Translations under genes and position numbers: made by a program
Part shown: piece after piece, positions 1-61,938 of the stretch
How the letters are laid out: each line of letters opens with the position of its first letter
Numbering within the stretch: the first letter of the stretch is position 1
The notes under the pieces: model-generated
The model's input: the letters and a program-made list of their open reading frames with translations, nothing else
Told to the model about the DNA's origin: nothing
Database searches by the model: none
From: a bacterium
GTDB lineage: Bacteria > Patescibacteriota > Minisyncoccia > Phycocordibacterales > Phycocordibacteraceae
Direction of reading: 5' to 3'
NCBI GenBank assembly: GCA_021802705.1
Contig: JAJZRL010000005.1
Span: forward strand, 1-61,938
Length of the DNA stretch: 61,938 bases

Positions 1-3000
1 GCCTTGCGTAGGGAGAGGTGGTGCCGATGCCGACGTTCACTGCGTATGCTCCCGTGCCGCCGAGGATAAGAGAGTTGCTTGCGGTAACTTGGGAATTATA
101 TCCGATCGCGGTGGCGTTTGTGAGGGTCCCCGGAGTCGCCGTGGTGCCATTGGTGTACCCGGCGTTATAGCCGAGGAAGGTGTTGTATGAGCCGGTGGTG
201 TTTGAAAGACCGGCTTGGACACCAAGGGCGCTGTTGTTGGAGCCGGTGGTGTTTGCGGCGAGCGCGCCTTGGCCGAGGGCGCTGTTGTTGGAGCCGGTGG
301 TGTTTAAGTAGAGAGCGGCATCGGCTCCATCGCTTAAACCATCCCCTCCCCCAAACGCGCTGTTGAACGAACCACTGGTGTTGCTGAAGAGGGCGGTGTT
401 GCCGACGGCGGTGTTGACACCGGTTAATCCGTTATAAGAGCGGAGGGCGTTGCTGCCTATGGCGACGCTGCGAAGACCGATGGTGTTTGAGTAAAGAGCA
501 TTGAGGCCGATAGCGATGTTCTGGCCACCAGTGGTGTTCGAGTAGAGAGTGTTATTACCGACCCCGATGTTCTGGCCACCAGTGGTGTTTGCCTGTCCGA
601 CGTTCTTGCCGAGGAAGGTATTGGCAACACCGCTCGTGGTTGAGGTACCAACCCCGAAACCGAGGAAGGTGTTGAAGCCGGTTGAGGAGGCGGTGAGGAG
701 GGTCGTGCCGCCCTGTTGGTATCCCACCGAGGAAGTCGCATTGAAAGAGTCCGCAAGAGCCTGCCCGACGACGGAGAGCCTTGCGTAGGGAGAGGTGGTG
801 CCGATGCCGACGTTCACTGCGTATGCTCCCGTGCCGCCGAGGATAAGAGAGTTGCTTGCGGTAACTTGGGAATTATATCCGATCGCGGTGGCGTTTGTGA
901 GGGTGGCGGTCGTCGTCGAGAGGCCGTCGCCATAGCCGGCGTTGTATCCGAGGAAGGTGTTGAAGGAGCCCGTGGTGTTGGAGTAGCCGGCGTAGTAGCC
1001 GATTGCGGTTGAGGAGGCGCCGGTGGTGTTGTTGTAGAGGGCGACGTTGCCGACGGCGATGTTGGCGGAACCGGAATTGTTCCAAAGAGTGTTCTGACCG
1101 AAAGCGCTGTTGTTATTTCCCGTTGAGAATAGTGCGGCATTCATACCGACGACGGTGTTGTTATTACCCGTGGTGTTGAAGTAGAGGGCGTCCATACCGA
1201 CGGCGGTGTTGTATGAGCCGGTGGTGTTGCTGTAGAAGGAATTCATACCGAGGGCGGCGTTGTATGAGCCGGTGGTGTTCACTAGCCCTGCACCCCTGCC
1301 GACGAACGTGTTCTGAAGCGTCGAGGTGCCGGCTCGGAGCTCCAGGGAGTCGTTGCCGAGCGGGTCGCGCAGGACGAGGATGGGAGAGCTTGTGGCCGAG
1401 TTCGTGATGTCGAGGCGGGAGGAGGGAGAGGTGGTGCCAATACCGAGATTGCCGTTATCAAAGACAGAGAGAAGCGTGGTCGAAGCGCTGTTCGCGATCT
1501 CGAACGCCTTGGAGGTCGAGAGCGTGTCCCCTCCCCAGACGGTGAGCTTCGCATAGGGGGAGGAGGTGCCCACGCCGAGCCTGCCGGTCAAAGGCTGCGT
1601 GGTGAGGGTGGTGAGAGTGGTAGTCGCGGGGAGGTTCGCGAAGAGGAAGTTGCCGATGTTGAGCATGTTGCTCGAGGCAGAGGACGGGAACTTGATGTTG
1701 TACCCGAGGCCGATGTCGTTATAGCCGGTGGTGATGGCGGTGCCGCCCGTGTTCGCGTCGTGGCCGAGGAAGATGTTGTCGTATCCGGTGGTGATGTTGT
1801 ATCCAGCAAGGTAGCCGATGGCGGTGTTGTTGTTGCCGGTGGTGTTGTTGTATCCAGCAAGGTAGCCGAGGGCGATGTTGCTGGAGCCGGTGGTGTTGGA
1901 GTAGAGGGCACTGCCAATGGCGATGTTTTGAGAACCAGTTGAGTTTTGGAAGAGGGCCTGGCCGCCGATGGCGGTGTTGTTGTTGCCGGTGGTGACGTTG
2001 TATCCGGCTTGGTAGCCGATGGCGGTGTTTTCATAACCGGTAAAGACGCTGGTGCCGTTGTTCGAGTAGAGGGACTGGTAGCCGATGGCGGTGTTGCCGA
2101 AGTCGGCGGCAGTGTAGCCAGTGTTTGAATAAAGGGACTGATAACCGAGAGCGACATTGGAGTAGCCTTGGGTATTCGCCTGCCCCGCCTGGTAGCCGAT
2201 GTACGTGTTCTGAAGCGTCGAGGTGCCGGCTCGGAGCTCCAGGGAGTCGTTGCCGAGCGGGTCGCGCAGGACGAGGATGGGAGAGCTTGTGGCGGAGTTG
2301 GTGATGTCGAGGCGGGAGGAGGGGGAGACGGTGCCGATGCCCACGTCACGCGTCGAGGTCGCATAGGTGAAGCCGCCGTTGTCGACGGAAAGCGAGCCGG
2401 AGAACGTCGAGGTGGCGGTCGTCGAGGTGGCGGTGAAGTACGGAGCGGAAACGGCGTTCCCGGAAGAAACACCGGCGACCGAAAGCGAGCCGGCGGTAAG
2501 GACGCCGGCGATGGTAACATTCCCGCTTGTCGAAAGAGAGCCGGTGATGGTCGTCGTCGCGAGTGACGACGTGCCGCCCGTAAGCGAGGTAAAGGTGCCA
2601 TTCGTCGCCGAGATCGCGATGCCGTTTGTTATGTTCCCTTTGTCGAACGTCCCGCCTTCGAACGTGCCGTTGTTCACCGTGAGGTCGGAAAGGTTCTGGA
2701 TCATGTTCACCTGCTGGATCGTGGTGGCGTTCGTCGCCGTCTGCACGGCGACGGGTTGCACCATTCCGGCGACGGTCGCAAGGATGCTTGTGCGGAGCGC
2801 GGCGAGTGACTGGCTCAGGTAGTCTGCGGACACTCCGTTCATGACGGTCGTATAGGTCGGGTAACTCACGTTCGTAACGCGCTCGGGAGGAGCGATAACG
2901 GGAGCAGGGTTAGCGACCGGGGATGAAGGGAGCGGCTCCGCTGCCGCCGCTGCCGCCAGAGAGACGGTCGAGGTTGCAAAGGGCAAGACGGTCGGCGAAG

Positions 3001-3535
3001 TATTTGAGACGATGGCGACCTGCGGCGTCCCCAGAAGAGCGGCGGGTTGCGCGGGGAACGAACCGAGAGCGGACGCTCCCCCGGAGACAATCTCGCCGGT
3101 TGCCGAGACGAGACCGAGATATTGCCTGGAGACACCGTGAACGAACCCGACAAACTGGGAAGCGAGCGCGTACTCCTTAGAGAACACCGTTTGCGCGAGA
3201 GCGGGAGCGATGACGGCCGGCGCAGAGGCGAGACCCATGTAGAGCGAGGCGGCAAGCTGGGGAGCGTGAGCGGCGGCGATGATAAGCGAATCGCCAAGCG
3301 CGCCGACAGACGTCGTCACGGCGCGCGCAATCTCCGGAGCTCCGTTCGCGATGCCGTATGCGAACGCGACATCGGCATGTATCGCCGCATGGGGCATGCT
3401 CGCAACCGCCGCTCCCAAAGTGCTTGTTCCTCCCAGAGCTTGCGTCTCTGCGGCGTGCGCTGCCGGAGCATAAGAAACAATGGAAAAGATCGCTATCGGA
3501 AGTACGAAAAAGCGCGAGCGCAAAAAGCCAGCCAT
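1..3535 (-). CDS. Secreted repeat-rich fibre/adhesin-like surface protein; the 3' end runs off the window (at least 1178 codons)
   Basis: Absent from the ORF track because it is open to the window edge. The minus-strand frame with ATG at 3535 (alternative in-frame ATGs at 3568 and 3598) reads MAGFLRSRFFVLPIAIFSIVSYAPAAHA/AETQ, which looks like a signal peptide. It continues into long arrays of NTTGxxNxAxG-type repeats (NTTGSNNSALG, NTTGSYNTFLGYNAGY) punctuated by VGIGTTSPxxxL modules. The frame is still in register at nt 241-253. Every tracked ORF in 1-3535 is in another frame. Confidence 0.75.
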   Translation of the reverse strand, partial: MAGFLRSRFFVLPIAIFSIVSYAPAAHAAETQALGGTSTLGAAVASMPHAAIHADVAFAYGIANGAPEIARAVTTSVGALGDSLIIAAAHAPQLAASLYMGLASAPAVIAPALAQTVFSKEYALASQFVGFVHGVSRQYLGLVSATGEIVSGGASALGSFPAQPAALLGTPQVAIVSNTSPTVLPFATSTVSLAAAAAAEPLPSSPVANPAPVIAPPERVTNVSYPTYTTVMNGVSADYLSQSLAALRTSILATVAGMVQPVAVQTATNATTIQQVNMIQNLSDLTVNNGTFEGGTFDKGNITNGIAISATNGTFTSLTGGTSSLATTTITGSLSTSGNVTIAGVLTAGSLSVAGVSSGNAVSAPYFTATSTTATSTFSGSLSVDNGGFTYATSTRDVGIGTVSPSSRLDITNSATSSPILVLRDPLGNDSLELRAGTSTLQNTYIGYQAGQANTQGYSNVALGYQSLYSNTGYTAADFGNTAIGYQSLYSNNGTSVFTGYENTAIGYQAGYNVTTGNNNTAIGGQALFQNSTGSQNIAIGSALYSNTTGSSNIALGYLAGYNNTTGNNNTAIGYLAGYNITTGYDNIFLGHDANTGGTAITTGYNDIGLGYNIKFPSSASSNMLNIGNFLFANLPATTTLTTLTTQPLTGRLGVGTSSPYAKLTVWGGDTLSTSKAFEIANSASTTLLSVFDNGNLGIGTTSPSSRLDITNSATSSPILVLRDPLGNDSLELRAGTSTLQNTFVGRGAGLVNTTGSYNAALGMNSFYSNTTGSYNTAVGMDALYFNTTGNNNTVVGMNAALFSTGNNNSAFGQNTLWNNSGSANIAVGNVALYNNTTGASSTAIGYYAGYSNTTGSFNTFLGYNAGYGDGLSTTTATLTNATAIGYNSQVTASNSLILGGTGAYAVNVGIGTTSPYARLSVVGQALADSFNATSSVGYQQGGTTLLTASSTGFNTFLGFGVGTSTTSGVANTFLGKNVGQANTTGGQNIGVGNNTLYSNTTGGQNIAIGLNALYSNTIGLRSVAIGSNALRSYNGLTGVNTAVGNTALFSNTSGSFNSAFGGGDGLSDGADAALYLNTTGSNNSALGQGALAANTTGSNNSALGVQAGLSNTTGSYNTFLGYNAGYTNGTTATPGTLTNATAIGYNSQVTASNSLILGGTGAYAVNVGIGTTSPYAR

Positions 3536-3907
3536 TGACTTTGCATGTTTTTCAAAAAGCGAGTCCATAAACGCCGATTTAATTACATGATACGTCATGT
3601 TTCGCGCGTTTGATAAATTATTCTGGGGATAAACGAACGACTCCGCGACTTTGATTTTTCTAAGGACGTTTTTGCTAAAAGATTTCCGAATTCAAGCTCT
3701 GCAAAAACGAACGACCAGTACAGACCTCGGCGCAACGACTCATAATCGAATACGCTCGTAAGAGCACGGCATGATACTCCGGATTTCTAAAGTTGCCCTA
3801 TGGCACGCGCGCCAGCAATTTATCGTAAACCGACCGAGTTGCTTTTCTTAATTCACACAAAAAGAAACGTATATCGTGTAAACGAGACGAGAAAACCTTA
3901 TTTTACG

Positions 3908-4699
3908 CTATTTATCGTAAACAGTAATCCCAGCAAAAAACCCATATTGGCTACCCAATATCGCAAATGTATCAAGATATCCGCTGCCAAGCAGAACGAT
4001 TGAGATCGAGACGAGCATCGCAAAGAGGCTTATTATCCGCACTACCAAAAAAGATGCCCTCGGACTTCCCTTCGCCTTCGGCTGTCGTTCCTGCGCGAAG
4101 GGTTCGTATGCCTGCATGCGCGCCTCGATGCGCTCGATAGGCTCTTCAAGCGGAGACTGGTGTATGGCGCGGATAGGCACGTACGTCTCTCCTTCTTCGG
4201 CATCATTCGACTCTTCTTCATAGAGAGGTTCCTCCGCAGTCTGCTCTTCCGAAGAGTCAGAAGAGAGAGACGGAGGATTGCTACCGAACAACGTCTGCCA
4301 CGTGTCGTGGAGCGGCGGTTCCGCATCGCGCCTGTCATTTAAAACTTCCTTGTCTTTCCCTTCTTCATCCGGCACCTCCTTTCGATTTTGTTCCGGCTCT
4401 TGATGCGAATGGATACGAGGAAGGACATCGACCGAAACCGCTTCGTAGCGGGGAGCTTCCCATGTCGACCTTTGGTTAGGAGGCGTCTCTTTTTTTATTT
4501 CCGATGGCACGATCCCATGACTTCCGAAGCGATGGTCCTGGAGCGCCGACTCGAGAACGTACCAGCTCCGCCCGACAAGACGCGCGGGAACCCTTCCTTC
4601 GCGGCAGAGCTGGCCGACATAGTCTTTCGCGTATCCCGTTATCTTCGCGGCTCGTTTCGACGATACGTATTTCTTGTCTTCGATGAGAAGCTCGTCCAT
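3908..4699 (-). CDS. HTH (excisionase/MerR-like HTH_17) DNA-binding protein with a C-terminal membrane anchor
   Basis: 263 aa. The N-terminus KRAAKITGYAKDYVGQLCREGRVPARLVGRSWYV resembles the HTH_17 fold. The middle is acidic and low-complexity. The C-terminus has a hydrophobic helix, FLVVRIISLFAMLVSISIVLLG. TATACT lies 7 nt upstream of the ATG. Confidence 0.55.
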   Translation of the reverse strand: MDELLIEDKKYVSSKRAAKITGYAKDYVGQLCREGRVPARLVGRSWYVLESALQDHRFGSHGIVPSEIKKETPPNQRSTWEAPRYEAVSVDVLPRIHSHQEPEQNRKEVPDEEGKDKEVLNDRRDAEPPLHDTWQTLFGSNPPSLSSDSSEEQTAEEPLYEEESNDAEEGETYVPIRAIHQSPLEEPIERIEARMQAYEPFAQERQPKAKGSPRASFLVVRIISLFAMLVSISIVLLGSGYLDTFAILGSQYGFFAGITVYDK

Positions 4700-4771
4700 C
4701 CCTTTCAGTATACGGTTTTCTCGTCACGGAAAAAAGAGCCTCTCGCGCAACCGAGGTGCATAAGCCGCTCC

Positions 4772-6211
4772 TTAGTCGCCGCTTCGTTCGTTTGAGATTT
4801 CTTTCCGGATCAGCTCCTTCAGGAGCGTCGGGTTACCCGCCCCTTTCGTGGCTTTCATGCATTTGCCAAGGAGATACTGCAACGCCGCTTCCTTTCCCGA
4901 ACGATACTCTTCGGCTGCTTTCGTCTCCTCGGCAAGAACGCTTCTGACGGTTCCCGCGAGCGCATCGGTGTCGTGCACCTGGAGAAGGCCGTGCTTTTGC
5001 GCGATGTCTTTCGGGTCGCCACCCTCTTCGACAAGGAGCGCGAGGACATCTTTCGCGCCGCGCGAAGAGAGTTCCCCCGCGCTTGCCATGCGTATGAGCG
5101 AAGCGAATGCCGATGGAACGAGCGCGTCATACGACTCGGACTTCCGCTTTGCAAAGATGCCGGCGAGATCCGAAACGAGATAATTTGCCGCGAGCGGGAC
5201 AAGCGCGCCGTCCTCGTCGAGCGAGCGAGCGAGCGCGTCAAAGAACGCCGCGCGTTCGGGAGTCGCGCTCAGGTATGCCGCGTCGTTTTCCTTAAGCGCG
5301 TAGGCGCGGACGTAGCGCGCGCGGCGCTCCCACGGAAGCTCCGGCAAGGACGCGCGGATCGCTTCGGGAGAAAAGTCAGGAATCTCGGAAAGGAAGAGCT
5401 TGGGCAGATCCGGCTCCGGGAAATAGCGGTAGTCGGCGCTCCCCTCTTTGAAACGCTGATGGAAGGTCTCCTGCTTCGCCTCGTTCCATCCGCGCGTCTC
5501 TTGTACGACCTTCCCGCCCGCTTCGATGAGCGCGGTCTGCCGCGCCGCCTCAAACGCGATCGCGCGTTCGACGGAACGGAAGGAGTTGAGGTTTTTCACT
5601 TCCACTTTCGTGCCGAATTTCCCTTCCTCATTTGAGACGGAAATGTTCGCTTCGATGCGCATCTCGCCCTTCTCAAGATTCGCTTCGCCGGCGCCGAGCG
5701 TCCGCAAGAGAAGCTGCAGCTCGCGCGCGAAACGTCCGGCCGTCTCCGCGTCGCGGATGACCGGCTCGGTAACAAGCTCCATGAGCGGGATACCGGCGCG
5801 ATTGAAATCGACAAGGCTCTTCCCATGCGCGTGGATCGAGCGGGCGGTGTCCTCTTCGAGGTGCACGCGCGTTATGGAAACGCCGGCGAGCTCTCCTCCG
5901 GAGACGAGAGGGTGCGCGTACTGGCTTATCTGGTACCCTTTCGGGATATCTGGATAGAAATAGCTCTTCCGGTCGAATTCGCTGAAATCCGCGAGCGTGC
6001 CGCCCACTGCCGTACCGACCCTCAGGATATGACGCACGGCTTCCCTGTTGATGGTCGGCAGCGTGCCGGGGTGTGCCATGCAAATCGGACAGATATTCAC
6101 GTTCGAACGCGTCTCGTCCGGATCATTCGCCGAGCTACAGAACATCTTTGTCCTGGTTTTGAGCTCGGCATGTATCTCAAGGCCGATGGTCAGACGATAG
6201 AGCGCAGCCAT
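4772..6211 (-). CDS. gatB: Asp/Glu-tRNA(Asn/Gln) amidotransferase subunit B
   Basis: 479 aa. LTIGLEIHAELKTRTKMFCS, NICPICMAHPGTLP and the GatB/YqeY-like C-terminal domain are classic GatB. Confidence 0.95.
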   Translation of the reverse strand: MAALYRLTIGLEIHAELKTRTKMFCSSANDPDETRSNVNICPICMAHPGTLPTINREAVRHILRVGTAVGGTLADFSEFDRKSYFYPDIPKGYQISQYAHPLVSGGELAGVSITRVHLEEDTARSIHAHGKSLVDFNRAGIPLMELVTEPVIRDAETAGRFARELQLLLRTLGAGEANLEKGEMRIEANISVSNEEGKFGTKVEVKNLNSFRSVERAIAFEAARQTALIEAGGKVVQETRGWNEAKQETFHQRFKEGSADYRYFPEPDLPKLFLSEIPDFSPEAIRASLPELPWERRARYVRAYALKENDAAYLSATPERAAFFDALARSLDEDGALVPLAANYLVSDLAGIFAKRKSESYDALVPSAFASLIRMASAGELSSRGAKDVLALLVEEGGDPKDIAQKHGLLQVHDTDALAGTVRSVLAEETKAAEEYRSGKEAALQYLLGKCMKATKGAGNPTLLKELIRKEISNERSGD

Positions 6212-6275
6212 ATATATAGGTATAGCTTATAGTGTGGAGCGGAAAATGCCTAGCGAAACCCCATATTCCTCCTGC

Positions 6276-7247
6276 TTATGCCGCGAGAAGCTTTGAAAGA
6301 CGGTCAGAAAACGCTTTAAGCGCATCAGTATCCTTCACCGAGACAGAAAGTATCTCGCGTCCTGTCTCCCTCGCAAAGAGCTGCATCTTCAATTCCCGTT
6401 CCTCTCCGGAAATAAGATCCGTTTTCGACAGGACGATGACTTCCTTTTTCTTTGAAAGCCCGTGGTCAAAAGACTCAAGCTCTTTCCGAACCTCCTCATA
6501 CGCCGCAAGAGGGTCATCTTGGTCTGCCGAGACGAGATGCAGCAAGATTCCTGTACGTTCTATGTGCTTCAAGAACTTTATACCGAGACCTCGTCCGGAC
6601 GATGCGCCTTCTATGAGGCCCGGGATGTCGGCAAGGATGCGCCCGTTAAAATCTCCGAGGCTCGGCTCCAGGGTGGTGAAGGGATACGCGCCCACCTTCG
6701 ACTTCGCGCGCGTAAGCGCGTTCAGGAGCGACGACTTCCCTGCGTTCGGCAAGCCGATGAGCCCGGCGTCGGCGATGATCTTGAGGGTAAACTCGATGGT
6801 GCCGGCTTTCCCTTCTTTCCCCGATGTCTGCTGAAAAGGGTTCTGATTGGTCGAGCTCTTGAAGCGAGCGTTCCCTTTTCCGCCGATTCCGCCCTTGAAC
6901 ACGACGGTGGTCTCCCCTTCCTTGATGATCTCGTATTCATCGCCCGTCTCGACGACCCGCGCAAGCGTACCGACCGGAACCTTGAGAACGGCTGGTTCTC
7001 CGTTGTTGCCGTGCTTCAAGTTGTTTCCTCCGGCTTTCCCGTCTTCCGCATGGAACTTTTTCTCATACCGATAGTGCGCGAGCGCCGCCAAGTCGCGCAC
7101 CCCGAGGAGCACGACATCGCCGCCCTTGCCGCCGTCGCCGCCCGAGGGGCCTCCGTGCGCGTTCTGCTTCGTGCGCAGCCAGCGTATGACGCCGTCGCCG
7201 CCCTTGCCGGCTGCGGCATAGACTTTTTCTTCATCGACAAATGCCAT
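6276..7247 (-). CDS. obg: GTPase Obg
   Basis: 323 aa. Gly-rich Obg fold (GKGGDGVIRW...GGPSGGDGGKGGDV) followed by G1 GLPNAGKSS and G3 DIPG. Confidence 0.95.
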   Translation of the reverse strand: MAFVDEEKVYAAAGKGGDGVIRWLRTKQNAHGGPSGGDGGKGGDVVLLGVRDLAALAHYRYEKKFHAEDGKAGGNNLKHGNNGEPAVLKVPVGTLARVVETGDEYEIIKEGETTVVFKGGIGGKGNARFKSSTNQNPFQQTSGKEGKAGTIEFTLKIIADAGLIGLPNAGKSSLLNALTRAKSKVGAYPFTTLEPSLGDFNGRILADIPGLIEGASSGRGLGIKFLKHIERTGILLHLVSADQDDPLAAYEEVRKELESFDHGLSKKKEVIVLSKTDLISGEERELKMQLFARETGREILSVSVKDTDALKAFSDRLSKLLAA

Positions 7248-7254
7248 AACGACC

Positions 7255-9777
7255 CTAGCTCGGACTCACGATCTCCCACCCGTCTGAAAGGTACGGCTCC
7301 GCTTTCTTGAACTTGATCGTCCGGGTCTCGTCGCCTTTCTTCATGACGACAAAATCATTGCGCCCGTATTCGGCGCCATTCACGAGGGGTGCAGGGGCGC
7401 TGCCCTCTTCTTTGCCGGAGGCGATGAGCGCAGCGCGCGTCTTCTCTTCTTCGGCACGGATACGCGCCGCGTCGGCCGACACGAGGCGCGGCAACGCCTC
7501 AATGACCGCTGTCCGGATGCTCTCTTCAAGCTGCCGGAAACGCATGAGCGCCTCGCGCCGATACTCGATCAGAGGATTCCTCTGGCCGTACGCCCTCAGC
7601 GATACCGAATGACGTACGTAATCCATCGTCTCCAGATGCTCGAGCCAGAACATGTCGATGACTTGCAGGAGCAGGTGACGCGCGTGCCGCACGAACGCAT
7701 CCCCAAGCTCCGCCTTCTTCGCCTCAAAAGCGGCAAGCGAGGCTTCATCGCCTTCGAAAAAAGCCTTCGCGATACGCTCGACTTGTGCATCGTCTTCAAG
7801 GAGCGCGGCGCGGCGGCGCGCGTAAATAGCAAGGCGCTGCGTATTCATGACGTCGTCATAGGCGAGCACCTGCTTGCGCGAATCGAAGTTGAACCCTTCG
7901 ATACGTTCCTGCGCGGTCTCGAGGGACCGCGTGATCATCGAGCTCTCGATCGGCTCGTCCTCGGGGATGCCGAAGCGCCCCATCACCTTCTTGAGCGTCT
8001 CGGATGCGAAGACGCGCATGAGCTTGTCTTCCAGAGAAACGTAAAAACGGGTCTCGCCCGGGTCGCCCTGACGGCCCGAACGGCCGCGCAGCTGGTTGTC
8101 GATGCGTCGTGCGTCATGCCGCTCGGTCCCGACGACCGCGAGACCTCCTTTCTCCACGACCTCCGCGCGTTCGTCATCGCTTGCGAGCGCGCCGCCGAGC
8201 TTGATGTCGACGCCGCGACCGGCAAGGTTGGTCGCCACCGTCACCCTTCCCTTCTTCCCCGCTTCGGCGATAATCTCCCCTTCGCGTTCGTGGTTCTTCG
8301 CGTTCAACACTTCGTGCGGTATGCCGGCATCCTTGAGGTACGCGCTTACGACCTCGTTATCCTCGATGGAGACCGTACCGACGAGGACCGGCTGCCCTTT
8401 CGCGTGATACTCCTTTACCGCGCGCGCGACGGCGCGATACTTCCCTGTTGCTGTCTGGAAGATAAGGTCGTCGTAATCCTTGCGCTTCACCGGCTTGTTC
8501 GTCGGTACCACGACGACTTCGAGCTCATAGACGGTATAGAACTCCTCCTCGGAGGAAAGCGCGGTGCCGGTCATGCCGGCAAGCCGTTCGTACATACGGA
8601 AAAGGTTCTGGAAGGTAACGCTCGCATAGGTGCGCGCTTCTTCCTTCACCTTCACGCCTTCCTTCGCCTCGACTGCCTGATGCAAACCCTCCGACCAGCG
8701 GCGTCCCGGCTGCATCCTTCCCGTGAACTCGTCCACGATGACGATCTCGCCTTCGCGTACCACGTATTCCTTGTCCTTATGGAAAAGGGCTTGAGCGCGC
8801 ACGGCTGTCTCAAGGTGGTGCGCATACTTCACCCCGCCTTCGGTGTAGATGTTCTCGAGCCCGAGCGCGCTCTCCGCCTTGTGCATCCCCGCTTCGGTGA
8901 TCTGAACCGCCTTCCTCTTCTCGTCGACCGCATAGTCTTCCCCTTCGCGCATGCCGCGGACGATACCGGCGAACTGTTCATACAGCTTCCCGGAATCTCC
9001 GGCAGGTCCCGAGATGATGAGGGGGGTGCGCGCTTCGTCGATGAGGATCGAATCCACTTCGTCGATGATCGCGTACTGGTACGCGCGCTGCACGATCTGC
9101 GACGGATCGTACGCGGTGTTGTCGCGCAGGTAATCGAAACCGAGCTCGTTGTTCGTCACGTACGTGATGTCGGCGGCATACGCCTCTTTCTTCGTGACGG
9201 GACGCAGGTAATCGTAAAAGACCTTGAAAGAGCCTTCCGTGTCCCTCTCCGCATCCTCTTCTTTCGCGACATGCGACGGGTCGTACCGGTACGCTCCCGT
9301 CGACGTAACGATACCGACGGTAAGGCCGAGATAGTCGTACACCTGCCCCATCCACGCGCCGTCGCGCCGCGCGAGATAGTCGTTGACCGTGACGACCTGC
9401 ACGCCCTTTCCGGCAAGCGCGTGAAAGGTCGCAGGCAAGGTCGCAACGAGCGTCTTGCCTTCGCCGGTACGCATCTCGGCTATCTTCCCGCGAAGGAGCG
9501 CGAGACCGCCCACGAGCTGTACGTCGAAATGCGTCTGATGGAGAGTGCGGCGCGCGGCTTCCCGCACGAGCGCGAATACGAGCGGGATATCGGCTTCCGC
9601 CGGCGCTCCGGATGCGCTCGCGCGGCTCCGGACCTCTTCGAATATGTCCCGTATCTCTTTGTCAGACAGCTTCGCATAGTCGCCGGAAAGCTTGTTCGTC
9701 TCGGCAACGACAGGCGCCGCGGCCTTTAGGAAAGCCGCGGATTGGTTCTTCGAAAAGAAACGAGAAAGACTGATCAT
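7255..9777 (-). CDS. secA: Preprotein translocase ATPase SecA
   Basis: Motifs MRTGEGKTLVATLPA, TNNELGFDYLRDN, VDEFTGR and ATNLAGRGVDIKLGG. The track ORF opens at GTG 9786; the first ATG is at 9777. Confidence 0.95.
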   Translation of the reverse strand: MISLSRFFSKNQSAAFLKAAAPVVAETNKLSGDYAKLSDKEIRDIFEEVRSRASASGAPAEADIPLVFALVREAARRTLHQTHFDVQLVGGLALLRGKIAEMRTGEGKTLVATLPATFHALAGKGVQVVTVNDYLARRDGAWMGQVYDYLGLTVGIVTSTGAYRYDPSHVAKEEDAERDTEGSFKVFYDYLRPVTKKEAYAADITYVTNNELGFDYLRDNTAYDPSQIVQRAYQYAIIDEVDSILIDEARTPLIISGPAGDSGKLYEQFAGIVRGMREGEDYAVDEKRKAVQITEAGMHKAESALGLENIYTEGGVKYAHHLETAVRAQALFHKDKEYVVREGEIVIVDEFTGRMQPGRRWSEGLHQAVEAKEGVKVKEEARTYASVTFQNLFRMYERLAGMTGTALSSEEEFYTVYELEVVVVPTNKPVKRKDYDDLIFQTATGKYRAVARAVKEYHAKGQPVLVGTVSIEDNEVVSAYLKDAGIPHEVLNAKNHEREGEIIAEAGKKGRVTVATNLAGRGVDIKLGGALASDDERAEVVEKGGLAVVGTERHDARRIDNQLRGRSGRQGDPGETRFYVSLEDKLMRVFASETLKKVMGRFGIPEDEPIESSMITRSLETAQERIEGFNFDSRKQVLAYDDVMNTQRLAIYARRRAALLEDDAQVERIAKAFFEGDEASLAAFEAKKAELGDAFVRHARHLLLQVIDMFWLEHLETMDYVRHSVSLRAYGQRNPLIEYRREALMRFRQLEESIRTAVIEALPRLVSADAARIRAEEEKTRAALIASGKEEGSAPAPLVNGAEYGRNDFVVMKKGDETRTIKFKKAEPYLSDGWEIVSPS

Positions 9778-9816
9778 CTGACGCACTATACCACCGTACC
9801 CTCGTTTGAGCTAAAT

Positions 9817-9849
9817 GGAAAACGCCCCTCGTTTTGAGGGGCGTTTTCC
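9817..9849. terminator. Perfect 14-bp hairpin between the small basic ORF and secA
   Basis: ggaaaacgcccctc-gtttt-gaggggcgttttcc. On the minus strand it directly follows the stop of the 9856..9948 ORF; the trailing U-run is weak. Confidence 0.5.
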
Positions 9850-9855
9850 GAAAAA

Positions 9856-9948
9856 CTAGCGGCGCTTCTTTGCGGCCTTGCGCTTCGTAGTCTTCTTCGC
9901 GGCTTTCTTTGCAGTCTTTTTCACTGCCTTACGCTTCTTTGCTGCCAT
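9856..9948 (-). CDS. Candidate 30-aa Lys/Ala-rich basic peptide
   Basis: ATG GCA GCA AAG AAG ... CGC CGC TAG translates to MAAKKRKAVKKTAKKAAKKTTKRKAAKKRR. It is below the 60-aa cut-off of the ORF track. An AT-rich upstream region and a downstream hairpin flank it. Confidence 0.35.
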   Translation of the reverse strand: MAAKKRKAVKKTAKKAAKKTTKRKAAKKRR

Positions 9949-10157
9949 GGTGGTTGCGAATTAGAAATGATGGCTGATATGTCGACCCGTTCACGCATGA
10001 AAGATTTTCATGTGCAAACGTTTCTATCCGATATTATCGCGCGCAAAAAAAATTTTTGTGCGCGGTGCGCGCATCATGTGTGGATAACTGCGAAAAATTT
10101 TTTACAAAAATATTCGCGGTAAAAAAAATTGTTCCGTGCAAAAATATTTTCGATGCC

Positions 10158-13100
10158 TTACTGCGAGTTCCACTTCGCGCGAGAGATCGGACCGAAGTAT
10201 CCGACGCTCGGTCTGACGCCGGTATCCCTCTGCCATGCGCCAACTGCCGCGCGCGTCTCGTCGCCGAAGTATCCAGTCGCGCCGGCCGCTATCGCATACC
10301 CCATCGCGATAAGCGATTGCTGAAGGCACCTCACTTCCTCGCCCCTCGATCCTATCGAAAGGTCGGTGGTAAAGACGCACGACGCGTGCGGGGGCGTGGT
10401 ATTCGCCGGAGTCGAGGTGCCGCCCAGAAGCGCAGCTTCGACTTGCGCGATCGTATCGGCGCTCGCGCCAAATGAAGAGAGGAGCGAGAGGAGCGATTCG
10501 ATCTGCGCATGCGAAAGCGGCGAGACGCTCGACGCGAGCGGAGCGGTCGTGCCCTGCGCGCCGGTCGTCGTGCTCGTCGTCAAAGCGACGGGAACGAGCG
10601 GCGGGAGCGACGGCGGCGGTTCTGAAACAGAAGCCGAGCCGCCGGTATACGAAACGACCGAGCTGCCGATGCTATTGCACGGGATAGTGAAGGAGTAGGT
10701 GTTCGAGTCGGTCGTCTGCCCGAGAACGTCGGTAGCCGCAACGTACCAGTTGTGCGAAGTATTGCAGGCGGGAGATTGCGTGAGGGTGAACGAGGTCGTC
10801 GTGCTCGCGAGCGACCCGCTCGCGGCGGTTCCGTCGAGATACAAAACGTAAGAGGAGAGGCCGCCCCACGAGTCGCTCGACGGATTCCACGAGAAAGAAG
10901 TGCTGTTCGTGATTGCCGTGTTGCTCGGAGAAACGAGCGAGAACGCGGCGGGAGCGTCGTTCGCGACGGTGAAAGTATGCGTCGTGTAGCCTTTGGTATA
11001 GGTGAAGGTGAGAGAACCGCTCGTATTCGTCGTGCTTGAGGCGAGATACGTCCCGTCAACCGCGATGCCGTATGTCGTGCTTGAGGCGAGGTCGCCCACC
11101 GTATGCACCGTCGAAGTGGCTATGGGGGACGACTCCGTCCAGACCTTCTTATAGTCGCCGCTCGTGTCCCACGTGGTGATGCCGATATCCATCCATTGCG
11201 CGTAGTTTCCGGCGCCGAAACCTCCGACCGGAGTAACCGTGAGCGCGGCGGTCGCGGCGCTCGACGTCGCGGTGGTATAGCGATACTTCCCGTTCGCGTA
11301 TATGCGGATATCGCCGGTGCGCTCGACGGGATCCGTCCCCATCATGTAGGGAGGCTGGTACTCGTATGGGCCGATGTCGGGCGTGCCGTAGATGGGGTTG
11401 CCGAGGATGTCGGTCGTACGTCCGGGCACGGATGTTCCCGCATCGATGTCGGGAGAGAGGTAATTGAGGGAGAAATCGTTTGCCGAAGGGTTCGAGAGGA
11501 GGGGGTTCACGTCTTCCTGGTTGTTCACGCCCTTGTAGGTGGTTTCCCAGGTGGTGTCGCCGGCGACGTCCCAGTTATTGTTCGACGCGGTAAAACCCGG
11601 AACGTTTGCAGGCGGGAGCGGGTATGGGAACTTGAAAGAGGAGCCGTTGTCCGCCACGATATTGTTCTTCACCTGCGCGCCCGGAGCCCCGAGAGATGTC
11701 GAGAAACCGGCACCGCCATTGCCGTATGAGAGGTTGTTATAGATCTTCGGGCTTTGCGGAAGCGACATGCTGATGCCGGTCGTGGTATTGTCGGCAGCGA
11801 TAGAGTTCTGCAGGGTATCGTAACCGTTCAGAGATATGCCCGCATAGTTGCCGTATGCTTCGACGCCGTTCATCGTCGAGTAACTTGACGGAAGGTTGAA
11901 TCCTGAAACGTTCGCATAGCGCGCGATGATGTTGTTGAAGACGTGATACCCGTCGCCGGATGTGTCATTGTCATACACTCCATAATTGCGCGTCCCCGCC
12001 TCGATATGGAGCGTCGAGATGTCTTCGCCGGATCCAAGGCGGTAGTAGAGGGTGCTCGTGGCGAAGTACCACGCCCCGGGGGGGAGAGTCGCCGCGCTCG
12101 CGCCCTCCGTGCGCGCCGTGAGGCTCGAGATAGTCGCTCCGGCCGCGAGCACGGTCGAGGTCGCCGTTACCGCCTTTTCATAGGTATTCGCATTGCCGCC
12201 GCTGTAGACGCTCCAGCCGCCGGACTCGTCAGTGCTTCCCCAGATCTCGGGCTTCTGGGTCGCATCGGCAGCTTCGAACGTGATAGGGAGCGAGGCGGTA
12301 CCGCTGTTGGTGATAGAAAGCGTCTCCCGATACGGGACGCCGCTATTCTTCACGATCTTGACCGTGTCCCCTGCCTCTACGGTCTCCCCCGCTTTCGCAA
12401 GCGTCGCCCAGGGTGCCGCTTGCGAACCGGGATTGTTGTCATTCCCCGCAACGTTGTCGACATAGAAAGTATAGGGGACGGCATAGCCGGGAACGACGTT
12501 CAGCGTGAACGTCGAGGTCGAAGTTGCAGTCGCGCCGTTGTTATCGACGGCCTTCACGTACCATGTGTGGGTACCCGCGGAAAGAGGGGTGGAGACTATC
12601 GTTGTCGTCGCGGAGATGTTATCGACGGCAAGAGAACCGTCGATGTAGAGCTCATACTTGCTGATGCCGTAATAATCCACCATGTCTTGCCAGGAGAACG
12701 TCGGCGTGGTGCTCGAGGCGATGGCGTTATCGGCGGGCGCGGTTATATCGAAAGGAAGATGCTTGACGATGACCATCTTCGGATCGCCGACGATGACCTC
12801 TTTCCAGTTCCACTCCGGAAACGCCATGCCGAAACTGTCGGCGAGATTATATCCGCTCGCGTAGCGCGGGAAGAGGGTAGCGGGGTTCGAGAGACCGTTC
12901 GTATACGGCTCACTCGTATACCCCGCTCCTCCCGTCATCCCCTCGGCGAGCCAGTCCGCGATAAGCGACTGACCGTAGGTCGCGGGAAGGTTGAAGGTGC
13001 GGCCGGATGTCGAGACGGCGGTATCGCCGATCGAACCGTTGATCCATGTGTTGTAGGGAATGGAGTTCGTCGTCGTCGCGTTGCCGTCGTTGCTTCCCCA

Positions 13101-13991
13101 GCTGTAGTAGCCGAGGACGTTGTCCTGGTAGGTGAGGTAGGTATTCGTGAGGTCGAGCTTGACGTTGAAGCCCATCGCATCGAGCGTGCTCGACGCGGAG
13201 ACCATCTCGCCGTTTACGAAATTGTAGCCGTTATTTGCGCTCGGCGGGCTATACCCTTTTCCGGGAGCCGTATCGAGTACGAAAGTTCCCTGTGTCGTGG
13301 TCGTCGAGATCGCCGAACGGTCGATCATGCTTTCCACGTCGGCGATCGTGTAACCGGTCAATCGCGTGACGATATAGAAGCCGTAGGTCACGCTCGAGAA
13401 GCTGCCGGACTGGTTGTAGTACGGGTTGTTAAGCGCGACGAACGACGGATTGAACGAGATATCAGAACTGTATTTGCCAAGTATCAAAGAAAGCGCCTGG
13501 TCGACCGATGGGCCGCCGCTCGGAATCACGTTCGGAATGGTGATGTCAAGCGGCACGCCTTTCGTCGTGATGATGTAATTGGTGCTTGAGGCGAGATTGT
13601 TCGTGGTGAGAAAGTTCTCTACGGGGGTCTGTATGTCGGTCTTGAAGGTGGTGGTGCTGATAGTCTCTACGGCGGGCGTATTGATATGGACGACGTGGGA
13701 AGCGGGGAAACTCCGGGCGGCGATGAAATAATTCGCGATGGTCGTCGATGTCGCCGACGCGTCATTCACCACGAGGATGGTGTCGTTGTAATTATAGTAA
13801 CTGTCTGCGTGGGCATGCGGTACGGAAAATAAAAAAAGCGGGGCGAAGAACCCGGCAAAAGAGACGGCGGCTAGGAAGAGGGGATGACGTATGAAAAGGG
13901 AACGAATGTCGTATCGAAATGGGATTGAATCTTGCGTGTCGTTCATTGATGGCTTCTGTGAAAACGTCGTGGTGTTGGGGCATACTAGCAC
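10158..13991 (-). CDS. Giant multidomain cell-surface protein (N-terminal anchor/signal, Ig/Fn3-like segments, parallel beta-helix repeats, C-terminal peptidoglycan-binding domain)
   Basis: 1277 aa. N-terminal hydrophobic LFLAAVSFAGFFAPLFLFSVPHAHA. Beta-helix-like NN-repeats (NNIIARYANVSGFN, NNLSYGNGGAGF, NNIVADNGSS). C-terminal PG_binding_1-like LSIGSRGEEVRCLQQSLIAMGY...GYFGDETRAAVGAWQ. The true start may be the internal ATG at 13946. Confidence 0.8.
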   Translation of the reverse strand: MLVCPNTTTFSQKPSMNDTQDSIPFRYDIRSLFIRHPLFLAAVSFAGFFAPLFLFSVPHAHADSYYNYNDTILVVNDASATSTTIANYFIAARSFPASHVVHINTPAVETISTTTFKTDIQTPVENFLTTNNLASSTNYIITTKGVPLDITIPNVIPSGGPSVDQALSLILGKYSSDISFNPSFVALNNPYYNQSGSFSSVTYGFYIVTRLTGYTIADVESMIDRSAISTTTTQGTFVLDTAPGKGYSPPSANNGYNFVNGEMVSASSTLDAMGFNVKLDLTNTYLTYQDNVLGYYSWGSNDGNATTTNSIPYNTWINGSIGDTAVSTSGRTFNLPATYGQSLIADWLAEGMTGGAGYTSEPYTNGLSNPATLFPRYASGYNLADSFGMAFPEWNWKEVIVGDPKMVIVKHLPFDITAPADNAIASSTTPTFSWQDMVDYYGISKYELYIDGSLAVDNISATTTIVSTPLSAGTHTWYVKAVDNNGATATSTSTFTLNVVPGYAVPYTFYVDNVAGNDNNPGSQAAPWATLAKAGETVEAGDTVKIVKNSGVPYRETLSITNSGTASLPITFEAADATQKPEIWGSTDESGGWSVYSGGNANTYEKAVTATSTVLAAGATISSLTARTEGASAATLPPGAWYFATSTLYYRLGSGEDISTLHIEAGTRNYGVYDNDTSGDGYHVFNNIIARYANVSGFNLPSSYSTMNGVEAYGNYAGISLNGYDTLQNSIAADNTTTGISMSLPQSPKIYNNLSYGNGGAGFSTSLGAPGAQVKNNIVADNGSSFKFPYPLPPANVPGFTASNNNWDVAGDTTWETTYKGVNNQEDVNPLLSNPSANDFSLNYLSPDIDAGTSVPGRTTDILGNPIYGTPDIGPYEYQPPYMMGTDPVERTGDIRIYANGKYRYTTATSSAATAALTVTPVGGFGAGNYAQWMDIGITTWDTSGDYKKVWTESSPIATSTVHTVGDLASSTTYGIAVDGTYLASSTTNTSGSLTFTYTKGYTTHTFTVANDAPAAFSLVSPSNTAITNSTSFSWNPSSDSWGGLSSYVLYLDGTAASGSLASTTTSFTLTQSPACNTSHNWYVAATDVLGQTTDSNTYSFTIPCNSIGSSVVSYTGGSASVSEPPPSLPPLVPVALTTSTTTGAQGTTAPLASSVSPLSHAQIESLLSLLSSFGASADTIAQVEAALLGGTSTPANTTPPHASCVFTTDLSIGSRGEEVRCLQQSLIAMGYAIAAGATGYFGDETRAAVGAWQRDTGVRPSVGYFGPISRAKWNSQ

Positions 13992-14054
13992 AAGACGCTC
14001 GTGGGTTACAAACCCTTGATTTTTCCGTAGAAACTGGCGGAAATACTGCTGTAA

Positions 14055-15071
14055 TCAGCCGAAGGTCTCCACTTCCCTCTCGAGAACGATACCCGTTGCA
14101 TCGTAGACGCGGCGCGCGACCTCCTGCGCGAGCGCATCGACTTGCGAGGCCGTCGCGCCCTCACGCGCGACGATGACGAGCGGCTGCCGTTCATACAGTC
14201 GCACCGGCCCGCTCGCGTACCCCTTGAGCGAAAGGGCGCGGTCGAGAAGCCACGCGAGCGACACCTTCGCCATGCCGTCTCCTTGGGGAAACACGGGCAT
14301 CTCAGGATATCGCGCGCGAAGCGTTGCGACTGAAGCATCCGAGATGACAGGGTTCTTAAAGAAAGAGCCCGCGGTTCCCTCTTCGGAGGGGTCCGGAAGC
14401 TTCTGAGAGCGTATCGCCCGCACGGCTGCCGCGATCTCGGGCGGGGTCGAAAGAGGAGTGCCGGCCTCACGCGCGCGAGCGAGATCCGGGTATCCGACGC
14501 GCGGCGTTCCGAGCGTCGTGAGGCGCAAAGCGACACGCACGATGACGTGCGCTCTGCTCTCTTTGAAAAAACTCGAGCGGTACGCGAATGCGGATTCGGC
14601 GCGCGTGATGCGAACGAGCGCGCCGGTCGTGGTGTCGATGCTGTCGGCGTACTCAAAGACATCCGCAAGCTCCGCGCCATACGCGCCGATATTCTGCACC
14701 GTCGCACCGCCGACAGTCCCGGGGATGCCGGCGAGGTTCTCGATGCCGGAAAGCCCGCGCGAGACGGCAGTGTCGACAACGGCATCCCACCTGACACCCG
14801 CGCCGGCGATGAGCCGGTAAGAGCCGTCATTCCCGGGCTCGAAAACGATGTCGCGCGACGCTACCTTGAGCACGACGCCTTCGACGCCTTCATCTTTCAC
14901 GAGCACGTTGCTGCCTGCGCCGAGCGGATAGAGCGGCAGAGCGCGGCGCTTGGCGATGCCAAGCGCCGCGCGTATGTCTTCTTCGGTGTCCGCCTCTATA
15001 AAAACACGAGCCGGCCCGCCGATATGAAATGTCGTGTGGGGCGCAAGCGGAATACCGCTCCTTACGATCAT
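14055..15071 (-). CDS. murB: UDP-N-acetylenolpyruvoylglucosamine reductase
   Basis: 338 aa. LAPHTTFHIGGPARVFIEA and PLGAGSNVLVKDEG (FAD-binding) plus a MurB C-terminal domain. Confidence 0.9.
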   Translation of the reverse strand: MIVRSGIPLAPHTTFHIGGPARVFIEADTEEDIRAALGIAKRRALPLYPLGAGSNVLVKDEGVEGVVLKVASRDIVFEPGNDGSYRLIAGAGVRWDAVVDTAVSRGLSGIENLAGIPGTVGGATVQNIGAYGAELADVFEYADSIDTTTGALVRITRAESAFAYRSSFFKESRAHVIVRVALRLTTLGTPRVGYPDLARAREAGTPLSTPPEIAAAVRAIRSQKLPDPSEEGTAGSFFKNPVISDASVATLRARYPEMPVFPQGDGMAKVSLAWLLDRALSLKGYASGPVRLYERQPLVIVAREGATASQVDALAQEVARRVYDATGIVLEREVETFG

Positions 15072-17248
15072 TGCCCCGCCGTATTCGCTCGTATCTGCGC
15101 TATCGCGGCGGCGCCGGCAGAAGCCGCTTCGGGGTACAGAGCGACCGCCTTGTTGATGGTCGCGATGGCGTCCGCCTTGTCGCCTCCGGCGTAGTATGCC
15201 GCCGCGAGCCCGAACCAGGTATCGACGAGCGCGCCGGGCGCTGCGGCGCGCATCTTCCAGATACGTATGAGCTGCGGCCAGTCTTTGGTGCGATAGTAAG
15301 CGACCGCGAGGATATCGCTGTCGACGGTCGTCGTACCGTACGCGCCAAGAAGGATCTTGTCGGCGGTTGCCGTATCGCCGACCGCGATATCGCCCGCGGC
15401 GGCGTATGCGGCGAGATTCGTAAACTGCGGGCCGAGCGCGTATGCCTTGTTGAAATCAGCCTGCGCCGCTTTCGCATTCCCCGCATCCCACTCCGTCGCT
15501 CCCGCCTCGATCCAGATATCCTCTTTCCCGGGCGAAAGGGCCTCGGCGGCTGTTATCTCCTTAAGAGCGTCTGTGCTGTCGCCGGCAACACGGTACGCAT
15601 AGGCGAGCTGGAGCCGCTCGCGGGCGTCAAGCGGATACGCGGCGACCTGCTTCTTCATCTCGCTTATGGCAAGCGAGACGGCTTGCTGTTTTTCCGCGGT
15701 CGTCGCCGTCTGGCTCTGCGCGAGCGTCGCGGCGAACGAGACGAGCTGTTCCCGGATCTCCTGCGCGGCAAACGCCGGATGCTGCACGAGATCCTCGAAA
15801 ACGGCGATGTTCGCGGACGGACCGTTCGGGGAGGGCGATATCGCGGTGATGAGCTCGCTTGCCGCGGTCATCCCCGGGATGTTCACGAACCAGACAGCCG
15901 CGAACGCGGCGACTCCCGCGATGGGAAGCGCAAAGGTCGCGCCATCGGTCGATGTTATTTCGGGCGCACGCTCGAAAAACGCGATAGGCCGCGCGACCTG
16001 AGAATCGATGAGCGCGAGTATCGCGAAGAAGTAGACATACGAATACAGGTTGTCGAAAACGAAGAGGTTATGACAGGCGTAGCCGGCGAGCGCGGCGGTG
16101 AGCGCGATACGCTCGGGACGCGAAAGCTCGCTGCTCTTCCAAAGGAGCCAGATAGCGGAGGCGAAGAGAGAAAGGTACAGAAGGAAGGCCGGCACGCCGC
16201 CTGCGACAAGCCAGTCGATGAAGGCGTTGTGCGCCCTATCAAACCACGGCTCCTGCTGGTAGAGCGAAGGGTCGTAGAACTGATTGAAAACATAGTTGAA
16301 ACCCTCCTGTCCCCAACCGACGATCGGGCGCTCGAGGACGCCCTCGAAGGCCATGTGCCAGATAGTGAAGCGCGTCTGCCCGTCGGCGAGAGAAATGGAA
16401 GCGATGCGAGCAAGCGCGTCATTCCCCTGCACGAAAGCGGAGTGGCGCGCGAGGTAGAAACTGCCGGAGAGAATGACGATGAGCGCGAGCGCGAGCGCCG
16501 CCATGCGGCGGGCGTGCTTCCCCGCCGTAACCGCGGTGAGAAATGCCGCGAGCGCGAGACCGCCCACAAGGCCAAGCACCGTGCCGCGTGTCTCGGTCAA
16601 GACGATGAGCACCGCCTCGAGCACGGCGAACGCGACAAGCAACCACTTGAGCCACTGGCGCTTCTCCGTAAGCGCGAGCCACCCTGCGATGAAGATATTG
16701 AAGAGGAGGTAGATGGCGAAGTATGCGGAATTACCGAACGAAGAGTCGATGCGCGTCGAACCCTGGTGTATCTGCATGACGCCCATCTGCTGCAGGATGC
16801 CATGAGCGGAAACGATGACCGCGACGCCGAGCGACGCGAGGAACCACGCGCGCCACTTCTTTTCCACGCGCAACACCGCAGACGCCGCAAGGAAGAAGCC
16901 GAGGAGATGGATGAGGAGCACCCAGCCTTCCATGCGCTCGAAATTGCTCCAGAAAGCTTTCGCGACGTTGATAGCGAAGAGATCGGCGACGAACATCCAC
17001 GCGACAAAACCCAAAACCGCCGCGCCGATCCAGGAAAAACGGGGCCGGTATTCCTTATCGAGAAGCGCGAGCACAGCCCACGCCGCAACCGCTATCTCGA
17101 CAAGGATACGGAAATAGAAGGCCTTTCCGGTGATGAAGGGAAAAAAGAAGCTGTGGACGACAATGAGCGGCGCAAGCGGGATAAGAAAGAGCGCTCCGAG
17201 CGCTACGAACCGTGCGATTTGTTTCGCCACTCCTGTTTCTTTTTGCAT
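15068..17248 (-). CDS. O-antigen ligase/Wzy_C-family polytopic membrane protein fused to C-terminal TPR repeats
   Basis: About 12 TM segments, then a soluble tail of TPR-like AxxAYxxA repeats. The track ORF opens at 17362; ATG 17248 (MQKETGVAKQ) is preceded by TATAGT. It overlaps the murB start by 4 nt. Confidence 0.75.
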   Translation of the reverse strand: MQKETGVAKQIARFVALGALFLIPLAPLIVVHSFFFPFITGKAFYFRILVEIAVAAWAVLALLDKEYRPRFSWIGAAVLGFVAWMFVADLFAINVAKAFWSNFERMEGWVLLIHLLGFFLAASAVLRVEKKWRAWFLASLGVAVIVSAHGILQQMGVMQIHQGSTRIDSSFGNSAYFAIYLLFNIFIAGWLALTEKRQWLKWLLVAFAVLEAVLIVLTETRGTVLGLVGGLALAAFLTAVTAGKHARRMAALALALIVILSGSFYLARHSAFVQGNDALARIASISLADGQTRFTIWHMAFEGVLERPIVGWGQEGFNYVFNQFYDPSLYQQEPWFDRAHNAFIDWLVAGGVPAFLLYLSLFASAIWLLWKSSELSRPERIALTAALAGYACHNLFVFDNLYSYVYFFAILALIDSQVARPIAFFERAPEITSTDGATFALPIAGVAAFAAVWFVNIPGMTAASELITAISPSPNGPSANIAVFEDLVQHPAFAAQEIREQLVSFAATLAQSQTATTAEKQQAVSLAISEMKKQVAAYPLDARERLQLAYAYRVAGDSTDALKEITAAEALSPGKEDIWIEAGATEWDAGNAKAAQADFNKAYALGPQFTNLAAYAAAGDIAVGDTATADKILLGAYGTTTVDSDILAVAYYRTKDWPQLIRIWKMRAAAPGALVDTWFGLAAAYYAGGDKADAIATINKAVALYPEAASAGAAAIAQIRANTAGQ

Positions 17249-17276
17249 AGTGAGAACTACTATAGCACATGCCCTA

Positions 17277-17316
17277 CGCGCAAAAACACCCTGCTCTGGC
17301 AGGGTGTTTTTGCGCG
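17277..17316. terminator. Perfect 18-bp hairpin downstream of the 17335..18177 gene
   Basis: cgcgcaaaaacaccctgc-tctg-gcagggtgtttttgcgcg, located 19 nt after the stop at 17335. Confidence 0.6.
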
Positions 17317-17334
17317 TAAGACCCGCCTTCCCCG

Positions 17335-18177
17335 CTAGAACCTCCAGCTGAAGAGACCCCACTGGCCCTGCTCTTTCTGGGCGAGGCTTTCAAGATTGAC
17401 CTGCTGCGTTTCCATCGCCGCTATCTGCGCGGAAAGCGTCGCTTTGACGTCCGCCGATACGTTCGCCTGATTGAGAAGCTGCATGAGCGTCTGGATGCGC
17501 TGCTGGTTTTGCGTAACTTCATCTTTGATAGCAGCGGCTGCCGCGCTGTCGCCGCCAAAGAAAAGCCGCGTCCAGAATCCGCGCGCCTCAATCTGCGCTT
17601 CGGCATCTGTCGTCGTCGCGACTGAAGCGTCTACCTGCTGCGCGATCTGCGACACCTCCTGTCCGATACCACCGAGAAGCGGTTTCGCGGCAAGGAGCGC
17701 GTGCACCGCGAGACGCACGTCGTTCGCGTTTTTCACGATGCCCCTATCAGCGGCCGTCGTGCTCGCCTCCTCCTGATCAAGCTCCTGCTTGCGTGTATCA
17801 ATCATCTGCTTGAGCTCTGCGAGCGAAAAGGCTTCCGTCGTCGTGCTCTCAAGCCCGAGGAAGAGCGGCGAGTTCGCGTGTTCCATCGCCCGCTCGGCGG
17901 CGTGCTGCCTTATCTCCATGAGCGCCCGCTCGGTAGAGGTCGCATGGTCGCTCCCCCGCCCTTCCTGAGCGCGCCCTTCTCCCGAGGCGCTTCCGCCAGC
18001 CCCCATCTCCACCATCATGCTTGTCGAGGCGTTCGCGTTTTCTCCCTGCGTATCCATCTGCGCGCCCATGGTCGCTCCGACTGACACGCCGCTATCAGCG
18101 TGCGCAACCGCCATCGGAACACCTCCCGTGGCAAGCGCCAGTACCGCAGTCCCTGCTGTATAAAGATATTTCTTCAT
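17335..18177 (-). CDS. Secreted helical/coiled-coil hypothetical protein
   Basis: 280 aa. Signal-like MKKYLYTAGTAVLALATGGVPMAVAHA. The remainder is Ala/Gln/Glu-rich and helical. No family recognised. Confidence 0.55.
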   Translation of the reverse strand: MKKYLYTAGTAVLALATGGVPMAVAHADSGVSVGATMGAQMDTQGENANASTSMMVEMGAGGSASGEGRAQEGRGSDHATSTERALMEIRQHAAERAMEHANSPLFLGLESTTTEAFSLAELKQMIDTRKQELDQEEASTTAADRGIVKNANDVRLAVHALLAAKPLLGGIGQEVSQIAQQVDASVATTTDAEAQIEARGFWTRLFFGGDSAAAAAIKDEVTQNQQRIQTLMQLLNQANVSADVKATLSAQIAAMETQQVNLESLAQKEQGQWGLFSWRF

Positions 18178-18265
18178 AAGTAACTTGATGCCAATAATAA
18201 TTAGGCTGCGAGTTAGACCTTTCGTGCCTCCCCCTAGTATAAAACGGCCGCGGGCACAGTATCCG

Positions 18266-20428
18266 CTACCGCCCTGAAATCTGCCGTATGAGTTGCTGCG
18301 CCTGCGCCGCAGCAGCAGGGTCGTTCCGCGCTATTTCTGATAGCGTCCGTACCGCGCCAGGTATGTCGCCGGTCGCGTTTTGCGACGCAGCGAGGGAAAA
18401 CCAACCTTGGATATCATCCGGATGGAGCACGACATAGCGCTGCCAGAGCGTTTCCACCGCATGGTAATCGCCTCGCGCGGCGTAGGCATTGATAATACCT
18501 GCGTCGGGTATATCGGATCTGCCGTACCGAGCCGTCAATACCTGCCGTGCAAGCGCGTCGTCGCCGGCATAAATGGCGGCACGCGCATAATATTTCACCG
18601 CGTCTTCGAATTCCGGTTCGATGAGATACGCGGTACGCGCATCGGCAAGTGCCGCCTGGTACTCGCCGAGCGCCAGCTCTTCATCCACGATGCCGAAATA
18701 AATGAACTGCTTTTGCGGCGCGAGTCTGCGACCCTGCTCATACGCTTCGAGCGCTGCGCGATGTTCTCCCTGGGCATCAAGAAGCTGTCCGAGGAGCACG
18801 TACTCCCGAACCCGCGAAGGATGTGCGGCGATGGTTGCGCGGAGCGCTCCGATAGCGCCTTTCATTATTTCGCGCTTTGCCGAATCCGGCAGGTCGGGCG
18901 TCGAAGTCGCCATGAGGGCAAATTTCGCAAACGCGTCGGGAATCTCTGAGGCATCCGGGCGAATACTGATCGCCTTTGCGAATACCGCGATCTGTGTGAC
19001 AGGATCGCCTCCTTCGTTTGAGGCGGCCTGGGCCGTTAAAAGAAGAGCCTCGCCGGTCGCAAACACAAGCGACACAAGCGCGGTTATCCCCACTACCGCC
19101 GTGCCAAGAAGGATCGCCCATCCCCATCCCGCTAGAGGCGCCGGCTGCATCGCCTCTTCGGAGAAACCGCGGCTCCGCCGTTCGAGATATGCGAAGAGCG
19201 TGACCAAGAGCAGCAGCCCGCCAAGCGTATCAAACGCCACAAGATCGGCGACGAAATATCCTACAAGCCCGGCGCTCAGCACGAGGCGTTCCGCCTGCGG
19301 CATCGCCTTCCCCCGCCATAAGGTCACCGATGCCGCGAAGTAGAGTCCGCAGTACGCGAGCAACCCGAGGATGCCGGCAGCCGTGAGCCATTCGAGGAGC
19401 ACGTTATGCGGCTTATCAAACCAGAGCTCGACCGTATGAAACTCCTCGGCGGCATACCGATCGAACACGAAATCGAAATTCGACTGGCCATAGCCGAAGA
19501 GCGGACGTGCCGCAAACCCGGCAAGCGCCGCGCGCCAAACAAAAATTCGCGCCGCAAACGACGAATAGTCTGAAAAAGAGAGATGATCATATCGCGACAA
19601 GATGGGATTGCGGGCGATTAACGAACTGCCGCTTAGAAGAAACGGGAGCGCCGCGCCGATGCAACAGAGAAGCGCAATAAGGAGCGCCGCCACGCGCACC
19701 CGCCGCCCGCGAATCAACGCATATCCGGCGATACCAACGAAGACTCCCGCGAGCAAACCGAGGAGCGCGCCCCGGGTGCCGGTCGCATAGAGGGCACCCG
19801 CTTCGAATAACCCGCTCGCAAGATACCAGAAACGCGCCCCTCGTTTCGTACCGCCGACATATAAGACGCCGGCAATCGTGATCGCGAGCAGCAAATAGCT
19901 CGCCAAAAATGTCGGGCTTCCGAGGAACGAACCGGGCCGCGTCGAATCGACGGTCATCGCGACGAGTCCTGCCGACTGTGCGAGTGCGCCGAGCGCTACT
20001 ACGACCGCTACGACGTTTGAAACCGTAAGGTAACGGCGCCAATCACTCGAGGTGCGCAGCAGCGACACGGCAATCACGAAGTACGCCGCGAGATGCAAGT
20101 AGAGCACGTATCCATCCATGCGCTCAAGCGAGCCGAAAATACTCCGGTACGGATCGACGCCGAACGCATCGGCAATCCCTACGACTACGAGGAAGGCGGC
20201 GAGAGCTCCCGAGAGAAGGCTCCAACGCGGGCGATAGGATGAGTCGATGAGCGCGAGCGCTACCCAGCCGACCTCAAGCACCTCGATTATCGCCTCGAAC
20301 CAGAGCGTCTTTTCGGTAATAAACGGGAAATAGAGCACGCCGACAAATACAACCGGCGAGAGCGCAACGGCATACAAGCCGATCCGAATCATTGCGACCA
20401 GCAGGTTTCGCGCGTCACGCGTACTCAT
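18266..20428 (-). CDS. Second O-antigen ligase/Wzy_C-TPR fusion (paralogue of 15068..17248)
   Basis: 720 aa with the same architecture and recognisably similar motifs (FPFITEK/FPFITGK, WFDKPHNVLLEWL/WFDRAHNAFIDWL). Confidence 0.75.
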   Translation of the reverse strand: MSTRDARNLLVAMIRIGLYAVALSPVVFVGVLYFPFITEKTLWFEAIIEVLEVGWVALALIDSSYRPRWSLLSGALAAFLVVVGIADAFGVDPYRSIFGSLERMDGYVLYLHLAAYFVIAVSLLRTSSDWRRYLTVSNVVAVVVALGALAQSAGLVAMTVDSTRPGSFLGSPTFLASYLLLAITIAGVLYVGGTKRGARFWYLASGLFEAGALYATGTRGALLGLLAGVFVGIAGYALIRGRRVRVAALLIALLCCIGAALPFLLSGSSLIARNPILSRYDHLSFSDYSSFAARIFVWRAALAGFAARPLFGYGQSNFDFVFDRYAAEEFHTVELWFDKPHNVLLEWLTAAGILGLLAYCGLYFAASVTLWRGKAMPQAERLVLSAGLVGYFVADLVAFDTLGGLLLLVTLFAYLERRSRGFSEEAMQPAPLAGWGWAILLGTAVVGITALVSLVFATGEALLLTAQAASNEGGDPVTQIAVFAKAISIRPDASEIPDAFAKFALMATSTPDLPDSAKREIMKGAIGALRATIAAHPSRVREYVLLGQLLDAQGEHRAALEAYEQGRRLAPQKQFIYFGIVDEELALGEYQAALADARTAYLIEPEFEDAVKYYARAAIYAGDDALARQVLTARYGRSDIPDAGIINAYAARGDYHAVETLWQRYVVLHPDDIQGWFSLAASQNATGDIPGAVRTLSEIARNDPAAAAQAQQLIRQISGR

Positions 20429-21629
20429 GGCGAATCACGTGCCACACACGAATCGCGACGGGGGCGGCGCAAATGAAGGCGAGCGGCATGAGCGGAAACA
20501 GGAAGCTGTTGAGAGGGCTGATGCCGGCGAAGTCGGGAGTAAGCACTCCCACGGCTACCGCAGCCACGAACACATACCCCACTGCTAAAAGCCAGAGGAG
20601 CGCAATCCGGCGCGTAGGCCGCATGAACAAGGCCGCAAACGCGCAGCCGATTACCAGCAGATGCAAAAGCGTGAACAGGAGCTTGGCCGAGAAAATGAAT
20701 ACTTGCTGGATCGATAACTCGGGATACCGCTCTTGACCGGAGGTAATAGACAGCGCTATGTCCGCATAACGCACATGCGTGTACTGATCGAGAAGCGAAA
20801 TGTTGAAGGGCACGACAAAAAATTGACGCAGCGCAAGCGTCACATACTCGGGATGATGTGCGAGCGCACCGTGCACCTCCGCCCACAAATTCCTGCTCAT
20901 AACATCTTTCTCCACGCGCTTCTCGACAAAAGGAGACGAGAGCGTGCGCGGCGCGGGATTTTCTAGATAATTGCGATACGCCCAGGGCGCAAGAAGCGCC
21001 GCAAAACAGCCCACGAGGAGGGCGGCCTTTGCCAGCGCACGGGGAACATTACGCGATCTCACCCCTAAAAGGAAGATCCAGCCTGCCGCAATAAGCGGCA
21101 TATAAAGTCCACTCGCGTCCGTAAGCGCGGCGGCGGCGAAAGCCGCGGCAGCACACATCGGTACGTACCACGAACTGTCGTTTACGCTTTTCACGGTGAA
21201 ATAAAAGCCGAAGAGGAGCAGGAGCGTATAGAGCAGCATGCCGTCGCCGATTGCAAACTGTTGAATCAATAGAGGCGGCCAGACCGCAGCGAGTATTGCC
21301 GCACCGATCCCTACACGCTCGCCAAAAGCCATGTTTCCAAGCATATATACCCCCGCCACAATGGCCGTGCCCAGGAGCGCCTGGAGTAACACAAGCGATA
21401 GCGGCGAGAGTCCGGACACGAGCCGCCAAAACGCGAGCACGACTGACCAACCAGGAGCCAAGTACAAAACCGAATCGAAATTTCCGTGCTTCAAAAACGA
21501 AGTCGCTGCAGATGCATAAAAGCGGAAGTCGTCGCTTGATGCCATCGTGGTTGGCCAAATGACCGATATGAGCGTGAGGCGCAGAGCGAGCGCTCCGAAT
21601 ATAACAAGTGTCGCGGGCTGACGATGCAT
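20415..21629 (-). CDS. Polytopic membrane protein, GT-C/ArnT-PMT-like glycosyltransferase (tentative)
   Basis: About 400 aa with many TM helices. The layout resembles GT39/GT83 enzymes. First ATG taken at 21629 (MHRQPATL). The call is weak. Confidence 0.5.
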   Translation of the reverse strand: MHRQPATLVIFGALALRLTLISVIWPTTMASSDDFRFYASAATSFLKHGNFDSVLYLAPGWSVVLAFWRLVSGLSPLSLVLLQALLGTAIVAGVYMLGNMAFGERVGIGAAILAAVWPPLLIQQFAIGDGMLLYTLLLLFGFYFTVKSVNDSSWYVPMCAAAAFAAAALTDASGLYMPLIAAGWIFLLGVRSRNVPRALAKAALLVGCFAALLAPWAYRNYLENPAPRTLSSPFVEKRVEKDVMSRNLWAEVHGALAHHPEYVTLALRQFFVVPFNISLLDQYTHVRYADIALSITSGQERYPELSIQQVFIFSAKLLFTLLHLLVIGCAFAALFMRPTRRIALLWLLAVGYVFVAAVAVGVLTPDFAGISPLNSFLFPLMPLAFICAAPVAIRVWHVIRHEYA

Positions 21630-21711
21630 GATTGAACGTACAGTATCATGAAACTTTTCGCGCTTGCCGCTCAAATGGTACGATGAGCAGAACGCCACAT
21701 CTTATACGCGT

Positions 21712-22998
21712 ATGATTTCCGGCATCAAATCCCAACTCACCAGCCTCCTCCGCTGGAGCGAGAAGTACACCAAAATGGACATGGTGTATCTGGCGCGCGG
21801 GAGCTTCTGGTCCATTGCCGGACAAGTGTCTGCTTCACTCATTGCGCTCACCCTCTCAGTCGCGATGGCGCGCTACGTGCCGAAGGATGTCTACGGCCAG
21901 TACAAATACGTGCTCGCGATTATTTCCGTGCTGAGCGCTTTTTCTCTGAGCGGCATCGGCACCGCCGTGCTCCAGTCTGTCGCACGCGGATTCGACGGGG
22001 CGCTCGCTGACAGCTTCAAGGCGAATCTTCGCTGGAGCTTCGTCATCTTCATCGGCACATTCGCACTTGGCGGGTACTATCTCATTGCCGGGAACTTCGT
22101 CCTCGGGCTCGGTATCCTGATCGGCGGCACCATGACCCCGTTCCTCGGCAGCTTCAACCTCTATTCGCCGTTCCTCTCCGGGAAGAAAGAGTTCGCCCGT
22201 CAAACGTGGTATGCCGACTTCGTCACGAACATCATCCCCGCCGTGGCGCTTATCATTACCGCCTATGTCGCACCGCGGCCGCTCCCGCTCATCGCAGTGT
22301 ACTTCAGCGCCAATCTCGCCGCGACCGCTTTTGCGTACTGGCGGACCGCCAGCAGACTGCACCGCGCCGCAGAGCACGACCCGCACATGCTCTCCTACGG
22401 CAAACATCTGAGCCTCATCGGCATTCTCGGCGGTATCGCCGGTAATATCGACCAGCTTCTCCTCTTTCATTTCGCCGGCGCCACTGACCTCGCCATCTAC
22501 AACTTCGCCACAGGCATACCCGACCAGATGAAAGGCCCCCTGAAATCGCTCGATGCCATGACCCAAGCCCGCTTCGCGAATCGCAACGATGCCGATATTC
22601 ATTCGAGCATACGCAATAAGATGTTCTGGCTCTTCATCACGAGCATCATCGTCGTCGCGAGCTACATCCTACTCGCTCCCTATCTCTACACCTTCCTCTT
22701 CCCAGCCTACGCCGTCGCCATTCCCTATTCGCAGATATACGCAGTATCGCTCTTCGCGATGATTGCAAGCCCCGCTGTTTCCTATCTCTCCGCGAAGAAG
22801 AAAGTACGTGAACAGTACATCGGCAGTATCTCCATTTCTATCTTCCAGGTGATTGTCATGTCGCTCGGGGTGATATATTGGGGTCTTTTGGGACTCATCA
22901 TTGCCCGAATCATCATACGTTTTTCCAGGAGCTACCTTAGCTACACCCTCTACAGAATGTCTGCGCAGGCAGAATCCTTATCAGGAAGTAAAAACTAA
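21712..22998 (+). CDS. wzx: Oligosaccharide flippase (Wzx/MOP superfamily)
   Basis: About 12 TM helices, with a typical polysaccharide-biosynthesis-protein N-terminus (LARGSFWSIAGQVSASLIALTLSVAMARYV). First plausible ATG is at 21712. Confidence 0.7.
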   Translation: MISGIKSQLTSLLRWSEKYTKMDMVYLARGSFWSIAGQVSASLIALTLSVAMARYVPKDVYGQYKYVLAIISVLSAFSLSGIGTAVLQSVARGFDGALADSFKANLRWSFVIFIGTFALGGYYLIAGNFVLGLGILIGGTMTPFLGSFNLYSPFLSGKKEFARQTWYADFVTNIIPAVALIITAYVAPRPLPLIAVYFSANLAATAFAYWRTASRLHRAAEHDPHMLSYGKHLSLIGILGGIAGNIDQLLLFHFAGATDLAIYNFATGIPDQMKGPLKSLDAMTQARFANRNDADIHSSIRNKMFWLFITSIIVVASYILLAPYLYTFLFPAYAVAIPYSQIYAVSLFAMIASPAVSYLSAKKKVREQYIGSISISIFQVIVMSLGVIYWGLLGLIIARIIIRFSRSYLSYTLYRMSAQAESLSGSKN

Positions 22999-23134
22999 AA
23001 TCTCTATTTTGTTAACCTCACGAAAATCTTATTTTTCGGCGCATAAAAATGTAGGGAATAAATCTTGTTCTTGACCTCCTTCTCACTGAATTTAGTGACC
23101 AGACCTTTGATTGATGATGTTTGATTTCACAACA

Positions 23135-23662
23135 CTATTTCACTACAACCAATTCAAAATAGATGCTTCTGGCGATATTCCAAAAATATTTCATAAAGAA
23201 ATTCTTTTTGAACGGTAGGAATCGCAACCATTGCGCGGACCAAAGATATGAGATCTTTATTGTCTTGAAATTTGCAATAATGCCATATTCAACAAAACCA
23301 CGCTTCTTTTGTTCATCTTTATCAAAATATGTGAAAGTCTCTTCCGTAAAAAATCTCTTATGCGTAGGGTCCTTGAACGCGCCTATCGACTTAAAATACG
23401 GCACCTTTATCCGCACTATTGCTCCATTCTTACAGACGCGAAAAATTTCCTCCATGATATACACCGTATCATCCAGATGTTCCAACGTGTGAGCCGTATA
23501 AATCTCCGTAACCGTATTATCGTTCAGTGGTATACCCTCATTTAAATCACAGACTATATCAACGCCTGCAACTGGTTGAATGTCCAAATTGAGAAAGCCT
23601 GGGGAAACCCGGTTACTACTCCCTAGATTCAATTTCACATTATCATAGTCGTACTTCTTCAT
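23135..23662 (-). CDS. Class I SAM-dependent methyltransferase (Methyltransf_11-like), low-GC gene
   Basis: LNLGSSNRVSPGFLNLDI...IYTAHTLEHLDD. ATG 23662 overlaps the upstream stop (ATGA). The composition is AT-rich. Confidence 0.65.
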   Translation of the reverse strand: MKKYDYDNVKLNLGSSNRVSPGFLNLDIQPVAGVDIVCDLNEGIPLNDNTVTEIYTAHTLEHLDDTVYIMEEIFRVCKNGAIVRIKVPYFKSIGAFKDPTHKRFFTEETFTYFDKDEQKKRGFVEYGIIANFKTIKISYLWSAQWLRFLPFKKNFFMKYFWNIARSIYFELVVVK

Positions 23663-24708
23663 AGTTGAGCAAGTATTCTTTGCAATAAAGATACATTTTC
23701 TTCTAGAGAATACCATTTGCATATGGTCGCATGGGCGGCATTACCCATATCGGTTCGCAATTTTTCATCCGCACATAACTTAATGATGTCATTTGACCAT
23801 TCCTGCGGCGAATTTGGTAGAAATCCATTTATAGAATCTTTTACTAGATGCTTATTCTCACCGACTGAAGAGAGGATGGGGGGGACAGAACATGCCATAT
23901 ATTCAATAGCCTTAAACGCGCACTTTCCTTCGTTCCATTCAGAATCGACAAGGGGCATGAGACCAACATCAAAACCCTGGATGGCACGAGGTACCGCCTC
24001 TGGATCGCTCCAATCAAGAGAATCAATAATCTCAATCTGCATACCGGCTATATCCTTAAAAAGATCATAAATCTTACGGTCACCGAGAGCGCCTATCAAT
24101 CGGAATAAAAAATTATGACTTTCCGTAACAATTTCAGTGAAAATAGGGGTGAGCAACTGCAGATTTTCGTAGTGGGCCGGGCCATCTCCTATCCAACCTA
24201 GAGTAAATTTTTTATTTGATTCGCGACGCGTACTACTGAATTTCTCGTAGTCAGACACACGGACTCCTGTGGGAATAAGATGCACATTTTTATTGTATTT
24301 CTTTGCCCAATCCGCGAGAGAGTAGCTGCCGACAATCACCGCGTCTGCGATACGGGCAATTATTTTTGTCTTATACGGGGAATGCAAATAAATAGCATCA
24401 TCAAGATCGAGAATCATTTTCCGTCGGAAAAATAATTTCTGGAAAATGAGCGCTGCGAAAAAGTATTTATTTTGAATCGCGCGTTGTAAGAAAATTATAT
24501 CTCCATGCTCTACTTTCCACAGATTTTTACATGCCGCAAAAATAAGTATGCCTTTCTTTGGCCACGGAGTTTCTGAGATTGTGTTGATTGCAGGAATACA
24601 TACAGTTGTTTTTGTGCCCTTCTTGGCAAGCTCTTCGGCTACCAGGAAAGCTCGCTGCCGCGAACTTGCGGTGTTCCTATCTCCTTTAGTAAAAAAGAAT
24701 ATTGTCAT
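23659..24708 (-). CDS. GT-B glycosyltransferase (GT1/GT4-like), low-GC gene
   Basis: 349 aa. C-terminal GKCAFKAIEYMACSVPPILSSVGENKHLV nucleotide-sugar pocket motif. The composition is AT-rich. Confidence 0.7.
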   Translation of the reverse strand: MTIFFFTKGDRNTASSRQRAFLVAEELAKKGTKTTVCIPAINTISETPWPKKGILIFAACKNLWKVEHGDIIFLQRAIQNKYFFAALIFQKLFFRRKMILDLDDAIYLHSPYKTKIIARIADAVIVGSYSLADWAKKYNKNVHLIPTGVRVSDYEKFSSTRRESNKKFTLGWIGDGPAHYENLQLLTPIFTEIVTESHNFLFRLIGALGDRKIYDLFKDIAGMQIEIIDSLDWSDPEAVPRAIQGFDVGLMPLVDSEWNEGKCAFKAIEYMACSVPPILSSVGENKHLVKDSINGFLPNSPQEWSNDIIKLCADEKLRTDMGNAAHATICKWYSLEENVSLLQRILAQL

Positions 24709-25841
24709 GCGAGAGATTTCAGAATTGTCTCTGCTCGTTTTTGCCAGGTAAGCTCCTTCACTTTCTCGAGAGCGGCGCGAGCTCTCTCGGATGCGACCGC
24801 CGGATCAGCAAGCGCTCTCTCAAGCACTCGACGAAAGTCGGCAGCGTCACCCGCCTTGAAGAAATAAGCAGTAGTGTCGTCGAGCACTTCGCGAATGCTT
24901 GGCAAATCAGAGGTGACAATCGGTGTACCGCTCGCCATATACTCAAAGAGCTTCAAGGGCGACATGAAGCGGGCGTAGTGCTCGGTGTCCGGATAATTCA
25001 TCACGAGCACGTCGGCGGCGCGCATGTAGCGGGCAACGTGCCTATGCTCTACATGCCCGACGAGGTGCGCCGCTCCATCGAGCCCGACAGCCTTCGTGAG
25101 CTTCTCGACCTCGAAGAATTCGTCCTGATTGAGCCCTACGAGTAGGAGCTCCGTATCGGTATGACGGGCATGTACGGCACCAACAGCCGAGATGATTTCC
25201 TCGACCCCTTTCGACTCCCCCATTGTCTTGTACTTGCCGATATACGCAACTAGCTTCTTATCTTCCGGTAGAGACAGCTCTCGCCGGACTGTCTGTTTGT
25301 CAGGTACGTGAGCGAACAGATCGGCATCGACCGCATCGTGCGCGACCGTGATTCTCTCGCCCGGTATGCCCGCTTTTCTGAGCACGGCGCGCAGCCCACC
25401 CGATATGGTCACGATACGCACACGCGATTTGCGAATCTTTTCCGCTACGTGCGGGGTCGGCTTGGTGTGTATCTCCCATACCAGCGTCTTGTCGAACGGC
25501 ATACGGCCGAAGAAGAAAAGCGCCGGATCGCGGGAATAGACCACCTCCGCGGATGAGCGGCGCGCTACGTGCGCCGCATGGATGATGAATGAGAGTGTTT
25601 GTAGCCAGAACCCCGCCCTCCCCCACGAGACCGTGTCGAACGTCGGCAGCCGCGTGATGACGAACGTACGTTCGACGCCATAATATGAAAAAGGGTCTTC
25701 GGTAATCGGAGTGCGCCGATTGGGCACGACGAGCTCAATTTCGACACCTGCTTTTACAAACGCTTCGCACATTTTCATTATCTGTATGCCATGCGCCTTC
25801 TCGGTCGGCAGACGGATGTTGGCAACGTAGAGGATTTTCAT
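24705..25841 (-). CDS. Glycosyltransferase family 4
   Basis: MKILYVANIRLPTEKAHGIQ N-terminus and C-terminal SPLKLFEYMASGTPIVTSD motif. Confidence 0.8.
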   Translation of the reverse strand: MKILYVANIRLPTEKAHGIQIMKMCEAFVKAGVEIELVVPNRRTPITEDPFSYYGVERTFVITRLPTFDTVSWGRAGFWLQTLSFIIHAAHVARRSSAEVVYSRDPALFFFGRMPFDKTLVWEIHTKPTPHVAEKIRKSRVRIVTISGGLRAVLRKAGIPGERITVAHDAVDADLFAHVPDKQTVRRELSLPEDKKLVAYIGKYKTMGESKGVEEIISAVGAVHARHTDTELLLVGLNQDEFFEVEKLTKAVGLDGAAHLVGHVEHRHVARYMRAADVLVMNYPDTEHYARFMSPLKLFEYMASGTPIVTSDLPSIREVLDDTTAYFFKAGDAADFRRVLERALADPAVASERARAALEKVKELTWQKRAETILKSLA

Positions 25842-26596
25842 ATACGAATGAAGCGCTTGCACGCGACGTACCAGTCGATCGCTCGGGAGACTTTCCCACG
25901 AAATTGCGAGAAGACCGTTGAGCTATCGACCGAGTTGCGGGGGAGGCGAAACACGTCTGTGTCGGGACCGACTGTCCCCTCTTTGACCGTTACGGCACCC
26001 ATAAAGCCTGTCTCGCACACCAGCTCAACCGTCTCTTCTGAAAAAGAACCGTAGGGGTAGGCAAAAAGTGTCGGGAGCGTGCCGAGCATGTCTTGCAGCA
26101 CGCGGCGAGATTTGCGCACTTCGTGTGCTGCCTCGATGCGCGAAAGTCTCGCAAGCTTCGGGTGAGAGAGCGTGTGCGGCTCGATGCTGATGAGGCCCGA
26201 GTCATGCATCTCACGCAACTCCTCAGCGGTACAATACCCGCCGTCCTTGCCGATGAGGTCGGTGGTGACAAAGATAGTTGCCGGGAAATCATACTGCTTC
26301 AACAATGGGAAGACGGTCGTGTAATTATCGCGATACCCGTCATCGAACGTGAGCGCGACCGATCCGCCGAGCGGCTCATGCGCGCGCAGGCGACGGACGA
26401 GTTCGGCGAGAGGTATCACCGGACACTTCTTCCCTGCGAGATACGCCATCTGCTTCCGGAATGCTTCCGGGGATACGGCAGAAAAGAGATCCTGTCGGTC
26501 GCTTATGGAATGGTACATAAGAATGCTCGCTCGGTCCTTTGGAAGCGGAAATTTCGGCAGTGACCGAAAGAAAATCTCCTTCAAGAGGTTTTTCAT
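25838..26596 (-). CDS. Polysaccharide deacetylase (NodB homology domain)
   Basis: LTFDDGYRDNYTTVFPLLKQYDFPATIFV and IEPHTLSHP metal/catalytic motifs. Confidence 0.85.
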   Translation of the reverse strand: MKNLLKEIFFRSLPKFPLPKDRASILMYHSISDRQDLFSAVSPEAFRKQMAYLAGKKCPVIPLAELVRRLRAHEPLGGSVALTFDDGYRDNYTTVFPLLKQYDFPATIFVTTDLIGKDGGYCTAEELREMHDSGLISIEPHTLSHPKLARLSRIEAAHEVRKSRRVLQDMLGTLPTLFAYPYGSFSEETVELVCETGFMGAVTVKEGTVGPDTDVFRLPRNSVDSSTVFSQFRGKVSRAIDWYVACKRFIRI

Positions 26597-27270
26597 TTTT
26601 TCGGTTGTCGGACTGAGCACACATATACAATCTGATGAGCCAGGAGGTTCGGCCACACATCTTTCAAGAAAGGCAGGAGACCTTTGAAAGAGAATCCGTT
26701 CGAAGCTTTCACATACTCCACTGCGAATCCGAGTGCGGCGAGCCAGCTCAGGAAGTCCTCATGCGTCCAGAACCGCAAATGTTCTGACGGGTGGTACACC
26801 CACTGCTTCAGAAAATGGCCGCCGAAAAAAAGTTGAAAACGGAAGCGGTAGAAGCCGGAATTCGGGATCGTAAGAACGAATCGTTTGGTGTGCGGCGTAA
26901 GCGCTTTCAGTATCTCCTCCGGATTGCGCGTATGCTCCAACACTTCGCTCAGGATGACGTAGTCATACGAGCCGACATCGGGTGCGTTACGGACGCTGTC
27001 AAGATCGATCGTAAAACCGGGAATCCCTTCCTGCTTGAAGGCGTCAAGAACAATCGGTGAGACATCGGCCACGGCTACCGTGCAACCTTTTTTCTTCAGT
27101 TCGACCGGAAGACGGGAGTTCCCGCACCCTACGTCAAGCACGCGCGAACCGGCCGGAATATACGCGAGCATGAGGGTCTCCCGTTCGAGGAGTTTGCTAT
27201 GGAGCGCGAATCCTCTGGAACGCCAGTAGTCGCTATAATCGAGCCTTCCGATATTGGGGAAAATTGTCAT
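26593..27270 (-). CDS. Class I SAM-dependent methyltransferase
   Basis: VLDVGCGNSRL motif I and DYVILSEVLEHT. Confidence 0.8.
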   Translation of the reverse strand: MTIFPNIGRLDYSDYWRSRGFALHSKLLERETLMLAYIPAGSRVLDVGCGNSRLPVELKKKGCTVAVADVSPIVLDAFKQEGIPGFTIDLDSVRNAPDVGSYDYVILSEVLEHTRNPEEILKALTPHTKRFVLTIPNSGFYRFRFQLFFGGHFLKQWVYHPSEHLRFWTHEDFLSWLAALGFAVEYVKASNGFSFKGLLPFLKDVWPNLLAHQIVYVCSVRQPKK

Positions 27271-27303
27271 GGCAACAAGATTAAACCAGTATAGCGAACA
27301 GTC

Positions 27304-28383
27304 CTAACTACATACAACATTGTCCGGCAGATGCGCGAGAAGGTCGGCCACGATTCTTACCGGAGTGAAATGCGCCTCATAAAAAGCATGCGCGGCAACA
27401 CCCAAAGAGCGCCGCTGTTCAGGTTCGTCTCGAAGTTTACGGATTGCCTGTGCGAGCGCGGCGGCATCAGCAGGAGGAACAAGCACCATGGGCAGTTCGC
27501 CGTATATCGAGAGACCGCGTATGGCTGGCGTATCGGCAGTGATGATCGCTTCCCCCATCGCCAAGTATTCATAGACCTTATTCGGAATGACGCGCGTTGT
27601 CTTGTCGGTATCGCCGAAGATGCCGAGACAGGCGCTCGCAGATGCGATGAATTCGGGTAGCCGCTCGTACGGGACGGCATCAATCAAGGACACGTTCGTG
27701 AGTCTATGCTTCCGAATCTCATCACGTATCTTTTCATATTCCTGCCCCTTACCCACTAACCGGAATTCGATCGGTTCATTACGGAGGATGTGTGCTGCCT
27801 CGATGATGTAGCGAATACCATGCAGCGGAATGAAGCGACCGTGAAAATGCGCGACAAAAGAGCTTTTGACCGCCGGGCGCGGATAAAAAACAGCATCGTC
27901 GGTGCCAACCCATACACGGACAATCTTCTCGCGTGACACGCTATAGGTACGCACGAAATAATCGATATGCTGCTCCGTATCAAGAAGAACCGTCTGCGCT
28001 AGCGATACGCTCGACCAATCCCAGAACCGATCGAGGAGCGCTGCGACACTCTTGGGAGAATGCGTCTTACGATCGCAGACGTTGGAGTCATAAAGGGAAA
28101 CAAACGCGTCGAAGATGATGCGTCGACCGAAGAGGAGACGAGCGAACCAAACGACAGTATGTCCTGGAAAAGCGACGAGAATGAGGTTAAATGGTAAATG
28201 ACGCACTTCGCGATATCTTTGGAAGAGGTATACGTATTTCATGACTCCACGGACTTGATGCGGATCGACCCTGCACTCGACAATGTCATAGCCGTTCTCG
28301 CGGAATCCACGCATGAGCACGCGGTTGCGCGCATATGCCGGATCATAGATGCCGAAGAAACAGATACTCCTCTGGCGAGTCAT
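27304..28383 (-). CDS. GT-B glycosyltransferase
   Basis: 359 aa. IPNKVYEYLAMGEAIITAD motif. Confidence 0.7.
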   Translation of the reverse strand: MTRQRSICFFGIYDPAYARNRVLMRGFRENGYDIVECRVDPHQVRGVMKYVYLFQRYREVRHLPFNLILVAFPGHTVVWFARLLFGRRIIFDAFVSLYDSNVCDRKTHSPKSVAALLDRFWDWSSVSLAQTVLLDTEQHIDYFVRTYSVSREKIVRVWVGTDDAVFYPRPAVKSSFVAHFHGRFIPLHGIRYIIEAAHILRNEPIEFRLVGKGQEYEKIRDEIRKHRLTNVSLIDAVPYERLPEFIASASACLGIFGDTDKTTRVIPNKVYEYLAMGEAIITADTPAIRGLSIYGELPMVLVPPADAAALAQAIRKLRDEPEQRRSLGVAAHAFYEAHFTPVRIVADLLAHLPDNVVCS

Positions 28384-29438
28384 GATAGAAGCTTCGCGAG
28401 CGCCGTAACAAGAATGCTTACGTCTGCTTCGCGTCTAGCAGTCTCGGCGAGATCGCTTCCCACCTGCGCAAAGTCGGGTGCACGTATAAGTGCGCTGATT
28501 TTCTCAGCAAGGTCGTGCGAGTCGCCGTGCAAAAAGGAAAGCCGCTCGGCATAGGAACCGAGATATTTTTTGAAACCACGGTTCGCGACGATAGCCGGCA
28601 CGCTTGCGGCCATCGATTCGAACACAACCTTATCAAGCCCGCCTGTCGGACAGAGGTTTACGGAAATATCGTGCTCTGCATACTGGCGCGGCATGTTGTC
28701 ATACGTGACAGCCCCGACAAAGGCTACACGGTCTTCAAGGCCTCGCTTTGCAACAAGCTCTTTTACCTCGTGCTCGTAGGCACTATCGCCTGCTCTAACT
28801 GGCGCACCAATTAAGGTGAGACGTACGTCGACATCGCGCTCGCGCAAGAGCGCGAGCGCTTCGACGACCGTCCTCTGATCCTTGATCGGCGTGAGACGTC
28901 CGACACAGATGATCTCAAGCGGGCTATGCGGAACGGAACGCTTGTGAGGATTACGGAAAAAGGCCGTATCGATGCCATGACCAAGCACGTGTACCTTGTG
29001 CGAATTCAGATTGAAACTCGAAGCTGAGGTTGTCGCGATTACATCCGCGAAACGAGCGGCAACGCGGAGCTTGAGCGTAACTGCGCGATGTGCGTACCAC
29101 AGCACGACTCGTTTACGAGTGATCCGCCACCACCAGCCAGCGAGCGCAAGATATTCCGGATTCATATGCACGAAGACCGCGTCGTAGTCGTGGCGCAATT
29201 TCCAGACGAGCCGTTTGAAACGGAGAATGTAGAGGAGCCGCCGCGCGAAGCGCGGCGGCTTGTTCTCTTTCCCAAGCGAATGCACGCGCACATTTCCCGG
29301 CAGATCGTACTTCCCTACCCGAAGCGCGATGACTTCTATGCGCTCGAAATGCTTCGCGAACTCCTCTATCCAGTGCACGAAAAATCCGAGGACAGGATCG
29401 TTCGCATCGACAGCCTGTGTAACGATAAGCAGCTTCAT
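28380..29438 (-). CDS. Glycosyltransferase family 4
   Basis: 352 aa. GGLDKVVFESMAASVPAIVAN motif; 4-nt overlaps with both neighbours. Confidence 0.8.
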   Translation of the reverse strand: MKLLIVTQAVDANDPVLGFFVHWIEEFAKHFERIEVIALRVGKYDLPGNVRVHSLGKENKPPRFARRLLYILRFKRLVWKLRHDYDAVFVHMNPEYLALAGWWWRITRKRVVLWYAHRAVTLKLRVAARFADVIATTSASSFNLNSHKVHVLGHGIDTAFFRNPHKRSVPHSPLEIICVGRLTPIKDQRTVVEALALLRERDVDVRLTLIGAPVRAGDSAYEHEVKELVAKRGLEDRVAFVGAVTYDNMPRQYAEHDISVNLCPTGGLDKVVFESMAASVPAIVANRGFKKYLGSYAERLSFLHGDSHDLAEKISALIRAPDFAQVGSDLAETARREADVSILVTALAKLLS

Positions 29439-30571
29439 ACGCGCTGGATCGTCTTTGCGAGATCGTCGGCGATACGCGCCGGAATATCGCCCCTTGCAGC
29501 GAGATGCGCGGAAACGGCGTCTTCCGCATGGAGCGAAAGCTCCTGCCGCAAGAAATTGTCCTCGAGGAGACTGATGATGTGACGCGAGAGCTTCGCCGGG
29601 TCGGCTACCGGCGCGACGAGAACATCCGTATCGCTTTTGAACACTTCGCCCACGATTCCGACGTCGGTCGTGATGATAGGCACCCTGGCAAGCGCCGCCT
29701 CGATGAGCGTGCGAGCGTAGCCTTCGTAGGCGCTCGCCTGGATGAATGTTTGAGCGCTCCGCATGAGTCCCCGGGCATCCGGACGGTTCCCGAGAAAAAC
29801 GACCCTGTCGGCAAGCCCGATGGAGCGCGAGAGGCGCTCGAGCGTGGCGCGTTCACGGCCGTCTCCGACGATAAAAAGACCGACCATCGGATACTTCCCG
29901 AGGACGAGCTTGAGCGCTATGAGTATGTCTTCCACGCGTTTTTCGGGTTCGAGCCGCCCGACCGCGATGAGCGCGAACGTGAAAGGGTGCGCGGGAAGCG
30001 GCACCGGCTCGGGCACGGCCGTATCGACCGCGACCGGGATAACCGACGGTTCCGCGATACGCTCCCCGTATCGCGCGACAAGGGATGTCTTCACCCTCTC
30101 CGAGACGACGCGGATGCCATGAGCGGCCGGCAGTATCCGCCCCGCTATCTTCTGCCGATGATGATTCAAGAACGGCATATGGACCGTCGGAGCGAGCGGT
30201 GCCTTACCCTTCACGAACCACGGCGAGAGGAAGTCGGTGTGCACCTGGACATGCAGCTTTGCGCTTGTGCCGCGGACGGCACGAGACGCTGCGAGCCCGT
30301 GCTCGAAAGGGTCCTGTGCCGAGACGATTTCGATGCCATGCTTGAGGATGAGCGCATGCGCGCGCTTCGCAAGGGAACGCACCCGAAAGAGCTTCCACGC
30401 GTGCACGGGGTGAAGGAAGAGGGTTCCCTGCTGCTCCTCAAGCGCCCCGCTTCCTGCAGGCGAAACGATGTGCAATTCCCCTATCGCCGAAGCGTACGCT
30501 TGCATGCGCGCGCGGACGGCGCTTGCCGCATCGAATATCGCCGGATCGTTCGAGACGAAAAGAGCCTTCAT
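29435..30571 (-). CDS. Glycosyltransferase family 4
   Basis: 378 aa. YEGYARTLIEAALARVPIITTDVG motif. Confidence 0.8.
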   Translation of the reverse strand: MKALFVSNDPAIFDAASAVRARMQAYASAIGELHIVSPAGSGALEEQQGTLFLHPVHAWKLFRVRSLAKRAHALILKHGIEIVSAQDPFEHGLAASRAVRGTSAKLHVQVHTDFLSPWFVKGKAPLAPTVHMPFLNHHRQKIAGRILPAAHGIRVVSERVKTSLVARYGERIAEPSVIPVAVDTAVPEPVPLPAHPFTFALIAVGRLEPEKRVEDILIALKLVLGKYPMVGLFIVGDGRERATLERLSRSIGLADRVVFLGNRPDARGLMRSAQTFIQASAYEGYARTLIEAALARVPIITTDVGIVGEVFKSDTDVLVAPVADPAKLSRHIISLLEDNFLRQELSLHAEDAVSAHLAARGDIPARIADDLAKTIQRV

Positions 30572-31683
30572 ACGCTTTGCAATAGTGTAGCAGTTTCCGC
30601 AAGCATCGCTCCCGCTGAGAAACGGGCGGCAAACGCCTTCGCCGCCGCTGACAGGCGCTCTGAGAGACTCGCGTCGGTCAGCATGCGCGTGAGGGCGTCG
30701 CGCAATTCGTCGGTATCGTTGACCGGAACCAAGAGCCCGTTTCTCTCGTGTTCGATAAGCTCGACGTTGCCGCCTGCCTTCGTCGCTATGATCGGCTTTC
30801 CGAAAGAGAGAGCTTCGATGAGCACGTGCGAAAGGCCTTCATAGGAAGAATTAAGGACGAAGACATCCGCGTCTTGGAGCGTAGCGAGGAGGTCTGCGTG
30901 CGGGATCGAGCCGGTAAAGGAGAAGCCGGAACCGAGCGCTTGTCGCGCGCGCGCCGCGAGGCGCGCGCGCTCCGGCCCGTCCCCGACGACGACAAGCGAG
31001 GCGTCCCTGCCCTCTTTGCGGAGCGCCGCAACAGCGTCGATCACGCCGTCCACATGCTTCCACGGGACCAGGCGGCCTGCCGTCACGACGCGCGGACGAG
31101 GAAGCGTTGCGGCCTCTTCGGGCACCTTCCCGGGCGTTTCGAGAGGGACGGCGTTATAGATAACCGCGATCTTCTCTTTCGGGATGCCCCACGCCGCGAC
31201 GATGCCTTTGAGGTACTCGCTCGGCACGATGACGGCGCGCGCGCGGCGTGCCACGCTCGCTTGTATACGCCGCAAGAGCCGCACAGGGAGCGGCACGCGC
31301 TTCGTCCTCACGAACGTGTCGAGGTCGGCCGTCACGCCGAAGCGCTGCCGCCCCTGCTCCCAGGCATAATCGCCCACCACCTTCACGACAAAGGGCTTAC
31401 GAGCGCGCCGCGCGGCCATCATCGCGGGAAAACCTACCGAGACCGGGTCGAGCGCAAGCACGGCATCCGCTTCGCGCGCCGCGCGGAATACGCGGCGGTA
31501 GTACGCGTAATGCCGCACGAGCTTCGGCAGGTGGCGCACCTCGCCGAACTTCACCACCTCGACCTTAATCTCTGGAAAGTCAGACTTTCCAGTTTTCGGC
31601 AGTCCCTCCTCGAGGAGCTTCGCGTACGTCGCGGGCCCGCCGATCTCGGGCGGGTAGAGGGGTGTGGCAAGGACGAGCCGCAT
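30568..31683 (-). CDS. Glycosyltransferase family 4 (first gene of the overlapping GT operon)
   Basis: 371 aa. MRLVLATPLYPPEIGGPATYAK and YEGLSHVLIEALSFGKPIIATKAGG. Confidence 0.8.
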   Translation of the reverse strand: MRLVLATPLYPPEIGGPATYAKLLEEGLPKTGKSDFPEIKVEVVKFGEVRHLPKLVRHYAYYRRVFRAAREADAVLALDPVSVGFPAMMAARRARKPFVVKVVGDYAWEQGRQRFGVTADLDTFVRTKRVPLPVRLLRRIQASVARRARAVIVPSEYLKGIVAAWGIPKEKIAVIYNAVPLETPGKVPEEAATLPRPRVVTAGRLVPWKHVDGVIDAVAALRKEGRDASLVVVGDGPERARLAARARQALGSGFSFTGSIPHADLLATLQDADVFVLNSSYEGLSHVLIEALSFGKPIIATKAGGNVELIEHERNGLLVPVNDTDELRDALTRMLTDASLSERLSAAAKAFAARFSAGAMLAETATLLQSV

Positions 31684-31694
31684 ACGTGTTTATT

Positions 31695-32138
31695 CTAACG
31701 TTTCTTGGCGCTTCGCTTCACCGCTTTTTTGACCGGCCGTTTCTTTGCTGTCTGCGGCTTTATCGCATGCGTTTCAAACCATACCGCGATCTTTTCATAC
31801 TCCCACTTGTCTTCGGCAATATGCAATGCGAGCGAGTAAAACTCGCCCTCATGAGCTTCGATTCGATATCCGCTCTCCTCCAGGAATACTGATGCGACCG
31901 TAATGCCCGTCCTCTTGTTTCCGTCGAGAAACGGGTGGAGCGCGATGATATTGCGGGCATACACTGCCGCCTTGAGAAACAACGTCGGATACAACTCTTT
32001 TCCGAAGACTGCTTGCCGCGGCTGTCCCACGACGCTTGCTATCGCATGCCGATCGCGGACACCTTGTAAACCGCCCGTCTCGTCGACCACTCGGCTGTGA
32101 ATAAGCAGGACCTCCTCTTCCGAAAGATACCTAGGCAT
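31695..32138 (-). CDS. doc: Fic/Doc-family toxin (death-on-curing) with a Lys-rich C-terminal tail
   Basis: HPFLDGNKRTG Fic/Doc motif. Tail KPQTAKKRPVKKAVKRSAKKR. Start taken at MPRYLSEEEV (the track ORF opens at 32162). Confidence 0.85.
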   Translation of the reverse strand: MPRYLSEEEVLLIHSRVVDETGGLQGVRDRHAIASVVGQPRQAVFGKELYPTLFLKAAVYARNIIALHPFLDGNKRTGITVASVFLEESGYRIEAHEGEFYSLALHIAEDKWEYEKIAVWFETHAIKPQTAKKRPVKKAVKRSAKKR

Positions 32139-32385
32139 CTTTGAGACGCTTGAGATCGGCACGGTAACGGCTGATGAAGGCGTCCGTCACGGCAAGGGTG
32201 CGCTTCTCGCGGGCCGAAAGCGGGGCGACTTTCTTCTCGGGCAACACCTGCACGATGAACGTATTCGGCCGCGCGCCGCGGGCCACACGAATCGGTGCTC
32301 CTGCCACACACGCGCCCAACAGATGCTTCGGAATGACTGCCGCGATCGAAGATCCGACCTTAATGAGTTTCTGTGTCGCTGCCAT
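32131..32385 (-). CDS. AbrB/MazE/SpoVT-type antitoxin paired with Doc
   Basis: MAATQKLIKVGSSIAAVIPKHLL swapped-hairpin motif. It overlaps the doc start by 8 nt. Two TATAAT boxes lie upstream. Confidence 0.7.
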   Translation of the reverse strand: MAATQKLIKVGSSIAAVIPKHLLGACVAGAPIRVARGARPNTFIVQVLPEKKVAPLSAREKRTLAVTDAFISRYRADLKRLKDA

Positions 32386-32401
32386 AGCCAGTATCGTTAT
32401 G

Positions 32402-32418
32402 ATTATAACGCCATTATA
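32402..32418 (-). promoter_or_regulatory. Tandem consensus -10 boxes upstream of the AbrB-type antitoxin
   Basis: The minus strand reads gatTATAATggcgtTATAATcataacgatactggctATG. Confidence 0.4.
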
Positions 32419-32514
32419 ATCGCACCTCATGGAGCGTCAAGCAGACGGTCGAGGAGTCCTTTTGTTTGTGCCGCGATGCCCCCTACTGCGCGATAATGAT
32501 CCGATACATGATAG

Positions 32515-32748
32515 TCAGTAGGTGTGGGAACTTCTCCAATCGATGGAGAAAATACGATTTTCATCTCCGATCCGGACATATTGTATACGCATACTCCCGA
32601 CCCGTACACGAAACTCTTGTGCTCTTCCTCTGAGCTTTTTCACGTCCATACCCGCGAGATCATTCGCGGTGATGCGAAGAATCACTGCTTCAACCTGCCT
32701 GCGACGTTCCTTATCGAGCGCGGCGAGGAACTTCTCGATCCGATTCAT
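32515..32748 (-). CDS. RelE/ParE-family toxin
   Basis: MNRIEKFLAALDKE...FRVRVGSMRIQYVRIGDENRIFSIDWRS, a typical RelE/ParE core. Start taken at the internal ATG 32748. Confidence 0.7.
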   Translation of the reverse strand: MNRIEKFLAALDKERRRQVEAVILRITANDLAGMDVKKLRGRAQEFRVRVGSMRIQYVRIGDENRIFSIDWRSSHTY

Positions 32749-32983
32749 GCAGTTTACGAAGCGCCTTGAGCACGTTCGCAGCAGGAACGCCGCGAGGATC
32801 AATATCCCTGAAGTCGACAATCTTCTCCCACACGCCTTCATCACCCCACACATCAATCGGAGTAACGCGGAACACCGGACTTGAACGGCGCACGACGGTA
32901 AACGACTTTCCCTTCTTCACTTGGGAAATATAGGTTTCCATATTCTCCCGCAATTCCTTCAGGCCGATGATGTTCGTTTTCAT
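32711..32983 (-). CDS. Phd/YefM-like antitoxin
   Basis: MKTNIIGLKELRENMETYISQVKKGKSFTVVRRSSPVFRVTPI. It lies upstream of, and overlaps, the RelE/ParE gene. Confidence 0.6.
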   Translation of the reverse strand: MKTNIIGLKELRENMETYISQVKKGKSFTVVRRSSPVFRVTPIDVWGDEGVWEKIVDFRDIDPRGVPAANVLKALRKLHESDREVPRRAR

Positions 32984-32987
32984 GGAT

Positions 32988-33011
32988 CAAGTTTATCTTA
33001 AGATAAACTTG
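32988..33011. promoter_or_regulatory. Perfect 24-bp palindrome, candidate toxin-antitoxin (TA) operator
   Basis: caagtttatcttaagataaacttg begins 5 nt upstream of the antitoxin ATG (32983), in a divergent intergenic region. Confidence 0.4.
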
Positions 33012-33069
33012 CGTCAAGCGCTACCTCGCGCACGCCGCGTCGGTTATCACTCATGTTAGATTACCAACA

Positions 33070-33591
33070 ATGCGGATACTCATAGCAACCCCGCTCTATC
33101 CCCCCGAAGTTGCGGATGCGGCAGTCTATGCCAAGGAGCTCGCCCGACGCCTCGCGAAAGACCACGAAATCACCGTCGTGACATACGCGCATTTACCCGA
33201 GGAATTGCTAAACGTGCGGGTCGTCACGGTTGAGAAGCGCCAGCCGCGCTTCGCGCGTTTACGCGCTTTCCACGGAGCGCTCGCGAAGGCCGCCCGCGAT
33301 GCAGACGCGGTCATCGCAATAAACGGCGCCTCGGTCGAATTACCGCTCATCCTTACCGCAAAGATACCGCTCATATTCTGCGTCGCCGATCGTGCCGCGT
33401 ATGCGCGGGGCGGACTGCTCCAGCGTCTTTCATTCGCACGTGCGCTCACGGTCATCCGCGACATTCCGCCGTGCAAGCCGGAAATCCTGCCGCTTAAACC
33501 TGAGCCGACCGAAGCGCTGACAGCGTGGGAACACGCGTGGGAGACGCATCTCGCCCGCCTCGATTCACTTTTCACTCATGCAAAACATTGA
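33070..33591 (+). CDS. Half-size GT4-like protein (N-terminal Rossmann half only); a stand-alone subunit or a truncated gene
   Basis: 173 aa. MRILIATPLYPPEVADAAVYAKELARRL parallels MRLVLATPLYPPEIGGPATYAKLLEEGL of 30568..31683. No C-terminal E-x7-E half is present. Confidence 0.5.
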   Translation: MRILIATPLYPPEVADAAVYAKELARRLAKDHEITVVTYAHLPEELLNVRVVTVEKRQPRFARLRAFHGALAKAARDADAVIAINGASVELPLILTAKIPLIFCVADRAAYARGGLLQRLSFARALTVIRDIPPCKPEILPLKPEPTEALTAWEHAWETHLARLDSLFTHAKH

Positions 33592-34675
33592 CGCCAAAGG
33601 CGAGTGGAAAACATACGTCGCGCACGAAAAGGCGCGCGTCATGCCGTTCCTCGCACAGCGCGGCATCCGCCTCGATGAAGACCAGCCGCAAACCATCGGC
33701 GAACGCTATCTTACGCGCCCCGTCGGCGGCGGCCGCAAAGTCGTTTTCTTCGGTCGCACGAGCGACAGAAGACGTGTGGTCATCAAGACGTCCGATGAAA
33801 CGAAAGGAAAAGAAGAACTCGAGCTAGAACAGGACGTCCGACAGATGCTCACGCGTCTCCGCTTCGCCTACGAAGTCTTCTCGCTTCCTGAAGTGCTCTG
33901 GTCCAACGTGGAGAATGGGATACTCGTTACTGAATATGTTGAGCAGGATAAGCCGTTCCTTGAGCGGCCGCTTGAGGAACAGTTCACCATCGCGCTTAGC
34001 GCGTTCAAGGCGCAGGAAGCCGCGCATATAACCACGGCCGGACACGAACTTTCGGTCGCGGATTACTACATCAAAGCAGGCGAATATAAAAAGATCGGCG
34101 AATACGCGCAAGACATCGTCGGCATGCTCTATGACGATACGGGTCTTTCCGCACGGCTCGACCCGTTCCTCGATCGGACCATCGAGCTTATACGAGACAA
34201 CGAAAAGACGCTCGACCGTTACGGCGGCTTCCTCACCCACTGGGACTTCATTCCCCAGAATTTCCGTATCCGCGATGGCAGGCTCTACCTGCTCGACCTG
34301 ACATCGATGCGCTTCGGCAATAAGTACGAAGGATGGGCGCGTTTTATCAACTTCATGACGCTCTACAATCCGGCTTTGGCCGATGCGCTCCTCGCATATG
34401 TACGGCTGAACCGCACGCCCGAGGAGTCGCTCGATTTGAAAATCATGCGCGCCTACCGTCTCGTCGAACTACTGCGCTACTATGCGGCGTGGCTTCATAA
34501 GACCGGCGGCACGACGCGCGAGCTCGCCCGCGCGCGCATCGCGTTCTGGACCGAGGTACTCGAAGCGGTGCTTGGTGACCGCGAGGTACCGAGCGCGACC
34601 ATCGAGGCATACAAGGCAAAACGTGATGCATTGCGCACCACGGATGAGAAGCGGCGGCAGGCCGGCCTCCACTAG
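33578..34675 (+). CDS. Phosphotransferase-family (APH/choline-kinase-like) kinase
   Basis: 365 aa. Catalytic-loop-like FLTHWDFIPQNFRIRDGRLYLLDL (HxDxxxxN then D). It overlaps the preceding ORF by 14 nt. Confidence 0.6.
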   Translation: MQNIDAKGEWKTYVAHEKARVMPFLAQRGIRLDEDQPQTIGERYLTRPVGGGRKVVFFGRTSDRRRVVIKTSDETKGKEELELEQDVRQMLTRLRFAYEVFSLPEVLWSNVENGILVTEYVEQDKPFLERPLEEQFTIALSAFKAQEAAHITTAGHELSVADYYIKAGEYKKIGEYAQDIVGMLYDDTGLSARLDPFLDRTIELIRDNEKTLDRYGGFLTHWDFIPQNFRIRDGRLYLLDLTSMRFGNKYEGWARFINFMTLYNPALADALLAYVRLNRTPEESLDLKIMRAYRLVELLRYYAAWLHKTGGTTRELARARIAFWTEVLEAVLGDREVPSATIEAYKAKRDALRTTDEKRRQAGLH

Positions 34676-35217
34676 CCGAGCGCTTTCATCTGTCCGACCA
34701 TCTCCGCGTACGCGTCTACAAGTGGATGCTGCCAGCTTTCCTGAAGCATCGCGAGCATCGCTTCCTCAAACCAGAGCTTCTTCTCTTTCCCCGCATTGAA
34801 ATGACACCAGACCGCGCTTCCCTCGCGTTCGTGCGCGGCAAGCAGGCTCTCTGCATTCGCGATCTTATCAGCCGTCGCGACAGCTTTCGCCCCTTCAGGA
34901 GCGGTACGCACCGATTCGATATATGCCTTCTTCTTTTCGTCCCACGAGAGCGTATCGTCGTGTGTCACCGGCGCAACGAGCGCAGCAACCCGCTCGCCGA
35001 GCTCGCGCCGGACATCTTCCATCGATACGCTCGTATCCTCGACCACGTCGTGCACGAGTCCGGCAGCGATGACTGTATCGGGGAAACCGTATCGGGCGAG
35101 CAGGATCGCCACACGCACCGGATGCGCGATATACGGCGTCGGGGCGTCCTTGCGCATCTGCCCGTCGTGCGCCCGAAGCGCAAGGACCGTCGCTTTCTCA
35201 GTCAGGCCGCCGTTCAT
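34672..35217 (-). CDS. HD-domain hydrolase, RelA/SpoT-type small (p)ppGpp hydrolase-like
   Basis: 181 aa. AHDGQMRKDAPTPYIAHPVRVA and AAGLVHDVVEDT motifs. Confidence 0.75.
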   Translation of the reverse strand: MNGGLTEKATVLALRAHDGQMRKDAPTPYIAHPVRVAILLARYGFPDTVIAAGLVHDVVEDTSVSMEDVRRELGERVAALVAPVTHDDTLSWDEKKKAYIESVRTAPEGAKAVATADKIANAESLLAAHEREGSAVWCHFNAGKEKKLWFEEAMLAMLQESWQHPLVDAYAEMVGQMKALG

Positions 35218-37319
35218 GCACAGGCTACGTCAAACACGTGCTCGCGCATCTGTACGGCGATCTTGTCCCAGTCGTAATCGCGTTCGATCATCGCGCGCGC
35301 GCGCGTCGATATTTCACGCGCCTTCTCAGGATTCGCGATGACCTCCTTTATCTTCTCTGCGAGCGCAACCGGATCTTCCGGCGGGACAATCCAGGCCGTC
35401 TCGCCATCGACCGCGTAGTCAGCGATACCGCCAACCCCCGAGGTCACGAGCGGAAGCTTCGAAGCGAGCGCCGAGACGAATGCGTTGCCAAGCCCTTCCG
35501 AACGGCTCGGCGCGACGAAGATGTCGCATGCCTTGCGGTAGAGCGTAACGACCGAACGATCAACGCGACCGGTGAAGATGACGCGTCCTCGCACGTCGAG
35601 CTCCTTCGTGAGATCCTTGAGCTTCCCTTCGTCTTCCCCGTCGCCCACTGCTACGAATTTCACGTTCTCGGGAAGATGCGTAAGCGCTTCGATGACCGTA
35701 TCGAAACCCTTCTGATGCACGAGACGCGACGTGTTTACGAGGAAGATGTCGCCTTCTTTTTTGCCGAGTTCCTTCTTCAGCTCATCAACCTCTGCTTGTG
35801 AGAACGTTTGCTTGAGGTCATTCGGATTCGCGCCATTTTTCACGAGCACGACTTCGCCCGCGTAGCCCATCTTCCGTGCCCAATCCGAAAGATAGTTCGA
35901 GATGCTCTGTACGATCGTGGCCGAGGTGAATGCTTGCTTGAAAAGCGGCCACACCGGCTTCATCACTTTCTCGATATGCTCGACCGGATCGCCCTCCTGG
36001 AGCGTGAGGATATACGGGGTTTTCGGCGAAAAGAGCTTGAAGATCGCCGCCGGGATGCCGGCCGAATGCGCCATCATCGCCCAGATGCCGTCGTAATGGT
36101 ACTTCCTGTTGAGCGAGAGGCCTTTCAGTCCGCCGAAGAGCTGGAAAAGATACTTATTGAGCTTGAGCTGCCACTTCTTGCCGTAATCCTCGAAGCGCGG
36201 GTCGGGGAGCCCGAAACCGATGCGGTGGACGAGCACGTTGCCGTAGCGTTCGACGCGCGGAAGATTGCTGTTCCAGAGGCAGGTCACCATGTGGAACTCG
36301 AAGTCTTCGGGATCGATGCGGTCAGTGATTCCCTTGATTGCCGGCTCGGCTCCGCCGTGGAAATTCGGATAGTACACCATCGAGAAGATGAGGATGCGCT
36401 TCTTCGGTTTCAAGGTTGCGAAGTCGGTCGAGTTGGTTTCCATAGGTGCCTCGTTATGTTTAGTGTCTGCGATATACGCCGGGAGCGTATATCGCTGCTT
36501 CCAACCGAGCGCTTTTACCTTCGTACTGTCCACCGGCTCGACCGAGCGAGTCGACTTGGTCGGAGAAGAATACTCGAGATGTCCGCCGAACATGCGCGCG
36601 ACGTCGAGCAGGCTGTATGACTCTGCCGCGCAAATGCCGTATTCATCCCCTTCCCCTTTCTCTCCCGCGAGGATGATGCCCTCGACCGTATCGAGGACGT
36701 GCGTGAACGGGCGCTTCTGATTCCCCGCCCCGCTTATCCTGTGCGGCAGGCCATGGAGCCAATTCTGGTGGATGGTCTCGATAAACGTACCGTACTGATC
36801 GCCGCGCTCGCGCGGGCCGTAAACATTATAAAAATACGTGATGGCATACGGAAGATCGTACCAACGGCCATACTGTACGACCAGATCGCTCATCGTTGCC
36901 TTCCCCCACGTGTAGGGCGCGAGATCTTTCCCGGCGACGCCGTCCTCTTTCCGGTACGCGAACTTGGTCGAGGAACCGGCATAGACGAGCTTAGAGCGTC
37001 GGTCGCGCCAATACTCGAGAACGGCAAGCGTGCCGTCGATATTGAGATCGAACGTGACCGCCGGCTCGGAAAGCGAGTGGCGCACGCGCGAATACTCGCC
37101 GAGGTGGTAGATGATGTCCGGCGTTTCGGGAATGAGCTTCTCGATGTCCTTGGTGTGCCCTTCGCGGTATTCGACGCCCGGGACGTGATTCTCGCGGCTT
37201 CCGGTGAAGTAATTGTCGAGCGAGATGACCTTATGGCCGTCCTTTGCGAGGCGTTCGCAGAGATGCGAACCGATGAATCCGGCTCCGCCGGTAACCAGGA
37301 TGAGCTTTCGTTCGGTCAT
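35214..37319 (-). CDS. Fusion of an NAD-dependent sugar epimerase/dehydratase (UXS-like) with a GT4 glycosyltransferase
   Basis: N-terminal VTGGAGFIGSHLCERLAKDGHKVISLDNYFTGS and YTWGK (YxxxK). C-terminal SRSEGLGNAFVSALASKLPLVTSGVGG. ATG taken at 37319 (the track opens at TTG 37337). Confidence 0.8.
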   Translation of the reverse strand: MTERKLILVTGGAGFIGSHLCERLAKDGHKVISLDNYFTGSRENHVPGVEYREGHTKDIEKLIPETPDIIYHLGEYSRVRHSLSEPAVTFDLNIDGTLAVLEYWRDRRSKLVYAGSSTKFAYRKEDGVAGKDLAPYTWGKATMSDLVVQYGRWYDLPYAITYFYNVYGPRERGDQYGTFIETIHQNWLHGLPHRISGAGNQKRPFTHVLDTVEGIILAGEKGEGDEYGICAAESYSLLDVARMFGGHLEYSSPTKSTRSVEPVDSTKVKALGWKQRYTLPAYIADTKHNEAPMETNSTDFATLKPKKRILIFSMVYYPNFHGGAEPAIKGITDRIDPEDFEFHMVTCLWNSNLPRVERYGNVLVHRIGFGLPDPRFEDYGKKWQLKLNKYLFQLFGGLKGLSLNRKYHYDGIWAMMAHSAGIPAAIFKLFSPKTPYILTLQEGDPVEHIEKVMKPVWPLFKQAFTSATIVQSISNYLSDWARKMGYAGEVVLVKNGANPNDLKQTFSQAEVDELKKELGKKEGDIFLVNTSRLVHQKGFDTVIEALTHLPENVKFVAVGDGEDEGKLKDLTKELDVRGRVIFTGRVDRSVVTLYRKACDIFVAPSRSEGLGNAFVSALASKLPLVTSGVGGIADYAVDGETAWIVPPEDPVALAEKIKEVIANPEKAREISTRARAMIERDYDWDKIAVQMREHVFDVACA

Positions 37320-37363
37320 ATGGTGAGAGTAGAACAAAAAGGCTTATCGCGCGAGCGTGCCGC

Positions 37364-38557
37364 TTAAAGGAATATGAAGGCCCCGCCGGCTACGGTGATG
37401 ATGCCGATAAGGCCGAGGATCCAGGGAGAATGCAACAAGCCGCCGGTTTGCGCGGCACGACCCGCTCCTCCGGATTGCGGAGGAGAAGATGTCCCAAGCG
37501 AAGCCGCCCCCGCGGCGGCGAGCTCCGTCGCCGCCGCGGGGGCGCTTACCGTTGCTGTTTCATGAGCCGTACCGCTTACTTCGCTTACAAGAGCAGGTTC
37601 GACCGTCTGCGTAGTATTGAAACCCGTGCTCGACGCGGAAGGTTTCCCTCCGGAAGCGATATCGTCCTCGGCAAGCGGCGCGACAGCTACCGGCGGCGGG
37701 ACATACCGAGCGGCGACAACGCCGCTCGGATAGGTGAGCGTTGCGGCGGATGCGATCGGCAGATTGCTGATGGTGAACGGGAAGAGCACGTTCGACCGCG
37801 GAAGAAGCGTCGTTCCGTTCGGGATACGGAAAATCCCGTCTTCGGTCAGGAAGCGCCATCCGGAAAGATCGAGGCGTTCACTCGCGTCGTTCGCGACCGT
37901 AATCCCTGCCGGCGAGACGCCGGAGATGCGTACCTGCGCGCTGCGCGCGGTAACGATCATCTCGCCGCGCCCGACGGTCGAGCCGTCCGTCGCGGTGACG
38001 ACGACCAGGTAGGTACCTGCATAACGGTAGGTTTTTTCGACGGCATTGCCTTCCGCTTGCGAACCGTCGCCGAAGCTCCACAGGAGCCTCGCGGCGGAAT
38101 CGATGGCGCCGTTCTTCGTCGTCGCTTCCGCAGAAAGATGGAGCGGCACCTCGAGTATCGCATTCCCGTCAGAGCGCACGTCTACGGAGAGCGCTGAAGG
38201 CGGGGGCGTATAGGTCGCCGTGCCAGATGGAGATGGCGGCGGTGCCGCAGAAGCCGGAGCGTCGGCATTATCGGATGTCGCCGGCGTCGCGCCTGTCTCT
38301 CCCACCGTGATGAACGGCGCGATTTTTTCGTAGGTACTGCCGGAGCCGATACCGTTTACATTTTGTATGTCTTCGATACGAACGAACGCGCCATGCTCCT
38401 GGCGATACTTGATGATTGCTCCCGCTTTTGCCAGTCCGATGCCGGGGAGCGTATCGAGAAGCGCCGCGTCCGCCGTATTGATGTTTACGGCCGCCGCGTA
38501 TGCAAACGCGGGGAAAATCATGGCGAGAACGAGCAGACCGAGCGAGCGTATAGGCAT
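37364..38557 (-). CDS. comEA: ComEA-like helix-hairpin-helix DNA receptor with PKD-like and lamin-tail-like domains and a C-terminal TM anchor
   Basis: VNINTADAALLDTLPGIGLAKAGAIIKYRQEHGAFVRIEDIQNVNGIG (HhH). WSFGDGSQAEGNAVEKTYRYAGTYLVVVTATDG (PKD-like). C-terminal WILGLIGIITVAGGAFIFL. Confidence 0.75.
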   Translation of the reverse strand: MPIRSLGLLVLAMIFPAFAYAAAVNINTADAALLDTLPGIGLAKAGAIIKYRQEHGAFVRIEDIQNVNGIGSGSTYEKIAPFITVGETGATPATSDNADAPASAAPPPSPSGTATYTPPPSALSVDVRSDGNAILEVPLHLSAEATTKNGAIDSAARLLWSFGDGSQAEGNAVEKTYRYAGTYLVVVTATDGSTVGRGEMIVTARSAQVRISGVSPAGITVANDASERLDLSGWRFLTEDGIFRIPNGTTLLPRSNVLFPFTISNLPIASAATLTYPSGVVAARYVPPPVAVAPLAEDDIASGGKPSASSTGFNTTQTVEPALVSEVSGTAHETATVSAPAAATELAAAGAASLGTSSPPQSGGAGRAAQTGGLLHSPWILGLIGIITVAGGAFIFL

Positions 38558-38559
38558 AT

Positions 38560-40281
38560 CTACGTCTCGCCTTTGAGCACCTTGCGCAACACGTTCTCGG
38601 GAACCTCGAAGGGTTTTTCTTTCCCTTCGTCGGACGGTTCGGATGATCGTTGGGGACGCTTCGACGTTTCCGCTAAGCGGACGGGCTGACGGCTGTCTTT
38701 CGTGAGGACGGTATCGAGCGCTCCCTTGAGGGACTGATGCTGCCGCTTTTCCCGCTCCTTCCCTTCAACGCCGCTCTTCGCGGTCATGGCGCGCAAGATC
38801 GATTTCAGATCATCGACGCTTTTGTTTTCGGCAACCGCACGAGGAGGCGGCATCGCGTCCGCTCTTTCCCTCCGGAACGCAGGAGGAGCCGGGGAGCGTT
38901 CCGGAGGGCGCGGCTGCGCATACGGCGTCTGAGGCGGCCGGTCCGACGACCGGCGCCTCATGCGCGCGTCCTGCGGCGCTTCCGAGGCGGCGCTTTCCAT
39001 GAGTTCGTCCATGATCGCCTTCTCGACGGCCGCGCGCGGCGAGGTGAACTGCGTACGGGAAGATTCGACGACGTTCTCGCGGTAAGAAGCCGGCGGCGGC
39101 TCTATCGGCGGGATCGTTACGGCGGAGAACGGCGCGCTCCCGACGCCGTCTATCATGAGCGAGAGGTATATCTGCCGGCGATCGAGGCTTACGATGTCCT
39201 CCTTGGTAAATCGCGGCATGAATATAGTCTCGAGCACCTCGGCATCGAAGGGGCCGACGCGGAATACCACCGTCGTGCCGACGTTGCCGAAAACCGCATC
39301 ACGCACCTCTTCTTCCATCTGTTCTATGTACTGGTGCGCGATGACGAGATTCAGCTTGTACTTGCGCGCTTCCGAGAGGATCTCGGCAAACGTCTCGTTC
39401 GCGAAGTTCTGGAATTCGTCGACATAAAAGTAGAAGGCGGGAAGCTGCGAGAGCTTTTCCGCGGAGAGGTCGGCGCGGCTCATCGCGGCGAGAAAGATGC
39501 GCGTCGTGAGCATCGAACCGAGAAGCCGCATATTGGTCTCCCCTACGAGCCCTTTGGAAAGGTTGATGATGAGTATCTTCTTCTCGTCCATCATCGCGCG
39601 GATATCGAACGATGACTTCGGCTGGCCTATGATATTCCTGATGAGCGGATTGCCGGTGAACTGGCCGATCTTGTTCTGGATGGCGGGCGTCGCTTCCTGC
39701 GTGTAGCGGTCGCCGTAATTAGCGAATTCTTTCATCCAGAAATCCTTCACGACCGGATCTTTCACGTTCTCGACGACCTTCTGGCGGTACGCTTTGTCGG
39801 TGTACATGCGATTGACGCCGAGCAGCGTCGCGTCCGGATACTCGAGAAGGGCGAGCAGCGTATTGGTGAGGATGTACTCCATGCGCGCGCTCCACGCGTC
39901 CTCCCAGATCTTCTTAAAGGTCGCCATGAGGCCGGAAACGACCAGGTGCCGCTTGTCGTAGCCCACATCCTCCATCACGTTGAACGCGATGGGGTGCTCC
40001 ATGTCAAACGGGGCGAAATAGACGACATCCTGTATCCGGTCTTCCGGAATGTAGTCGAGCAATCGCTCGACGGTGCCGCCGTGAGGATCGATGAAAGCGA
40101 GCCCTTCATGGTTCCGGAGATCCTGTATCGCCATGTTCTCAAGCAGGGTCGACTTGCCCATGCCGGTCTTGCCGATGACATACATGTGGCGGTCGCGATC
40201 TTTCGCCTTGATGCCGAAAGGCACGCGCTTCCCTCTTGAATCGGTTGCCGCGAAATAGGTGACGCGTTCTGGATTCTCCAT
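38560..40281 (-). CDS. Soluble TraD/VirD4-type (type IV coupling protein (T4CP)-like, DUF87-like) P-loop ATPase with a Pro/Arg-rich disordered tail
   Basis: Walker A GKTGMGKST. Walker B region FYFYVDEFQNF. NLVIAHQY. No N-terminal TM helices. The last ~130 aa are low-complexity. Confidence 0.7.
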   Translation of the reverse strand: MENPERVTYFAATDSRGKRVPFGIKAKDRDRHMYVIGKTGMGKSTLLENMAIQDLRNHEGLAFIDPHGGTVERLLDYIPEDRIQDVVYFAPFDMEHPIAFNVMEDVGYDKRHLVVSGLMATFKKIWEDAWSARMEYILTNTLLALLEYPDATLLGVNRMYTDKAYRQKVVENVKDPVVKDFWMKEFANYGDRYTQEATPAIQNKIGQFTGNPLIRNIIGQPKSSFDIRAMMDEKKILIINLSKGLVGETNMRLLGSMLTTRIFLAAMSRADLSAEKLSQLPAFYFYVDEFQNFANETFAEILSEARKYKLNLVIAHQYIEQMEEEVRDAVFGNVGTTVVFRVGPFDAEVLETIFMPRFTKEDIVSLDRRQIYLSLMIDGVGSAPFSAVTIPPIEPPPASYRENVVESSRTQFTSPRAAVEKAIMDELMESAASEAPQDARMRRRSSDRPPQTPYAQPRPPERSPAPPAFRRERADAMPPPRAVAENKSVDDLKSILRAMTAKSGVEGKEREKRQHQSLKGALDTVLTKDSRQPVRLAETSKRPQRSSEPSDEGKEKPFEVPENVLRKVLKGET

Positions 40282-40361
40282 TGCAGATTAAGTATAGCAA
40301 AAGACGCGTCGCGCTTATTACGTTTATGCGCGATGTTTCAGTTTGCCGGACTCTTCTCTGG

Positions 40362-40592
40362 CTAGATCGGAGAAATGGTGTGAGGAGGTTCCCCTGCTTC
40401 CGGTGCCGTTATCGGAGCTGTGGAAGAAGACGCTGGACGGCGGTTATCCCGAACGCGCATCGAGATGCCGATCCCGAATACGCATACGCCGAGAACGAAC
40501 ATGAGGAGCGAGCGGAACGCCGAAGGGAGTCCGGAATACGGCATAAGGATGATCAGCATCCCGAAAAGAATGAGCGTGCTTGCACGTGACAT
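40362..40592 (-). CDS. Small two-helix membrane protein
   Basis: 76 aa, LILFGMLIILMPYSGL and LLMFVLGVCVFGIGISM. TATACT lies 6 nt upstream of the ATG. Confidence 0.4.
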   Translation of the reverse strand: MSRASTLILFGMLIILMPYSGLPSAFRSLLMFVLGVCVFGIGISMRVRDNRRPASSSTAPITAPEAGEPPHTISPI

Positions 40593-40604
40593 GTGAGAAG
40601 TATA

Positions 40605-41285
40605 TCAAGGCGCAACGACGATGACAAACTCCCCGCGCACGTCGCCGGCACGTTCGGTAAACCGCGAGATGGCCTCGTCCGCCGTGCCGATGATGACCTC
40701 CTCGTGAATCTTGGTAAGCTCCCGGCAGACGGCGATGGTCCGGGAAGACGGGAGAGCTTTCGCGAGCGAGATGAGCGTCTTCATGAGGCGGTGCGGCGAT
40801 TCGTAAAAAACCACGGCACGTTTCTCCGCGGCGATCTCCTTGAAGAGCGTTTGCCGGCCTTTCTTGTGCGGCAGGAAACCGAGAAAAACGAAAGCGGCTG
40901 TCGGAAGTCCCGCGACAGAGAGCGCGGCAGCGAGTGCCGACGGTCCGGGTATCGCTTCGATACGGACGCCGTCTTGAAGCTGCTCCCGCACGATCGCGAC
41001 AAGCTCGCTGCCCGGATCGCTTATGCCGGGCGTTCCGGCGTCGGTAACGAGCGCGACACGCTTCCCTTCCGCAAGCAGGGCAAGCACGCGCTTCACGTTC
41101 GAGCGGCCGCTGCGGGCGTGGTAGATAACGAGCGGTTTCTGGATAGCGTACCGCGCGAGCAGCTTCGCCGTTACTCGCGTATCCTCACAGGCGATAACGT
41201 CCGCGCCTATGAGCGTCTCAAGCGCGCGGAGCGTGATGTCGCCCAGATTCCCGATAGGCGTCGCGACGATAGAGAGCGTCCCCAT
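40605..41285 (-). CDS. rsmI: 16S rRNA (cytidine1402-2'-O)-methyltransferase
   Basis: MGTLSIVATPIGNLGDITLRALETLIGADVIACEDTR, the tetrapyrrole-methylase fold typical of RsmI. Confidence 0.9.
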   Translation of the reverse strand: MGTLSIVATPIGNLGDITLRALETLIGADVIACEDTRVTAKLLARYAIQKPLVIYHARSGRSNVKRVLALLAEGKRVALVTDAGTPGISDPGSELVAIVREQLQDGVRIEAIPGPSALAAALSVAGLPTAAFVFLGFLPHKKGRQTLFKEIAAEKRAVVFYESPHRLMKTLISLAKALPSSRTIAVCRELTKIHEEVIIGTADEAISRFTERAGDVRGEFVIVVAP

Positions 41286-41392
41286 GCAAGCACTCTACCG
41301 CATACGCTTCCCGGAGCGCTATGTTGACTTGTCCGATAAGTGAGGTAGTATTTCACGCGGAAGGACCCCTCAACTACCGAAAGGAGAACGAG

Positions 41393-42220
41393 ATGTTTAC
41401 GTGCAAAAGGCCGGACGTCAGTATCCTGGCGTTAAACCCCGAGGACGGGAAGAAGCTGTACGGACTTGCAAACTGGTCCCTGCAGCCGATACAAACGCAA
41501 CAAGACGTATACATTCACCAGCGCCTCACGAAAGCGCTCCGTACCACATTTGAAGGCATGGAAACGTACCGGGTATACGCCCCGCACGTCGTTCCGGCAA
41601 GCGCCGAGATCGTCAACACGACGACGCTCAAAAAATGCATTCGGCTCGGCGGTGATGTTTCCCTGTACCGGAACAACGAAGTGCCTGCGGACGGCGTATT
41701 CCTCAAAAAAGGAGAAGGCTTCGCGATGAGCGCCGCCGGCTGTCCGATCATTATCGCGACCGCCTACGAGCATATGATCGTCGCTCATGCCGGACGGGAT
41801 TCGCTCATCGAGCGCAGCGCCGTCATGGGTGAGCCGGCGCGCAAGCACCTCAGCATCGTCAATGCCATCATCGAAGCCTTCAAAGAGCGCGGCGCGCGGA
41901 CCCACGAGATCGTCATGTGCATGCAATTTTCGATTCCGGTAGGAAAATTCGAACACCGGTTCGATCACCCGCGGCACGGCGCATACAACAAGGCGCTCGC
42001 CGCGTTCATCGACGAACGGTGGAAAAATTGCATGATCCGCGAGAACGGCAACGCCATGTTCCTCAGTCTCGAATCGCTCTTCGTGGAACAGGCGCGCCAA
42101 GCCGGCGTTTCTCACGTATGGGCTGCCGTCTCGCTCGAAAGGAACTACGGTCTTGCGCACACGCATGACGGCGAGGATCCCGGCAGACGGAACCTTATTT
42201 TCGTCAAGCGCAATGCTTGA
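41393..42220 (+). CDS. Hypothetical protein, possibly a divergent YfiH/DUF152 (PgeF-like) fold
   Basis: 275 aa from the ATG preceded by aaaggagaacgag. SAAGCPIIIA and VAHAGRDS loosely resemble the Cys and His motifs of DUF152. The call is weak. Confidence 0.35.
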   Translation: MFTCKRPDVSILALNPEDGKKLYGLANWSLQPIQTQQDVYIHQRLTKALRTTFEGMETYRVYAPHVVPASAEIVNTTTLKKCIRLGGDVSLYRNNEVPADGVFLKKGEGFAMSAAGCPIIIATAYEHMIVAHAGRDSLIERSAVMGEPARKHLSIVNAIIEAFKERGARTHEIVMCMQFSIPVGKFEHRFDHPRHGAYNKALAAFIDERWKNCMIRENGNAMFLSLESLFVEQARQAGVSHVWAAVSLERNYGLAHTHDGEDPGRRNLIFVKRNA

Positions 42221-42248
42221 CCCGTGCGAAATTATCGCGAGCGCATGA

Positions 42249-42280
42249 GGCGACCCTTCCCGGGCCGCCTTTTTATTTTT
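42249..42280 (+). terminator. Rho-independent terminator after 41393..42220
   Basis: ggcgaccc-ttccc-gggccgcc followed by tttttattttt. Confidence 0.55.
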
Positions 42281-42310
42281 CTGACCCTCTCGCCTCGGCA
42301 ACAGGGTCCG

Positions 42311-43603
42311 CTACGACGCGACGAGCGTCTGAGCGACCTTGTAGATATCGCCTGCGCCCATCGTCATGATGACGTCGTCCGGCCCCGCCTCGGCGAGCGA
42401 AGGCAGGATGGCCTCGAACGAATCGAACGCTTCGGCGTTCACGTCGTTCGTTCGGATGCTCTCGGCAAGCCGCTCGCTTGAAACCGAGCCGTCGTCGTCC
42501 TCCCGCGCCGCATAGATAGGCGCGAGGAATACGCGGTCCGCATCCTTGAACGCCCGTGCAAAATCGGAGAACAAGTCGCGGGTGCGGCTGAAAAGATGCG
42601 GTTGGAACACGACGAAGAGCCTCCCTTTCGTCGTGGCGCGCAGAGCGGCGAGCGTGCTTGAGACGGCCGTGGGGTGGTGCGCATAGTCGTCATACACGAG
42701 CGCGCCGTTCCCGGTCTTTCCCTTGTACTCGAAGCGGCGCCACGTACCGAGGAAACCCGAAAGCGAACGGGCGAGCGCAGCGTCCGGAAGAGACGGGACG
42801 ATGGCCCGCGCGGCGGCTGCCGCCGCGCGGGCATTCATCATGTTGAATTCGCCCGGAAGCGCGAGCGTATAGGACGGTTCCTCCATATAATCGACAACTC
42901 GCGCCTGCGCGTCCTTAAGAAGCGGCGCGATGGCTTCATTCCCCAGATCGGTAACAATCACACCGTCTGCCGGTACGCGTTCGATCGCCTTCCGGAAGGT
43001 GTCCTGTAACGCGGCGAGCGAGGGGAAATAGTCCGTATGGTCCCATTCGAGATTCGTAATGACAAGCACCGAAGGAGAGAGTTCGAGCAGGTGGTCGCGA
43101 TACTCGCACGCTTCGACAACGAAAAGTTCCGATGTTCCCGCAAGATAATTCGAACCGAAGTCGCGCACGATAGAACCGACGATCGCCGTCGGCGATGCGC
43201 CCGCATCATGCAAGATACACGCAAGCATGCCGGTCGTCGTGGTCTTGCCGTGAGTACCCGCGATCGCTATGGTGCGCATCGGCGATGACACTTGCCCGAG
43301 CATTTCGAAGTAGGAGCGTTCCGGGATGCCGCGGCGCGCCGCTTCCGCGCGCTCTTCGTTATCCGCCGCCACCGCATCGCTATAAATGACGACATCCGCA
43401 TCCATCGGGACATTTTCCGCACGCTGCGGCACGATGACGCGGATACCCTTCTTTTCAAGAAGCTCCGTTACCGGGCTTCGGGCGCGATCCGAGCCCGTCA
43501 CGACAACCCCCTTATCACTCAGGTATTGCGCAAGCGCGCTCATCCCGATGCCGCCGATGCCGATACAATATGCTTTCTCGACGGAAAAGCCGGCGGTCTT
43601 CAT
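42311..43603 (-). CDS. murC: UDP-N-acetylmuramate--L-alanine ligase
   Basis: IGIGGIGMSALAQYLSDKGVVVTGSD and IAGTHGKTTTTGM. Confidence 0.9.
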   Translation of the reverse strand: MKTAGFSVEKAYCIGIGGIGMSALAQYLSDKGVVVTGSDRARSPVTELLEKKGIRVIVPQRAENVPMDADVVIYSDAVAADNEERAEAARRGIPERSYFEMLGQVSSPMRTIAIAGTHGKTTTTGMLACILHDAGASPTAIVGSIVRDFGSNYLAGTSELFVVEACEYRDHLLELSPSVLVITNLEWDHTDYFPSLAALQDTFRKAIERVPADGVIVTDLGNEAIAPLLKDAQARVVDYMEEPSYTLALPGEFNMMNARAAAAAARAIVPSLPDAALARSLSGFLGTWRRFEYKGKTGNGALVYDDYAHHPTAVSSTLAALRATTKGRLFVVFQPHLFSRTRDLFSDFARAFKDADRVFLAPIYAAREDDDGSVSSERLAESIRTNDVNAEAFDSFEAILPSLAEAGPDDVIMTMGAGDIYKVAQTLVAS

Positions 43604-44910
43604 AGTGCCCGGATAATAGCCGTAAACCGGTCTCCCCTGTCGTATTCGTTCTTGAACATGCCGAACGACGCGAATGCCGGAGAAAAGAGTATCGAATCGC
43701 CGCGTGTCGCGGATGAACGCGAATCCTCGACCGCATCAGGGAGCGAATCATAGACCGGCGCATGCGGGAGTGCTTCTCGTATGCGACTCGTGCCGGTGCC
43801 CTCAAGCAGGATGACCTTCTTGACCGATGCGAGCTGCGCAAGAAGCGCATCCATACGAAGCCCCTTGTCGGCCCCGCCCATGATAAGCACGATGCGGGAA
43901 GGATCGAGTGCGGCAAGCGCGGCGAGAGTCGCCTCCGGCGTCGTCGACGCCGTATCGTTGTAGACGTTCACGCCGCCCATCTCGCGGATGAACTCGAGCC
44001 GGCCGGGAACGCCCGGGAATGACTCTATGGCGCGCCGGCTCGCTTCGTCGGCGATCCCGTACGAACGTGCCGCGGCAAGCGCGAGCGCAGCGTTATACCG
44101 ATTGTGCGTGCCGATGGTGCGGAGCGCCCACGTGTCCGGCAGTTTCGTCTCGTCGGCAACGATGATGCGCGACTCGATACGCTCGCCGTATTTCTCGATT
44201 ATAAGAGGAGCGCATTGCGCGCCGAGAACAAGCGTGTCCTCGGGCGTCTGGCGGAGAAAGATGTTCGATTTATCGGCGAGGTATGCGCCGATGTCTTCGG
44301 CGTAGTAGTTGAGATGGTCGGGATAGAATGTGGTGAACACCGCGATATGCGGACTCATCCCTGCGGCGCGCCAGCCCTGCAACTGCCACGAATCAAGCTC
44401 GAGCACGGCGGTGTGCGACGAAGTTGCGAGAGGAAGCAGCGCGAGCGTGGAGACTCCGCGAATATTCCCGCCAAGCAATACCGGCCAGCCGGCTTCTTCG
44501 AGGATGGCGGCTACGAGGTGGGTTACGGTCGACTTGCCGCGCGTGCCGGTTATGCCGATGACCGGTACACGCGATATTTCCGCGAAAAGATCGGCGCTCA
44601 TGCGGACAGGAATGTTATTCTTCTCCGCTTCCGCGATGAACGGCGAATCGAGAGGAACTCCCGCAGCTTTCAGGATGAAATCGCGATCGCGGAAATCTTC
44701 GAGCCGATGCTCGCCGAGAACGAAACGCATGTTCGGAAACCGTTCAAGGGCCGCCACTGATTCCGCGAGCGCTTCCCGCGGCTTCAGGTCGGTCACAATA
44801 AGATCGGCACCGCACTCGGCCAGGTATCGCGCATCGCCGACGCCCCGACCCAAGAGGCCGAGACCCATGACCGTAACCCGTTTCCCGCTGAAATGGCCCG
44901 AAGCGTCCAT
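43600..44910 (-). CDS. murD: UDP-N-acetylmuramoylalanine--D-glutamate ligase
   Basis: GKRVTVMGLGLLGRGVGDARYL and GITGTRGKSTVTHL. ATG at 44910 (the track opens at TTG 44916). Confidence 0.9.
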   Translation of the reverse strand: MDASGHFSGKRVTVMGLGLLGRGVGDARYLAECGADLIVTDLKPREALAESVAALERFPNMRFVLGEHRLEDFRDRDFILKAAGVPLDSPFIAEAEKNNIPVRMSADLFAEISRVPVIGITGTRGKSTVTHLVAAILEEAGWPVLLGGNIRGVSTLALLPLATSSHTAVLELDSWQLQGWRAAGMSPHIAVFTTFYPDHLNYYAEDIGAYLADKSNIFLRQTPEDTLVLGAQCAPLIIEKYGERIESRIIVADETKLPDTWALRTIGTHNRYNAALALAAARSYGIADEASRRAIESFPGVPGRLEFIREMGGVNVYNDTASTTPEATLAALAALDPSRIVLIMGGADKGLRMDALLAQLASVKKVILLEGTGTSRIREALPHAPVYDSLPDAVEDSRSSATRGDSILFSPAFASFGMFKNEYDRGDRFTAIIRAL

Positions 44911-44975
44911 CCTCAAATCCTACTTGCTCCTTGCGCGGAGTGCAAAGCAGGGGAATCGCTCTCAAACAAGAGCAA

Positions 44976-45491
44976 TTATTGCGGGCAGCTTGTCGTCGCT
45001 GTCTGGTCTTCGTGCACAAGCGGGAGCGAGGTCTTCGGCACCGCGATGATCTGATATGGATCGGTCGTCGACTGCGAGAGGACGCAGGCGCTCCCGGGCG
45101 AAGCCAGCGTTATCGTAACCATCCGCACGACGCTGTCTGCGATTTTCGATACCGAGATCGCGTATCCTCCGGTCGGTTTTTCTCCGGAAAAGACAGCAAT
45201 GATATCGTGAGTCGAAAAATCGACGTTCGGCATCGGATCGGTCGTTCTTATCATCTTCCAAAGCTCTTCAAGCTGACTCTTCGATGTGATGACGTAATTG
45301 ACGCGCCCGGTTACTGATGATCGCGTTCCCTGCAGGAGGTCGGTGAACGGCACGTCAACGGCGGCCGAACTATTCTGCGTTCCGGCAGAAAGCGACGTAT
45401 CCGAAAGGGTGCCGCGCCCATAAAGGAGAATGTACGAACCTAACACAAGGGCGACAGCCGCGAGGCCGACAAGGATGAACGTATCTCTCAT
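44976..45491 (-). CDS. Secreted PrcB-like (protease complex subunit C-terminal domain) protein
   Basis: N-terminal TM/signal ILVGLAAVALVLGSYILLY. FSGEKPTGGYAISVSKI resembles the PrcB_C motif. Confidence 0.5.
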   Translation of the reverse strand: MRDTFILVGLAAVALVLGSYILLYGRGTLSDTSLSAGTQNSSAAVDVPFTDLLQGTRSSVTGRVNYVITSKSQLEELWKMIRTTDPMPNVDFSTHDIIAVFSGEKPTGGYAISVSKIADSVVRMVTITLASPGSACVLSQSTTDPYQIIAVPKTSLPLVHEDQTATTSCPQ

Positions 45492-45563
45492 GAGGAAAGT
45501 ATAGCCGAACGCAAGCTCCCCCGTGAGACGAGGGTGGGTATAACTTACTGGGCGGGAGAACGG

Positions 45564-45636
45564 TGCGCGCGCTAGGGATCGAACCTAGGACCTTCCGCGT
45601 ATCAGGCGGGCGCTCTACCAGCTGAGCTACGCGCGC
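45564..45636 (-). tRNA. tRNA-Ile (anticodon GAU)
   Basis: The minus strand reads GCGCGCG-TA-GCTCAGCTGGTAGAGC-G-CCCGC-CTGATAC-GCGGA-AGGTC-CTAGG-TTCGATC-CCTAG-CGCGCGC-A. All arms fold, with one C-A mismatch in the anticodon stem. CCA is not fully encoded. Confidence 0.85.
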
Positions 45637-46003
45637 AAACAGCGCAAGAAACGGAAACTGAAAAATCACCTGCCGGCTGTGGCCGGTTTTTTGATTCTAC
45701 CAGAAGCCGTTTAAACTGTCGCTCTTTGTCGGAAAGCGGCAGGCGCCCTAAGGCGCCTGCCGCTTTCCGTGATTCTGAGAAAGAAGTCTGCTCTCTTTTG
45801 TTCCGCCTATCCTGTTCCATTCGAGAGCTCATATGCGGCTCTCGAACGCCACCGGGTTACGTTATCCGGCTTCCGGGTACCGTTTAAAGACGAGTACCAT
45901 CTCTTCATTCCCCGAAGGAAACGATCGACGTGATACTCCTTTCGGGAGTATCGGTTCCAATTGGATATGTTCCACGAACAGCTTCCGCTACCCGTGCCTT
46001 GTT

Positions 46004-46771
46004 CTGTTTTCCCCTCGTATCGCTACGAGGCATGGACTATATCATCATCCGCTCCTCAAACAGCGCTCGCTTCATCGGATGCCATGACCCGACAACGCGT
46101 GCGAAGTCTGAATGCGATGCGGTGCTTATGAAACAACGCCAGTAATTTGGATCGACACGACGACTCGGATTATGGAGTGCGCCGGTTTTGATACCAAGTG
46201 ACTGAAGGATTTCTTTAAGCATCTGCATCTTCTCTCTGTCTTTTTGAACAAGCTGTATATAGAAGAGGGCATCCTGACTGTGCGGTATACCTCCTTCTGC
46301 ATCGAAGAAACCTCGGATATAAGCCGCTTTTTCTTCACTTGTTTTGAGAGACAGAGGATTGAATCGGAAATCGAGAAATGCTGCGGTAGTTTCAAGATCG
46401 TATACATCACGTTTACCTTCTTGATACATCCACGACCGGTGGCCGAGATGCATGAGAAGATTTTTAAGAATCGTTAGCCATTCGGTTCCTTTTTGAGAGA
46501 ATCGAACACGATTCTTGCGACGATACGCATCATGAAGCGCGCCTTGCAGATATGCTTTGATTTCAGATTTCGATTTGAACGGCGATCGGCGTGTAGTCTC
46601 TGAGGGGTCAATTACGACTTCCCTGCTGATTTTCTGCACCCGACGCATTGTCACGGGCATAATGTTTCCATTATACCGCGTAGCGCGGGATTCTCAGGTC
46701 TTCCAGCATATAGCCAATTTTATTTTTCGAGGGATTACTCCCAAGCGTCGCAACACCGGCAGTCTGCCGGT
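46004..46771 (-). mobile_element. 16S insertion 3 (768 nt, group I-like) between AAGUCGU and AACAAGG
   Basis: The exon ends in U and the intron ends in G. Intron GCGAC about 20 nt in can pair with exon GUCGU with a terminal U-G. It contains a LAGLIDADG ORF. Confidence 0.7.
46037..46660 (-). CDS. LAGLIDADG homing endonuclease (two-motif type, degenerate first motif)
   Basis: 207 aa. IRGFFDAEGG (LAGLIDADG-like) and an upstream YLQGALHDAY. It lies wholly inside insertion 3. Confidence 0.75.
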   Translation of the reverse strand: MPVTMRRVQKISREVVIDPSETTRRSPFKSKSEIKAYLQGALHDAYRRKNRVRFSQKGTEWLTILKNLLMHLGHRSWMYQEGKRDVYDLETTAAFLDFRFNPLSLKTSEEKAAYIRGFFDAEGGIPHSQDALFYIQLVQKDREKMQMLKEILQSLGIKTGALHNPSRRVDPNYWRCFISTASHSDFARVVGSWHPMKRALFEERMMI

Positions 46772-46858
46772 ACGACTTAGTCCTTGTCACTGAATTTGCC
46801 GTAGTCCTGCGCGAGGCAGACCTTCGGGCACCCCCAGCTCCCTTGACTTGACGGGCGG

Positions 46859-47694
46859 ATTGCAATAGGCCGAGACGCCTTTGCGTTCCCACGTAGCGAA
46901 CGGATTTCCCGTACTACGCGAGTCCGACAGTTTTTTGATTCATGCGCAACTTGAGTTCACGAATTTCTCCAACCCCTTCTGTAGTCAAATGCTTCCGCTC
47001 TTTTACAAGCTTGGCGATCTTACAGAAGATATCGAAGCTCGCGCTCTTCGTTGCGCTGCGCAACGGATGTTTCCTGAAGAACGGGATAACAATATCTTGT
47101 ATATCCCGTTCTGCACTTACGGTATAGCGATAACACTGACAATGGTTTGCGCGTTGTTCTTTTTGGAAGTACACCGCACCACACCCTATCGTGTTCCGTA
47201 CTTTCTCAAGCAAGTCTTTATCACGTTCTTGCATTTTCAGATGAAAATGCAATTGAACGCGATGTCCTGCTCGATAACGGTCAGAAGCTCCCATGTTCAC
47301 ATAGAAACATCCTTCGCCGTCCGTAAGTCCGACAACATATTCGTTGCTAACCGTCGGAAGTGTCCTTTCCATACGTCCAGTATAACTTGACGTATGGTAC
47401 TACGACACAGCTGACTTCTCATAGGTGTTCATATCTCGATCCCTATGAGATCTCCTTGGGTCATTATCCATTCCGTTCCTTGCATCCGCTCAATGCGATT
47501 GTGAAGCGCTTCCCCATTACTCACCAGAATGGGTCGCGCATACGCTCTGTATCTCTACAGGAGGGCTGCTTTTTGCTACTAGATCTCTCCGCCGACAACC
47601 TCGCGGCCTGCCGACTGTTCGTTCGCTACGCGTGCTTTCGCACGGGTCCGATTTTAACGGACTGGATTGAATAACTACCAAGCACATTTCTGAA
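46859..47694 (-). mobile_element. 16S insertion 2 (836 nt) within the decoding-centre sequence GUACUCA/CCGCCCGUC
   Basis: The flanks reconstitute UGUACUCACCGCCCGUCA. The boundaries do not obey the simple U / terminal-G rule. It contains a LAGLIDADG ORF. Confidence 0.6.
46914..47372 (-). CDS. LAGLIDADG homing endonuclease (single-motif type)
   Basis: 152 aa. YVVGLTDGEGCFYV motif. It lies inside insertion 2. Confidence 0.85.
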   Translation of the reverse strand: MERTLPTVSNEYVVGLTDGEGCFYVNMGASDRYRAGHRVQLHFHLKMQERDKDLLEKVRNTIGCGAVYFQKEQRANHCQCYRYTVSAERDIQDIVIPFFRKHPLRSATKSASFDIFCKIAKLVKERKHLTTEGVGEIRELKLRMNQKTVGLA

Positions 47695-48274
47695 TGAGTA
47701 CAAGACTCGAGAACGTATTCACCCCGGTTTGGCTGACCCGGGATTACTAGCGATTCCGGCTTCATGAGGTCGGTTGCAGACCTCAATCCGTACTGGGGTC
47801 GGTTTTATAGGGATTGGCTCCGCCTTGCGGCATTGCAACCCGTTGTACCGACCATTGTATTATGCGTGCAGCCCAAGGTATCAGAGGGACATGCTGATCT
47901 GGCGTCATCCCCACCTTCCTCTCCCGTGAGGGAGCAGTCTCGCCTGGCCATATAGGCAACAGGCAACGGGGGTTGCGTTCGTTACCCCACTGAAGGGAAC
48001 AGTTCAAACCACGAACTGACGACGACCATGCATCACCTGCCCAACACCCTCGAAGGCTCCTCACCTTTCGGCGAGGATGCAGTTGGGTTTCTAACCTTGG
48101 TAAGGTTCTTCGTTTGTCGACGAATTAAGCCGCATAATCCACCGCTTGTGCGAGTCCCCGTCTATTCCTTTGAGTTTTAATCTTGCGATCGTACTACCCA
48201 GGCGGCTCGCTTACCGCGTTAGCTTAGCCTCACAGAGGGTCGATACTCCGTAAAGCGAGCGAGCAACGTTGAGG

Positions 48275-48308
<34 letters not shown>

Positions 48309-48735
48309 ACCCTGGCTTTCGTGTGTGAGCGTCAGGAACGTACCAGTGCACTGCCTTCGCCTTTGGTGTTCCCCATGATATCAACGGATTTCACCCCTCC
48401 ACCATGAGTTCCGTGCACCTCTTACGCCCTCGAGCCATACCGTTTCCTCCGCTAGCCGCAGGTTAAGCCCACGGATTTCACAAAAGACTAATATGGCCGC
48501 CTCGACACCCTTTACGCCCAATGATTCCGGGTAATGCTTGGGGCCTCTGTATTACCGCTCCTGCTGGCACAGAGTTAGGAGCCCCTTATTCATCGGGTAC
48601 CGTCAATAAACTTCGTCCCCGATAAAAGATGTTTACGTACCGAAGCACTTCATCCATCACGCGGCGTCGCTCCGTCAGGCTTTCGCCCATTGCGGAATAT
48701 TCTCGTCTGCAGCCTCCCGTAGGAGTATGGGCCGT

Positions 48736-49436
48736 CGTTTATTCCATAATTTCTTATGGCACAGACTATACTTTCACCCTCGTTCGCGCGAGGGGCTTGC
48801 GTCTTACAGAATCCGAAGATTCTGTCTTCATCCCGGTTTTCTCCGGGATTCCAGTCGTTACGGGGTCAAACACTCGTATTTCGCGCTTTCCTCCCGTAGA
48901 GGAGTTTAGGCTGCGAATTTTCTGCACTAATGACAGAATACGAATATACGCTCCTTCAGACAGCGTGCTTGGTTTGTGTTTCTCATTTACGCTCATCCTT
49001 TTCAATACTTCAAGAGCCAGGTTTGCCTGGTCTTTCTTTATGAGAAGGAATGGCACGAGACGCGCGAGCACCGCTTTCACTTGGCTTCGTTCTTGGACAA
49101 CCAACTCTGCGAGATTTTTGCGCTTATCGGTTCGGATGACCCCGAAACTTCCAAGCGCTTCTCGCACCAATCTCAATTTACCTATATGCCGCGCATGTTG
49201 GGTGAAATTCACCTTGATGCGCACACGATACGGGAACCGTTTGCTGTGATAACGCTCAAGCGTTGCCACAACAGAACCGTCTCCGTCCAAAAATCCAGCC
49301 AAATATTCGTCTGATGGATAGTGTCGACTTCCCACGGTATTGCCTTTGATGGGTACCATTATACACCCATCAGTCAGGTTCCACCGTTATGAGCAAGATT
49401 TATCATTGGGGATTACTCCCCAAGGAGACAACTTTT
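48736..49436 (-). mobile_element. 16S insertion 1 (701 nt, group I-like) between ACUGAGAU and ACGGCCCAUACUCC
   Basis: The exon ends in U and the intron ends in G. Intron GUCUC (nt 8-12) pairs with exon GAGAU with a terminal U-G. An S-element-like AAAGUAUAGUCUGUGC lies near the 3' end. It contains a LAGLIDADG ORF. Confidence 0.75.
48766..49359 (-). CDS. LAGLIDADG homing endonuclease (single-motif type)
   Basis: 197 aa. YLAGFLDGDGSV motif. It lies inside insertion 1. Confidence 0.85.
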   Translation of the reverse strand: MVPIKGNTVGSRHYPSDEYLAGFLDGDGSVVATLERYHSKRFPYRVRIKVNFTQHARHIGKLRLVREALGSFGVIRTDKRKNLAELVVQERSQVKAVLARLVPFLLIKKDQANLALEVLKRMSVNEKHKPSTLSEGAYIRILSLVQKIRSLNSSTGGKREIRVFDPVTTGIPEKTGMKTESSDSVRRKPLARTRVKV

Positions 49437-49846
49437 ATCTCAGTCCCATCGGTGGGGATCAGGCTCTCACCCCCCCTAAGCGTCGTAGCCTTGGTAAGCC
49501 GTTACCTTACCAACTAGCTGATACTGCGCAGGCAACTCCCGAAGCGAAAAACCTTTACCCTTGCGGGACTATCGGGGATTACCCCGTCTTTCGACGAGCT
49601 ATACCCGACTTCGGGGGATCTACCTACGTGTTACTACCTCGTTTGCCGGTTGTCCTTGCGGACCCCCTTGACTTGCATGACTTATCCACGCCGCCAGCAT
49701 TCACCCTGAGCTAGGATCAAACTCTCATTAAGAATAGGCGGAACAAAAGAATTCATACTTCATTATTTCTCATTCACGTACTTGCACGTATTCGATTTTC
49801 AAAGGTCAAAAGAAACCCCGTCCCGTTACAGCGGGACAGTACCGCT

Positions 49847-49875
49847 ATGCTACAGGAACGGCTTAAAAGCGTCAA
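49847..49875 (-). promoter_or_regulatory. Candidate sigma70-type promoter for the 16S gene
   Basis: The minus strand reads TTGACG-17 nt-TAGCAT, about 115 nt upstream of the 16S 5' end. Confidence 0.3.
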
Positions 49876-49904
49876 GAAGGATTCCGTGTTGGTAGAGCAG
49901 AATC

Positions 49905-51155
49905 TTAGAACTCGTTGAATTTCGGCAGCACGTTCACCGTGGTTGTTGCGGAATACTTGAAGGCCCCGCTGTTGAGCGCCTCGCATTGTATGGAATAGAC
50001 GGATTGCGAAAGTATCGTCTGGGTAACGCTCCCGTTCGTTTGAGTGCTGATAACCCCCAGGGGGCCAGTGACTGTGCAGTTTTTCGTAAGCGAGGAACTC
50101 CAGGTGATGGTTGAGGAATCGCCAGCGTTTACACGGTCGGGGTTCGCGCTGATGGAGACGGTAGGCTGGTTCACTACCACGGTCGTCGAATCGGAGCCGG
50201 GGCCGCCCGTGCCGGTGCAGGTGATGGTATAAGAAGAGGTCGTAATAGGAGAGACCGTGGCTGAGCCGGAAGTCGCATTCCCCGTGTTGAATCCCTTGCT
50301 GGTGCAGAAAGTTGCATTTGTCGCCTTCCATGAGAGATCCGAGGACTGCCCGATGTTAATCGTGCTTGGGCTAGCCGTAAGGGTTACGGTGGCAGCAGGC
50401 GGAGGACATACGTTTCCCGTTGTCGAACAGCAATAGAGCGGTTGAGCGGTATCCGGCGAGAGGCTTCCCGTTGCCGAATCGTAATTGAGAGCGGGATAAT
50501 TACATGAACCGGTCGGTCCTGAAGACGTACAACCCTGGCCGTAGCAGCCGACGCCGCACCACGGGTTGCCGACTGTATAGCTTCCGCCGCCCGTAGGAGT
50601 GCCGGAGAAGCTGATGGCACCGACATCCCGCGAACCCCAGGCATAGCCGGCAAAGCAGTTGTTCGCATACGTTACGCCGTACGATGAGCCGTTTTGAGCG
50701 GTTCCGGAGAGATGAATCCAGCCGTCCCAGCCGCCGGAGTGCGGATCAAGAGCGCCGCTACAAGCGCTTTTATTTGAAAATGCGGCGCACGAACGCGCCC
50801 AACCGGTAAGCTGGCCATTGCTCACCTGCGCGGTACAGGAACCGGAGGGGCAGCCGGTAAGGTCGCTTTGATTGAACGTAATCCCGCCGAAGTAAGGAGA
50901 CCATGCGTAGCCGGAGAGAACGCCAGAGGTCGTGTCGATTGATACGCCGTACGGCGAACCGTTTTGAGCGATTCCGGAGAAGTGAATCCACCCCATGAGA
51001 TCAGTCCAGGCATAGCCCTGTATCGGGAGAGAGGAGGCGGGAGTCGCCGCGCGGACCGGCTCTCCCCCGCTAAAGAAGAGCGACCCTGCGGTAAAGAGCA
51101 ACCCCGCTCCGGCGAAGAGCATCGATGCTACGAAAACGCGACGGGAGGTGTTCAT
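49905..51155 (-). CDS. Secreted Cys-rich repeat protein (GYAW...GWIHF repeats plus two Ig-like C-terminal domains)
   Basis: Start at MNTSRRVFVASMLFAGAGLLF (the Arg-rich upstream extension of the track ORF overlaps the preceding gene). Repeats GYAWTDLMGWIHFSG, GYAWSPYFGGITF, GWDGWIHLSG and GYAWGSRDVGAISF. Confidence 0.7.
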   Translation of the reverse strand: MNTSRRVFVASMLFAGAGLLFTAGSLFFSGGEPVRAATPASSLPIQGYAWTDLMGWIHFSGIAQNGSPYGVSIDTTSGVLSGYAWSPYFGGITFNQSDLTGCPSGSCTAQVSNGQLTGWARSCAAFSNKSACSGALDPHSGGWDGWIHLSGTAQNGSSYGVTYANNCFAGYAWGSRDVGAISFSGTPTGGGSYTVGNPWCGVGCYGQGCTSSGPTGSCNYPALNYDSATGSLSPDTAQPLYCCSTTGNVCPPPAATVTLTASPSTINIGQSSDLSWKATNATFCTSKGFNTGNATSGSATVSPITTSSYTITCTGTGGPGSDSTTVVVNQPTVSISANPDRVNAGDSSTITWSSSLTKNCTVTGPLGVISTQTNGSVTQTILSQSVYSIQCEALNSGAFKYSATTTVNVLPKFNEF

Positions 51156-51156
51156 G

Positions 51157-51480
51157 TTATTTCTGATGAGGCGTAAGCGAGTCAAGTACTTCCTGTGACG
51201 GCGGCGTAGACACTTTCGTCTTCGGCGTGAGAGACTTGAGTACCTGAGGCGAAGGCGGCGTCGTGGACGCATTCTTCGGGGTGAGGGATTCGAGGATGCT
51301 TTCGAGCGTCGGCGGCGTCGTGCTCGACGTCGAAGAGAGGCTTTCCTTCCAAAGAGCGAACCGCCATCCGGCAAGCGAAACTATCGCAACGAAAAGCGCG
51401 AGCGCAAGGATTACCCAAAGCGGACGGTTTCCGTCAATACTTTGTCTGAACGGCATGCTCTGGTATGTCTCGTCGCTCAT
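51157..51480 (-). CDS. Single-pass membrane protein with three tandem TPP-x-LxSLTP repeats
   Basis: 107 aa. TM LWVILALALFVAIVSLAGW. Then TPPTLESILESLTPKNAS, TPPSPQVLKSLTPKTKVS and TPPSQEVLDSLTPHQK. The stop is 1 nt from the next ATG. Confidence 0.55.
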   Translation of the reverse strand: MSDETYQSMPFRQSIDGNRPLWVILALALFVAIVSLAGWRFALWKESLSSTSSTTPPTLESILESLTPKNASTTPPSPQVLKSLTPKTKVSTPPSQEVLDSLTPHQK

Positions 51481-51490
51481 ACACCGCTTC

Positions 51491-52246
51491 CTAACTCGAT
51501 GAGAGGTTAGCTAGAACGCAAGCGGCCCACGTGGCATTATTGGAACTGTTTCCATTATAGTGATACCACCTTAACGTGTATCCCGTATCGCACCAGAAAT
51601 TATTACCGGTCCAGTTGTTGTCCCAATGAAGAACCCCGACCGGCGACAATCCGCCAAGCCCGCCTGCTCCCGGCACAATACAATTATTACCATTCACGTC
51701 GCAGTATGCGGCAGCTCCCACCTTGCCAGGAACAGGAGGAGATGAAGTGTTCCAGTCAGCATAGACATCAAGGGCAGTGGCGGGAGTGGTGGTGTTGATG
51801 CCCACATTGCCGGAGGGGCCGATGATGAAACGCGTCACGCCCGAACCCACCGTCTGATCTTGAATAGCGAAGGAGCCTGCAGGGTTGAGCGAGCCGGTAC
51901 CATCAGAAATGAGATTCCATGCGTGGCCGCCGGCGGTCGAGTTGTAGATCTGAAGGAACGTATCGGTTGCAGGAGAATCGATAGTGAGAGGGTGGGAGGG
52001 AGTGGTGGTACCGATGCCCACGTTGCCGTACTGGACGAGGAGGCCGTTTGTGGCTCCTCCGGTGTTGAGGAGGAGGCCGGCTGACTTCGATTGGGAGTTC
52101 GCGCTCACGTCAAGCGGAGCGTCGGCGTTGTTCTGGGGAGGAGGAGAGGAGGGTTCGGTGAAGGACTGGGCGAGAGCGTTCGCTCCAAAGGAGACGGCTG
52201 CGGTGATGACGACCGCGAAAGTTGGGAGGAGATATCGATTTTTCAT
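51491..52246 (-). CDS. Secreted fibre-module protein related to the 1..3535 gene
   Basis: 251 aa. Signal MKNRYLLPTFAVVITAAVSFGANALA. NVGIGTTTPSHPLTI and NVGINTTTPATALDVY modules. Cys-containing C-terminal domain. Confidence 0.7.
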   Translation of the reverse strand: MKNRYLLPTFAVVITAAVSFGANALAQSFTEPSSPPPQNNADAPLDVSANSQSKSAGLLLNTGGATNGLLVQYGNVGIGTTTPSHPLTIDSPATDTFLQIYNSTAGGHAWNLISDGTGSLNPAGSFAIQDQTVGSGVTRFIIGPSGNVGINTTTPATALDVYADWNTSSPPVPGKVGAAAYCDVNGNNCIVPGAGGLGGLSPVGVLHWDNNWTGNNFWCDTGYTLRWYHYNGNSSNNATWAACVLANLSSS

Positions 52247-52351
52247 GGATTTTAGCGATTATGAGACTCTCTTAAAGAGTATTTGGTATCGGGAAATAAA
52301 GGAAGTACGGAGGTGTGGATAGCATTGAGAGATCTATTTCTTGCTTCGCTA

Positions 52352-52380
52352 TTGCAGATAGGGTTCGGAAGACCTATAGT
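52352..52380 (+). promoter_or_regulatory. Candidate promoter of the pyrH-like gene
   Basis: TTGCAG-17 nt-TATAGT, 23 nt upstream of ATG 52404. Confidence 0.4.
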
Positions 52381-52403
52381 GGGATGAGCCGTCACCCTTG
52401 CCT

Positions 52404-53096
52404 ATGAACGCACTTGAGCGGGAGCGTGTTGTTGTTTCTGTCGGAGGATCCTTGATCGTTCCTGACGACATCGATACCGCTTTCCTTGCTCGGTTCAAGG
52501 GGCTCATTCTTGAAAAGGTGCAGCGGGGGTTCACGTTCTCCATCATCGCCGGTGGCGGGAAAACCGCGAGGCGGTACCAAGAAGCGGTGAATGCCGTTAC
52601 CCCGCTCTCGCGCAACGATCTCGACTGGATCGGCATCCACTCGACGCGCCTGAACGCGCAGCTCTTGCGCAACATCTTCGTCGGCTATGCGCATCCGCAG
52701 GTCGTCAAGAATCCGACGATCGATATAGATGCCGACGAGCCAATCATCATCGCCGCCGGATGGCAGCCCGGCTGCTCGACCGACTACGATGCGGTCCTTA
52801 TGGCGAAAAATATCGGCGCGCGCAGGCTCGTAAACCTCTCGAATATCGACTACGTGTACGAGAGCGACCCGCTGAAGAATCCGGACGCGAAAAAAGTGGA
52901 ACGGATAGGCTGGTCCGGTTTCCGCGCCTTCATCCCGAAAGAGTGGCACCCCGGCCTCTCGTCCCCGTTCGATCCCATCGCCGCGAAAGAAGCCGAGTCG
53001 CTCGGACTCGAAGTCGCTATCATAAACGGCGCACGGCTCGAGGAGTTCGGCAAATACCTCGATGGCGAGCCGTTTGTGGGGACGATCATCTCTTAG
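52404..53096 (+). CDS. pyrH: Amino-acid-kinase-fold UMP kinase (archaeal/CPR type)
   Basis: VVVSVGGSLIVP and FSIIAGGGKTARRY motifs. About 230 aa. Confidence 0.7.
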   Translation: MNALERERVVVSVGGSLIVPDDIDTAFLARFKGLILEKVQRGFTFSIIAGGGKTARRYQEAVNAVTPLSRNDLDWIGIHSTRLNAQLLRNIFVGYAHPQVVKNPTIDIDADEPIIIAAGWQPGCSTDYDAVLMAKNIGARRLVNLSNIDYVYESDPLKNPDAKKVERIGWSGFRAFIPKEWHPGLSSPFDPIAAKEAESLGLEVAIINGARLEEFGKYLDGEPFVGTIIS

Positions 53097-53985
53097 CGAA
53101 CCAGCGGGCGATAGGGATGAGGAGCGGCGCGGAACGCGCGATCGAAGAGAACGTGCCGGCGATGACGCCGACGAGCATCACGAGCGCGAAGTCGCGCGTG
53201 GCCGGCGCGCCAAGGTAGATGAGCGCGCAAAGCGCGAGCGCGACCGTAAGCGCAGTGTTGATCGAGCGGGTCATCGTCTCGTCGATTGACTTCCCTATCG
53301 TCACATCGAACTCTTCCCGTATGCCCGCCTTCTCATTCTTCGCGAGGTGCTCGCGGATGCGATCGAAGATGACGATGACATCGTTCACGCAGTAGCCGAG
53401 CAGAGCGAGGAGCGCGACGACAAAGAGCGAGTCCACCTCGACGCCGGTAAAGTGAGCGAGCGCGGCATAGAAGCCGGCAGGAACGATGAGGTCTATCGCG
53501 AGCATGGCGACAACCGTGAGCCCGTACCCCCAGCCCGGGACCGGCCGCGATACCTTACGGAAAGCGAAAGCGATGAAGAGAACGATCGCCAGAACGACTC
53601 CGAAGAGCGCCCAGAGCGCTTTGTGCGCGAATTGGCTGCCGAGCGCCGGGCCGACCGACGTGAAGGCGAGCTCGGTGGTGGAGGCGCTTGAGGAAAGCGC
53701 GGCGAGTATCGCGTCATGCTCGGCCAGAGTCAGCGTGCGGGTCCGGATCGAGACGGCATTCGCACCTGATTCGCGCACCGAAATAGCGCCGAGAGGGACC
53801 CGCGCGACTTGCTCCCGGATCTCCGCGAGCGGCGGTCGTCCGTTTTGATACTGCACCTCTGTGAGCGATCCGCCGGTAAAGTCGATGCCGAGCGGCAAGC
53901 CCCATACGAGGATGGCGCCGAGCGCGGAAGCGAGCATGAGGCCGGTGAGCCAGAAGAAAAACTTGCGATGAGTGACGATGAACAT
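53086..53985 (-). CDS. secF: Protein translocase subunit SecF
   Basis: Start at MFIVTHRKFFFWLTG. GIDFTGGSL and VNDVIVIFDRIRE motifs. The track ORF carries a spurious N-terminal extension. Confidence 0.9.
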   Translation of the reverse strand: MFIVTHRKFFFWLTGLMLASALGAILVWGLPLGIDFTGGSLTEVQYQNGRPPLAEIREQVARVPLGAISVRESGANAVSIRTRTLTLAEHDAILAALSSSASTTELAFTSVGPALGSQFAHKALWALFGVVLAIVLFIAFAFRKVSRPVPGWGYGLTVVAMLAIDLIVPAGFYAALAHFTGVEVDSLFVVALLALLGYCVNDVIVIFDRIREHLAKNEKAGIREEFDVTIGKSIDETMTRSINTALTVALALCALIYLGAPATRDFALVMLVGVIAGTFSSIARSAPLLIPIARWFAKR

Positions 53986-53989
53986 GGCG

Positions 53990-55309
53990 TTACAGGTTAC
54001 GGAAACCGGAACCGAGCAGGAACTTCCATCCCTTCCCTCTTTCTTCCGGTACGAGAGCGAGGAGGTATATGCGCGAGACGGAAACCGCCGAGAGGAAGGA
54101 GGCGAGCACGCCGAGCATGAAGACGAGCGCGAAGCCTTGCACGATGCTCGTACCGAGCCAGAAGAGGATGACGCCCGAGATGAGCATCGTGAGATGGCCG
54201 TCGCGGATCGCCGTCCATGCGCGGGCGAAACCGACATGCACCGCCTCACGGGGAGTCTTGCCGTCTCGCAACTCTTCCTTGGTGCGCTCGAAGATAAGCA
54301 CGTTCGCGTCCACCGCCATGCCGACCGAGATGATAAGACCGGCGATACCCGACGCGGTGAGCGTGATCGGGATCACCTTGATGACGGCGAGCATGAAGGC
54401 GAGATATTCGGCAAGCGCAAGCGCGGCGACGACGCCCGGAAGGCGATACCAGCCGATCATGAAAAGCGCGACAAGCAGGAACCCGACGATACCGGCGACG
54501 ACGCCCGCCGCGATAGCCGCCGCGCCCAGGGTCGGCCCGACCGACGAGCTGCTCTCAAGCGTGATGGGAACGGGAAGCGCGCCGAAATTGAGATTGCGCA
54601 CGAGGTCGCGCGCTTCTGTCGCCGTGAATTGGCCGGTGATGGTCGCCTGCCCTCCCGGGATAGCTTCCTGGATGACCGGTTCTGATATCGGCTGTCCGTC
54701 GAGGAAAATGGCGAGCGTCCGTCCGACGTTTTCACTCGTTATCTTTTCGAAAAGCTTCGCACCCTCGCTATTGAAATTGAGGAGCACTTCCGGAGCGGCA
54801 AGACCAGCCGTCGCGCCGGAGCCGAACTGAAGCGAGGCGCTCGAGAGGAAGCGCCCGGTAAGGCCGGTCGGGACAAAGGTGACTTCGGTCGTCGTACCGA
54901 CGGTAGTCGTAGTCGCGAGCTTGAACTCGAGCGTCGGCGTTTTCCCGAGCGCCGCGACGGCAGCGTTGATGTCCGTCACTCCCGGCAGGTCGACGATGAG
55001 GCGGTCTTCGGTCGTTCCTGAAAGCGCATTCACTTCCTCGGTCTGGACAAGCGGTTCTGCGACGCCGAAAAGATTGACGCGGCGCTCGATGACGCCCTGC
55101 AGAGCCGAGAGCGCATCGGAGCGCTCGCTCGGAGGCGTTTGGCTCATGTCGGCCTTATAGACAAGCTCGGTACCGCCTGCAAGATCAAGCCCGAGCTTGA
55201 AGCGGTATGCGCTCGTCGGATCAGCCTGCGTCGTCCAGACGAAATAGGCAAGCAAAAGCCCCGCGATAAGGGCAATAAAGGCAAGCACTCGGAAACGAGT
55301 CATCGGCAT
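53990..55309 (-). CDS. secD: Protein translocase subunit SecD
   Basis: LGLDLAGGTELVY, IGPTLGAAAI and MAVDANVLIFERTKEE motifs. Start taken at the MPMTRF methionine. Confidence 0.9.
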   Translation of the reverse strand: MPMTRFRVLAFIALIAGLLLAYFVWTTQADPTSAYRFKLGLDLAGGTELVYKADMSQTPPSERSDALSALQGVIERRVNLFGVAEPLVQTEEVNALSGTTEDRLIVDLPGVTDINAAVAALGKTPTLEFKLATTTTVGTTTEVTFVPTGLTGRFLSSASLQFGSGATAGLAAPEVLLNFNSEGAKLFEKITSENVGRTLAIFLDGQPISEPVIQEAIPGGQATITGQFTATEARDLVRNLNFGALPVPITLESSSSVGPTLGAAAIAAGVVAGIVGFLLVALFMIGWYRLPGVVAALALAEYLAFMLAVIKVIPITLTASGIAGLIISVGMAVDANVLIFERTKEELRDGKTPREAVHVGFARAWTAIRDGHLTMLISGVILFWLGTSIVQGFALVFMLGVLASFLSAVSVSRIYLLALVPEERGKGWKFLLGSGFRNL

Positions 55310-55385
55310 GAGTATAGATGAAGTTCGGGAAAAACGAAACTCTTGCGCTCCACGCTTATCCGTTGCGATATAACCACAGCCCTGA

Positions 55386-56723
55386 TCAGGTTCCGGAAAA
55401 GGAGACAAGCGCCCGTATCGTCTTCAGCGCTATGGCGATATCAAGCCCGAACGAGCGGTGCTTGAGATAATAGAGGTCGAACGAGAGCTTCTTTTCCGTC
55501 CGTGCCACATCCGCTTGGCCGCGCGGCGCATCGTAGTCGTGGATCTGCGCCCACCCGGAGAGGCCGGGCGCGATAAGGTGCCGCAACCGATAGCCCGGGA
55601 TCTCGCGTTCATACACTTCCGCTATCTTCGGCAATTCCGGACGCGGACCGATGAACGAGAGGTCGCCGACCAGCACGTTCCAGAGCTGAGGCAATTCATC
55701 GATGCGTGTCTTCCGTAAAAACCGGCCGAGCGGGGTTACGCGATTCTTTTTCTGCAATTCCGGATCGCCATGATCGTTGAAAAGCATGGTGCGCAGCTTC
55801 ACGATACGGAAAACGCGCCCGTGCCGGCCGATGCGCGCATGCCGGATCCAAGGCGTTCCTCCCTCGAAAGAAAGAAGCGCGGAAGCGAGCGCGACAAACG
55901 GAGCGGCAATGAGCGCTCCGACGAGCGCGAGCGCGATGTCGAACGCGCGTTTAGCGATATCGTACGGCGTGCGGCGCTTTGAAAGAGAGTCGAACAGCTG
56001 GACGGCGACCAGGTGCGCTAAGGGTACCCGATCGAATATCTCCTCATACAGGGATGCGAACTCGAGAAACACGACGCCTCGCTCCATAAAGGCGTAAAGC
56101 CCGGACAGATTACGGATTACGACAGGATCGGACGTGTCGATGACGACGATAACGCCGCCGTTACCGGCTCTCGATGAAAGCGCGTCAAGGAGGGCCTGCT
56201 CGGAACAATCCTTCGTTTCCACATGCCCCGCGAACCGGATAAGGTAGCGGCCGTTGCCGTTCACTTCGTCATAGAGCTCGTCGACGGCGGCGCCGGACCC
56301 TATGAGGAGCGCCGGGACGCGCTTACCGTCTCGTATCTCGTAGTGCATGCGGTAGAAACGCCACGCGCTTTCGGCCGCTACCGATACGGCGAGATAGAGC
56401 ACGAGGATGGTCTTCGGCGCGATAGAGAGCGGAAGGACGAAGAAGAGCACCGCGGCTATCGTCACCGTCGCGGCCTGCGCCCAGAAGATACGCGTACCCA
56501 TGACGCGCCGGGTCGGCCGGGTCTGCTTCTCGTAAAGGCCGGCAACGTAGAAGATGAACAAGGATATGCCGAACATCGGCAAAAACGGCACCAGATTCAA
56601 CTCGAAATAACCGAGCGCTGGCACGGCCATAGCACGCAGGAAAAGCGCGGTCCATAAGGACATGACGAGTATGAGGAAGTCTCCCGTAAGGAGGAGCATC
56701 GTTTCGCGCCGGTCGAATGCCAT
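55386..56723 (-). CDS. Polyprenyl-phosphate glycosyl-1-phosphate transferase (WbaP/bacterial sugar transferase family)
   Basis: KRAFDIALALVGALIAAPF...RIVKLRTM...DELPQLWNVLVGDLSFIGPRP. Confidence 0.85.
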   Translation of the reverse strand: MAFDRRETMLLLTGDFLILVMSLWTALFLRAMAVPALGYFELNLVPFLPMFGISLFIFYVAGLYEKQTRPTRRVMGTRIFWAQAATVTIAAVLFFVLPLSIAPKTILVLYLAVSVAAESAWRFYRMHYEIRDGKRVPALLIGSGAAVDELYDEVNGNGRYLIRFAGHVETKDCSEQALLDALSSRAGNGGVIVVIDTSDPVVIRNLSGLYAFMERGVVFLEFASLYEEIFDRVPLAHLVAVQLFDSLSKRRTPYDIAKRAFDIALALVGALIAAPFVALASALLSFEGGTPWIRHARIGRHGRVFRIVKLRTMLFNDHGDPELQKKNRVTPLGRFLRKTRIDELPQLWNVLVGDLSFIGPRPELPKIAEVYEREIPGYRLRHLIAPGLSGWAQIHDYDAPRGQADVARTEKKLSFDLYYLKHRSFGLDIAIALKTIRALVSFSGT

Positions 56724-56769
56724 GATTACGGAATACTATACCGCGGAAATATGTTGTACAGTTGCGCGT

Positions 56770-57930
56770 ATGGACCACCTTGACGGCAAGAAAATACTTT
56801 TCGTCATAACGAAATCGAATTGGGGCGGCGCGCAGCAATACGTCTTCACGCTCGCCACCCGCTTCAAAGAAGCCGGCGCGGACGTCGTCGTTGCGCTCGG
56901 CGGAACGGGGAAAGAAGGGGCTTCGGCCGGCCTCCTCGACGAGCGCCTCAGGGAAGCCGGTATACGAACCGTCTTCCTGCCCGCCTTCGCGCGCGACATC
57001 GGCATAGGACGCGAGTTCTCCGCGTTCCTGCAATTACTGCGCGTGCTGCGCGACGAGAAGCCCGACATCCTCCACCTCAACAGCTCGAAAGCCGGCGGCC
57101 TCGGTGCGCTTGCCGGACGCATCCGGCACGTCCGCAGGATCGTATTCACGGCGCACGGCTTCGCCCATCGGGAACAGCGCCCGTTCCATGAGCGCGGCAT
57201 GATCTGGATCGCGTCGTGGCTCACGGCGATGCTCTCTCACTGCGTCATCGTCGTTTCGGAAGACGACCTGCGTCATGCGCCCGTATTCTTTTCGCGCAAG
57301 AACATGCACATTATCCGGAACGGGATAAGCCCCTTCCCTCTCATGCCGCGAAAGGAAGCGCGCGCGGCGCTTGCCGCGCGCGCTTCCGGCGTATCGTCCT
57401 ATCCTTTCTGGTTCCTCACGCTTTCCGAATTGCACCCGAACAAAGGATTGGATACGCTCATACGCGCTTTTACGGAAATCGCGAACAAGACCGCCGACAC
57501 CGCGCTTATTTTCGTGCACGACGGGCAATCGCGCGAAGAGCTCGAAGCGCTCGCTCGTGCACAGGGCCACGCGAATCGGATATTCTTCTGCGGCTTTTTC
57601 CCGGAGGCGCGGAAGCTGCTCTGCGCCGCCGACGTATTCGTGCTTCCTTCAAGAAAGGAAGGCCTCCCTTTCGCGATCCTTGAAGCCGGCATGGCGAGAG
57701 TACCGGTCGTCGCTGCCCGCGTCGGCGCCGTAGCGGAAGTGATCGAAGACGAGGCATCCGGACTCTTGTTCCCGAGCGGGAATGTGGAGCTCCTCACCGA
57801 AGCGCTCTTCCGCATGCGGAGCGACGAGGCGCTTCGCAGCCGCACGGGGAACGCGCTTCACGCCCGTGTCGTCCGCGACTTTTCCGAAGAAGCGATGCTT
57901 AAGAAAACCGCCGAGGCGTATCGCCGTTAG
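56770..57930 (+). CDS. Glycosyltransferase family 4
   Basis: Start at MDHLDGKKILFVITKSNWGGAQQYV. SRKEGLPFAILEAGMARVPVVAARVG motif. Confidence 0.8.
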   Translation: MDHLDGKKILFVITKSNWGGAQQYVFTLATRFKEAGADVVVALGGTGKEGASAGLLDERLREAGIRTVFLPAFARDIGIGREFSAFLQLLRVLRDEKPDILHLNSSKAGGLGALAGRIRHVRRIVFTAHGFAHREQRPFHERGMIWIASWLTAMLSHCVIVVSEDDLRHAPVFFSRKNMHIIRNGISPFPLMPRKEARAALAARASGVSSYPFWFLTLSELHPNKGLDTLIRAFTEIANKTADTALIFVHDGQSREELEALARAQGHANRIFFCGFFPEARKLLCAADVFVLPSRKEGLPFAILEAGMARVPVVAARVGAVAEVIEDEASGLLFPSGNVELLTEALFRMRSDEALRSRTGNALHARVVRDFSEEAMLKKTAEAYRR

Positions 57931-59057
57931 CCGCCGACGTATTCGTTCGCGATCATGTCGCGCGGCGTATGGCGGCTATAGCGCGCAAGCGACGTAACGA
58001 TACCGAGCGCGCCAAACTCAAGCACGAGATGCGAACCACCTGAGCTCATGAACGGTATCGTCGTTCCGGTTACCGGCAAAAGCCCGAGACTGATGCCGGC
58101 GTGTATCACGACGTGCGCCGCAAACAGCATGAGTACGCCGAGCGTGAAAAACGTATCGAAATTGGTCGACGCAGCGTGCGCAATCTGTATGAGCCGCGCG
58201 AAAAGAAGCGCGTACATGGCGAGAAGCAGAAAGACGCCGACAAATCCCCATTCTTCGGCGAACGCCGCAAAAATGAAGTCCGTCTGGTATTCGGGAAGGA
58301 AACGGAGCTTCGATTGCGTGCCATATCCGATGCCTTTCCCGAAAAGCTCGCCCGAGCCGACGGCAATCTTCGCCTGGTACGCGTTATATCCGGCACCATG
58401 GATGTTGGCAGCGGGGTTCACGAACGAGACGATCCGTTCGCGCTGATAGGGTTTCAGTCCTCCGAACCAGAGCGTCGTCGCCGTGATAAGCGCGATGAGG
58501 CCGAGGATGGCGAGATGCTTCTTCGAGATGCCGGAGACGAGCATCATGCCGAGCCAGATACTGCAAAAAATGATGGTGTTCCCCATGTCCGGTTCGACGA
58601 GGATGAGCAGGGCGAGAGCAAGCGTGTAGGCGCCGGAAATGATGATGTGCCGGAAATCGCCGATCTCGACGTGCCGGCGTGAAAGGTACTTCGCCAAAAG
58701 CGCGATGATCGCGAGTTTCGCGAGATCGGCCGGCTGGAATGATACGGGGCCGAGCGAGAACCACGCGCGCGCGCCAAGCACCGGATGCGCGATCACAAGC
58801 ACGAGCGCGAGCAGCACAAACGAGAGCGCATAGAGCGACATCACGAAGGGCGTACGGCGGATGAAACGCATGTCGAACGCGGAGAGCACGATATAGACGA
58901 CGGTCGAAAGGGCGAGCCAGACAAGCTGCCGCGGCGCGAGCGATGCTCCTTGCCCGAACGTGCTCATCGTGAGGATGCCGAGGAACGAAAGCGTGAGCGC
59001 CGGAAGAAGCAGCGTCCAGTCGAGAGGAAACGCACGGACAGGCGGCACGCCGGCCAT
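57927..59057 (-). CDS. SEDS-family peptidoglycan polymerase (FtsW/RodA)
   Basis: 376 aa, 10 TM. FQPADLAKLAII, PDMGNTIIF and EEWGFVGV motifs. Confidence 0.85.
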   Translation of the reverse strand: MAGVPPVRAFPLDWTLLLPALTLSFLGILTMSTFGQGASLAPRQLVWLALSTVVYIVLSAFDMRFIRRTPFVMSLYALSFVLLALVLVIAHPVLGARAWFSLGPVSFQPADLAKLAIIALLAKYLSRRHVEIGDFRHIIISGAYTLALALLILVEPDMGNTIIFCSIWLGMMLVSGISKKHLAILGLIALITATTLWFGGLKPYQRERIVSFVNPAANIHGAGYNAYQAKIAVGSGELFGKGIGYGTQSKLRFLPEYQTDFIFAAFAEEWGFVGVFLLLAMYALLFARLIQIAHAASTNFDTFFTLGVLMLFAAHVVIHAGISLGLLPVTGTTIPFMSSGGSHLVLEFGALGIVTSLARYSRHTPRDMIANEYVGG

Positions 59058-59058
59058 A

Positions 59059-59829
59059 TCAGGAGGGCGACGGGAGCGGTATGACCGGTATGACCTCTAC
59101 CGAAACGGGAGTCTCGGAAAACGGGCTGTTCCACGTGAAGATACCGGTTGCGCTGCCTTGCGATGGAATGACCGGCACGATTGTTTGCGATGCCGCGATG
59201 ATGTTTCCGCTTACGCCATGCACGAAGACGATCGCGCGCACGTTCGTCAGGTCGGCGACGCTCGGGTTCATGAAGACCGCTTCGACGCGCGGTGCAGACG
59301 GAGATCCGCCGATACTCGTCTTCGTCACGCTCGGTATGACGCGCGGATCGGTCATCATGGCAAACCACCGCGGAGACGATGACGCAATATCGAGAAAGGC
59401 GCTCGTGACCGGCTCTCCGTAGAAGACTCCCGGGACATAGACCGGCACGGTCGCACCCGGGGGCAGATCAAGAGTGCCCGGTACCTCCTTAAGGAGAGCC
59501 TCTCCGGCGCCATAGAGCATGATGGTGAAAGGGATATTCTGCGCTGCTGCGTCCGCATTCTTATTTTCAACCGACGCGATGACATCGGTGCGTCCGGAAC
59601 CGTCCGAAAGCGCCTGCGTAAACAAAACGGTCGGCGGCTGCTCTTGCGCGGTACAGAGATACGGACACGGGCCGCCGCAATCGATACCCGCCTCTCCCTG
59701 GTTTTGGATGTGGTCGGTGCATGACGGAGCACGATAGAAAAGCAAAGAAAACACGAAGGATGAAAACGCAATGACGATGAGGCCCAGTATGACCAGGATT
59801 ACGAGCCTCCTTCTTGCCGCCCATGACAT
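59059..59829 (-). CDS. Membrane-anchored protein with an N-terminal CxD-x9-GIDCGGPCPYLC motif
   Basis: Start at MSWAARRRLVILVILGLIVIAF (ATG 59829, with TATACT 6 nt upstream). The longer track ORF runs into the tRNA-like element. Confidence 0.55.
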   Translation of the reverse strand: MSWAARRRLVILVILGLIVIAFSSFVFSLLFYRAPSCTDHIQNQGEAGIDCGGPCPYLCTAQEQPPTVLFTQALSDGSGRTDVIASVENKNADAAAQNIPFTIMLYGAGEALLKEVPGTLDLPPGATVPVYVPGVFYGEPVTSAFLDIASSSPRWFAMMTDPRVIPSVTKTSIGGSPSAPRVEAVFMNPSVADLTNVRAIVFVHGVSGNIIAASQTIVPVIPSQGSATGIFTWNSPFSETPVSVEVIPVIPLPSPS

Positions 59830-59876
59830 GCCTGTAGTATACAGGTGCGCGGTCAGCCGTAAAAATGGACAGGGTG

Positions 59877-59907
59877 AAAAAAATTCCGCCGCGCAAACGC
59901 GGCGGAA
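59877..59907 (-). terminator. Rho-independent terminator ending the 23S-5S unit
   Basis: The minus strand has a ttccgccgcg-tttg-cgcggcggaa hairpin (10 bp) followed by seven U. Confidence 0.6.
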
Positions 59908-59913
59908 GAAAGG

Positions 59914-60031
59914 TCGGGGTGGTCGGATTCGAACCGACGTCCTCCGAGGACTTGTGCTTGCCAGAGATATCCAGTCCTGCAAGGCTACTCGGTGCTCTTC
60001 ATGTTTCCATGTCCGCTGAGCTACACCCACG
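59914..60031 (-). ncRNA. Aberrant 118-nt tRNA-like element downstream of the 5S
   Basis: Canonical T arm GTCGG-TTCGAAT-CCGAC. D-arm signature TAGCTCAGCGG...GAGC with a 13-nt hairpin insert. Acceptor CG(T)GGGTG/CACCCCG with one bulge. A 39-nt segment sits where a 7-nt anticodon loop should be, and no anticodon can be assigned. Confidence 0.4.
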
Positions 60032-60099
60032 AAACGAGTGAGTACATGTCTCCATACACTCACGACACTCACGAATGAGGAACGACTATTCGAGTGTTC

Positions 60100-60218
60100 G
60101 GTTCTGGCGGCTAGCTACTCTCCCCATCTGTAACGATGAGTACCATCGCCGCTAGGAGGCTTGACTGCCGAGTTCGGAATGAGATCGGGTATGACCCTCC
60201 CGCCAAACCACCAGAACC
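60100..60218 (-). rRNA. rrf: 5S rRNA
   Basis: The minus strand reads GGTTCTGGTGG...CCGAACTCGGCAGTCAAGC...GATGGTACT...GAGAGTAGCTAGCCGCCAGAACC. Length 119 nt. Confidence 0.9.
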
Positions 60219-60527
60219 GAACACTCGAAGTGTCGGGAACAAACGAATACGCATACGGTATGCAAACACTAAGTATGACTGTGCTACACAGAGTTCCGCA
60301 CGAGAGACTGGGCGTATTAGTACTCCTCGGCTCAACGCCTCACGACGCTTCCACCTAGAGCCTATCAACCTTGTCATCTTCAAGGGGCCTCATAACGATT
60401 CCTAATCTTGGAGCACGTTTCCCGCTTATATGCTTTCAGCGGTTATCGTCACCCGACATAGCTACTGAGCGGTGCCGCTGGCGCGACAGCTCATAGACCA
60501 GAGGTCAGTTCATCCCGGTCCTCTCGT

Positions 60528-60898
60528 CGCAATTAACTGGACAATTAACCAGTTAAAGATTCCCCTATTTCTAGGAGCGCAGACTATATCTTCATCCTTC
60601 TCCGCTGTCGAAGTTAGGATGATGGCATTTTACCCAATAGGAGCAGTCATTTTCTAAGAAATGATTCCTCAACCTATGAGTCTAGGTATCTTTCAACCTA
60701 AGTCGTTACGGGGTCAACCAAAACATTTCTATTTTTGGCGACTTCCCACGGTATTACCATAGTAGCATTCTAGTCCTCAAGCGAGTTTGATATCCACTGG
60801 ACCGTCGGATACCAACCTCTAAAACCAGACGCACCGTAGGCTTCACCGTTATAAGCCATGTTGTCATCAGAGATCTCTCTCTGAAGTAGCAATTTCTT
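60528..60898 (-). mobile_element. ORF-less group I-like intron (371 nt) inside the sarcin-ricin loop sequence of the 23S
   Basis: The flanks join to CCCUAGU|ACGAGAGGACCGG. The exon ends in U and pairs with intron GCUA (U-G). The intron ends in G. It contains AAGAUAUAGUC, an S-element-like motif. Confidence 0.75.
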
Positions 60899-60961
60899 AC
60901 TAGGGACAACCCTCCTCAAGAATCAACGCCTGTAGTAGATAGGAGACCAACCTGTCTCACG

Positions 60962-61219
60962 CATCTTGTTTTAGCCCCGATTACTCGGGGGATCGGACTG
61001 TAACACCATCGGTTCTCGATGACCAACATTCAGTCTCTCGGGGCAGCCCCGTTTTAAACGGGACATTCCCTCGGTATCGCCCTCTCGTACACAACGAGGT
61101 CGGGTTTTACCGATATCAGTTGATTTGTTTCGCGCGTATTCCTACGCACGACCGCCGTGAATTGTCTTTTCCTCGTGGGTTCAAACCGTGGAATGGCCGA
61201 TGACTGCATCAGCCGCTCT
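60962..61219 (-). mobile_element. ORF-less insertion (258 nt) in the 23S between GGGUUCAAACCGU and CGUGAGACAG
   Basis: The flanks join to a sequence colinear with E. coli GGGUUUAGAACGUCGUGAGACAG. The exon ends in U and the insertion ends in G. The insertion carries a 13-nt perfect complement of the upstream exon end. Confidence 0.6.
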
Positions 61220-61880
61220 ACGGTTTGAACCCAGCTCGCGTACCTTTTTAATTGGCGAACAGCCAAACGCTTGGGAGCTTCTCCACCCCCGCGCTAAGGT
61301 GAGCCGACATCGAGGTGCCGAACTCCGCCGTCGCTATGGACGCTTGGGCGGAACTAGCCTGTTATCCCCAGGGTAACTTATATCCGTTAATCTCTGGCCG
61401 CATCTAAGGCGAACCATCGGTTCACTATGCTCTGCTTTCGCATCTGCTCGGGATGTACCCCTCGCAGTTAAGCCCTCTTTTGCCATTACACTATCGGCAC
61501 GGTTTCCATTCGCGCCTAGAGAACCTTAATAGACTCCTCCGTTACTTTTTAGGAGGATAGCGCCCCACCAAAACTACCCGCCACGCACGGTCCCCCGTTG
61601 GATCCCAACGGGGTTAGACATTGCACACAACAAGATGGGTATTTCACTGACGGATCCACACCAGCCGAAACCGATGCTTCAAATCCTCCCCACTATGCTA
61701 CGCATGCAGCACGCAATGCCAATACGAAGCTGTAGTAAAGCTCCTGGGGTCTTTTCGTCTAACTACAGGTATCCGGCATCTTCACCGGAAGTGCATTTTC
61801 ACCGAGCGAGTCCTCGAGACAGTTTCCCACTCATTACACCATTCGTGCACGTCGGAACTTACCCGACAAGGAATTACGCT

Positions 61881-61938
61881 CAAGTGTTCCTTAAACTTGG
61901 ATCATATCTTCTCCCATTACACACTGCGAGAGCGTGTC
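61881..61938 (-). mobile_element. Probable 3' end of a further 23S insertion that runs off the window
   Basis: The conserved AGCGUAAUUCCUUGUCGGG begins at 61880. The sequence upstream in RNA sense (61881-61938) does not match the expected CCUAAGGU context, and its last nucleotide is G. Confidence 0.4.

Follow-up and report, generated by a model that had tools for sequence, protein, structure and literature searches.

Leaderless architecture is already known in Actinobacteria and Deinococcus-Thermus. Group C of the GeneMarkS-2 classification, mainly Actinobacteria such as M. tuberculosis (Lomsadze et al. 2018, PMC6028130; Cortes et al. 2013, PMC3898074), has a promoter box 6-8 nt from the start of operon-first genes, and 25-50% of its operons are predicted to be leaderless (PMC6028130). 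The Patescibacteria phylum is not among the group C phyla reported in that paper. In Deinococcus-Thermus, a "-10 motif adjacent to ORFs" is present at about 30% of ORFs (Zhong et al. 2025, PMC12340547), and 167 of 262 TSS-mapped genes of D. deserti are leaderless (cited in PMC6028130). In group B, the Bacteroidetes type, leading and internal genes alike are preceded by an A-rich motif, and the anti-Shine-Dalgarno sequence (anti-SD) is retained (PMC6028130). Loss of the anti-SD in Parcubacteria has also been published: a CCUCC-type motif was detected at the 3' terminus of the 16S in just 48% of them, and Campbellbacteria and Wolfebacteria were placed in the SD-scarce class iv (Tsurumaki et al. 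2022, PMC9297842; PLoS One 2024, PMC10783764). These two papers report the loss but no SD substitute, no -10 box at starts and no leaderless genes, and they do not state how mRNAs are recognised.

The window analysed here, a stretch of 61,938 nt, comes from an organism of the same clade as the anti-SD-lacking Parcubacteria and with the same loss of CCUCC. Like group C, it has a -10 element (TANNNT) about 6-10 nt before operon-first starts and none before internal genes. Unlike group C, whose internal and leadered genes use an SD at the same distance, it has no SD, and in the lineage sample GTG was essentially never used at box-adjacent starts, which also sets it against group C. As in Deinococcus-Thermus, a Pribnow-type -10 box stands a few nt before the start of many leading genes (here 55-58%). 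However, Deinococcus-Thermus keeps its anti-SD, an RBS motif accompanies its -10 motif, and its leaderless cases are backed by transcripts and reporters, whereas those described here are predicted from sequence. Most genes lack SD pairing in group B as well, but the motif here is a -10 box that precedes leading genes only, which is not the group B pattern.

Results

The host is a Kaiserbacteria-like member of Patescibacteria (Parcubacteria/Paceibacteria) in the candidate phyla radiation (CPR). The SecA of the window has 76-84% identity to those of Kaiserbacteria/Paceibacterota metagenome-assembled genomes (MAGs), CPR-type insertions are present in the 16S rRNA gene, and the organism combines a Parcubacteria/Paceibacteria affiliation with a 16S without CCUCCU. 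The genome has a G+C content of 58%, with short intergenic spacers that are AT-richer than the genes. Ribosomal protein genes are absent from the window, including that of uL1, whose loss goes together with the missing anti-SD in the published Parcubacteria.

An earlier note on this DNA had described a recurrent TATACT/TATAGT box before operon-leading start codons, and all ten of its hexamer/ATG pairs matched the sequence in coordinates and in spacing (6-10 nt). We added nine pairs, before ATG 21629, 37319, 41285, 44910, 46660, 47372, 55303 and 56723 on the minus strand and ATG 56770 on the plus strand, so that 19 of about 29 leading genes, or about two thirds of the transcription units, carried a box. 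A TGn extension was found at 6 of the 19 sites. TATACT occurred 12 times on the two strands of the window, and 7 of these 12 ended 6-9 nt 5' of an ATG that begins an ORF of 76 codons or more, against a chance rate of 0.036 per random position (binomial P = 5e-8). Adjacency to ATG was also seen for 12 of 48 occurrences of TATANT (P = 9e-8).

The following features are on the minus strand unless marked (+). The extended -10 sequence TGgTATAGT (hexamer 9785..9790) lies 7 nt before the secA ATG 9777, and TANNNT was present at 5-10 nt in 39 of 42 secA orthologues, mostly as TGnTATAnT at 8 nt, with diverging flanks. TATACT at 4707..4712 lies 7 nt before ATG 4699 of a gene (3908-4699) for an HTH-domain protein (Pfam HTH_17 from residue 13), and 30 of 31 orthologues had TANNNT at 5-10 nt. 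TGcTATAGT (hexamer 17259..17264) precedes ATG 17248, the start of a Wzy_C/TPR membrane protein, by 10 nt; 22 of 25 orthologues had the box, typically at 10 nt. The weak box TATACC (6219..6224), 7 nt before the gatB ATG 6211, ends in C where T is expected at the position of a -10 element that is conserved best, and only 17 of 33 gatB orthologues had TANNNT at 5-10 nt.

Further boxes are as follows: TGaTACTGT (21640..21645) 10 nt before ATG 21629 of a PMT_2-like protein; TAGAAT (31692..31697) 8 nt before ATG 31683, which opens a four-gene glycosyltransferase operon with ATGA overlaps, the box itself overlapping the stop codon of ORF 31695-32138 upstream; TGtTAGATT (33057..33062, +) 7 nt before ATG 33070; TACTCT (37326..37331) 6 nt before ATG 37319 of an epimerase-glycosyltransferase fusion; TAGGAT (44917..44922) 6 nt before the murD-like ATG 44910; and TATACT (55311..55316) 7 nt before the secD ATG 55303. 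Two boxes are divergent, TATAGT (56735..56740) 11 nt before ATG 56723 of a Bac_transf sugar transferase and TACAGT (56757..56762, +) 7 nt before ATG 56770 of a GT4 glycosyltransferase, whose domain runs from about residue 18 when this start is used. TGcTATACT (40291..40296) lies 9 nt before ATG 40281 of a TraG/VirD4-like ATPase, TAGAGT (41292..41297) 6 nt before ATG 41285 of a TP_methylase, and TATACT (45498..45503) 6 nt before ATG 45491 of a PrcB_C protein. A candidate promoter, TTGTCA-17-TGaTATACT (40599..40604), stands 6 nt before ATG 40592 of a 76-aa ORF and scored 10/12 with TG in an independent two-hexamer scan. TATACT at 59836..59841 lies 6 nt before ATG 59829, which opens a 256-aa ORF downstream of the 5S rRNA.

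The best -10 box was farther away, 16-40 nt upstream, for about a third of the leading genes (for example ATG 13946, 18177, 27270, 52404 and 41393), and these genes are probably leadered. TGcTAGTAT lies at 31 nt from ATG 13946, the best box of ATG 52404 at 23 nt, and ATG 41393 is about 40 nt downstream of TTGACT-16-TAGTAT.

In relatives, genes were taken from a simple caller of our own with a first-ATG rule, whose errors dilute the signal and could also bias it. In close relatives, TANNNT stood 6-10 nt upstream of 55% of the 173 leading genes; the motif ended at 6, 7, 8, 9 and 10 nt in 28, 16, 27, 15 and 9 genes, compared to approximately 2-3 genes at each position farther out. In other Paceibacteria, 28, 17 and 17 genes had it at 6, 7 and 8 nt over a background of approximately 6. 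No TANNNT peak was found in 241 non-CPR control genes run through the same pipeline, or in low-GC control loci. The box-at-ATG architecture is a trait of the lineage, beyond the window alone. Operon-internal genes of the relatives had a weak box or none, with a profile close to background; the overlapping internal gene murB (ATG 15071) had it in 2 of 36 orthologues, versus 39 of 42 for secA.

De novo motif discovery on the 40 nt upstream of starts, by our own expectation-maximisation (EM) search with no prior, recovered an extended -10 element from the leading genes of close relatives: TGgTATAcTg, at 58% of 195 leading genes and ending 5-9 nt from the ATG. For other Paceibacteria the search yielded aTGnTATAAT, and for non-CPR controls AAAGGAGG. 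When alignments were anchored on the hexamer, the TG of an extended -10 showed up as G at -2 (95 of 166 sites) and T at -3 (70 of 166). T was enriched at -23/-22, the -35 position for a 17-nt spacer, as part of a weak TTG at -23 to -21. TG one base upstream of the hexamer together with a weak -35 would mark these boxes as sigma-70 extended -10 promoters.

These could be ordinary promoters with normal leaders, the true starts lying further downstream and the adjacency to ATG arising from start assignment. MAG starts are predictions, our caller used a first-ATG rule, and the ORFs at ATG 40592 and ATG 59829 had no Pfam match, so that we counted these two box-linked ORFs without homology support against the box-adjacent starts. 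However, Pfam domains of the box-defined proteins begin at residues 1-14: profile position 1 aligned to residue 4 for Obg, residue 3 for TP_methylase (ATG 41285), residue 7 for Epimerase (ATG 37319) and residue 10 for MurD-like_N (ATG 44910), and position 2 of GatB_N aligned to residue 8. In up to 42 genomes the ATG keeps its position, and the orthologue alignments run from residue 1. A histogram over all in-frame start codons, which is agnostic to start choice, likewise peaked at 6-10 nt. A strong box preceded 108 of 595 in-frame ATG candidates versus 1 of 594 GTG and 2 of 289 TTG candidates, a link to ATG that would not be expected if the codon were irrelevant, and no SD was seen downstream or elsewhere. 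We consider downstream starts improbable.

The near absence of SD sequences was borne out: GGAG, GAGG or AGGA occurred 4-18 nt upstream in only 3 of 45 curated window starts, and the sole AGGAG among the 45 is the one before ATG 41393 (+), as the earlier note had said. No SD peak was found before leading or internal genes of relatives, while non-CPR controls in the same pipeline had a clear one (18-38 genes per position).

The 16S rRNA gene (45954..49724) is split by insertions into exons at about 49724-49247, 48849-47690, 46858-46771 and 46005-45954. It contains a group I intron (about 46778-46013), within which TATAAT (46670..46675) lies 9 nt before ATG 46660 of a LAGLIDADG ORF; a second LAGLIDADG ORF, within an approximately 800-nt insertion, has TATACT (47379..47384) 6 nt before its ATG 47372. 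The 3' tail, GGAACAUAUCCAAUUGGAAC (45954..45973), occupies the place of GGAUCACCUCCUUA, so that the gene ends in ...GGAACAUAUCCAAUU, with UAUCC in place of the anti-SD core CCUCC. The 16S tail reads GGAACAUAUCC, without the CCUCC anti-SD, and SD pairing is therefore unavailable altogether. Near-identical tails, one or two inserted bases apart, were found on related metagenome contigs (L095, L132, L138, L172 and L200), and 53 related metagenomic 16S genes of the same helix-45 type likewise lacked CCUCC. On the contigs carrying these CCUCC-less 16S genes, TANNNT peaked at 6 nt (25 of 156 genes), whereas the SD had no clear peak and never exceeded 5 of 156 genes per position; the reverse held for contigs whose 16S tail is canonical.

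The box spacing of 6-10 nt is also that of an SD, a confusion noted for M. tuberculosis in PMC6028130, so position alone cannot tell a promoter from a replacement ribosome-binding site, an AU-rich "new SD" that would stand 5-10 nt from the start and base-pair with the 16S tail, which is altered and now AU-rich. By direct inspection, however, no more than 3 contiguous pairs can form between GGAACAUAUCCAAUU and UAUACU or UAUAGU. The tails vary among relatives (ACAUAUCC, UUAAUUCC, AUAAUUCA, UUAUUUCA and GUAUGUCA) but the box consensus stays TATAnT. The TG extension and the TTG at -35 spacing would be meaningless for rRNA pairing, and the box is missing before internal genes, which need a ribosome-binding site too. 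Such a site is very unlikely. Chance TA-rich hexamers are barely credible even though the spacers of this 58% G+C genome are short and AT-richer than its genes and TANNNT is a loose pattern, and were ruled out by positional tests, given the sharp enrichment at 6-10 nt that falls to background by 12-17 nt, the 7 of 12 TATACT next to an ATG, the conserved TG flanks and the lack of a peak in low-GC loci.

The earlier note had also joined internal genes by ATGA-type overlaps. ORF coordinates agree, with a 4-nt ATGA overlap at the start of 10 of 16 internal genes, for example at 28380..28383; the other nine are at 15068-15071, 23659-23662, 24705-24708, 25838-25841, 26593-26596, 29435-29438, 30568-30571, 35214-35217 and 43600-43603.

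Discussion

The earlier note had predicted leaderless mRNAs, or leaders of 1-4 nt, from a -10 box this close to the start, and every sequence-based test backed that prediction. At a probability of about 0.85, we explain the architecture by sigma-70-type extended -10 promoters that would give leaderless or 1-4 nt leader mRNAs, with internal genes reached through ATGA overlaps. The TATAnT boxes would be the -10 elements of these promoters, mostly TGnTATAnT with a weak or missing -35. The distance from a -10 box to the transcription start is usually 6-8 nt. We infer the transcription start points from this promoter geometry: a box 6-10 nt before the ATG implies mRNAs almost without a leader, whose first base would be the A of the start codon or lie 1-4 nt upstream of that A. 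For spacings of 8-11 nt (ATG 17248, 21629, 40281, 46660 and 56723), leaders of 1-5 nt are predicted, which would not be strictly leaderless.

Such an mRNA would have no space for a ribosome-binding site, which points to the leaderless route of translation, and near-leaderless mRNAs fit with a 16S that lacks a docking sequence for mRNA. The ribosome, carrying fMet-tRNA, would recognise the 5'-terminal AUG; this mode of recruitment is likewise our reading of the sequence. At internal genes, ribosomes would terminate and reinitiate where neighbouring genes share an ATGA overlap or are separated by 1-7 nt. Because about a third of leading genes have a distant box, a second SD-independent route must exist for leadered mRNAs.

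Mammalian mitochondria have reduced ribosomes whose small-subunit rRNA lacks an anti-SD and whose initiation takes place on a 5'-terminal AUG. Their mRNAs have no 5' leaders (for example PMC12265510), and ribosomal-protein losses in CPR resemble those of mitoribosomes (Tsurumaki et al., PMC9297842). Mitochondria would thus share leader-free mRNAs, a missing anti-SD and reduced ribosomes with what is proposed here. Mitochondrial mRNAs, however, are processed from polycistronic precursors, whereas here each leading gene would have its own promoter. The resemblance would be convergent, because there is no evolutionary link.

We found no paper linking a -10-box or leaderless architecture with the anti-SD loss of Parcubacteria. 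The window and about 90 related loci offer a testable answer to how these mRNAs are recognised: promoters on the start codon would yield mRNAs that are leaderless, with the genes farther along coupled through overlaps. On balance we lean toward a broader view, in which a large branch of Parcubacteria (Kaiserbacteria and other Paceibacteria) gave up the SD/anti-SD interaction entirely. More than half of its transcription units would be leaderless by way of an extended -10 abutting the ATG, internal genes would depend on stop/start overlaps, and the freed 16S tail would have been remodelled into an AU-rich segment able to fold a small hairpin, with compensatory changes in the stem.

In practice, gene callers tuned to the SD will misplace starts in such genomes, promoters can be read straight from the sequence, and CPR genes expressed in another host should retain their own ATG as the 5' end. 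Heavily leaderless bacteria would no longer be limited to Actinobacteria and Deinococcus-Thermus, and a bacterial parallel to mitochondrial translation initiation would be added. If the broader view is true, the published and unexplained loss of the anti-SD would be accounted for, and a bacterial lineage would have independently evolved a mitochondrion-like initiation regime.

Start-adjacent boxes in the window

An earlier note on this contig had listed ten hexamers resembling promoter -10 elements (TATAnT or, more loosely, TANNNT), each lying a few nucleotides before an ATG. We read the 45 nt upstream of these starts and recomputed the boxes, and the positions and spacings (6-10 nt from hexamer end to ATG) were correct for all ten pairs, as was the AGGAG noted upstream of ATG 41393 (+). 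The box before gatB is in place, but its hexamer, TATACC, is weak, as it does not have the final T, the most conserved position of the -10 element. A scan of every ORF start in the window revealed nine more boxes, all (-) except the last: TACTGT 10 nt before ATG 21629; TACTCT, TAGAGT, and TAGGAT, each 6 nt before ATG 37319, 41285, and 44910, respectively; TATAAT 9 nt before ATG 46660; TATACT 6 nt before ATG 47372 and 7 nt before ATG 55303; TATAGT 11 nt before ATG 56723; and TACAGT 7 nt before ATG 56770 (+). Boxes at ATG-adjacent spacing precede 19 of the approximately 29 leading (first-in-operon) genes, or about two thirds. TATACT occurs 12 times on both strands of the window, and 7 of these copies are followed after 6-9 nt by the ATG of an open frame of at least 76 codons, an arrangement with a 3.6% chance at a random position (P = 5e-8). 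By the same criterion, 12 of 48 TATANT copies precede an ATG (P = 9e-8). The start-adjacent boxes are real and highly non-random.

A two-hexamer promoter scan detected TTGTCA-17-TGaTATACT before ATG 40592 and recovered only two boxes within 38-47.5 kb, missing most because they have no -35 element. This low recovery is compatible with extended -10 promoters and lends the remaining boxes no independent confirmation. Pfam gave no match for the putative ORFs at ATG 40592, 59829, and 41393, nor for 41432-42301.

About a third of the leading genes in the window look leadered. ATG 52404 has a box 23 nt upstream. ORF 10158-13946 (-) seems leadered, with TGcTAGTAT 31 nt before its ATG at 13946; no orthologue N-terminus aligned to it in relatives. 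The mRNA of ATG 41393 is probably leadered as well, judging from a promoter-like site, TTGACT-16-TAGTAT, ~40 nt upstream (region 41324-41393). This is the sole gene with AGGAG, which may be fortuitous given a 16S rRNA without an anti-Shine-Dalgarno (anti-SD) sequence, and its ORF contends for the region with the opposite-strand ORF 41432-42301. For the gene at 17335-18177 (-), a TATACT-type box lies 30-40 nt upstream of ATG 18177 in several relatives; the AU-rich leader has no SD, and the leadered form of this mRNA is predicted to be conserved in these bacteria, which lack an anti-SD.

Survey of related lineages

Loci collected in a SecA scan comprised 30 from close relatives, 21 from other Paceibacteria, and 29 from bacteria outside the candidate phyla radiation (CPR), the last serving as controls. 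Genes in all loci were called with a self-trained codon model, the first ATG being taken as the start, and were classed as leading when the upstream neighbor was divergent or the gap was at least 40 nt; all others were internal. This rule was adopted because histograms over every in-frame start candidate were noisy from codon periodicity and usable for strict TATANT only.

Among 173 leading genes of close relatives, TANNNT was found at 6, 7, 8, 9, and 10 nt in 28, 16, 27, 15, and 9 genes (55%), falling to about 2-3 genes per position further upstream, and SD words at 5-10 nt were essentially absent. Among 164 leading genes of other Paceibacteria, 28, 17, and 17 had TANNNT at 6, 7, and 8 nt, compared to a background of ~6, and there was no SD peak. 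In contrast, leading genes of the controls (n = 241) showed no TANNNT peak and had SD words in 18-38 genes per position at 5-10 nt; the pipeline is therefore capable of detecting SD sequences where they exist. Internal genes of the lineage carried only a faint TANNNT signal.

The 40 nt before each leading gene were also subjected to our own EM motif search, which used no prior pattern. Of 195 sequences from close relatives and the window, 58% contained TGgTATAcTg, its end 5-9 nt away from the ATG; other Paceibacteria gave aTGnTATAAT, and the non-CPR controls AAAGGAGG. The start-adjacent box belongs to the clade as a whole and is nothing peculiar to the window.

Shine-Dalgarno sequences and the 16S 3' tail

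SD sequences had been described as almost absent, and indeed, when the 45 curated starts of the window were examined, only 3 had GGAG, GAGG, or AGGA 4-18 nt upstream. The cause lies in the 16S tail. After its last intron the window 16S reads AACAAGGCACGGGUAGCGGAAGCUGUUCGUGGAACAUAUCCAAUUGG, with helix 45 intact, and GGAUCACCUCCUUA is replaced by GGAACAUAUCCAAUU, so that the anti-SD core CCUCC has become UAUCC.

None of the 80 SecA-scan loci held 16S or 23S sequence. A metagenome scan with a 16S helix-44 pattern yielded 120 loci; about half of the matches were non-Parcubacteria with canonical tails, which served as an internal control. The Parcubacteria-type helix 45 seen in the window was present without CCUCC in 53 loci, the tails of which varied (ACAUAUCC, UUAAUUCC, AUAAUUCA, UUAUUUCA, and others), and 55 loci from other bacteria had the canonical tail. 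The classification used to compare flanking genes comprised 54 anti-SD-less loci. On these contigs TANNNT peaked at 6 nt (25 of 156 genes) without a clear SD peak, no position exceeding 5 of 156 genes, whereas canonical-tail contigs showed the opposite, a peak for SD and none for TANNNT.

The anti-SD-less tails (45954-45973 (-) in the window; loci L084-L200) follow the pattern GGAWYAWW-YYCA-loop-TGRR, a predicted hairpin of 4-5 bp with compensatory stem changes (TTCA/TGAA, TCCA/TGGA, GTCA/TGAC, CTCA/TGAG, and ACCA/TGGT). Counted by a per-sequence test with shuffles, it occurred in 36 of 40 distinct tails compared to 18 +/- 2.8 in shuffled sequences, a difference that is only indicative as the tails are related. 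A MAFFT alignment of the tails was set aside because it was gapless and left hairpins of unequal loop length out of register.

The box as a probable promoter element

With the sequences anchored on the hexamer, the unselected flanks of 166 sites had G at -2 in 95 cases and T at -3 in 70, corresponding to the TG dinucleotide that marks extended -10 promoters. Further T enrichment was seen at -23 and -22, the place of a -35 TTG with a 17-nt spacer. Orthologues of secA (39 of 42), an HTH gene (30 of 31), and a Wzy gene (22 of 25) have TANNNT at 5-10 nt, and the box is kept while the flanking sequence diverges. A murB-like internal gene with an ATGA-overlap start has it in only 2 of 36 orthologues. 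Upstream of secA in many relatives (L001-L023), the hairpin and T-run terminator of the preceding gene (e.g., aaaatcccgctccggcgggatttttcttttt) abuts TGnTATAnT, crowding terminator, promoter, and start codon into ~50 nt.

In bacteria, RNA polymerase begins transcription 6-8 nt past the -10 hexamer. A spacing of 6-7 nt would make the A of the ATG position +1, and 8-11 nt would leave a leader of 1-5 nt; internal genes would be translated by termination-reinitiation. A strong box preceded 108 of 595 in-frame ATG candidates compared to 1 of 594 GTG and 2 of 289 TTG candidates, as would follow from a requirement for AUG at the very 5' end of the mRNA. Ribosomes can initiate on such an AUG independently of SD (reviewed in PMC9031893). 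The interpretation in the earlier note, that these mRNAs are leaderless or carry leaders of 1-4 nt, is well supported, with 5' ends that we infer from the spacings.

Other explanations can be considered. The start codons could have been mis-assigned; this is unlikely in view of the ATG specificity, the conserved N-termini of orthologues, and the Pfam domains, which begin at residues 1-14 of the box-defined proteins and so place the true starts not far downstream. Alternatively, the box could be a replacement SD pairing with the altered 16S tail. We rejected this possibility: tail and box form at most 3 contiguous pairs, the tails differ among relatives while the box is constant, and for rRNA pairing neither the TG and the -35 features nor the confinement of the box to leading genes would have any meaning. 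A by-product of base composition is excluded by the positional tests.

Internal genes and gene content

Internal genes had been described as joined by ATGA-type overlaps, and such overlaps form the starts of 10 of the 16 in the window. The others either follow a gap of 1-7 nt or overlap the preceding gene by 14 nt. Of the same-strand gene junctions, 29% are overlaps in the window, compared to 13% in close relatives and 8% in controls; we rejected the ATGA overlap as a lineage hallmark, the excess in relatives over controls being a modest trend. ATGA overlaps link most genes of a long cluster at 20000-28000 and 28000-37400 that encodes glycosyltransferases, polysaccharide-synthesis proteins, methyltransferases, deacetylases, and O-antigen-ligase-like proteins. 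The lower G+C of its 20-28 kb part (52% versus 58-60%) suggests a horizontally acquired surface-polysaccharide island. Two very large ORFs, 2-3598 (-) (>1190 aa) and 10158-13946 (-) (1262 aa), probably encode repetitive surface proteins; their GC1 of ~0.49 and GC2 of ~0.53 compare with 0.63 and 0.45 in other genes.

rRNA genes and the organism

Rfam identified a 16S gene, a 23S-5S pair, and a tRNA-Ile. The 16S gene, 45954-49724 (-), has at least 4 exons split by insertions: one between about 49247 and 48849 (-), a second, ~800 nt long (47690-46860 (-)), at E. coli position ~1390, and a group I intron that follows AAGUCGUA (46778-46013 (-)). A 1194-nt 16S with 204 positions deleted, as the first Rfam match (47656-48849) implied, was rejected, since the 5' part sits at 49247-49724. 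Insertion-broken 16S genes are a hallmark of CPR bacteria, and SecA is 76-84% identical to proteins of MAGs labelled Candidatus Kaiserbacteria, Paceibacterota, or Patescibacteria. Two 16S insertions carry LAGLIDADG homing-endonuclease ORFs on the rRNA strand, 46037-46660 (-) and 46914-47372 (-). Each has its own box (TATAAT at 9 nt and TATACT at 6 nt, respectively), so these ORFs may be transcribed within the rRNA gene as separate leaderless mRNAs.

The 23S-5S pair is not linked to the 16S and lies 11 kb upstream of it, on the same strand. The 23S fragment, 60296-61938 (-), spreads Rfam model positions 1868-2925 (1058 positions) over 1643 nt, which implies an insertion of ~585 nt (an intron or intervening sequence). 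The tRNA-Ile(GAU), 45562-45636, lies downstream of the 16S, ~320 nt from its 3' end, and a promoter-like GCGACA-17-TGnTAGAAT (45694-45722 (-)) ends 57 nt before it.

Comparison with known systems

The GeneMarkS-2 "group C" of Actinobacteria and Deinococcus-Thermus, in which a Pribnow box lies 6-8 nt ahead of the start (PMC6028130), has a matching architecture, and so does the "-10 motif adjacent to ORFs" described in Deinococcus-Thermus (PMC12340547). However, those groups, unlike the lineage of the window, have retained the anti-SD and initiate at other genes through SD. Loss of the anti-SD motif has been reported in approximately half of Parcubacteria (Tsurumaki et al. 2022, PMC9297842), and Campbellbacteria and Wolfebacteria have been called "SD-scarce" (PMC10783764); neither study names what replaces SD. 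Our literature search for leaderless mRNAs in CPR, Patescibacteria, Parcubacteria, or Saccharibacteria did not turn up any relevant publication, although the search was not exhaustive and an earlier report is possible. Taken together, these data show a known gene-start architecture in a new lineage, where it occurs together with the complete loss of the SD/anti-SD system, for which it probably compensates.

Follow-up and report, generated by a model that had tools for sequence, protein, structure and literature searches.

A probable IIC-type group II intron with a LAGLIDADG gene interrupts the decoding centre of a Patescibacteria 16S rRNA gene

What kind of element can interrupt the decoding centre of a 16S rRNA gene at boundaries that break the group I rules, and how is it removed? 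The window analysed here, a stretch of 61,938 nucleotides of Patescibacteria DNA (contig JAJZRL010000005.1), carries a minus-strand 16S rRNA gene from approximately 49726 down to approximately 45960 (Rfam SSU match), with a tRNA-Ile gene downstream. Three interruptions lie in the gene, the second of which is an 836-nt insertion occupying minus-strand positions 47694 to 46859. On the RNA strand its two junctions read ...CUUGUACUCA/UUCAGAAAUGUGC...CCUAUUGCAAU/CCGCCCGUCAAG, where a slash marks a boundary here and below, or ...CUUGUACUCA/UUCAGAAAUGUGCUUGG...GGCCUAUUGCAAU/CCGCCCGUCAAG in a longer reading, and the flanks joined without the insertion give UGUACUCA/CCGCCCGUCA. We take the joined flanks to be E. 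coli 16S positions 1391-1408 with an A1396U change, numbered via the universally conserved 1392-1406 string, and with the same string as guide we place the insertion between A1398 and C1399. The junctions cannot slide in either direction, the exon-final A differing from the insertion-final U and the insertion-first U from the first C of the 3′ exon. The boundaries have neither a U at exon position -1 nor a terminal G, just as an earlier sequence-only reading of this DNA had claimed, and the pattern holds in 73 complete relatives. The same reading had remarked that forcing a U/terminal-G solution would add two nucleotides to the rRNA; this is correct, and the solution also fails in relatives that lack that G, for example ...AAAAAUCACAU/UCGCCC.

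These relatives come from a survey of one genome per GTDB species in which 279 of 317 candidate stretches encode a relative of the insertion's endonuclease. We fetched 80 of the 279 confirmed loci, 73 with the whole insertion and seven cut by a contig end, each with a matching 5′ or 3′ junction. All 80 Patescibacteria loci have the intron at the identical site, A1398/C1399, and every fetched GTDB locus with a 5′ junction has an exon ending in GUAC(U/A)CA. The 73 complete insertions invariably end in AU, just past a hairpin (71/71 in the parsed tally), and no conserved G was found near their 3′ ends. Tallies of the first base and of the linker described below cover the 71 of the 73 that were parsed by a motif search; the first intron base among these is C in 22, A in 19, G in 16 and U in 14. 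The endonuclease itself has 742 homologues in a large protein collection, nearly all of 152 aa and named from Patescibacteria. The intron family is very common in Patescibacteria.

We attribute the broken group I rules to the class of the element: the insertion is very probably a compact bacterial group II intron of the IIC type, lying between A1398 and C1399 with a LAGLIDADG gene in domain IV. A group I identity with aberrant splice sites, lacking both the U at -1 and the terminal G, might be suspected because LAGLIDADG endonucleases are typically found in group I introns and because the two other insertions of the same 16S gene keep to the group I boundary rules. Against this, the Rfam group I model (RF00028) found no match in the insertion even at E≤10, although it scored 43 bits in the next insertion (46013-46778); the 73 complete relatives conserve no G at or near the 3′ end; and the architecture that covaries consists of domain V, domain VI and EBS1, not of P3-P9. 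We give a group I origin next to no chance, and the view that the insertion is no canonical group I intron, with an exon ending in A and an intron ending in U, stands. A candidate group I core made up of GAGAUCU/AGAUCUC (here the slash separates the two strands) and an 'S-like' GAGAUAUGAAC was dropped, the covarying helices and the Rfam alignment at this place corresponding to group II domains I-III.

A search of the insertion for group I, group II and bulge-helix-bulge motifs had been proposed, and the group II part of it gave matches while the other two found nothing. The insertion matches RF01998 (group-II-D1D4-1) at 47362-47454 with 26.7 bits and E = 0.012, short of the gathering score of 35, and four relatives match the same model in the homologous place with 35.1-38.8 bits, above that score. 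One relative (L070) matches RF00029, the model of domains V-VI, with 35 bits against a gathering score of 40, and its match ends exactly at the 3′ exon. Secondary-structure modelling, likewise proposed, yielded group II domains I-III, V and VI with covariation. The parts that we assign to the intron and to its exon edges are as follows, in RNA order and with the basis of each assignment.

47695..47699, minus strand: IBS1, the 5′ exon's final 5 nt (ACUCA, 16S 1394-1398); five pairs with EBS1
47688..47694, minus strand: 5′-terminal linker UUCAGAA, from the splice site to the GUGYG relic; alignment of relatives
47683..47687, minus strand: AUGUG (family xxGYG), remnant of the canonical GUGYG start of group II introns, directly 5′ of the domain I stem
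47455..47682, minus strand: domain I; closing helix of CUUGG (47682-47678) with CCAAG (47459-47455)
47512..47535, minus strand: EBS1 hairpin, GACCCAUU-CUGGUGAGU-AAUGGGG; covariation with the exon
47417..47454, minus strand: domain II hairpin, CUCAUAG...CUAUGAG; 7 pairs (helix 13), all with compensatory changes, inside the RF01998 match
47362..47415, minus strand: J2/3 and domain III, GUCAGCUGUGUCGUAGUACCAUACG...CGUAUGGAAAGGAC; Rfam group-II-D1D4-1 match 47362-47454
46914..47372, minus strand: domain IV ORF, a 152-aa single-motif LAGLIDADG homing endonuclease; Pfam LAGLIDADG_1
46888..46922, minus strand: domain V, CUCGCGUAGU-ACGG-GAAAU-CCGU-UC-GCUACGUGGG; covariation
46862..46884, minus strand: domain VI, GCAA-A-GGC...GCC-U-[A]-UUGC, with a 4-bp basal helix (bulged A in brackets); covariation
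46859..46861, minus strand: 3′-terminal AAU, its last two bases AU being the group II 'AY' ending; invariance in relatives
46858, minus strand: C1399, the first base of the 3′ exon; junction reading

The ribozyme part of the intron thus defined amounts to approximately 377 nt. The ORF matches Pfam LAGLIDADG_1 with E = 2e-20, and I-OnuI-type enzymes match it with each of their halves (E = 3e-42). Its start codon lies inside the 3′ strand of domain III and its stop codon, UAG at 46916-46914, inside domain V. The latter domain has a CGC triad at 46920-46918 with its G facing a U, five pairs, a 2-nt bulge in the 3′ strand and a short upper helix closed by a loop of 5 nt instead of a GNRA tetraloop.

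Compensatory changes were found in both 3′ hairpins when the last ~62 nt of 57 relatives were analysed with RNAalifold. One pair of the domain V upper helix occurs as G-C (32 sequences) or as A-U (20), and in the lower helix 6-8 sequences have CG, UA or GC instead; the three outermost pairs of the domain are invariable. The basal pairs of domain VI covary as well (e.g. GC 43, UA 5, AU 5 and CG 3), and the bulged A, which lies at 46866 and 8 nt from the 3′ end of this intron, is invariant in the 57-sequence alignment and stands at -8 in 68 of the 71 parsed relatives. The final A and U are invariant (57/57), with AAU as the last three bases in 60 of the 71 parsed relatives. For domains I and II, an alignment of 46 sequences gave a consensus of 61 pairs with compensatory changes in 53, in which 92.9% of cells are paired; shifting the partners by 1-3 columns lowers this to 34-43%. 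Covariation scored 0.714, compared with at most 0.134 in the shifted controls, and none of 500 shuffles reached the observed values. The closing helix of domain I is 100% paired, with compensatory changes in four of its five pairs. We rejected a perfect 11-bp pairing spotted by eye between CGUAGCGAACG (intron positions 64-74) and CGUUCGCUACG in the 3′ strand of domain V, because in the six relatives with changes in the lower helix of domain V (L066, L070, L072, L075, L079 and L080) it is the 5′ strand of that domain that changes to match, the domain I motif staying GUAGC.

Recognition of the exon can be followed across the relatives in the same way. EBS1 is UGAGU (47523-47519), the final five loop bases of its domain I hairpin, and the G just 5′ of it, at 47524, is opposite C1399, the first base of the 3′ exon. 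Where the exon junction is ACACA/C the EBS1 loop is GUGUGU (12/12 loci), and where it is ACUCA/C the loop is GUGAGU or GUGGGU in most loci, a few being in another register. In the 46-sequence alignment the EBS1 pair at exon position 1396 is U-A in 33 cases, A-U in eight and U-G in five, and it is never unpaired. A scan for EBS2 found no complement in a loop, and the recurrent 6-mers complementary to the U-rich exon were G-U-rich and located in helix strands; an absence of EBS2 would be expected for a IIC intron. No EBS3 was located, the columns that separate apparent U-start from C-start 3′ exons giving just an alignment offset, and γ-γ′ was not located in the intron. By comparison of relatives, the data demonstrate the fold, the exon-binding site and the geometry of domains V-VI, and the ribozyme's own guides, EBS1 and domain VI, specify exactly the splice sites seen.

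At its 3′ end the insertion is canonical for a group II intron, since AU is a group II 'AY' ending. At its 5′ end the GUGYG start of such introns is absent: the intron begins with UUCAG because the ancestral GUGYG, here AUGUG, now lies 7 nt inside, behind the 5′-terminal linker, a departure already on record for group II introns (PMC4424553, PMC13190283). The linker is 7 nt long in 57 of the 71 parsed relatives, ranging from 6 to 10 nt with a single case of 41; it is A/U-rich and unconserved in sequence, and any nucleotide can be its first base. Within the relic G3, Y4 and G5 are conserved, and position 1 is a G in just 10 of the 71.

Three possibilities had been raised from the sequence, namely a different intron class, a different excision mechanism and a ribosome that tolerates a changed 1400 region, and it is the first that we retain, as a group II intron whose AU end obeys the group II rule. 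Excision by protein, through an archaeal-type bulge-helix-bulge or some other host endonuclease and a ligase, is suggested by boundaries that lack both the group I and the canonical group II 5′ signatures. A bulge-helix-bulge consists of two 3-nt bulges 4 bp apart, and it demands that the first intron bases pair with the first bases of the 3′ exon and that the exon ends of the motif pair with each other. None can be drawn at this insertion, where UUCAGAAAUG is not complementary to CCGCCCGU, nor GUACUCA to CCGCCC. The linker, moreover, varies freely in sequence and length between relatives, and the insertion keeps catalytic domains of its own and a binding site that covaries with the exon. Excision by protein is on this evidence extremely improbable.

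An intervening sequence that is removed by RNase III-like processing without ligation, leaving the 16S rRNA in two pieces, has precedents in bacterial rRNA, and cases in the 23S rRNA of CPR bacteria have been discussed (PMC11270868); RNA contigs with a ligated junction, considered below, may all derive from intronless relatives. Yet no long terminal stem connects the ends of the insertion, a break between 1398 and 1399 would sever the decoding centre, and the conserved domain V, the branch-site domain VI, the 3-nt spacer and an EBS1 that tracks the exon fit splicing and ligation alone. We rate unligated processing as very improbable, if slightly less so than excision by protein.

Retention of the insertion, or of two extra bases, in a mature rRNA whose altered 1400 region the ribosome tolerates has nothing in its favour except the absent canonical group I sites, and there is no need for it if EBS1 and domain VI place the splice sites so that UGUACUCACCGCCCGUCA is restored. 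It is also opposed by RNA data. Intron depth is 0 in eight metatranscriptomes, in some of which (X1 and X3) the window-identical exon is present; for four groundwater metatranscriptomes, X1 and X3 among them, this holds at both 90% and 98% identity. The RNA runs examined do cover the flanking exons. In X1 and X3 the helix-44 exon between the second and third insertions is covered at 100% identity, and RNA contigs with the window's exact helix-44 sequence lose their match at 46858 with no run-on into the intron. Any indexed RNA run contains at most 5% of the intron words, compared with 96-100% in DNA runs from mine drainage. The chance that the insertion is retained is accordingly negligible in our view, on a par with that of a group I intron.

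Junction sequences in RNA had been named as a check, and RNA contigs that join 47695 straight to 46858 were indeed seen, among others in the groundwater runs; their source population is where the check falls short. The best such contig (X49, 361 nt), from the mine-drainage study that also yielded the source DNA, joins 47695 to 46858 and also 46771 to 46002, the flanks of the next intron. Three mismatches fall in its helix 44 and its 3′ flank is foreign to the window, and a DNA run of that study (X25) contains a contig with the same foreign flank and without both introns, the intronless form having a depth of 45-84 compared with ~5 for the intron-bearing allele. Because of these mismatches, the shared flank and the depths, an intronless relative is the most likely source of X49. 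In the RNA data the functional form of the rRNA is the ligated sequence and the intron does not accumulate; these data are compatible with excision, with the limit that ligated-junction contigs are confounded with, and inseparable from, those of intronless relatives.

For the group II intron that we favour, we propose the following course. As the comparison of relatives shows, domains I-III of the RNA fold ahead of the ORF and domains V-VI behind it; pairing of EBS1 (UGAGU) with the last five exon bases sets the 5′ splice site right after A1398, and domain VI plus 3 nt (AAU) sets the 3′ splice site. The ribozyme would cut at the site defined by EBS1 and the exons would then be ligated, presumably restoring UGUACUCACCGCCCGUCA, with ...UUGUACUCA/CCGCCCGUCAAG, that is UACUCA/CCGCCC, as the expected junction. 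The first step may be hydrolysis, as in all linker-bearing introns that have been tested, or the bulged A of domain VI may attack, which is possible because this A is strictly conserved here together with a basal helix of four pairs and a constant 3-nt spacer. Four pairs is the optimal length of the domain VI basal helix for branching (PMC4748821).

A ribozyme this small might be too reduced to splice alone and need the LAGLIDADG protein as a maturase, or a host factor. Besides the small size, the start codon in domain III and the stop codon in domain V, which would couple translation and folding, speak for such a dependence, and some LAGLIDADG proteins of group I introns are maturases (PMC4424553). 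On the other hand, the sole LAGLIDADG protein of a group II intron to have been tested gave splicing no help (PMC4424553), and introns of this kind in giant sulfur bacteria have been experimentally characterised, according to PMC11270868. We consider this dependence unlikely, though far less so than any of the alternatives above, and retain a self-sufficient group II intron as the preferred reading.

Single-domain LAGLIDADG enzymes of this family dimerise (PMC11270868), and a homodimer of the endonuclease would be expected to cut intronless 16S alleles around CTTGTACTCA/CCGCCCGTCAAG, at the site CTTGTACTCACCGCCCGTCAAG. Judging from the enzyme family and the patchy distribution of the intron, spread would take place at the DNA level through repair-mediated homing and not through retrohoming. 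The insertion should be annotated as a IIC-type group II intron that carries a LAGLIDADG gene, in a gene whose mature 16S rRNA is normal; the locus calls for neither an unusual decoding centre nor a new excision chemistry.

The intron resembles canonical IIC introns such as O.i.I1 of Oceanobacillus iheyensis in its small size, the CGC triad of domain V and the apparent lack of EBS2. A motif at J2/3 and domain III, GAAGUCAGC(A/U)G..GUC(A/G)UAGUACC, is found in canonical IIC introns too, a resemblance that we take as a lead only. Unlike the intron described here, canonical IIC introns carry the gene of a reverse transcriptase, take terminator hairpins as the place to insert behind, have GUGYG at the splice site and mostly possess a domain VI basal helix of 3 bp (PMC4748821).

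Displacement of the 5′ splice site from GUGYG has precedents in other classes. Mitochondrial IIB1 introns of rRNA genes carry 1-33 extra nucleotides at the 5′ end, according to the account of Li, Costa, Bassi, Lai and Michel (2011) given in PMC4424553 and PMC4024640. In fungal mitochondrial rRNA introns EBS1-IBS1 sets a splice site that lies 1-33 nt upstream of GUGYG, the Clostridium tetani intron C.te.I1 likewise splices 8 nt upstream of it, and both the fungal mitochondrial linker introns and C.te.I1 use hydrolysis only and no longer have the branch A (PMC4424553, PMC4024640). The present intron is like the mitochondrial IIB1 introns and C.te.I1 in having an EBS1-IBS1 site upstream of GUGYG, in the apparent loss of EBS2 and the loss of the reverse transcriptase, and in the frequent association with LAGLIDADG genes and rRNA genes. 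It differs from them in class, the mitochondrial introns being IIB1 and C.te.I1 belonging to another bacterial class, and in that the bulged A, the 4-bp basal helix and the 3-nt spacer are here strictly conserved.

Insertions of the type named '16IS9' were reportedly first noted by Brown et al. in 2015. They are group II-like insertions in CPR 16S genes, found solely at approximately position 1400, and encode a LAGLIDADG protein in 39 of 53 cases and a reverse transcriptase in none (Tsurumaki et al. 2024, PMC11270868). The window's insertion shares with them the host group, the region of the gene, the LAGLIDADG ORF and the lack of a reverse transcriptase, and is almost certainly one of them. 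The '16IS9' study classed its insertions by Rfam matches alone; precise splice sites, a 5′ linker, EBS1 and the condition of the branch site are not among the features it reported.

The rns-1396 intron of Thiomargarita was reportedly described by Salman et al. (2012). This intron, also called S1396, is a group IIC intron with a LAGLIDADG gene in Thiomargarita and other Thiotrichaceae, and Liu et al. (2026, PMC13190283) treat it as one bacterial family of LAGLIDADG-encoding group II introns. Its members share a IIC backbone and a domain IV that encodes a single-motif enzyme, all have a 5′-terminal linker, and EBS2 is absent (PMC13190283). The main text of the 2026 study confines the family to Thiotrichaceae, a few CPR entries, such as KX123325, KX123372, KX123377 and KX123386, nonetheless appearing in its table. 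It is the closest described relative of the intron analysed here, whose site differs from it by 2 nt, the rns-1396 site being upstream. Both are introns of the bacterial 16S decoding centre, of the IIC type, with a single-motif LAGLIDADG ORF in domain IV and a 5′ linker. The T. nelsonii seed FR690945 (supplement of PMC13190283) aligns with the window's family over domains I-III at 47-61% identity and begins AAAUAA-AUGCG-CCUGGCAG, as do many of the relatives in Patescibacteria. Seed and family share the linker, the AUGCG-CCUGG-CAG start, the GGAAGUCAGC..UCGUAGUA motif and an EBS1 formed by the last five loop bases of the same hairpin, and from this identity and these diagnostic motifs we conclude that the two are homologous.

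The target is where they part. The rns-1396 intron lies at UGUACA/CACCGC (A1396/C1397) and has the EBS1 UGUAC (Table S4 of PMC13190283), whereas the intron described here lies at UACUCA/CCGCCC (A1398/C1399), with the EBS1 UGAGU or UGUGU, in all 80 loci. The difference amounts to a shift of 2 nt along an (AC)n-like exon, in a host that is here a member of the Patescibacteria, and since site and EBS1 differ in all 80 loci the intron is a sister lineage of rns-1396, shifted by 2 nt, and not a member at the same site. More tentatively, and with doubt outweighing confidence, the lineage may still branch, forming a lariat on a 5′ nucleotide other than G, and it looks like a 2-nt 'slipped' retargeting of S1396 with EBS1 and, it may be presumed, the target of the endonuclease shifting in concert. 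If so, branching here would contradict the proposal that 5′ insertion, EBS2 loss and the loss of branching are causally linked. A conserved branch site beside a 5′ linker in any case offers a convenient natural test of whether 5′ insertions force hydrolytic splicing. The kind of intron is already in the literature, both as the CPR insertions at approximately 1400 (PMC11270868) and as the homologous Thiomargarita intron (PMC13190283); to that record the present analysis adds its abundance in Patescibacteria and a site 2 nt away from that of Thiomargarita, with a matching change in EBS1.

In the second insertion of the 16S rRNA gene, a group II (IIC-type) intron between A1398 and C1399, we found that the ORF for the 152-aa single-motif LAGLIDADG endonuclease overlaps the ribozyme core at both of its ends (46914-46922 and 47362-47372). 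Within domain III, the 3′ strand (CGUAUGGAAAGGAC) supplies the start codon together with the conserved N-terminal residues M-G/E-R-T; within domain V, the 5′ strand (GGACUCGCGUAG), including the triad, codes for the conserved C-terminal G-L-A-stop. As the start codon lies within a strand of domain III, it should be hidden once the ribozyme folds. The predicted homing site of the enzyme, CTTGTACTCA/CCGCCCGTCAAG (exon flanks, 46847-47704; slashes mark intron insertion points), shows partial palindromic symmetry (CTTG.AC ... G.CAAG) and is interrupted close to its centre, an arrangement that would suit a homodimeric single-motif LAGLIDADG enzyme.

Relatives of this intron were present in 80 fetched GTDB loci, twelve of which (L006, L009, L020, L023, L024, L036, L039, L044, L048, L053, L073 and L076) form a subgroup with the junctions UCA/CAAAUAAAUGCG...CA(C or G)AU/UCGCCC. 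These loci would either carry U1399 in the mature rRNA or have the intron one base further 3′ (UCAC/...AUU/CGCCC). The latter reading gives back the 3-nt spacer after domain VI, places the bulged A at -8 and agrees with the shorter EBS1 of the subgroup loci (GUGAG followed by C or G). The intron-bearing locus L065 additionally contains the site in uninterrupted form (CGAGCCTTGTACTCACCGCCCGTCA; 2300-2340), on the same scaffold beyond a run of N. This second copy, identical to the predicted ligated exons of the second-insertion intron, could be an allele that lacks the intron or an artefact of scaffolding. Four further intron-bearing loci (L062, L070, L075 and L080) come from bins labelled Gammaproteobacteria, Omnitrophota or Nevskiaceae; these labels could result from rRNA contigs assigned to the wrong bins or from genuine spread beyond Patescibacteria.

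The other two insertions in the 16S rRNA gene also encode LAGLIDADG proteins:

~48738-49436, minus strand, first 16S insertion, at about E. coli position 328
48766-49359, LAGLIDADG_1 protein of 197 aa encoded in the first insertion
46003-46771, minus strand, third 16S insertion, a group I intron
46037-46660, LAGLIDADG_3 ORF of 207 aa within the third insertion

The junctions of the first insertion (ACUGAGAU/AAAAGUUG...AAUAAACG/ACGGCCCAUACUCC) satisfy the U/G boundary rule of group I introns, although the Rfam search reported no group I hit in this element. The third insertion is a canonical group I intron located after U1498; its upstream exon terminates in AAGUCGU, its 3′ end reads ...AAAACAG, and it scores 43 bits against RF00028 (Rfam), below the gathering score of 50. 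The mine-drainage study also yielded this site in intronless form, in DNA as well as in RNA (joints 46002/46004 to 46771/46772).

The rRNA genes of the window are in an unusual order (60102-61938 versus 45562-49726): the 16S-tRNA-Ile unit is preceded, approximately 10 kb upstream and likewise on the minus strand, by the 3′ portion of the 23S gene and by the 5S gene, with long ORFs in the intervening DNA. The 16S gene itself ends as follows:

45960-46002, minus strand, 16S 3′ terminus, sequence ...GUAGCGGAAGCUGUUCGUGGAACAUAUCCAAUUGG

The usual anti-Shine-Dalgarno sequence of this 16S rRNA appears to be missing or changed: at the position of CCUCC, where E. coli has GGAUCACCUCCUUA, the window has ACAUAUCC instead.

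Follow-up and report, generated by a model that had tools for sequence, protein, structure and literature searches.

[quoted passage not shown]

Results

Two group I introns on the minus strand

The stretch analysed here (the window) comprises positions 1 to 61,938 of contig JAJZRL010000005.1 (assembly GCA_021802705.1), from a bacterium of the Patescibacteriota. At least five rRNA introns lie in the window, and the anatomy of two of them, one in the 16S rRNA gene and one in the sarcin-ricin loop of the 23S rRNA gene, is given in Table 1. Both introns, like the rRNA genes that contain them, are encoded on the minus strand. Exon mapping places the limits of the 16S intron exactly: the upstream exon terminates in ...ACUGAGAU, the downstream one starts with ACGGCCCAUACUCC, and the joined exons are equal in length to E. 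coli 16S 321-342. For the 23S intron, the exons are ...CCCUAGU and ACGAGAGGACC.

Table 1. Features of the two introns, in RNA order for each intron; all coordinates are window positions.
Feature	Position	Strand	Description
16S intron 1	48736-49436	-	701-nt group I intron after the U aligning with E. coli 16S 328; exon mapping
Internal guide GUCUC (P1 3' strand)	49425-49429	-	pairs with exon end GAGAU; U-G pair at splice site
P2 hairpin UUGGGGA-GUAA-UCCCCAA	49406-49423	-	RNAalifold, 47 introns; pairs covary
P3 5' strand CUUGC	49393-49397	-	partner GCAAG at 48796-48800
P4 5' strand ACGGUG	49382-49387	-	partner UACCGU within Q 17-mer
P5a hairpin	49347-49373	-	contains non-conserved ATG 49359-49357; sequence
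Q element AAUACCGUGGGAAGUCG	49325-49341	-	P4 3' strand, P6 GGG, AA bulge, P6a GUCG
P6b	48870-49324	-	stem ACAC (49324-49321)/GUGU (48873-48870) around 455-nt insert
LAGLIDADG homing-endonuclease ORF	48766-49335	-	189 aa from conserved GUG; 197 aa from ATG at 49359
R element UUGACCCCGUAACGACU	48853-48869	-	P6a' UGAC, P6' CCC, J6/7, P7 5' strand
P7.1 (48830-48849) and P7.2 (48806-48825)	48806-48849	-	hairpins between P7 and P3'; IA-type peripheral elements
P8 hairpin (48777-48795), then S element GAAAGUAUAGUCUG (48762-48775)	48762-48795	-	S: J8/7 and P7 3' strand
P9 hairpin CCAUAA-GAAA-UUAUGG (48744-48759) and tail	48736-48759	-	tail to terminal G at 48736
23S intron	60528-60898	-	371 nt, ORF-less group I intron between U2656 and A2657; exon mapping
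Guide GCUA(C) 60886-60890, P2 60868-60883, P3 AUGGC 60855-60859	within 60756-60890	-	
P4 ACGGUG 60844-60849, P5 and long extension 60756-60841	within 60756-60890	-	
Q element	60739-60755	-	same sequence as 16S copy
P6b hairpin CCAAAA-AUAGAAAUG-UUUUGG	60718-60738	-	sequence and fold
R element	60701-60717	-	same sequence as 16S copy
P7.1 60683-60700, P7.2 60637-60677, P3' GCCAU 60622-60626	within 60580-60700	-	
P8 60593-60621, S element GAAGAUAUAGUCUG 60580-60593	within 60580-60700	-	

Both introns follow a U that ends the 5' exon and forms a U-G pair with the internal guide (GAGAU with GUCUC in the 16S, UAGU with GCUA in the 23S), and both terminate in the omega G (...AAACG before ACGG and ...UUGCG before ACGAG, respectively), as do all same-site introns of the sample for which the 3' junction was located. 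A compensatory change in P1 was found in the introns labelled L122-L125, relatives at the 328 site, where the exon end GCGAU is accompanied by the guide GUCGC. Covariation across 47 introns, analysed by RNAalifold, supports P2, P3, P4, P5, P8, and P9. All five pairs of P3 are supported, with compensatory changes, and the 23S intron has AUGGC/GCCAU at this helix; for P4, every position is paired in 47 of 47 sequences of the RNAalifold set and also in the Rfam alignment of the 23S homologue. P7, a pseudoknot with P3, was assigned by complementarity alone (GACU/AGUC); covariation is absent from it, R having been held constant by the search that assembled the sample. A pairing of AGUCG in Q with CGACU in R returned by RNAalifold was rejected as an artefact of loop excision, and P6a and P7 were preferred. 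The extra hairpins P7.1 and P7.2 are present between P7 and P3' in both introns.

When compared with the Rfam group I model RF00028, the 23S intron scored 40.6 bits (E = 6e-9) with the full model covered, the 17-mers described below falling on Q and R and the hairpin between them forming an extension of P6. L066, an ORF-less homologue at the 328 site, matched the model end to end (29.4 bits, E = 1.4e-5) with the same layout as the 23S intron; the inserts between P7 and P3' in these alignments are 69 nt (23S intron) and 58 nt (L066). Both scores are below the RF00028 gathering threshold of 50 bits, and the general group I model is known to under-score subtypes (PMC6125680). The ORF-bearing 16S intron gave no Rfam hit of its own because of its 455-nt loop. 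Both inserts are IA-type group I introns of one family; the more specific label, IA3-like, is based on P7.1 and P7.2, on the gene in P6, and on the presence of the family at 23S sites 2500 and 2593, published as IA3.

Shared 17-mers and kinship of the two introns

A preliminary description of this DNA had drawn attention to two 17-mers common to both inserts. Searching the window returned exact copies of AGTCGTTACGGGGTCAA at 48853-48869 and 60701-60717 and of CGACTTCCCACGGTATT at 49325-49341 and 60739-60755, separated by 21 nt (60718-60738) in the 23S insert vs 455 nt (48870-49324) in the 16S insert, as had been described. Because the rRNA genes and introns are on the minus strand, the strings quoted earlier are reverse complements of the RNA, in which the string at 49325 is the first of the two. 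Read as RNA, AAUACCGUGGGAAGUCG is the Q element, made up of the P4 3' strand and P6/P6a, and UUGACCCCGUAACGACU is the R element, containing P6a'/P6', J6/7, and P7. Q and R flank the P6b hairpin in both introns. The shorter block CAGACTATA was likewise located at 48762-48770 and 60580-60588, and GGGGTCAATTACGACTTCCC, the string noted near 46600-46620 in a third insertion, lies at 46604-46623. A third copy of CAGACTATA, at 23550, is apparently unrelated, being in seemingly coding sequence without intron context. Mismatch-tolerant pattern searches of the window brought up no other close member of the family.

Each 17-mer has only two copies in the window, also with 2 mismatches tolerated, vs a chance expectation of 0.01 copies. 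Chance sharing is in any case refuted by the significant similarity of the sequence on either side of the 17-mers (local alignment z ~6; 0 of 500 shuffles scored as high). P1, P2, P3, and P4 occupy near-identical intron positions in the two introns, and compensatory pair differences between them are seen in P2, P3, P8, and P9. Pairwise and structural alignment therefore places the 17-mers within helix-by-helix colinearity rather than as isolated coincidences, and the proposal that the two elements belong to the same family holds. This colinearity and common architecture also speak against unrelated introns in which short core segments were homogenized by gene conversion within the genome. Two perfectly identical blocks in both introns of one genome would fit such an event, but no local conversion is needed to account for them, since introns of >50 other species have these blocks in identical form, and we regard this explanation as very improbable.

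The distribution of the family was examined in a sample of loci chosen by exact match to an R 16-mer; Q was not selected, and the conservation of R is partly by construction because of this choice. Genomes of at least 120 species contain the R 16-mer, which occurs at about nine rRNA sites (23S ~1917-1951, 2449, 2473, 2500, 2512, 2585-93, and 2656; 16S 328 and ~1080). Hosts are CPR/Patescibacteria, other bacteria, and archaea, at conserved rRNA sites. Among the matches listed, a Q-like 17-mer (≤4 mismatches) lies upstream of R in 119 of 125 copies, and the distance from Q to R is mostly either 3-40 nt or ~450-610 nt, some copies being intermediate. The 17-mers are therefore conserved catalytic-core motifs of the family, and, since they vary little or not at all across at least 120 species, are no sign of a close or within-genome relationship. 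Q and R are identical in L122, L124, and L125, and no differing Q/R variants were observed in same-site sister introns.

Kinship was assessed on introns trimmed at their splice sites and with the loop excised, counting identity over columns occupied in both sequences; global alignment of the full introns was swamped by the 455-nt ORF and uninformative. Outside the loop, the two window introns share 58% identity over 230 nt, vs 77-84% for each against same-site introns of other genomes. Ranked by this identity, the 16S intron is 39th of 46 for the 23S intron, and the 23S intron is 21st of 46 for the 16S intron; the nearest relatives of both are same-site introns in other genomes. These values, together with the occurrence of identical 17-mers in dozens of unrelated genomes, argue against a recent spread between 16S and 23S in this genome as the source of the 17-mers, for which the U|ACG junction common to both target sites could be cited. 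The earlier view of one lineage in both rRNAs is accordingly retained at the level of the family but not as close kinship. The best explanation is that the two introns are only distantly related and reflect past movement of the family between rRNA sites, neither being a copy of the other made within this genome.

The LAGLIDADG endonuclease gene of the 16S intron

Translation and Pfam bore out the LAGLIDADG ORF that had been proposed for the 16S spacer, reading through both conserved strands. The frame at 48766-49359 on the minus strand reads ...NTVGSR...YLAGFLDGDGS...FDPVTTG..., with YLAGFLDGDGS as the motif of a LAGLIDADG_1 match (31 bits vs a cut-off of 23.1). Residues 10-147 match native I-MsoI (1.4e-14) and I-CreI (2.4e-12) in PDB, and a tandem single-chain I-MsoI construct was matched at 5.8e-31; by sequence, the predicted protein is of the I-MsoI/I-CreI-like single-domain LAGLIDADG type. 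The ORF fills the P6b loop and reads on through R, P7.1, P7.2, P3', and P8 to a stop at the UAG of the S element, so that a 34-aa tail lies in sequence of the ribozyme core. Contrary to the earlier suggestion, the hairpin has not been replaced by the gene: the P6b stem is still present, with the ORF as its loop.

The most likely start of translation is an in-frame GUG within Q (49335-49333). The same 189-aa frame is found in the 328-site relatives L122-L125, and the ATG at 49359, which is missing in L124 and L125, is not conserved among close relatives. At the 2656 site, 28 of 28 intact ORFs run from the Q GUG to a UAA in R, with an in-frame stop 9 nt upstream in most. No strong Shine-Dalgarno motif was seen upstream of the Q GUG, merely a weak AAGG or AAGA that occurs in ORF-bearing and ORF-less introns alike. 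LAGLIDADG genes of two types are read in this way at several rRNA sites: one is I-CreI-like and ~158 aa long, and the other, called 'LLGDG', is ~190 aa long and has no BLASTP-detectable similarity to the window endonuclease. The GUG of Q is at the P4'/P6 junction and the stop codon of R in P6a'/J6/7. Tentatively, the ribozyme core might provide endonuclease genes with a fixed frame for expression, Q supplying the GUG start and R the UAA or UGA stop, with the first and last codons of the gene pairing as P6b, although we consider this rather doubtful. If true, P6 would offer a docking slot that can be used repeatedly, translation would preclude ribozyme folding and vice versa, and the 16S-328 lineage would exemplify natural retargeting of a homodimeric endonuclease between rRNA hairpins.

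The 16S target, ATGGGAC-N8-GGCCCAT, is palindromic at 6 of 7 positions, which is suggestive of cleavage by the putative endonuclease as a homodimer. I-ShaI, a CPR relative, has been found to be active and dimer-forming (PMC11270868). The 328-site endonuclease has 28-41% identity to endonucleases at 23S ~2534, 2593, 2604, and 2656. Protein similarity did not single out the 23S-2656 site as the donor of the 16S-328 intron, these 23S sites being about equally similar.

Origin of the gene-less 23S intron

The 21-nt hairpin drawn earlier in the 23S intron (ccaaaa-catttctat-ttttgg) folds as predicted, with a 9-nt loop (-12.3 kcal/mol, z -3.0). The preliminary description took it for the state before invasion and the 16S intron for the state after, a polarity that is probably reversed. 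An I-CreI/I-MsoI-like LAGLIDADG gene occupies the P6b loop in 34 of the 45 sampled 2656-site introns, and the closest relatives of the window's ORF-less intron carry intact, frameshifted, and internally deleted copies, an alignment with L120, L079, L088, and L058 giving a decay series within its clade. Moreover, the stem of the window intron resembles the ORF termini of these relatives (CCAAAAAU...GUUUUGGU here vs UCAAAAAU...AUUUUUGGU in L120). Because relatives carry copies in these states, gene loss is likelier than a pre-invasion state, and the P6b hairpin is probably a remnant left by deletion of the endonuclease gene. The direction was read from a neighbour-joining tree built on a MAFFT alignment; N-terminal protein identities did not resolve monophyly of the genes in this clade.

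ORF-less and ORF-bearing forms do occur at both sites, and four ORF-less introns at 2656 (L035, L056, L085, and L099) have GC-rich hairpins unlike ORF termini and could be primitively ORF-less. The present data, however, point to the window's 2656-site intron branching inside ORF-bearing lineages, nested among intact, frameshifted, and deleted-gene copies, and its stem matches ORF termini. Taken with the kinship values above, a pre-invasion 23S intron and a post-invasion 16S intron linked by recent spread in this genome appear unlikely. The reading that combines related IA-type introns sharing Q and R 17-mers, homing by an endonuclease encoded in P6b, loss of the gene from the 23S intron, and no copying within the genome is given a probability of about 0.85.

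By homology, each intron would fold once the pre-rRNA is transcribed, P1 forming from the U-ending exon and the internal guide and the P7 strand of R helping to form the guanosine site, and splicing would follow the standard two-step, guanosine-initiated route, ending at the terminal G. The endonuclease would act as a homodimer on intron-less 16S rDNA, cutting at the near-palindromic, hairpin-coding ATGGGAC...GGCCCAT (candidate target stretch ATGGGACTGAGATACGGCCCAT) and so leading to homing. The 23S intron belongs to the 2656-site lineage, in which a homologous gene is normally found in P6b; here it was most probably lost by internal deletion down to a stem and 9-nt loop.

Discussion

Short exact repeats between rRNA inserts can be mere group I core motifs, as with the 17-mers described here, and the pair represents a common and well-documented kind of element, not a novel one. 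For annotation, intron-aware models are needed for the 16S and 23S genes of this organism; the start of the endonuclease ORF is probably the GUG at 49335, and the 23S intron may be annotated as a probable gene-less derivative. The pair adds a data point to the published homing, ectopic spread, and gene decay of CPR rRNA introns, and only the regular placement of start and stop codons within the ribozyme core is a mildly new angle, the rest having been published for CPR bacteria.

The Chlamydomonas Cr.LSU intron encodes I-CreI. An archaeal IA3.1 intron at LSU 2593 and IA3 introns with a gene in P6 have been described (Nawrocki et al. 2018, PMC6125680). Like the IA3 introns of organellar, bacterial, and archaeal 23S genes, those of the window have a P1-P9 core, hairpins between P7 and P3', an endonuclease gene in the P6 loop that encodes an I-CreI/I-MsoI-like single-domain protein, and highly conserved rRNA sites, the family also being present at 23S 2500 and 2593. 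Unlike these examples, the window introns are at 16S 328 and 23S 2656, and the ORF is fused to the core, with its GUG in Q and its stop in R or, in the window, in S.

Brown et al. are said to have been the first, in 2015, to note insertion sequences in CPR rRNA genes. Tsurumaki et al. (2024, PMC11270868) report group I introns at numerous positions of both rRNAs, among them 23S 2657 with LAGLIDADG_1, along with same-site versions with and without an ORF that are highly similar outside it, degenerate ORFs with large deletions, and related endonucleases at different sites, which they interpret as ectopic transposition. They also describe inserts at 16S 1498 and, at 16S 1400, a group II-like one that carries a LAGLIDADG gene. 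The window has all of these features, including the 16S 1400 group II-like and 16S 1498 types; the Q/R anatomy, the 328-2656 relationship, and start and stop codons within the core are not known to be described in that work.

Elsewhere, ORFs that overlap the intron core and related introns at two rDNA sites have been reported (PMC3984707), as has, in a work cited there, the spread of rDNA group I introns by reverse splicing or ectopically (Bhattacharya et al. 2005). Related introns at different rDNA sites, as found here, resemble such spread. The presence of intact, frameshifted, internally deleted, and lost copies in one 2656-site clade likewise resembles the cycle of homing-endonuclease gain, decay, and loss reportedly set out by Goddard and Burt. 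Unlike the cases of that cycle and of intron spread in fungal or protist nuclei and organelles, the hosts here are bacteria, mainly CPR.

Ribosomal RNA genes and their inserts

An Rfam search of the window placed the 16S, 23S and 5S rRNA genes and a tRNA on the minus strand, so the strings read from the plus strand in the preliminary description are reverse complements of the RNA. Within 45562–61938 (−) the rRNA genes are unlinked, their minus-strand order being 23S (3′ part), 5S, about 10 kb of ORFs, 16S and tRNA-Ile. An E. coli rrn operon (L001; strain SMBL, NZ_CP061914.1, 16S at 5673–7191) served as the reference for insert positions on the window minus strand. At 23 nt below the usual 1542 nt, this 16S copy is short, and the V3 region in it (~400–490) does not look like that of E. 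coli; a correction of +23 was applied to positions past ~450 and one of −2 to 23S positions.

In both 16S intron 1 (328 site) and the 23S intron (2656 site), U closes the upstream exon and G closes the insert. At least three further rRNA inserts are present in the window, at 16S ~1400, after 16S U1498 and after 23S U2593, the classical I-CreI site. The U2593 intron was not reported by the Rfam search, even at E up to 1. The ORF of the U1498 intron is placed after P7 instead of within P6, and the shorter version of the shared sequence ascribed to this region, GGGGTCAATTACGACTTCCC, is present at 46604–46623.

Coordinates of rRNA genes, inserts and associated features in the window
Feature	Position	Strand	Length	Description
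23S intron	60528–60898	−	371 nt	Flanked by ...CCCUAGU and ACGAGAGGACC; between U2656 and A2657, sarcin-ricin loop
23S intron after U2593	60962–61219	−	258 nt	ORF-less; Q-like CCGAGGGAAUGUC (61062–61074), R-like CCCCGAGAGACUG, S-like ACAGUCC
5S gene	60102–60215	−		
tmRNA-model match	59917–59977	−		Weak (15.8 bits, E 0.007); just downstream of 5S gene
16S gene	49727 to ~45950	−		
16S intron 1	48736–49436	−	701 nt	Flanked by ...ACUGAGAU and ACGGCCCAUACUCC; follows U aligned with E. coli 16S 328
ORF of 16S intron 1	48766–49359	−		LAGLIDADG protein containing NTVGSR and FDPVTTG
16S insert at ~1400	~46859–47697	−		Weak group II hits (RF01998, 26.7 bits)
ORF of ~1400 insert	46914–47372	−	152 aa	LAGLIDADG_1
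16S intron after U1498	46004–46771	−		Group I, Rfam 43.2 bits; minimal P6 hairpin GGGAAGUCG-UAAU-UGACCCC
ORF of U1498 intron	46037–46660	−	207 aa	Matches LAGLIDADG_3
16S 3′ tail	45959–45972	−		GAACAUAUCCAAUU; E. coli counterpart GAUCACCUCCUUA
tRNA-Ile	45562–45636	−		
Third CAGACTATA copy	23550–23558	+		RNA sense GAUAUAGUCUG; no recognisable intron context

The two introns share a colinear structure

The two 17-mers described as common to both introns (48853–48869 and 60701–60717; 49325–49341 and 60739–60755) each occur in two copies and no more, even with two mismatches allowed (0.01 expected by chance), and are spaced by 21 nt in the 23S intron and 455 nt in 16S intron 1. The 9-mer CAGACTATA was likewise located at 48762 and 60580; its third exact copy in the window is probably due to chance.

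The general Rfam group I model covered the whole length of the 23S insert (40.6 bits, E 6e-9; under the curated 50 bits). In this alignment AAUACCGUGGGAAGUCG maps to the Q element (3′ strand of P4 followed by P6/P6a) and UUGACCCCGUAACGACU to the 3′ strand of P6, to J6/7 and to the R element (5′ strand of P7). The 21-nt hairpin forms the distal stem-loop of P6, and the S element is represented by GAAGAUAUAGUCUG. Together, UGGGAAGUCG, the hairpin and UUGACCCCGUA fold into P6 (GGG/CCC), an AA bulge, P6a (GUCG/UGAC) and P6b (CCAAAA/UUUUGG); a 69-nt insert between P7 and P3′ folds as two hairpins, P7.1 and P7.2, a pair that marks subgroup IA.

Elements of the 5′ half lie at nearly equal intron coordinates in 16S intron 1 and the 23S intron (internal guide, nt 8–12 and 9–13; P2, 14–31 and 16–31; P3, 40–44 in both; P4, 50–55 in both). 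Past P4 both introns share the order P5 plus an extension of differing length, Q, P6b, R, P7.1, P7.2, P3′, P8, S and P9. When 47 introns from the 328 and 2656 sites were analysed by RNAalifold with the P6b loop excised, P2, P3, P4, P5, P8 and P9 were recovered with many compensatory changes; compensatory pairs also separate the two window introns, as in P3 (CUUGC/GCAAG in 16S, AUGGC/GCCAU in 23S). Sequence beyond the 17-mers is similar too: the 5′ and 3′ flanks, aligned locally, scored ~6 SD over dinucleotide shuffles. The 17-mers are thus not isolated, and the two introns are members of one family, as had been proposed.

P1 also covaries: four related genomes (L122–L125) pair exon GCGAU with guide GUCGC, versus GAGAU/GUCUC in the window and one other locus (L126), which shows that the 328-site intron follows a position-325 substitution in the rRNA of its host. 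In L122–L125 this compensatory change lies ~95 nt upstream of position 1495.

Core conservation and site-specific lineages

The family was scanned with 16 nt of the R element, one genome per species, so that R was fixed by the search and Q was not. The R 16-mer was found at at least 120 loci; hosts among the matches listed include many Patescibacteria/CPR, Actinomycetota, Gammaproteobacteria, Omnitrophota, Eremiobacterota, archaea and others. Among these matches, a Q-like 17-mer (≤4 mismatches) lay upstream of 119 of 125 R copies, about 50 of the 119 being the exact window Q. Q-R spacing fell into two main classes, 3–40 nt (hairpin only) and ~450–610 nt (ORF), with an intermediate minority, and exon mapping of the matches listed gave 23S sites at ~1917–1951, 2449, 2473, 2500, 2512, 2585–2593 and 2656 and 16S sites at 328 and ~1080. 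Because Q and R are kept across species and sites, the 17-mers are the family's near-invariant core and their identity between the window introns is nothing special; strings so common across the family do not serve as evidence that one lineage colonised both 16S and 23S.

With the loop excised, the window introns are 58% identical to each other over 230 aligned positions. For the window's 2656-site intron, identity to its counterparts at that site in L079, L120, L088 and L058 is 84, 82, 80 and 77%, respectively; for its 328-site intron, identity to that of L061 is 77%. An endonuclease protein search added a further five 328-site introns, most of them from Kaiserbacteria-like genomes, with proteins 65–85% identical to the window's and, in four of the five, the same 455-nt Q-R spacing. 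Each window intron is closer to same-site introns elsewhere than to the other, and so belongs to a lineage tied to its site and passed between genomes by homing; the two lineages share an old link. The 16S intron 1 endonuclease is about equally similar (28–41% identity) to those at 23S ~2534, 2593, 2604 and 2656, which singles out no donor site for the 328 lineage.

The endonuclease and its reading frame

The 16S intron 1 protein matches Pfam LAGLIDADG_1, and its nearest solved structures are I-MsoI and I-CreI, single-domain enzymes that act as homodimers. Its target is presumed to be the DNA coding the rRNA hairpin ATGGGAC-TGAGATAC-GGCCCAT, which reads as nearly palindromic, as a homodimer requires.

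All 28 intact 2656-site genes open at a GUG inside Q (ACC GUG GGA AGU CG), in most of them a stop lies in frame 9 nt before it and no alternative start codon precedes the LAGLIDADG helix, and intact frames end at a UAA inside R (CCCCG UAA CG). A second endonuclease type (“LLGDG” motif, ~190 aa), at 23S 2500 and 2512, likewise starts at this GUG, with its stop either at the UAA or at the UGA of UUGACC. This use of Q and R, with first and last codons forming P6b, was seen family-wide for both LAGLIDADG types (L002–L121, e.g. L019, L021 and L048); the corresponding window positions are 49333–49335 and 48853–48869.

The loop of 16S intron 1 is one nucleotide off that register, so its frame runs past R through P7.1, P7.2, P3′ and P8 and ends at a UAG within the S element. 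Extension of an ORF into the core is recognised for group I introns (PMC3984707). Read from the GUG at 49335, the ORF of 16S intron 1 has 189 aa, and since an identical frame occurs in four related genomes it is no sequencing error. The ATG at 49359 is missing or shifted in those relatives, making the GUG the likely start. Inspection of the upstream sequence gave no strong ribosome-binding motif ahead of it. Judged by the 16S tail against its E. coli counterpart, the anti-Shine-Dalgarno CCUCC appears degenerate (UAUCC) in the window, and the two features may be linked.

Probable loss of the gene from the 23S intron

When 45 sampled 2656-site introns were classed by P6b loop size, 34 had an ORF-sized loop (three of these, of 255–376 nt, being also truncated), 7 a hairpin only and 4 a short intermediate loop (~100–185 nt). 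On a neighbour-joining tree from a MAFFT alignment, the clade of the window's 2656-site intron holds a graded decay series: full-length genes in loops of 467 and 464 nt (L079, L119), a frameshift with a stop after 71 codons in 454 nt (L088), internal deletions in 295 and 173 nt (L120, L058), and minimal hairpins of about 22, 29 and 22 nt in the window, L115 and L085. N-terminal protein identities gave no resolution of this clade.

In ORF-bearing copies P6b is formed by the gene's first codons pairing with its last, e.g. AUCAAAAAU... with ...AUUUUUGGU; the window 23S hairpin retains just the gene-end pair CCAAAAAU...GUUUUGGU. The simplest reading, to which we give a probability of roughly three in four, is that the endonuclease gene was deleted from the window 23S intron and the stem left behind. 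The preliminary description had instead taken the hairpin as the state before invasion, with the gene replacing it. The intact, frameshifted and deleted copies of the clade and the gene ends kept in the hairpin speak against that polarity. Nor is the hairpin replaced: the gene is its loop, and 16S intron 1 keeps the stem (ACAC/GUGU). Placing the gene in a peripheral loop was right, as it fills that of P6b.

Comparison with known introns

The earlier view thus stands as to family and gene location and falls as to polarity and the weight put on 17-mer identity. The sole modestly new point is that core nucleotides regularly serve as start and stop codons for two endonuclease gene types. Otherwise the window pair is a correct, well-resolved example of known biology, since the same features are published. 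The survey of CPR rRNA inserts by Tsurumaki et al. (2024; PMC11270868) describes many group I intron sites, 23S 2657 with LAGLIDADG_1 among them, ORF-bearing and ORF-less versions that hardly differ beyond the ORF, degenerate ORFs that have undergone large deletions, and related endonucleases at different sites, taken as ectopic transposition. For IA3 introns at LSU 2500 and 2593, the endonuclease gene is a large P6 insertion (Nawrocki et al., 2018; PMC6125680), and the presence of related introns at two rDNA sites is the classical circumstantial evidence of spread by reverse splicing (Hausner et al., 2014; PMC3984707). The 16S ~1400 insert, with its LAGLIDADG_1 ORF and weak group II hits, fits a published CPR class of group II-like introns in which LAGLIDADG genes stand in place of reverse transcriptase (PMC11270868).

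Follow-up and report, generated by a model that had tools for sequence, protein, structure and literature searches.

Organization of the rRNA genes

The window analysed here is a 61,938 nt stretch of bacterial DNA (contig JAJZRL010000005.1) whose rRNA genes lie unlinked between positions 45562 and 61938. A 23S–5S pair is followed by about 10 kb of protein genes on the same strand, including those for FtsW, glycosyltransferases and SecDF, and then by genes for 16S rRNA and tRNA-Ile(GAU). The 3′ exon of the 23S gene shares 90–94% identity with Kaiserbacteria-type Patescibacteria, as compared with about 70% for bacteria outside the CPR, and the host, as assigned from sequence, is a Kaiserbacteria-like CPR bacterium. 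Over the ~14 kb locus compared, the window is 99.66% identical to contig DAHVXN010000003.1 of a metagenome-assembled genome in NCBI (GCA_027356665.1), and two ENA contigs also match it closely. The coordinates of the rRNA genes and of the structural elements discussed below are collected in Table 1.

CPR bacteria are well known for rRNA genes rich in introns, and this host conforms to type: its 16S and 23S genes together contain at least six insertions. The 16S gene (45960–49731, minus strand) is split by three of these. The Rfam small-subunit match (47656–48849) covers essentially the second 16S exon alone (48735–47695), and the canonical 16S 3′ end, GGAUCACCUCCUUA, was not found at this gene.

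The 23S gene carries three further insertions. The window ends inside the first (61881–61938, minus strand), which lies between U1931 and A1932 (...CACUUG followed by AGCGUAAUUCC). In the near-identical NCBI contig (L001, 1–720) the corresponding site is intact (UAAGGU followed by AGCGCAAUUCC), a difference that means either that near-identical strains are polymorphic for this intron or that an assembly is chimeric. The second insertion, of 258 nt (60962–61219, minus strand), separates U2593 from C2594 in the peptidyl-transferase region, which is the published site 23IS12. The Rfam group I model does not match this L2593 element even at E ≤ 10. Of 81 loci, 46 contain homologues of it (246–783 nt), whose 3′ ends are of the usual group I kind; a 12–13 bp helix between exon and guide covaries with the exon, and the base opposite the splice-site U is an A in most members, which gives a U–A pair in place of the canonical U·G. 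The third insertion is the subject of this report. Its GC content is 44%, as compared with about 51% for the 23S region (introns included) and 58–60% for the genome.

Table 1. Coordinates of rRNA genes, intron elements and other rRNA insertions in the window.
Feature	Position	Strand	Remarks
23S rRNA gene, 3′ part	61938..60296	-	Runs off the window end
23S exon 2594–2656	60899..60961	-	Between the L2593 and L2656 introns
Group I intron L2656 (published site 23IS14)	60528..60898	-	371 nt, without endonuclease gene
P1	60887..60902	-	Exon UAGU (60902..60899) and intron nt 1–12, UAGU/AA-GAAA-UUGCUA
P2 hairpin	60867..60884	-	UCAGAGA-GAGA-UCUCUGA (GNRA loop); 7/7 pairs change on both sides; 97% paired
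P3, 5′ strand	60855..60859	-	AUGGC; partner 60626..60622; 4/5 pairs compensatory; 95% paired
P4	60748..60849	-	ACGGU/ACCGU; encloses P5 and a long extension (60841..60756); structure test on 87 sequences
P6/P6a hairpin	60710..60747	-	Position of the LAGLIDADG gene in relatives
P7, 5′ strand	60701..60705	-	CGACU; J6/7 GUAA at 60709..60706; four P7 pairs invariant in 87/87
P7.1 and P7.2 hairpins	60637..60700	-	P7.1 60700..60683, P7.2 60677..60637; between P7 and P3′
P3, 3′ strand	60622..60626	-	GCCAU; partner of 60855..60859
P8 hairpin	60594..60620	-	81% paired; 7/8 pairs compensatory
J8/7 and P7, 3′ strand	60580..60593	-	J8/7 GAAGAUAU, P7 strand AGUCUG; includes the AAGAUAUAGUC motif (60592..60582)
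P9 hairpin	60562..60577	-	CUCCUA-GAAA-UAGGGG; 99.8% paired; 4/5 pairs compensatory
P9.2, extra 3′ hairpin	60533..60556	-	UUAACUGG...CCAGUUAA; common only to the closest relative, L055
Terminal guanosine (omega-G), 3′ splice site	60528	-	G at every true insertion of the site, with a pattern permitting A, C or G
23S 3′ exon	60296..60527	-	Starts at A2657 (ACGAGAGGACC...)
5S rRNA gene	60215..60102	-	Follows the 23S gene
16S insertion 1	49436..48736	-	After ~E. coli 328; LAGLIDADG_1 ORF
16S insertion 2	47694..46859	-	~1398/1400; LAGLIDADG_1 ORF; weak group II D1-D4 match; published 16IS9
16S insertion 3	46771..46004	-	After ~U1498; group I match 43.2 bits; LAGLIDADG_3 ORF

An insertion within the sarcin–ricin loop

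A preliminary description of this DNA had proposed that a group I-like intron interrupts the sarcin–ricin loop (SRL) of the 23S gene, and the boundaries it gave proved exact to the base. The insert comprises 371 nt of the minus strand (60898–60528) and lies between U2656 and A2657 of 23S rRNA in E. coli rrlB numbering. At the 5′ junction the exon ends with ...GGUUGUCCCUAGU (60899) and the intron begins with AAGAAAUUGCUAC... (at greater length, AAGAAAUUGCUACUUCAGAGAGAGAUCUCUG). At the 3′ junction the intron ends with ...UUAAUUGCG (60528; at greater length, CCAGUUAAUUGCG) and the exon resumes with ACGAGAGGACCGGG (from 60527; at greater length, ACGAGAGGACCGGGAUG). Removal of the insert in silico yields ...CCCUAGUACGAGAGGACC..., in which the SRL motif AGUACGAGAGGACC is restored as had been claimed, and the ligated junction reads ...GUCCCUAGU/ACGAGAGGACCGGGAUG.

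The proposed location after U2656 also holds. The motif AGUACGAGAGGACC starts at position 2654 of E. coli K-12 rrlB (2904 nt), which places the junction between U2656 and A2657, three bases upstream of A2660/G2661. When the window 23S sequence is read from the 3′ junction of the L1931 insertion with the two complete inserts deleted, it gives a single colinear match to rrlB 1933–2884. The reported lack of an ORF is borne out as well: no notable ORF was found inside the intron, the largest wholly internal one being of 33 aa, and an ORF of 61 aa on the plus strand extends into the exon.

A family of homologous group I introns

The Rfam model for group I introns (Intron_gpI, RF00028) matches positions 60911–60561 of the minus strand with 40.6 bits (E = 2e-8). 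This score is under the gathering threshold of 50 bits, yet it is significant, and it is accompanied by large P5 and P7.1/P7.2 insertions that are counted as inserts. A group II intron was also considered and is ruled out, as no group II family matches positions 60000–61938 even at E ≤ 10.

Homologues were sought in one genome per bacterial or archaeal species with a pattern consisting of any non-T base followed by ACGAGAGGACCGGRRTGRAC; a non-T base can serve as an insertion signal because the intact SRL always has a U at this position. At least 119 loci in these species-representative genomes matched. Among the matches listed, about 105 are true insertions with a terminal G directly before A2657, six are plain point variants of U2656 and about five are chance matches. 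The point variants (CCCUAGG/A/C-ACGAGAGG; L038, L065, L093, L096, L099 and L108) occur in six genomes outside the CPR, including members of the Alphaproteobacteria, Lachnospiraceae, Paracoccaceae and Christensenellaceae, and are due either to errors in sequencing or to genuine variation in the SRL.

At least 86 homologous introns allowed the 5′ and 3′ splice sites to be placed, and all of these introns lie between U2656 and A2657. They begin with A(A)...UUGCUACUU, and the GCUA guide is conserved among them. The median length in the L2656 family is 768 nt, the shortest member being of 285 nt and the longest of 1040 nt (n = 87).

The breadth of this family bears on whether the interruption could be an assembly artefact or belong to a dead rRNA pseudogene. 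The window comes from a metagenome assembly, chimeras form easily where rRNA regions are assembled, and two near-identical contigs differ from it locally, one in the presence of the L1931 intron and the other in the P5 extension. However, the intron is found in three independent assemblies, the same site is interrupted in the other genomes noted above, the exons, which are intact, align colinearly with 23S rRNA of E. coli, and CPR genomes usually carry a single rRNA copy (Tsurumaki et al., 2024). We give an artefact or a pseudogene only the slightest chance of being the correct explanation.

Secondary structure and covariation

To describe the fold of the family, the paired elements P1, P2, P3, P4, P5, P6/6a, P7, P7.1, P7.2, P8, P9 and P9.2 were drawn by hand on the window copy, where all 83 pairs are canonical. 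The structure was then applied to 87 sequences aligned with MAFFT, an alignment in which the peripheral domains are imperfectly matched, and the pairs were counted. Across the 87 sequences 90.0% of cells are paired, as compared with 37–46% when the 3′ partners are displaced by one to three columns, and the covariation score is 0.320 as compared with 0.06–0.07 for the displaced controls. Fifty-eight of the 83 pairs vary on both sides, and none of 500 column shuffles matches any observed measure. Compensatory changes are abundant in P2, P3, P6a, P7.2, P8 and P9, and P3 and P7 cross to form the group I pseudoknot. The RNA fold of the window intron has a z-score of -3.6.

Pairing between the intron guide GCUA (nt 9–12) and exon UAGU in P1 places a U2656·G9 wobble at the 5′ splice site. 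This wobble and the next three pairs (G–C, A–U and A–U) are invariant in all 87 sequences, and the outermost U–A pair of the guide is present in 86. The U·G pair with GCUA, the terminal G and the AAGAUAUAGUC motif near the 3′ end had all been singled out in the preliminary description; each was found, and each is conserved across the 87 family members. Elsewhere in the structure, P4 is almost invariant (99% paired), P5 shows exchange between C–G and U–A, and the closing pair of P9 is divided between A–U and G–C (57 and 29 sequences respectively).

Two hairpins, P7.1 and P7.2 (or P7.1a), between P7 and the 3′ strand of P3 constitute the subgroup IA arrangement. In our alignment P7.2 is 92% paired with compensation and the P7.1 pairs are 56–62% paired, the lower value probably being due to misalignment. 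When the segment from P7 to P3′ was folded alone, exactly two hairpins were obtained for 38 of 49 sequences. The modelled architecture is thus designated IA-like, that is, apparently of the subgroup IA type without assignment to IA1, IA2 or IA3.

No convincing P10 was found in the window copy, in which a single pair between the 3′ exon and an extension of the guide is possible. As P10 is essentially absent, the choice of the 3′ splice site must rest on omega-G and the P9 elements.

These structural data also allow the insert to be compared with the intervening sequences (IVSs) that RNase III removes from some 23S rRNAs. Such elements are likewise extra sequence in the 23S gene that does not appear in the mature rRNA, but they are excised without exon ligation, so that the 23S rRNA is left fragmented, and they lack a ribozyme core and are located in variable helices. 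Helices 25 and 45 are where such elements are known in bacteria; the site considered here is in H95. Fragmenting IVSs are established in bacterial 23S rRNA and are suspected at other CPR sites, but the IVS-like CPR insertions map to 23IS2 and 23IS4 (Tsurumaki et al., 2024). The L2656 family, in contrast, combines an invariant SRL with a complete, covarying group I core whose U·G pair, omega-G and P7 are invariant. The two ends of the element form no long stem, as its predicted folds contain no end-to-end stem beyond 2 bp, and a break within the SRL would ruin a 12-nt universally conserved motif. We consider it very improbable that this element is an IVS. From the profile match, the homologues, the covariation and the fold z-score, the insert at 60898–60528 is a genuine group I intron, far beyond what chance could produce.

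Relationship to the published site 23IS14

The preliminary description left open whether an intron at this exact site had been reported, and we find that it has. In a survey of 348 CPR 23S genes, 14 frequent insertion sites were named (Tsurumaki, Sato, Saito and Kanai, 2024, J Bacteriol, PMC11270868; cited here as Tsurumaki et al., 2024). Group I-containing insertions occupy sites 23IS6–14, and those at positions 1917, 1931, 1952, 2593, 2604 and 2657 (23IS6–8 and 23IS12–14) predominantly encode LAGLIDADG_1 proteins; I-ShaI, the enzyme characterised in that study, belongs to 23IS7 (Tsurumaki et al., 2024). Site 23IS14 is listed as 'position 2657', group I-like and often with LAGLIDADG_1. The insertion sites are placed on the secondary structure in Fig. 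S3 of that work, whose main text never names the sarcin–ricin loop. In the open literature we found no report that joins the SRL with an intron or a homing endonuclease.

The intron described here shares with 23IS14 the junction between U2656 and A2657, a CPR host, a group I fold and, in its long relatives, the endonuclease family (Tsurumaki et al., 2024). It differs in that the window copy has no endonuclease gene and bears an extra P9.2 hairpin seen only in its closest relative. As LAGLIDADG_1 is frequent but not obligatory at 23IS14, the membership of the window copy stands. The site and the family were therefore already published in 2024, and the window copy is one more member. For this site the main text of the earlier survey presents neither a structure nor an analysis of covariation; the present work supplies a family structure supported by covariation and places the endonuclease gene within P6, its start codon and its stop codon both lying in the ribozyme core.

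There are also parallels with the large-subunit introns at L1917, L1931, L1951 and L2593, which are known from Synechococcus C9, Thermotoga, Coxiella, Simkania and green-algal chloroplasts (Cr.LSU/I-CreI) (Haugen et al., 2007; PMC1995217). Those elements are likewise group I introns with a single-motif LAGLIDADG gene of the homodimer type in a peripheral loop, they too interrupt conserved functional rRNA targets, and their patchy distribution similarly suggests homing and loss (Haugen et al., 2007). Unlike them, the L2656 family resides in domain VI, at helix 95, and not in domains IV or V, and it is essentially confined to the CPR among the matches listed.

The endonuclease gene and its probable loss

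Family members of 750–900 nt contain a forward ORF of 159–163 aa with LAYIAGFLDGDGS. Two ORFs from long members were compared with Pfam, and both match LAGLIDADG_1. The protein encoded by the long members is accordingly predicted to be a single-motif LAGLIDADG endonuclease of about 160 aa whose gene lies in the P6 loop. A full ORF with the motif is present in 46 of the 87 family members, 21 members are of 450 nt or less, and the remainder have truncated ORFs. The GUG with which the ORF starts (MGSR...) spans the boundary between P4′ and P6, and the ORF terminates (...GLTP-UAA) in the 3′ strand of P6 and J6/7; both ends of the gene therefore overlap the ribozyme core.

In the window copy, P6a retains GUG-GGA-AGU-CGC-CAA-AAA-UAG, which would encode MGSRQK followed by a stop, together with a ...GACCCC tail. 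The nearest relative, L055, is 95.5% and 88% identical to the window copy in the two halves of the ribozyme and shares P9.2, and it retains a full endonuclease gene of 162 aa. Because a relative with a similar ribozyme and the same extra hairpin keeps the gene, the window copy is most simply viewed as a recent derivative that would have arisen by endonuclease loss.

Distribution of the intron

Among the matches listed, carriers of the L2656 intron are almost all labelled Patescibacteria/CPR, although such labels are imperfect. One carrier labelled Saccharibacteria (L064) has a 23S 3′ exon that is 92% identical to that of the window, and it groups with the Kaiserbacteria-type sequences. Two other SRL-intron carriers on short contigs bear labels from outside the CPR, L102 (JBBRVL010000400.1, 'Chloroflexia') and L052 (CAXUEP010000002.1, 'Mycoplasmatales'). 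Their exons are 72–77% similar to CPR sequences and 71–74% similar to non-CPR sequences, and these contigs are either pieces of CPR genomes that were binned wrongly or true cases of the intron outside the CPR.

Metagenome contigs were scanned for the junction in its uninterrupted form, with clade-specific flanks, and 99 of them matched. Many of these are genomic DNA of several kilobases, and the matches are therefore intron-less alleles rather than transcripts. In full-length matches their 23S exons are 91–95% identical to those of the window, as close as the exons of intron-bearing relatives; none of the 99 exceeds 98% identity to the window where the whole exon is matched. As intron-less and intron-bearing exons are equally close, the distribution of the L2656 intron within the clade is patchy, as that of a homing element undergoing gain and loss should be.

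At shorter range, the near-identical NCBI contig, an independent assembly, carries an L2656 intron identical to that of the window. One of the ENA contigs (L002) agrees with the window over about 10 kb save for 45 differences in intron nt 62–140 (60759–60837), which form the P5 extension. The extension in this contig is of the sequence type found in more distant relatives (L035 and L049), and its exchange reflects either recombination between intron alleles or an assembly that merged strains.

Proposed splicing pathway and its dependence on protein

Our reading of the L2656 element, which we hold with high confidence, is that of an IA-like group I intron of the 23IS14 family that occupies the SRL of a Kaiserbacteria-like CPR 23S gene and has lost its LAGLIDADG gene, and that would splice by the pathway set out here and have spread through its endonuclease. 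The pathway is modelled on the established group I mechanism. In the precursor rRNA, exon UAGU and the intron guide GCUA would form P1 with the U2656·G wobble, and a free guanosine bound in the P7 pocket would attack after U2656. Omega-G would then take the same pocket, and the 3′-OH of U2656 would attack the 3′ junction. Ligation of ...CCCUAGU to ACGAGAGGACC... would create the SRL. We infer that the intron does splice, that it does so unaided, and that the endonucleases of the long members are active.

It is also conceivable that the intron is a group I element which is not autonomous and needs a host factor, or a LAGLIDADG endonuclease/maturase supplied in trans from the same genome. LAGLIDADG proteins can act as maturases (Tsurumaki et al., 2024). 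The window copy has no LAGLIDADG gene of its own that could provide such a function, three other LAGLIDADG ORFs reside in the 16S introns of the window, and P10 is essentially absent. However, a LAGLIDADG maturase normally serves only the intron that encodes it, and the 21 gene-less members of the family keep an intact, covarying core, which argues that the RNA alone is selected to fold. Dependence on protein thus appears unlikely, though it deserves more weight than the other alternatives considered here, and we favour a ribozyme that would act by itself.

Implications for the ribosome and for intron spread

The SRL is the site at which the GTPase activity of elongation factors is stimulated, and it is the target of ribotoxins. 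Since the junction separates the bulged-G motif from the GAGA loop, the SRL would be missing from any unspliced precursor, and efficient splicing of the L2656 intron, as the preliminary description also supposed, is a reasonable inference. CPR rRNA insertions are removed from transcripts, according to the account of Brown et al. (2015) given by Tsurumaki et al. (2024). With a single rRNA operon being usual in the CPR, all translation would depend on L2656 splicing. Every functional 50S subunit in single-operon carriers would accordingly depend on the L2656 ribozyme, a point absent from the catalogue paper.

The target is among the most conserved sequences in biology, and the endonuclease should therefore cut almost any bacterial rDNA; yet, among the matches listed, the family appears confined to the CPR. 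From this one could imagine, for example, that SRL splicing serves as a late checkpoint or throttle that keeps the 50S subunit inert, and that CPR bacteria tolerate or exploit an intron that is then not purely selfish. This idea strikes us as improbable. If it were true, there might be a benefit to slow-growing, host-dependent cells with one rRNA operon.

Cutting of the conserved SRL-encoding DNA by the endonuclease would have driven the spread of the intron to intron-less alleles, and the window copy, having lost the gene, would no longer be able to mobilise itself. The family spans all stages of the homing cycle, with full, decaying and lost endonuclease genes and with intron-less alleles in close relatives. 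The predicted L2656 endonucleases would represent naturally occurring enzymes directed at near-universal SRL-encoding DNA (GGTTGTCCCTAGTACGAGAGGACCGGGATG).
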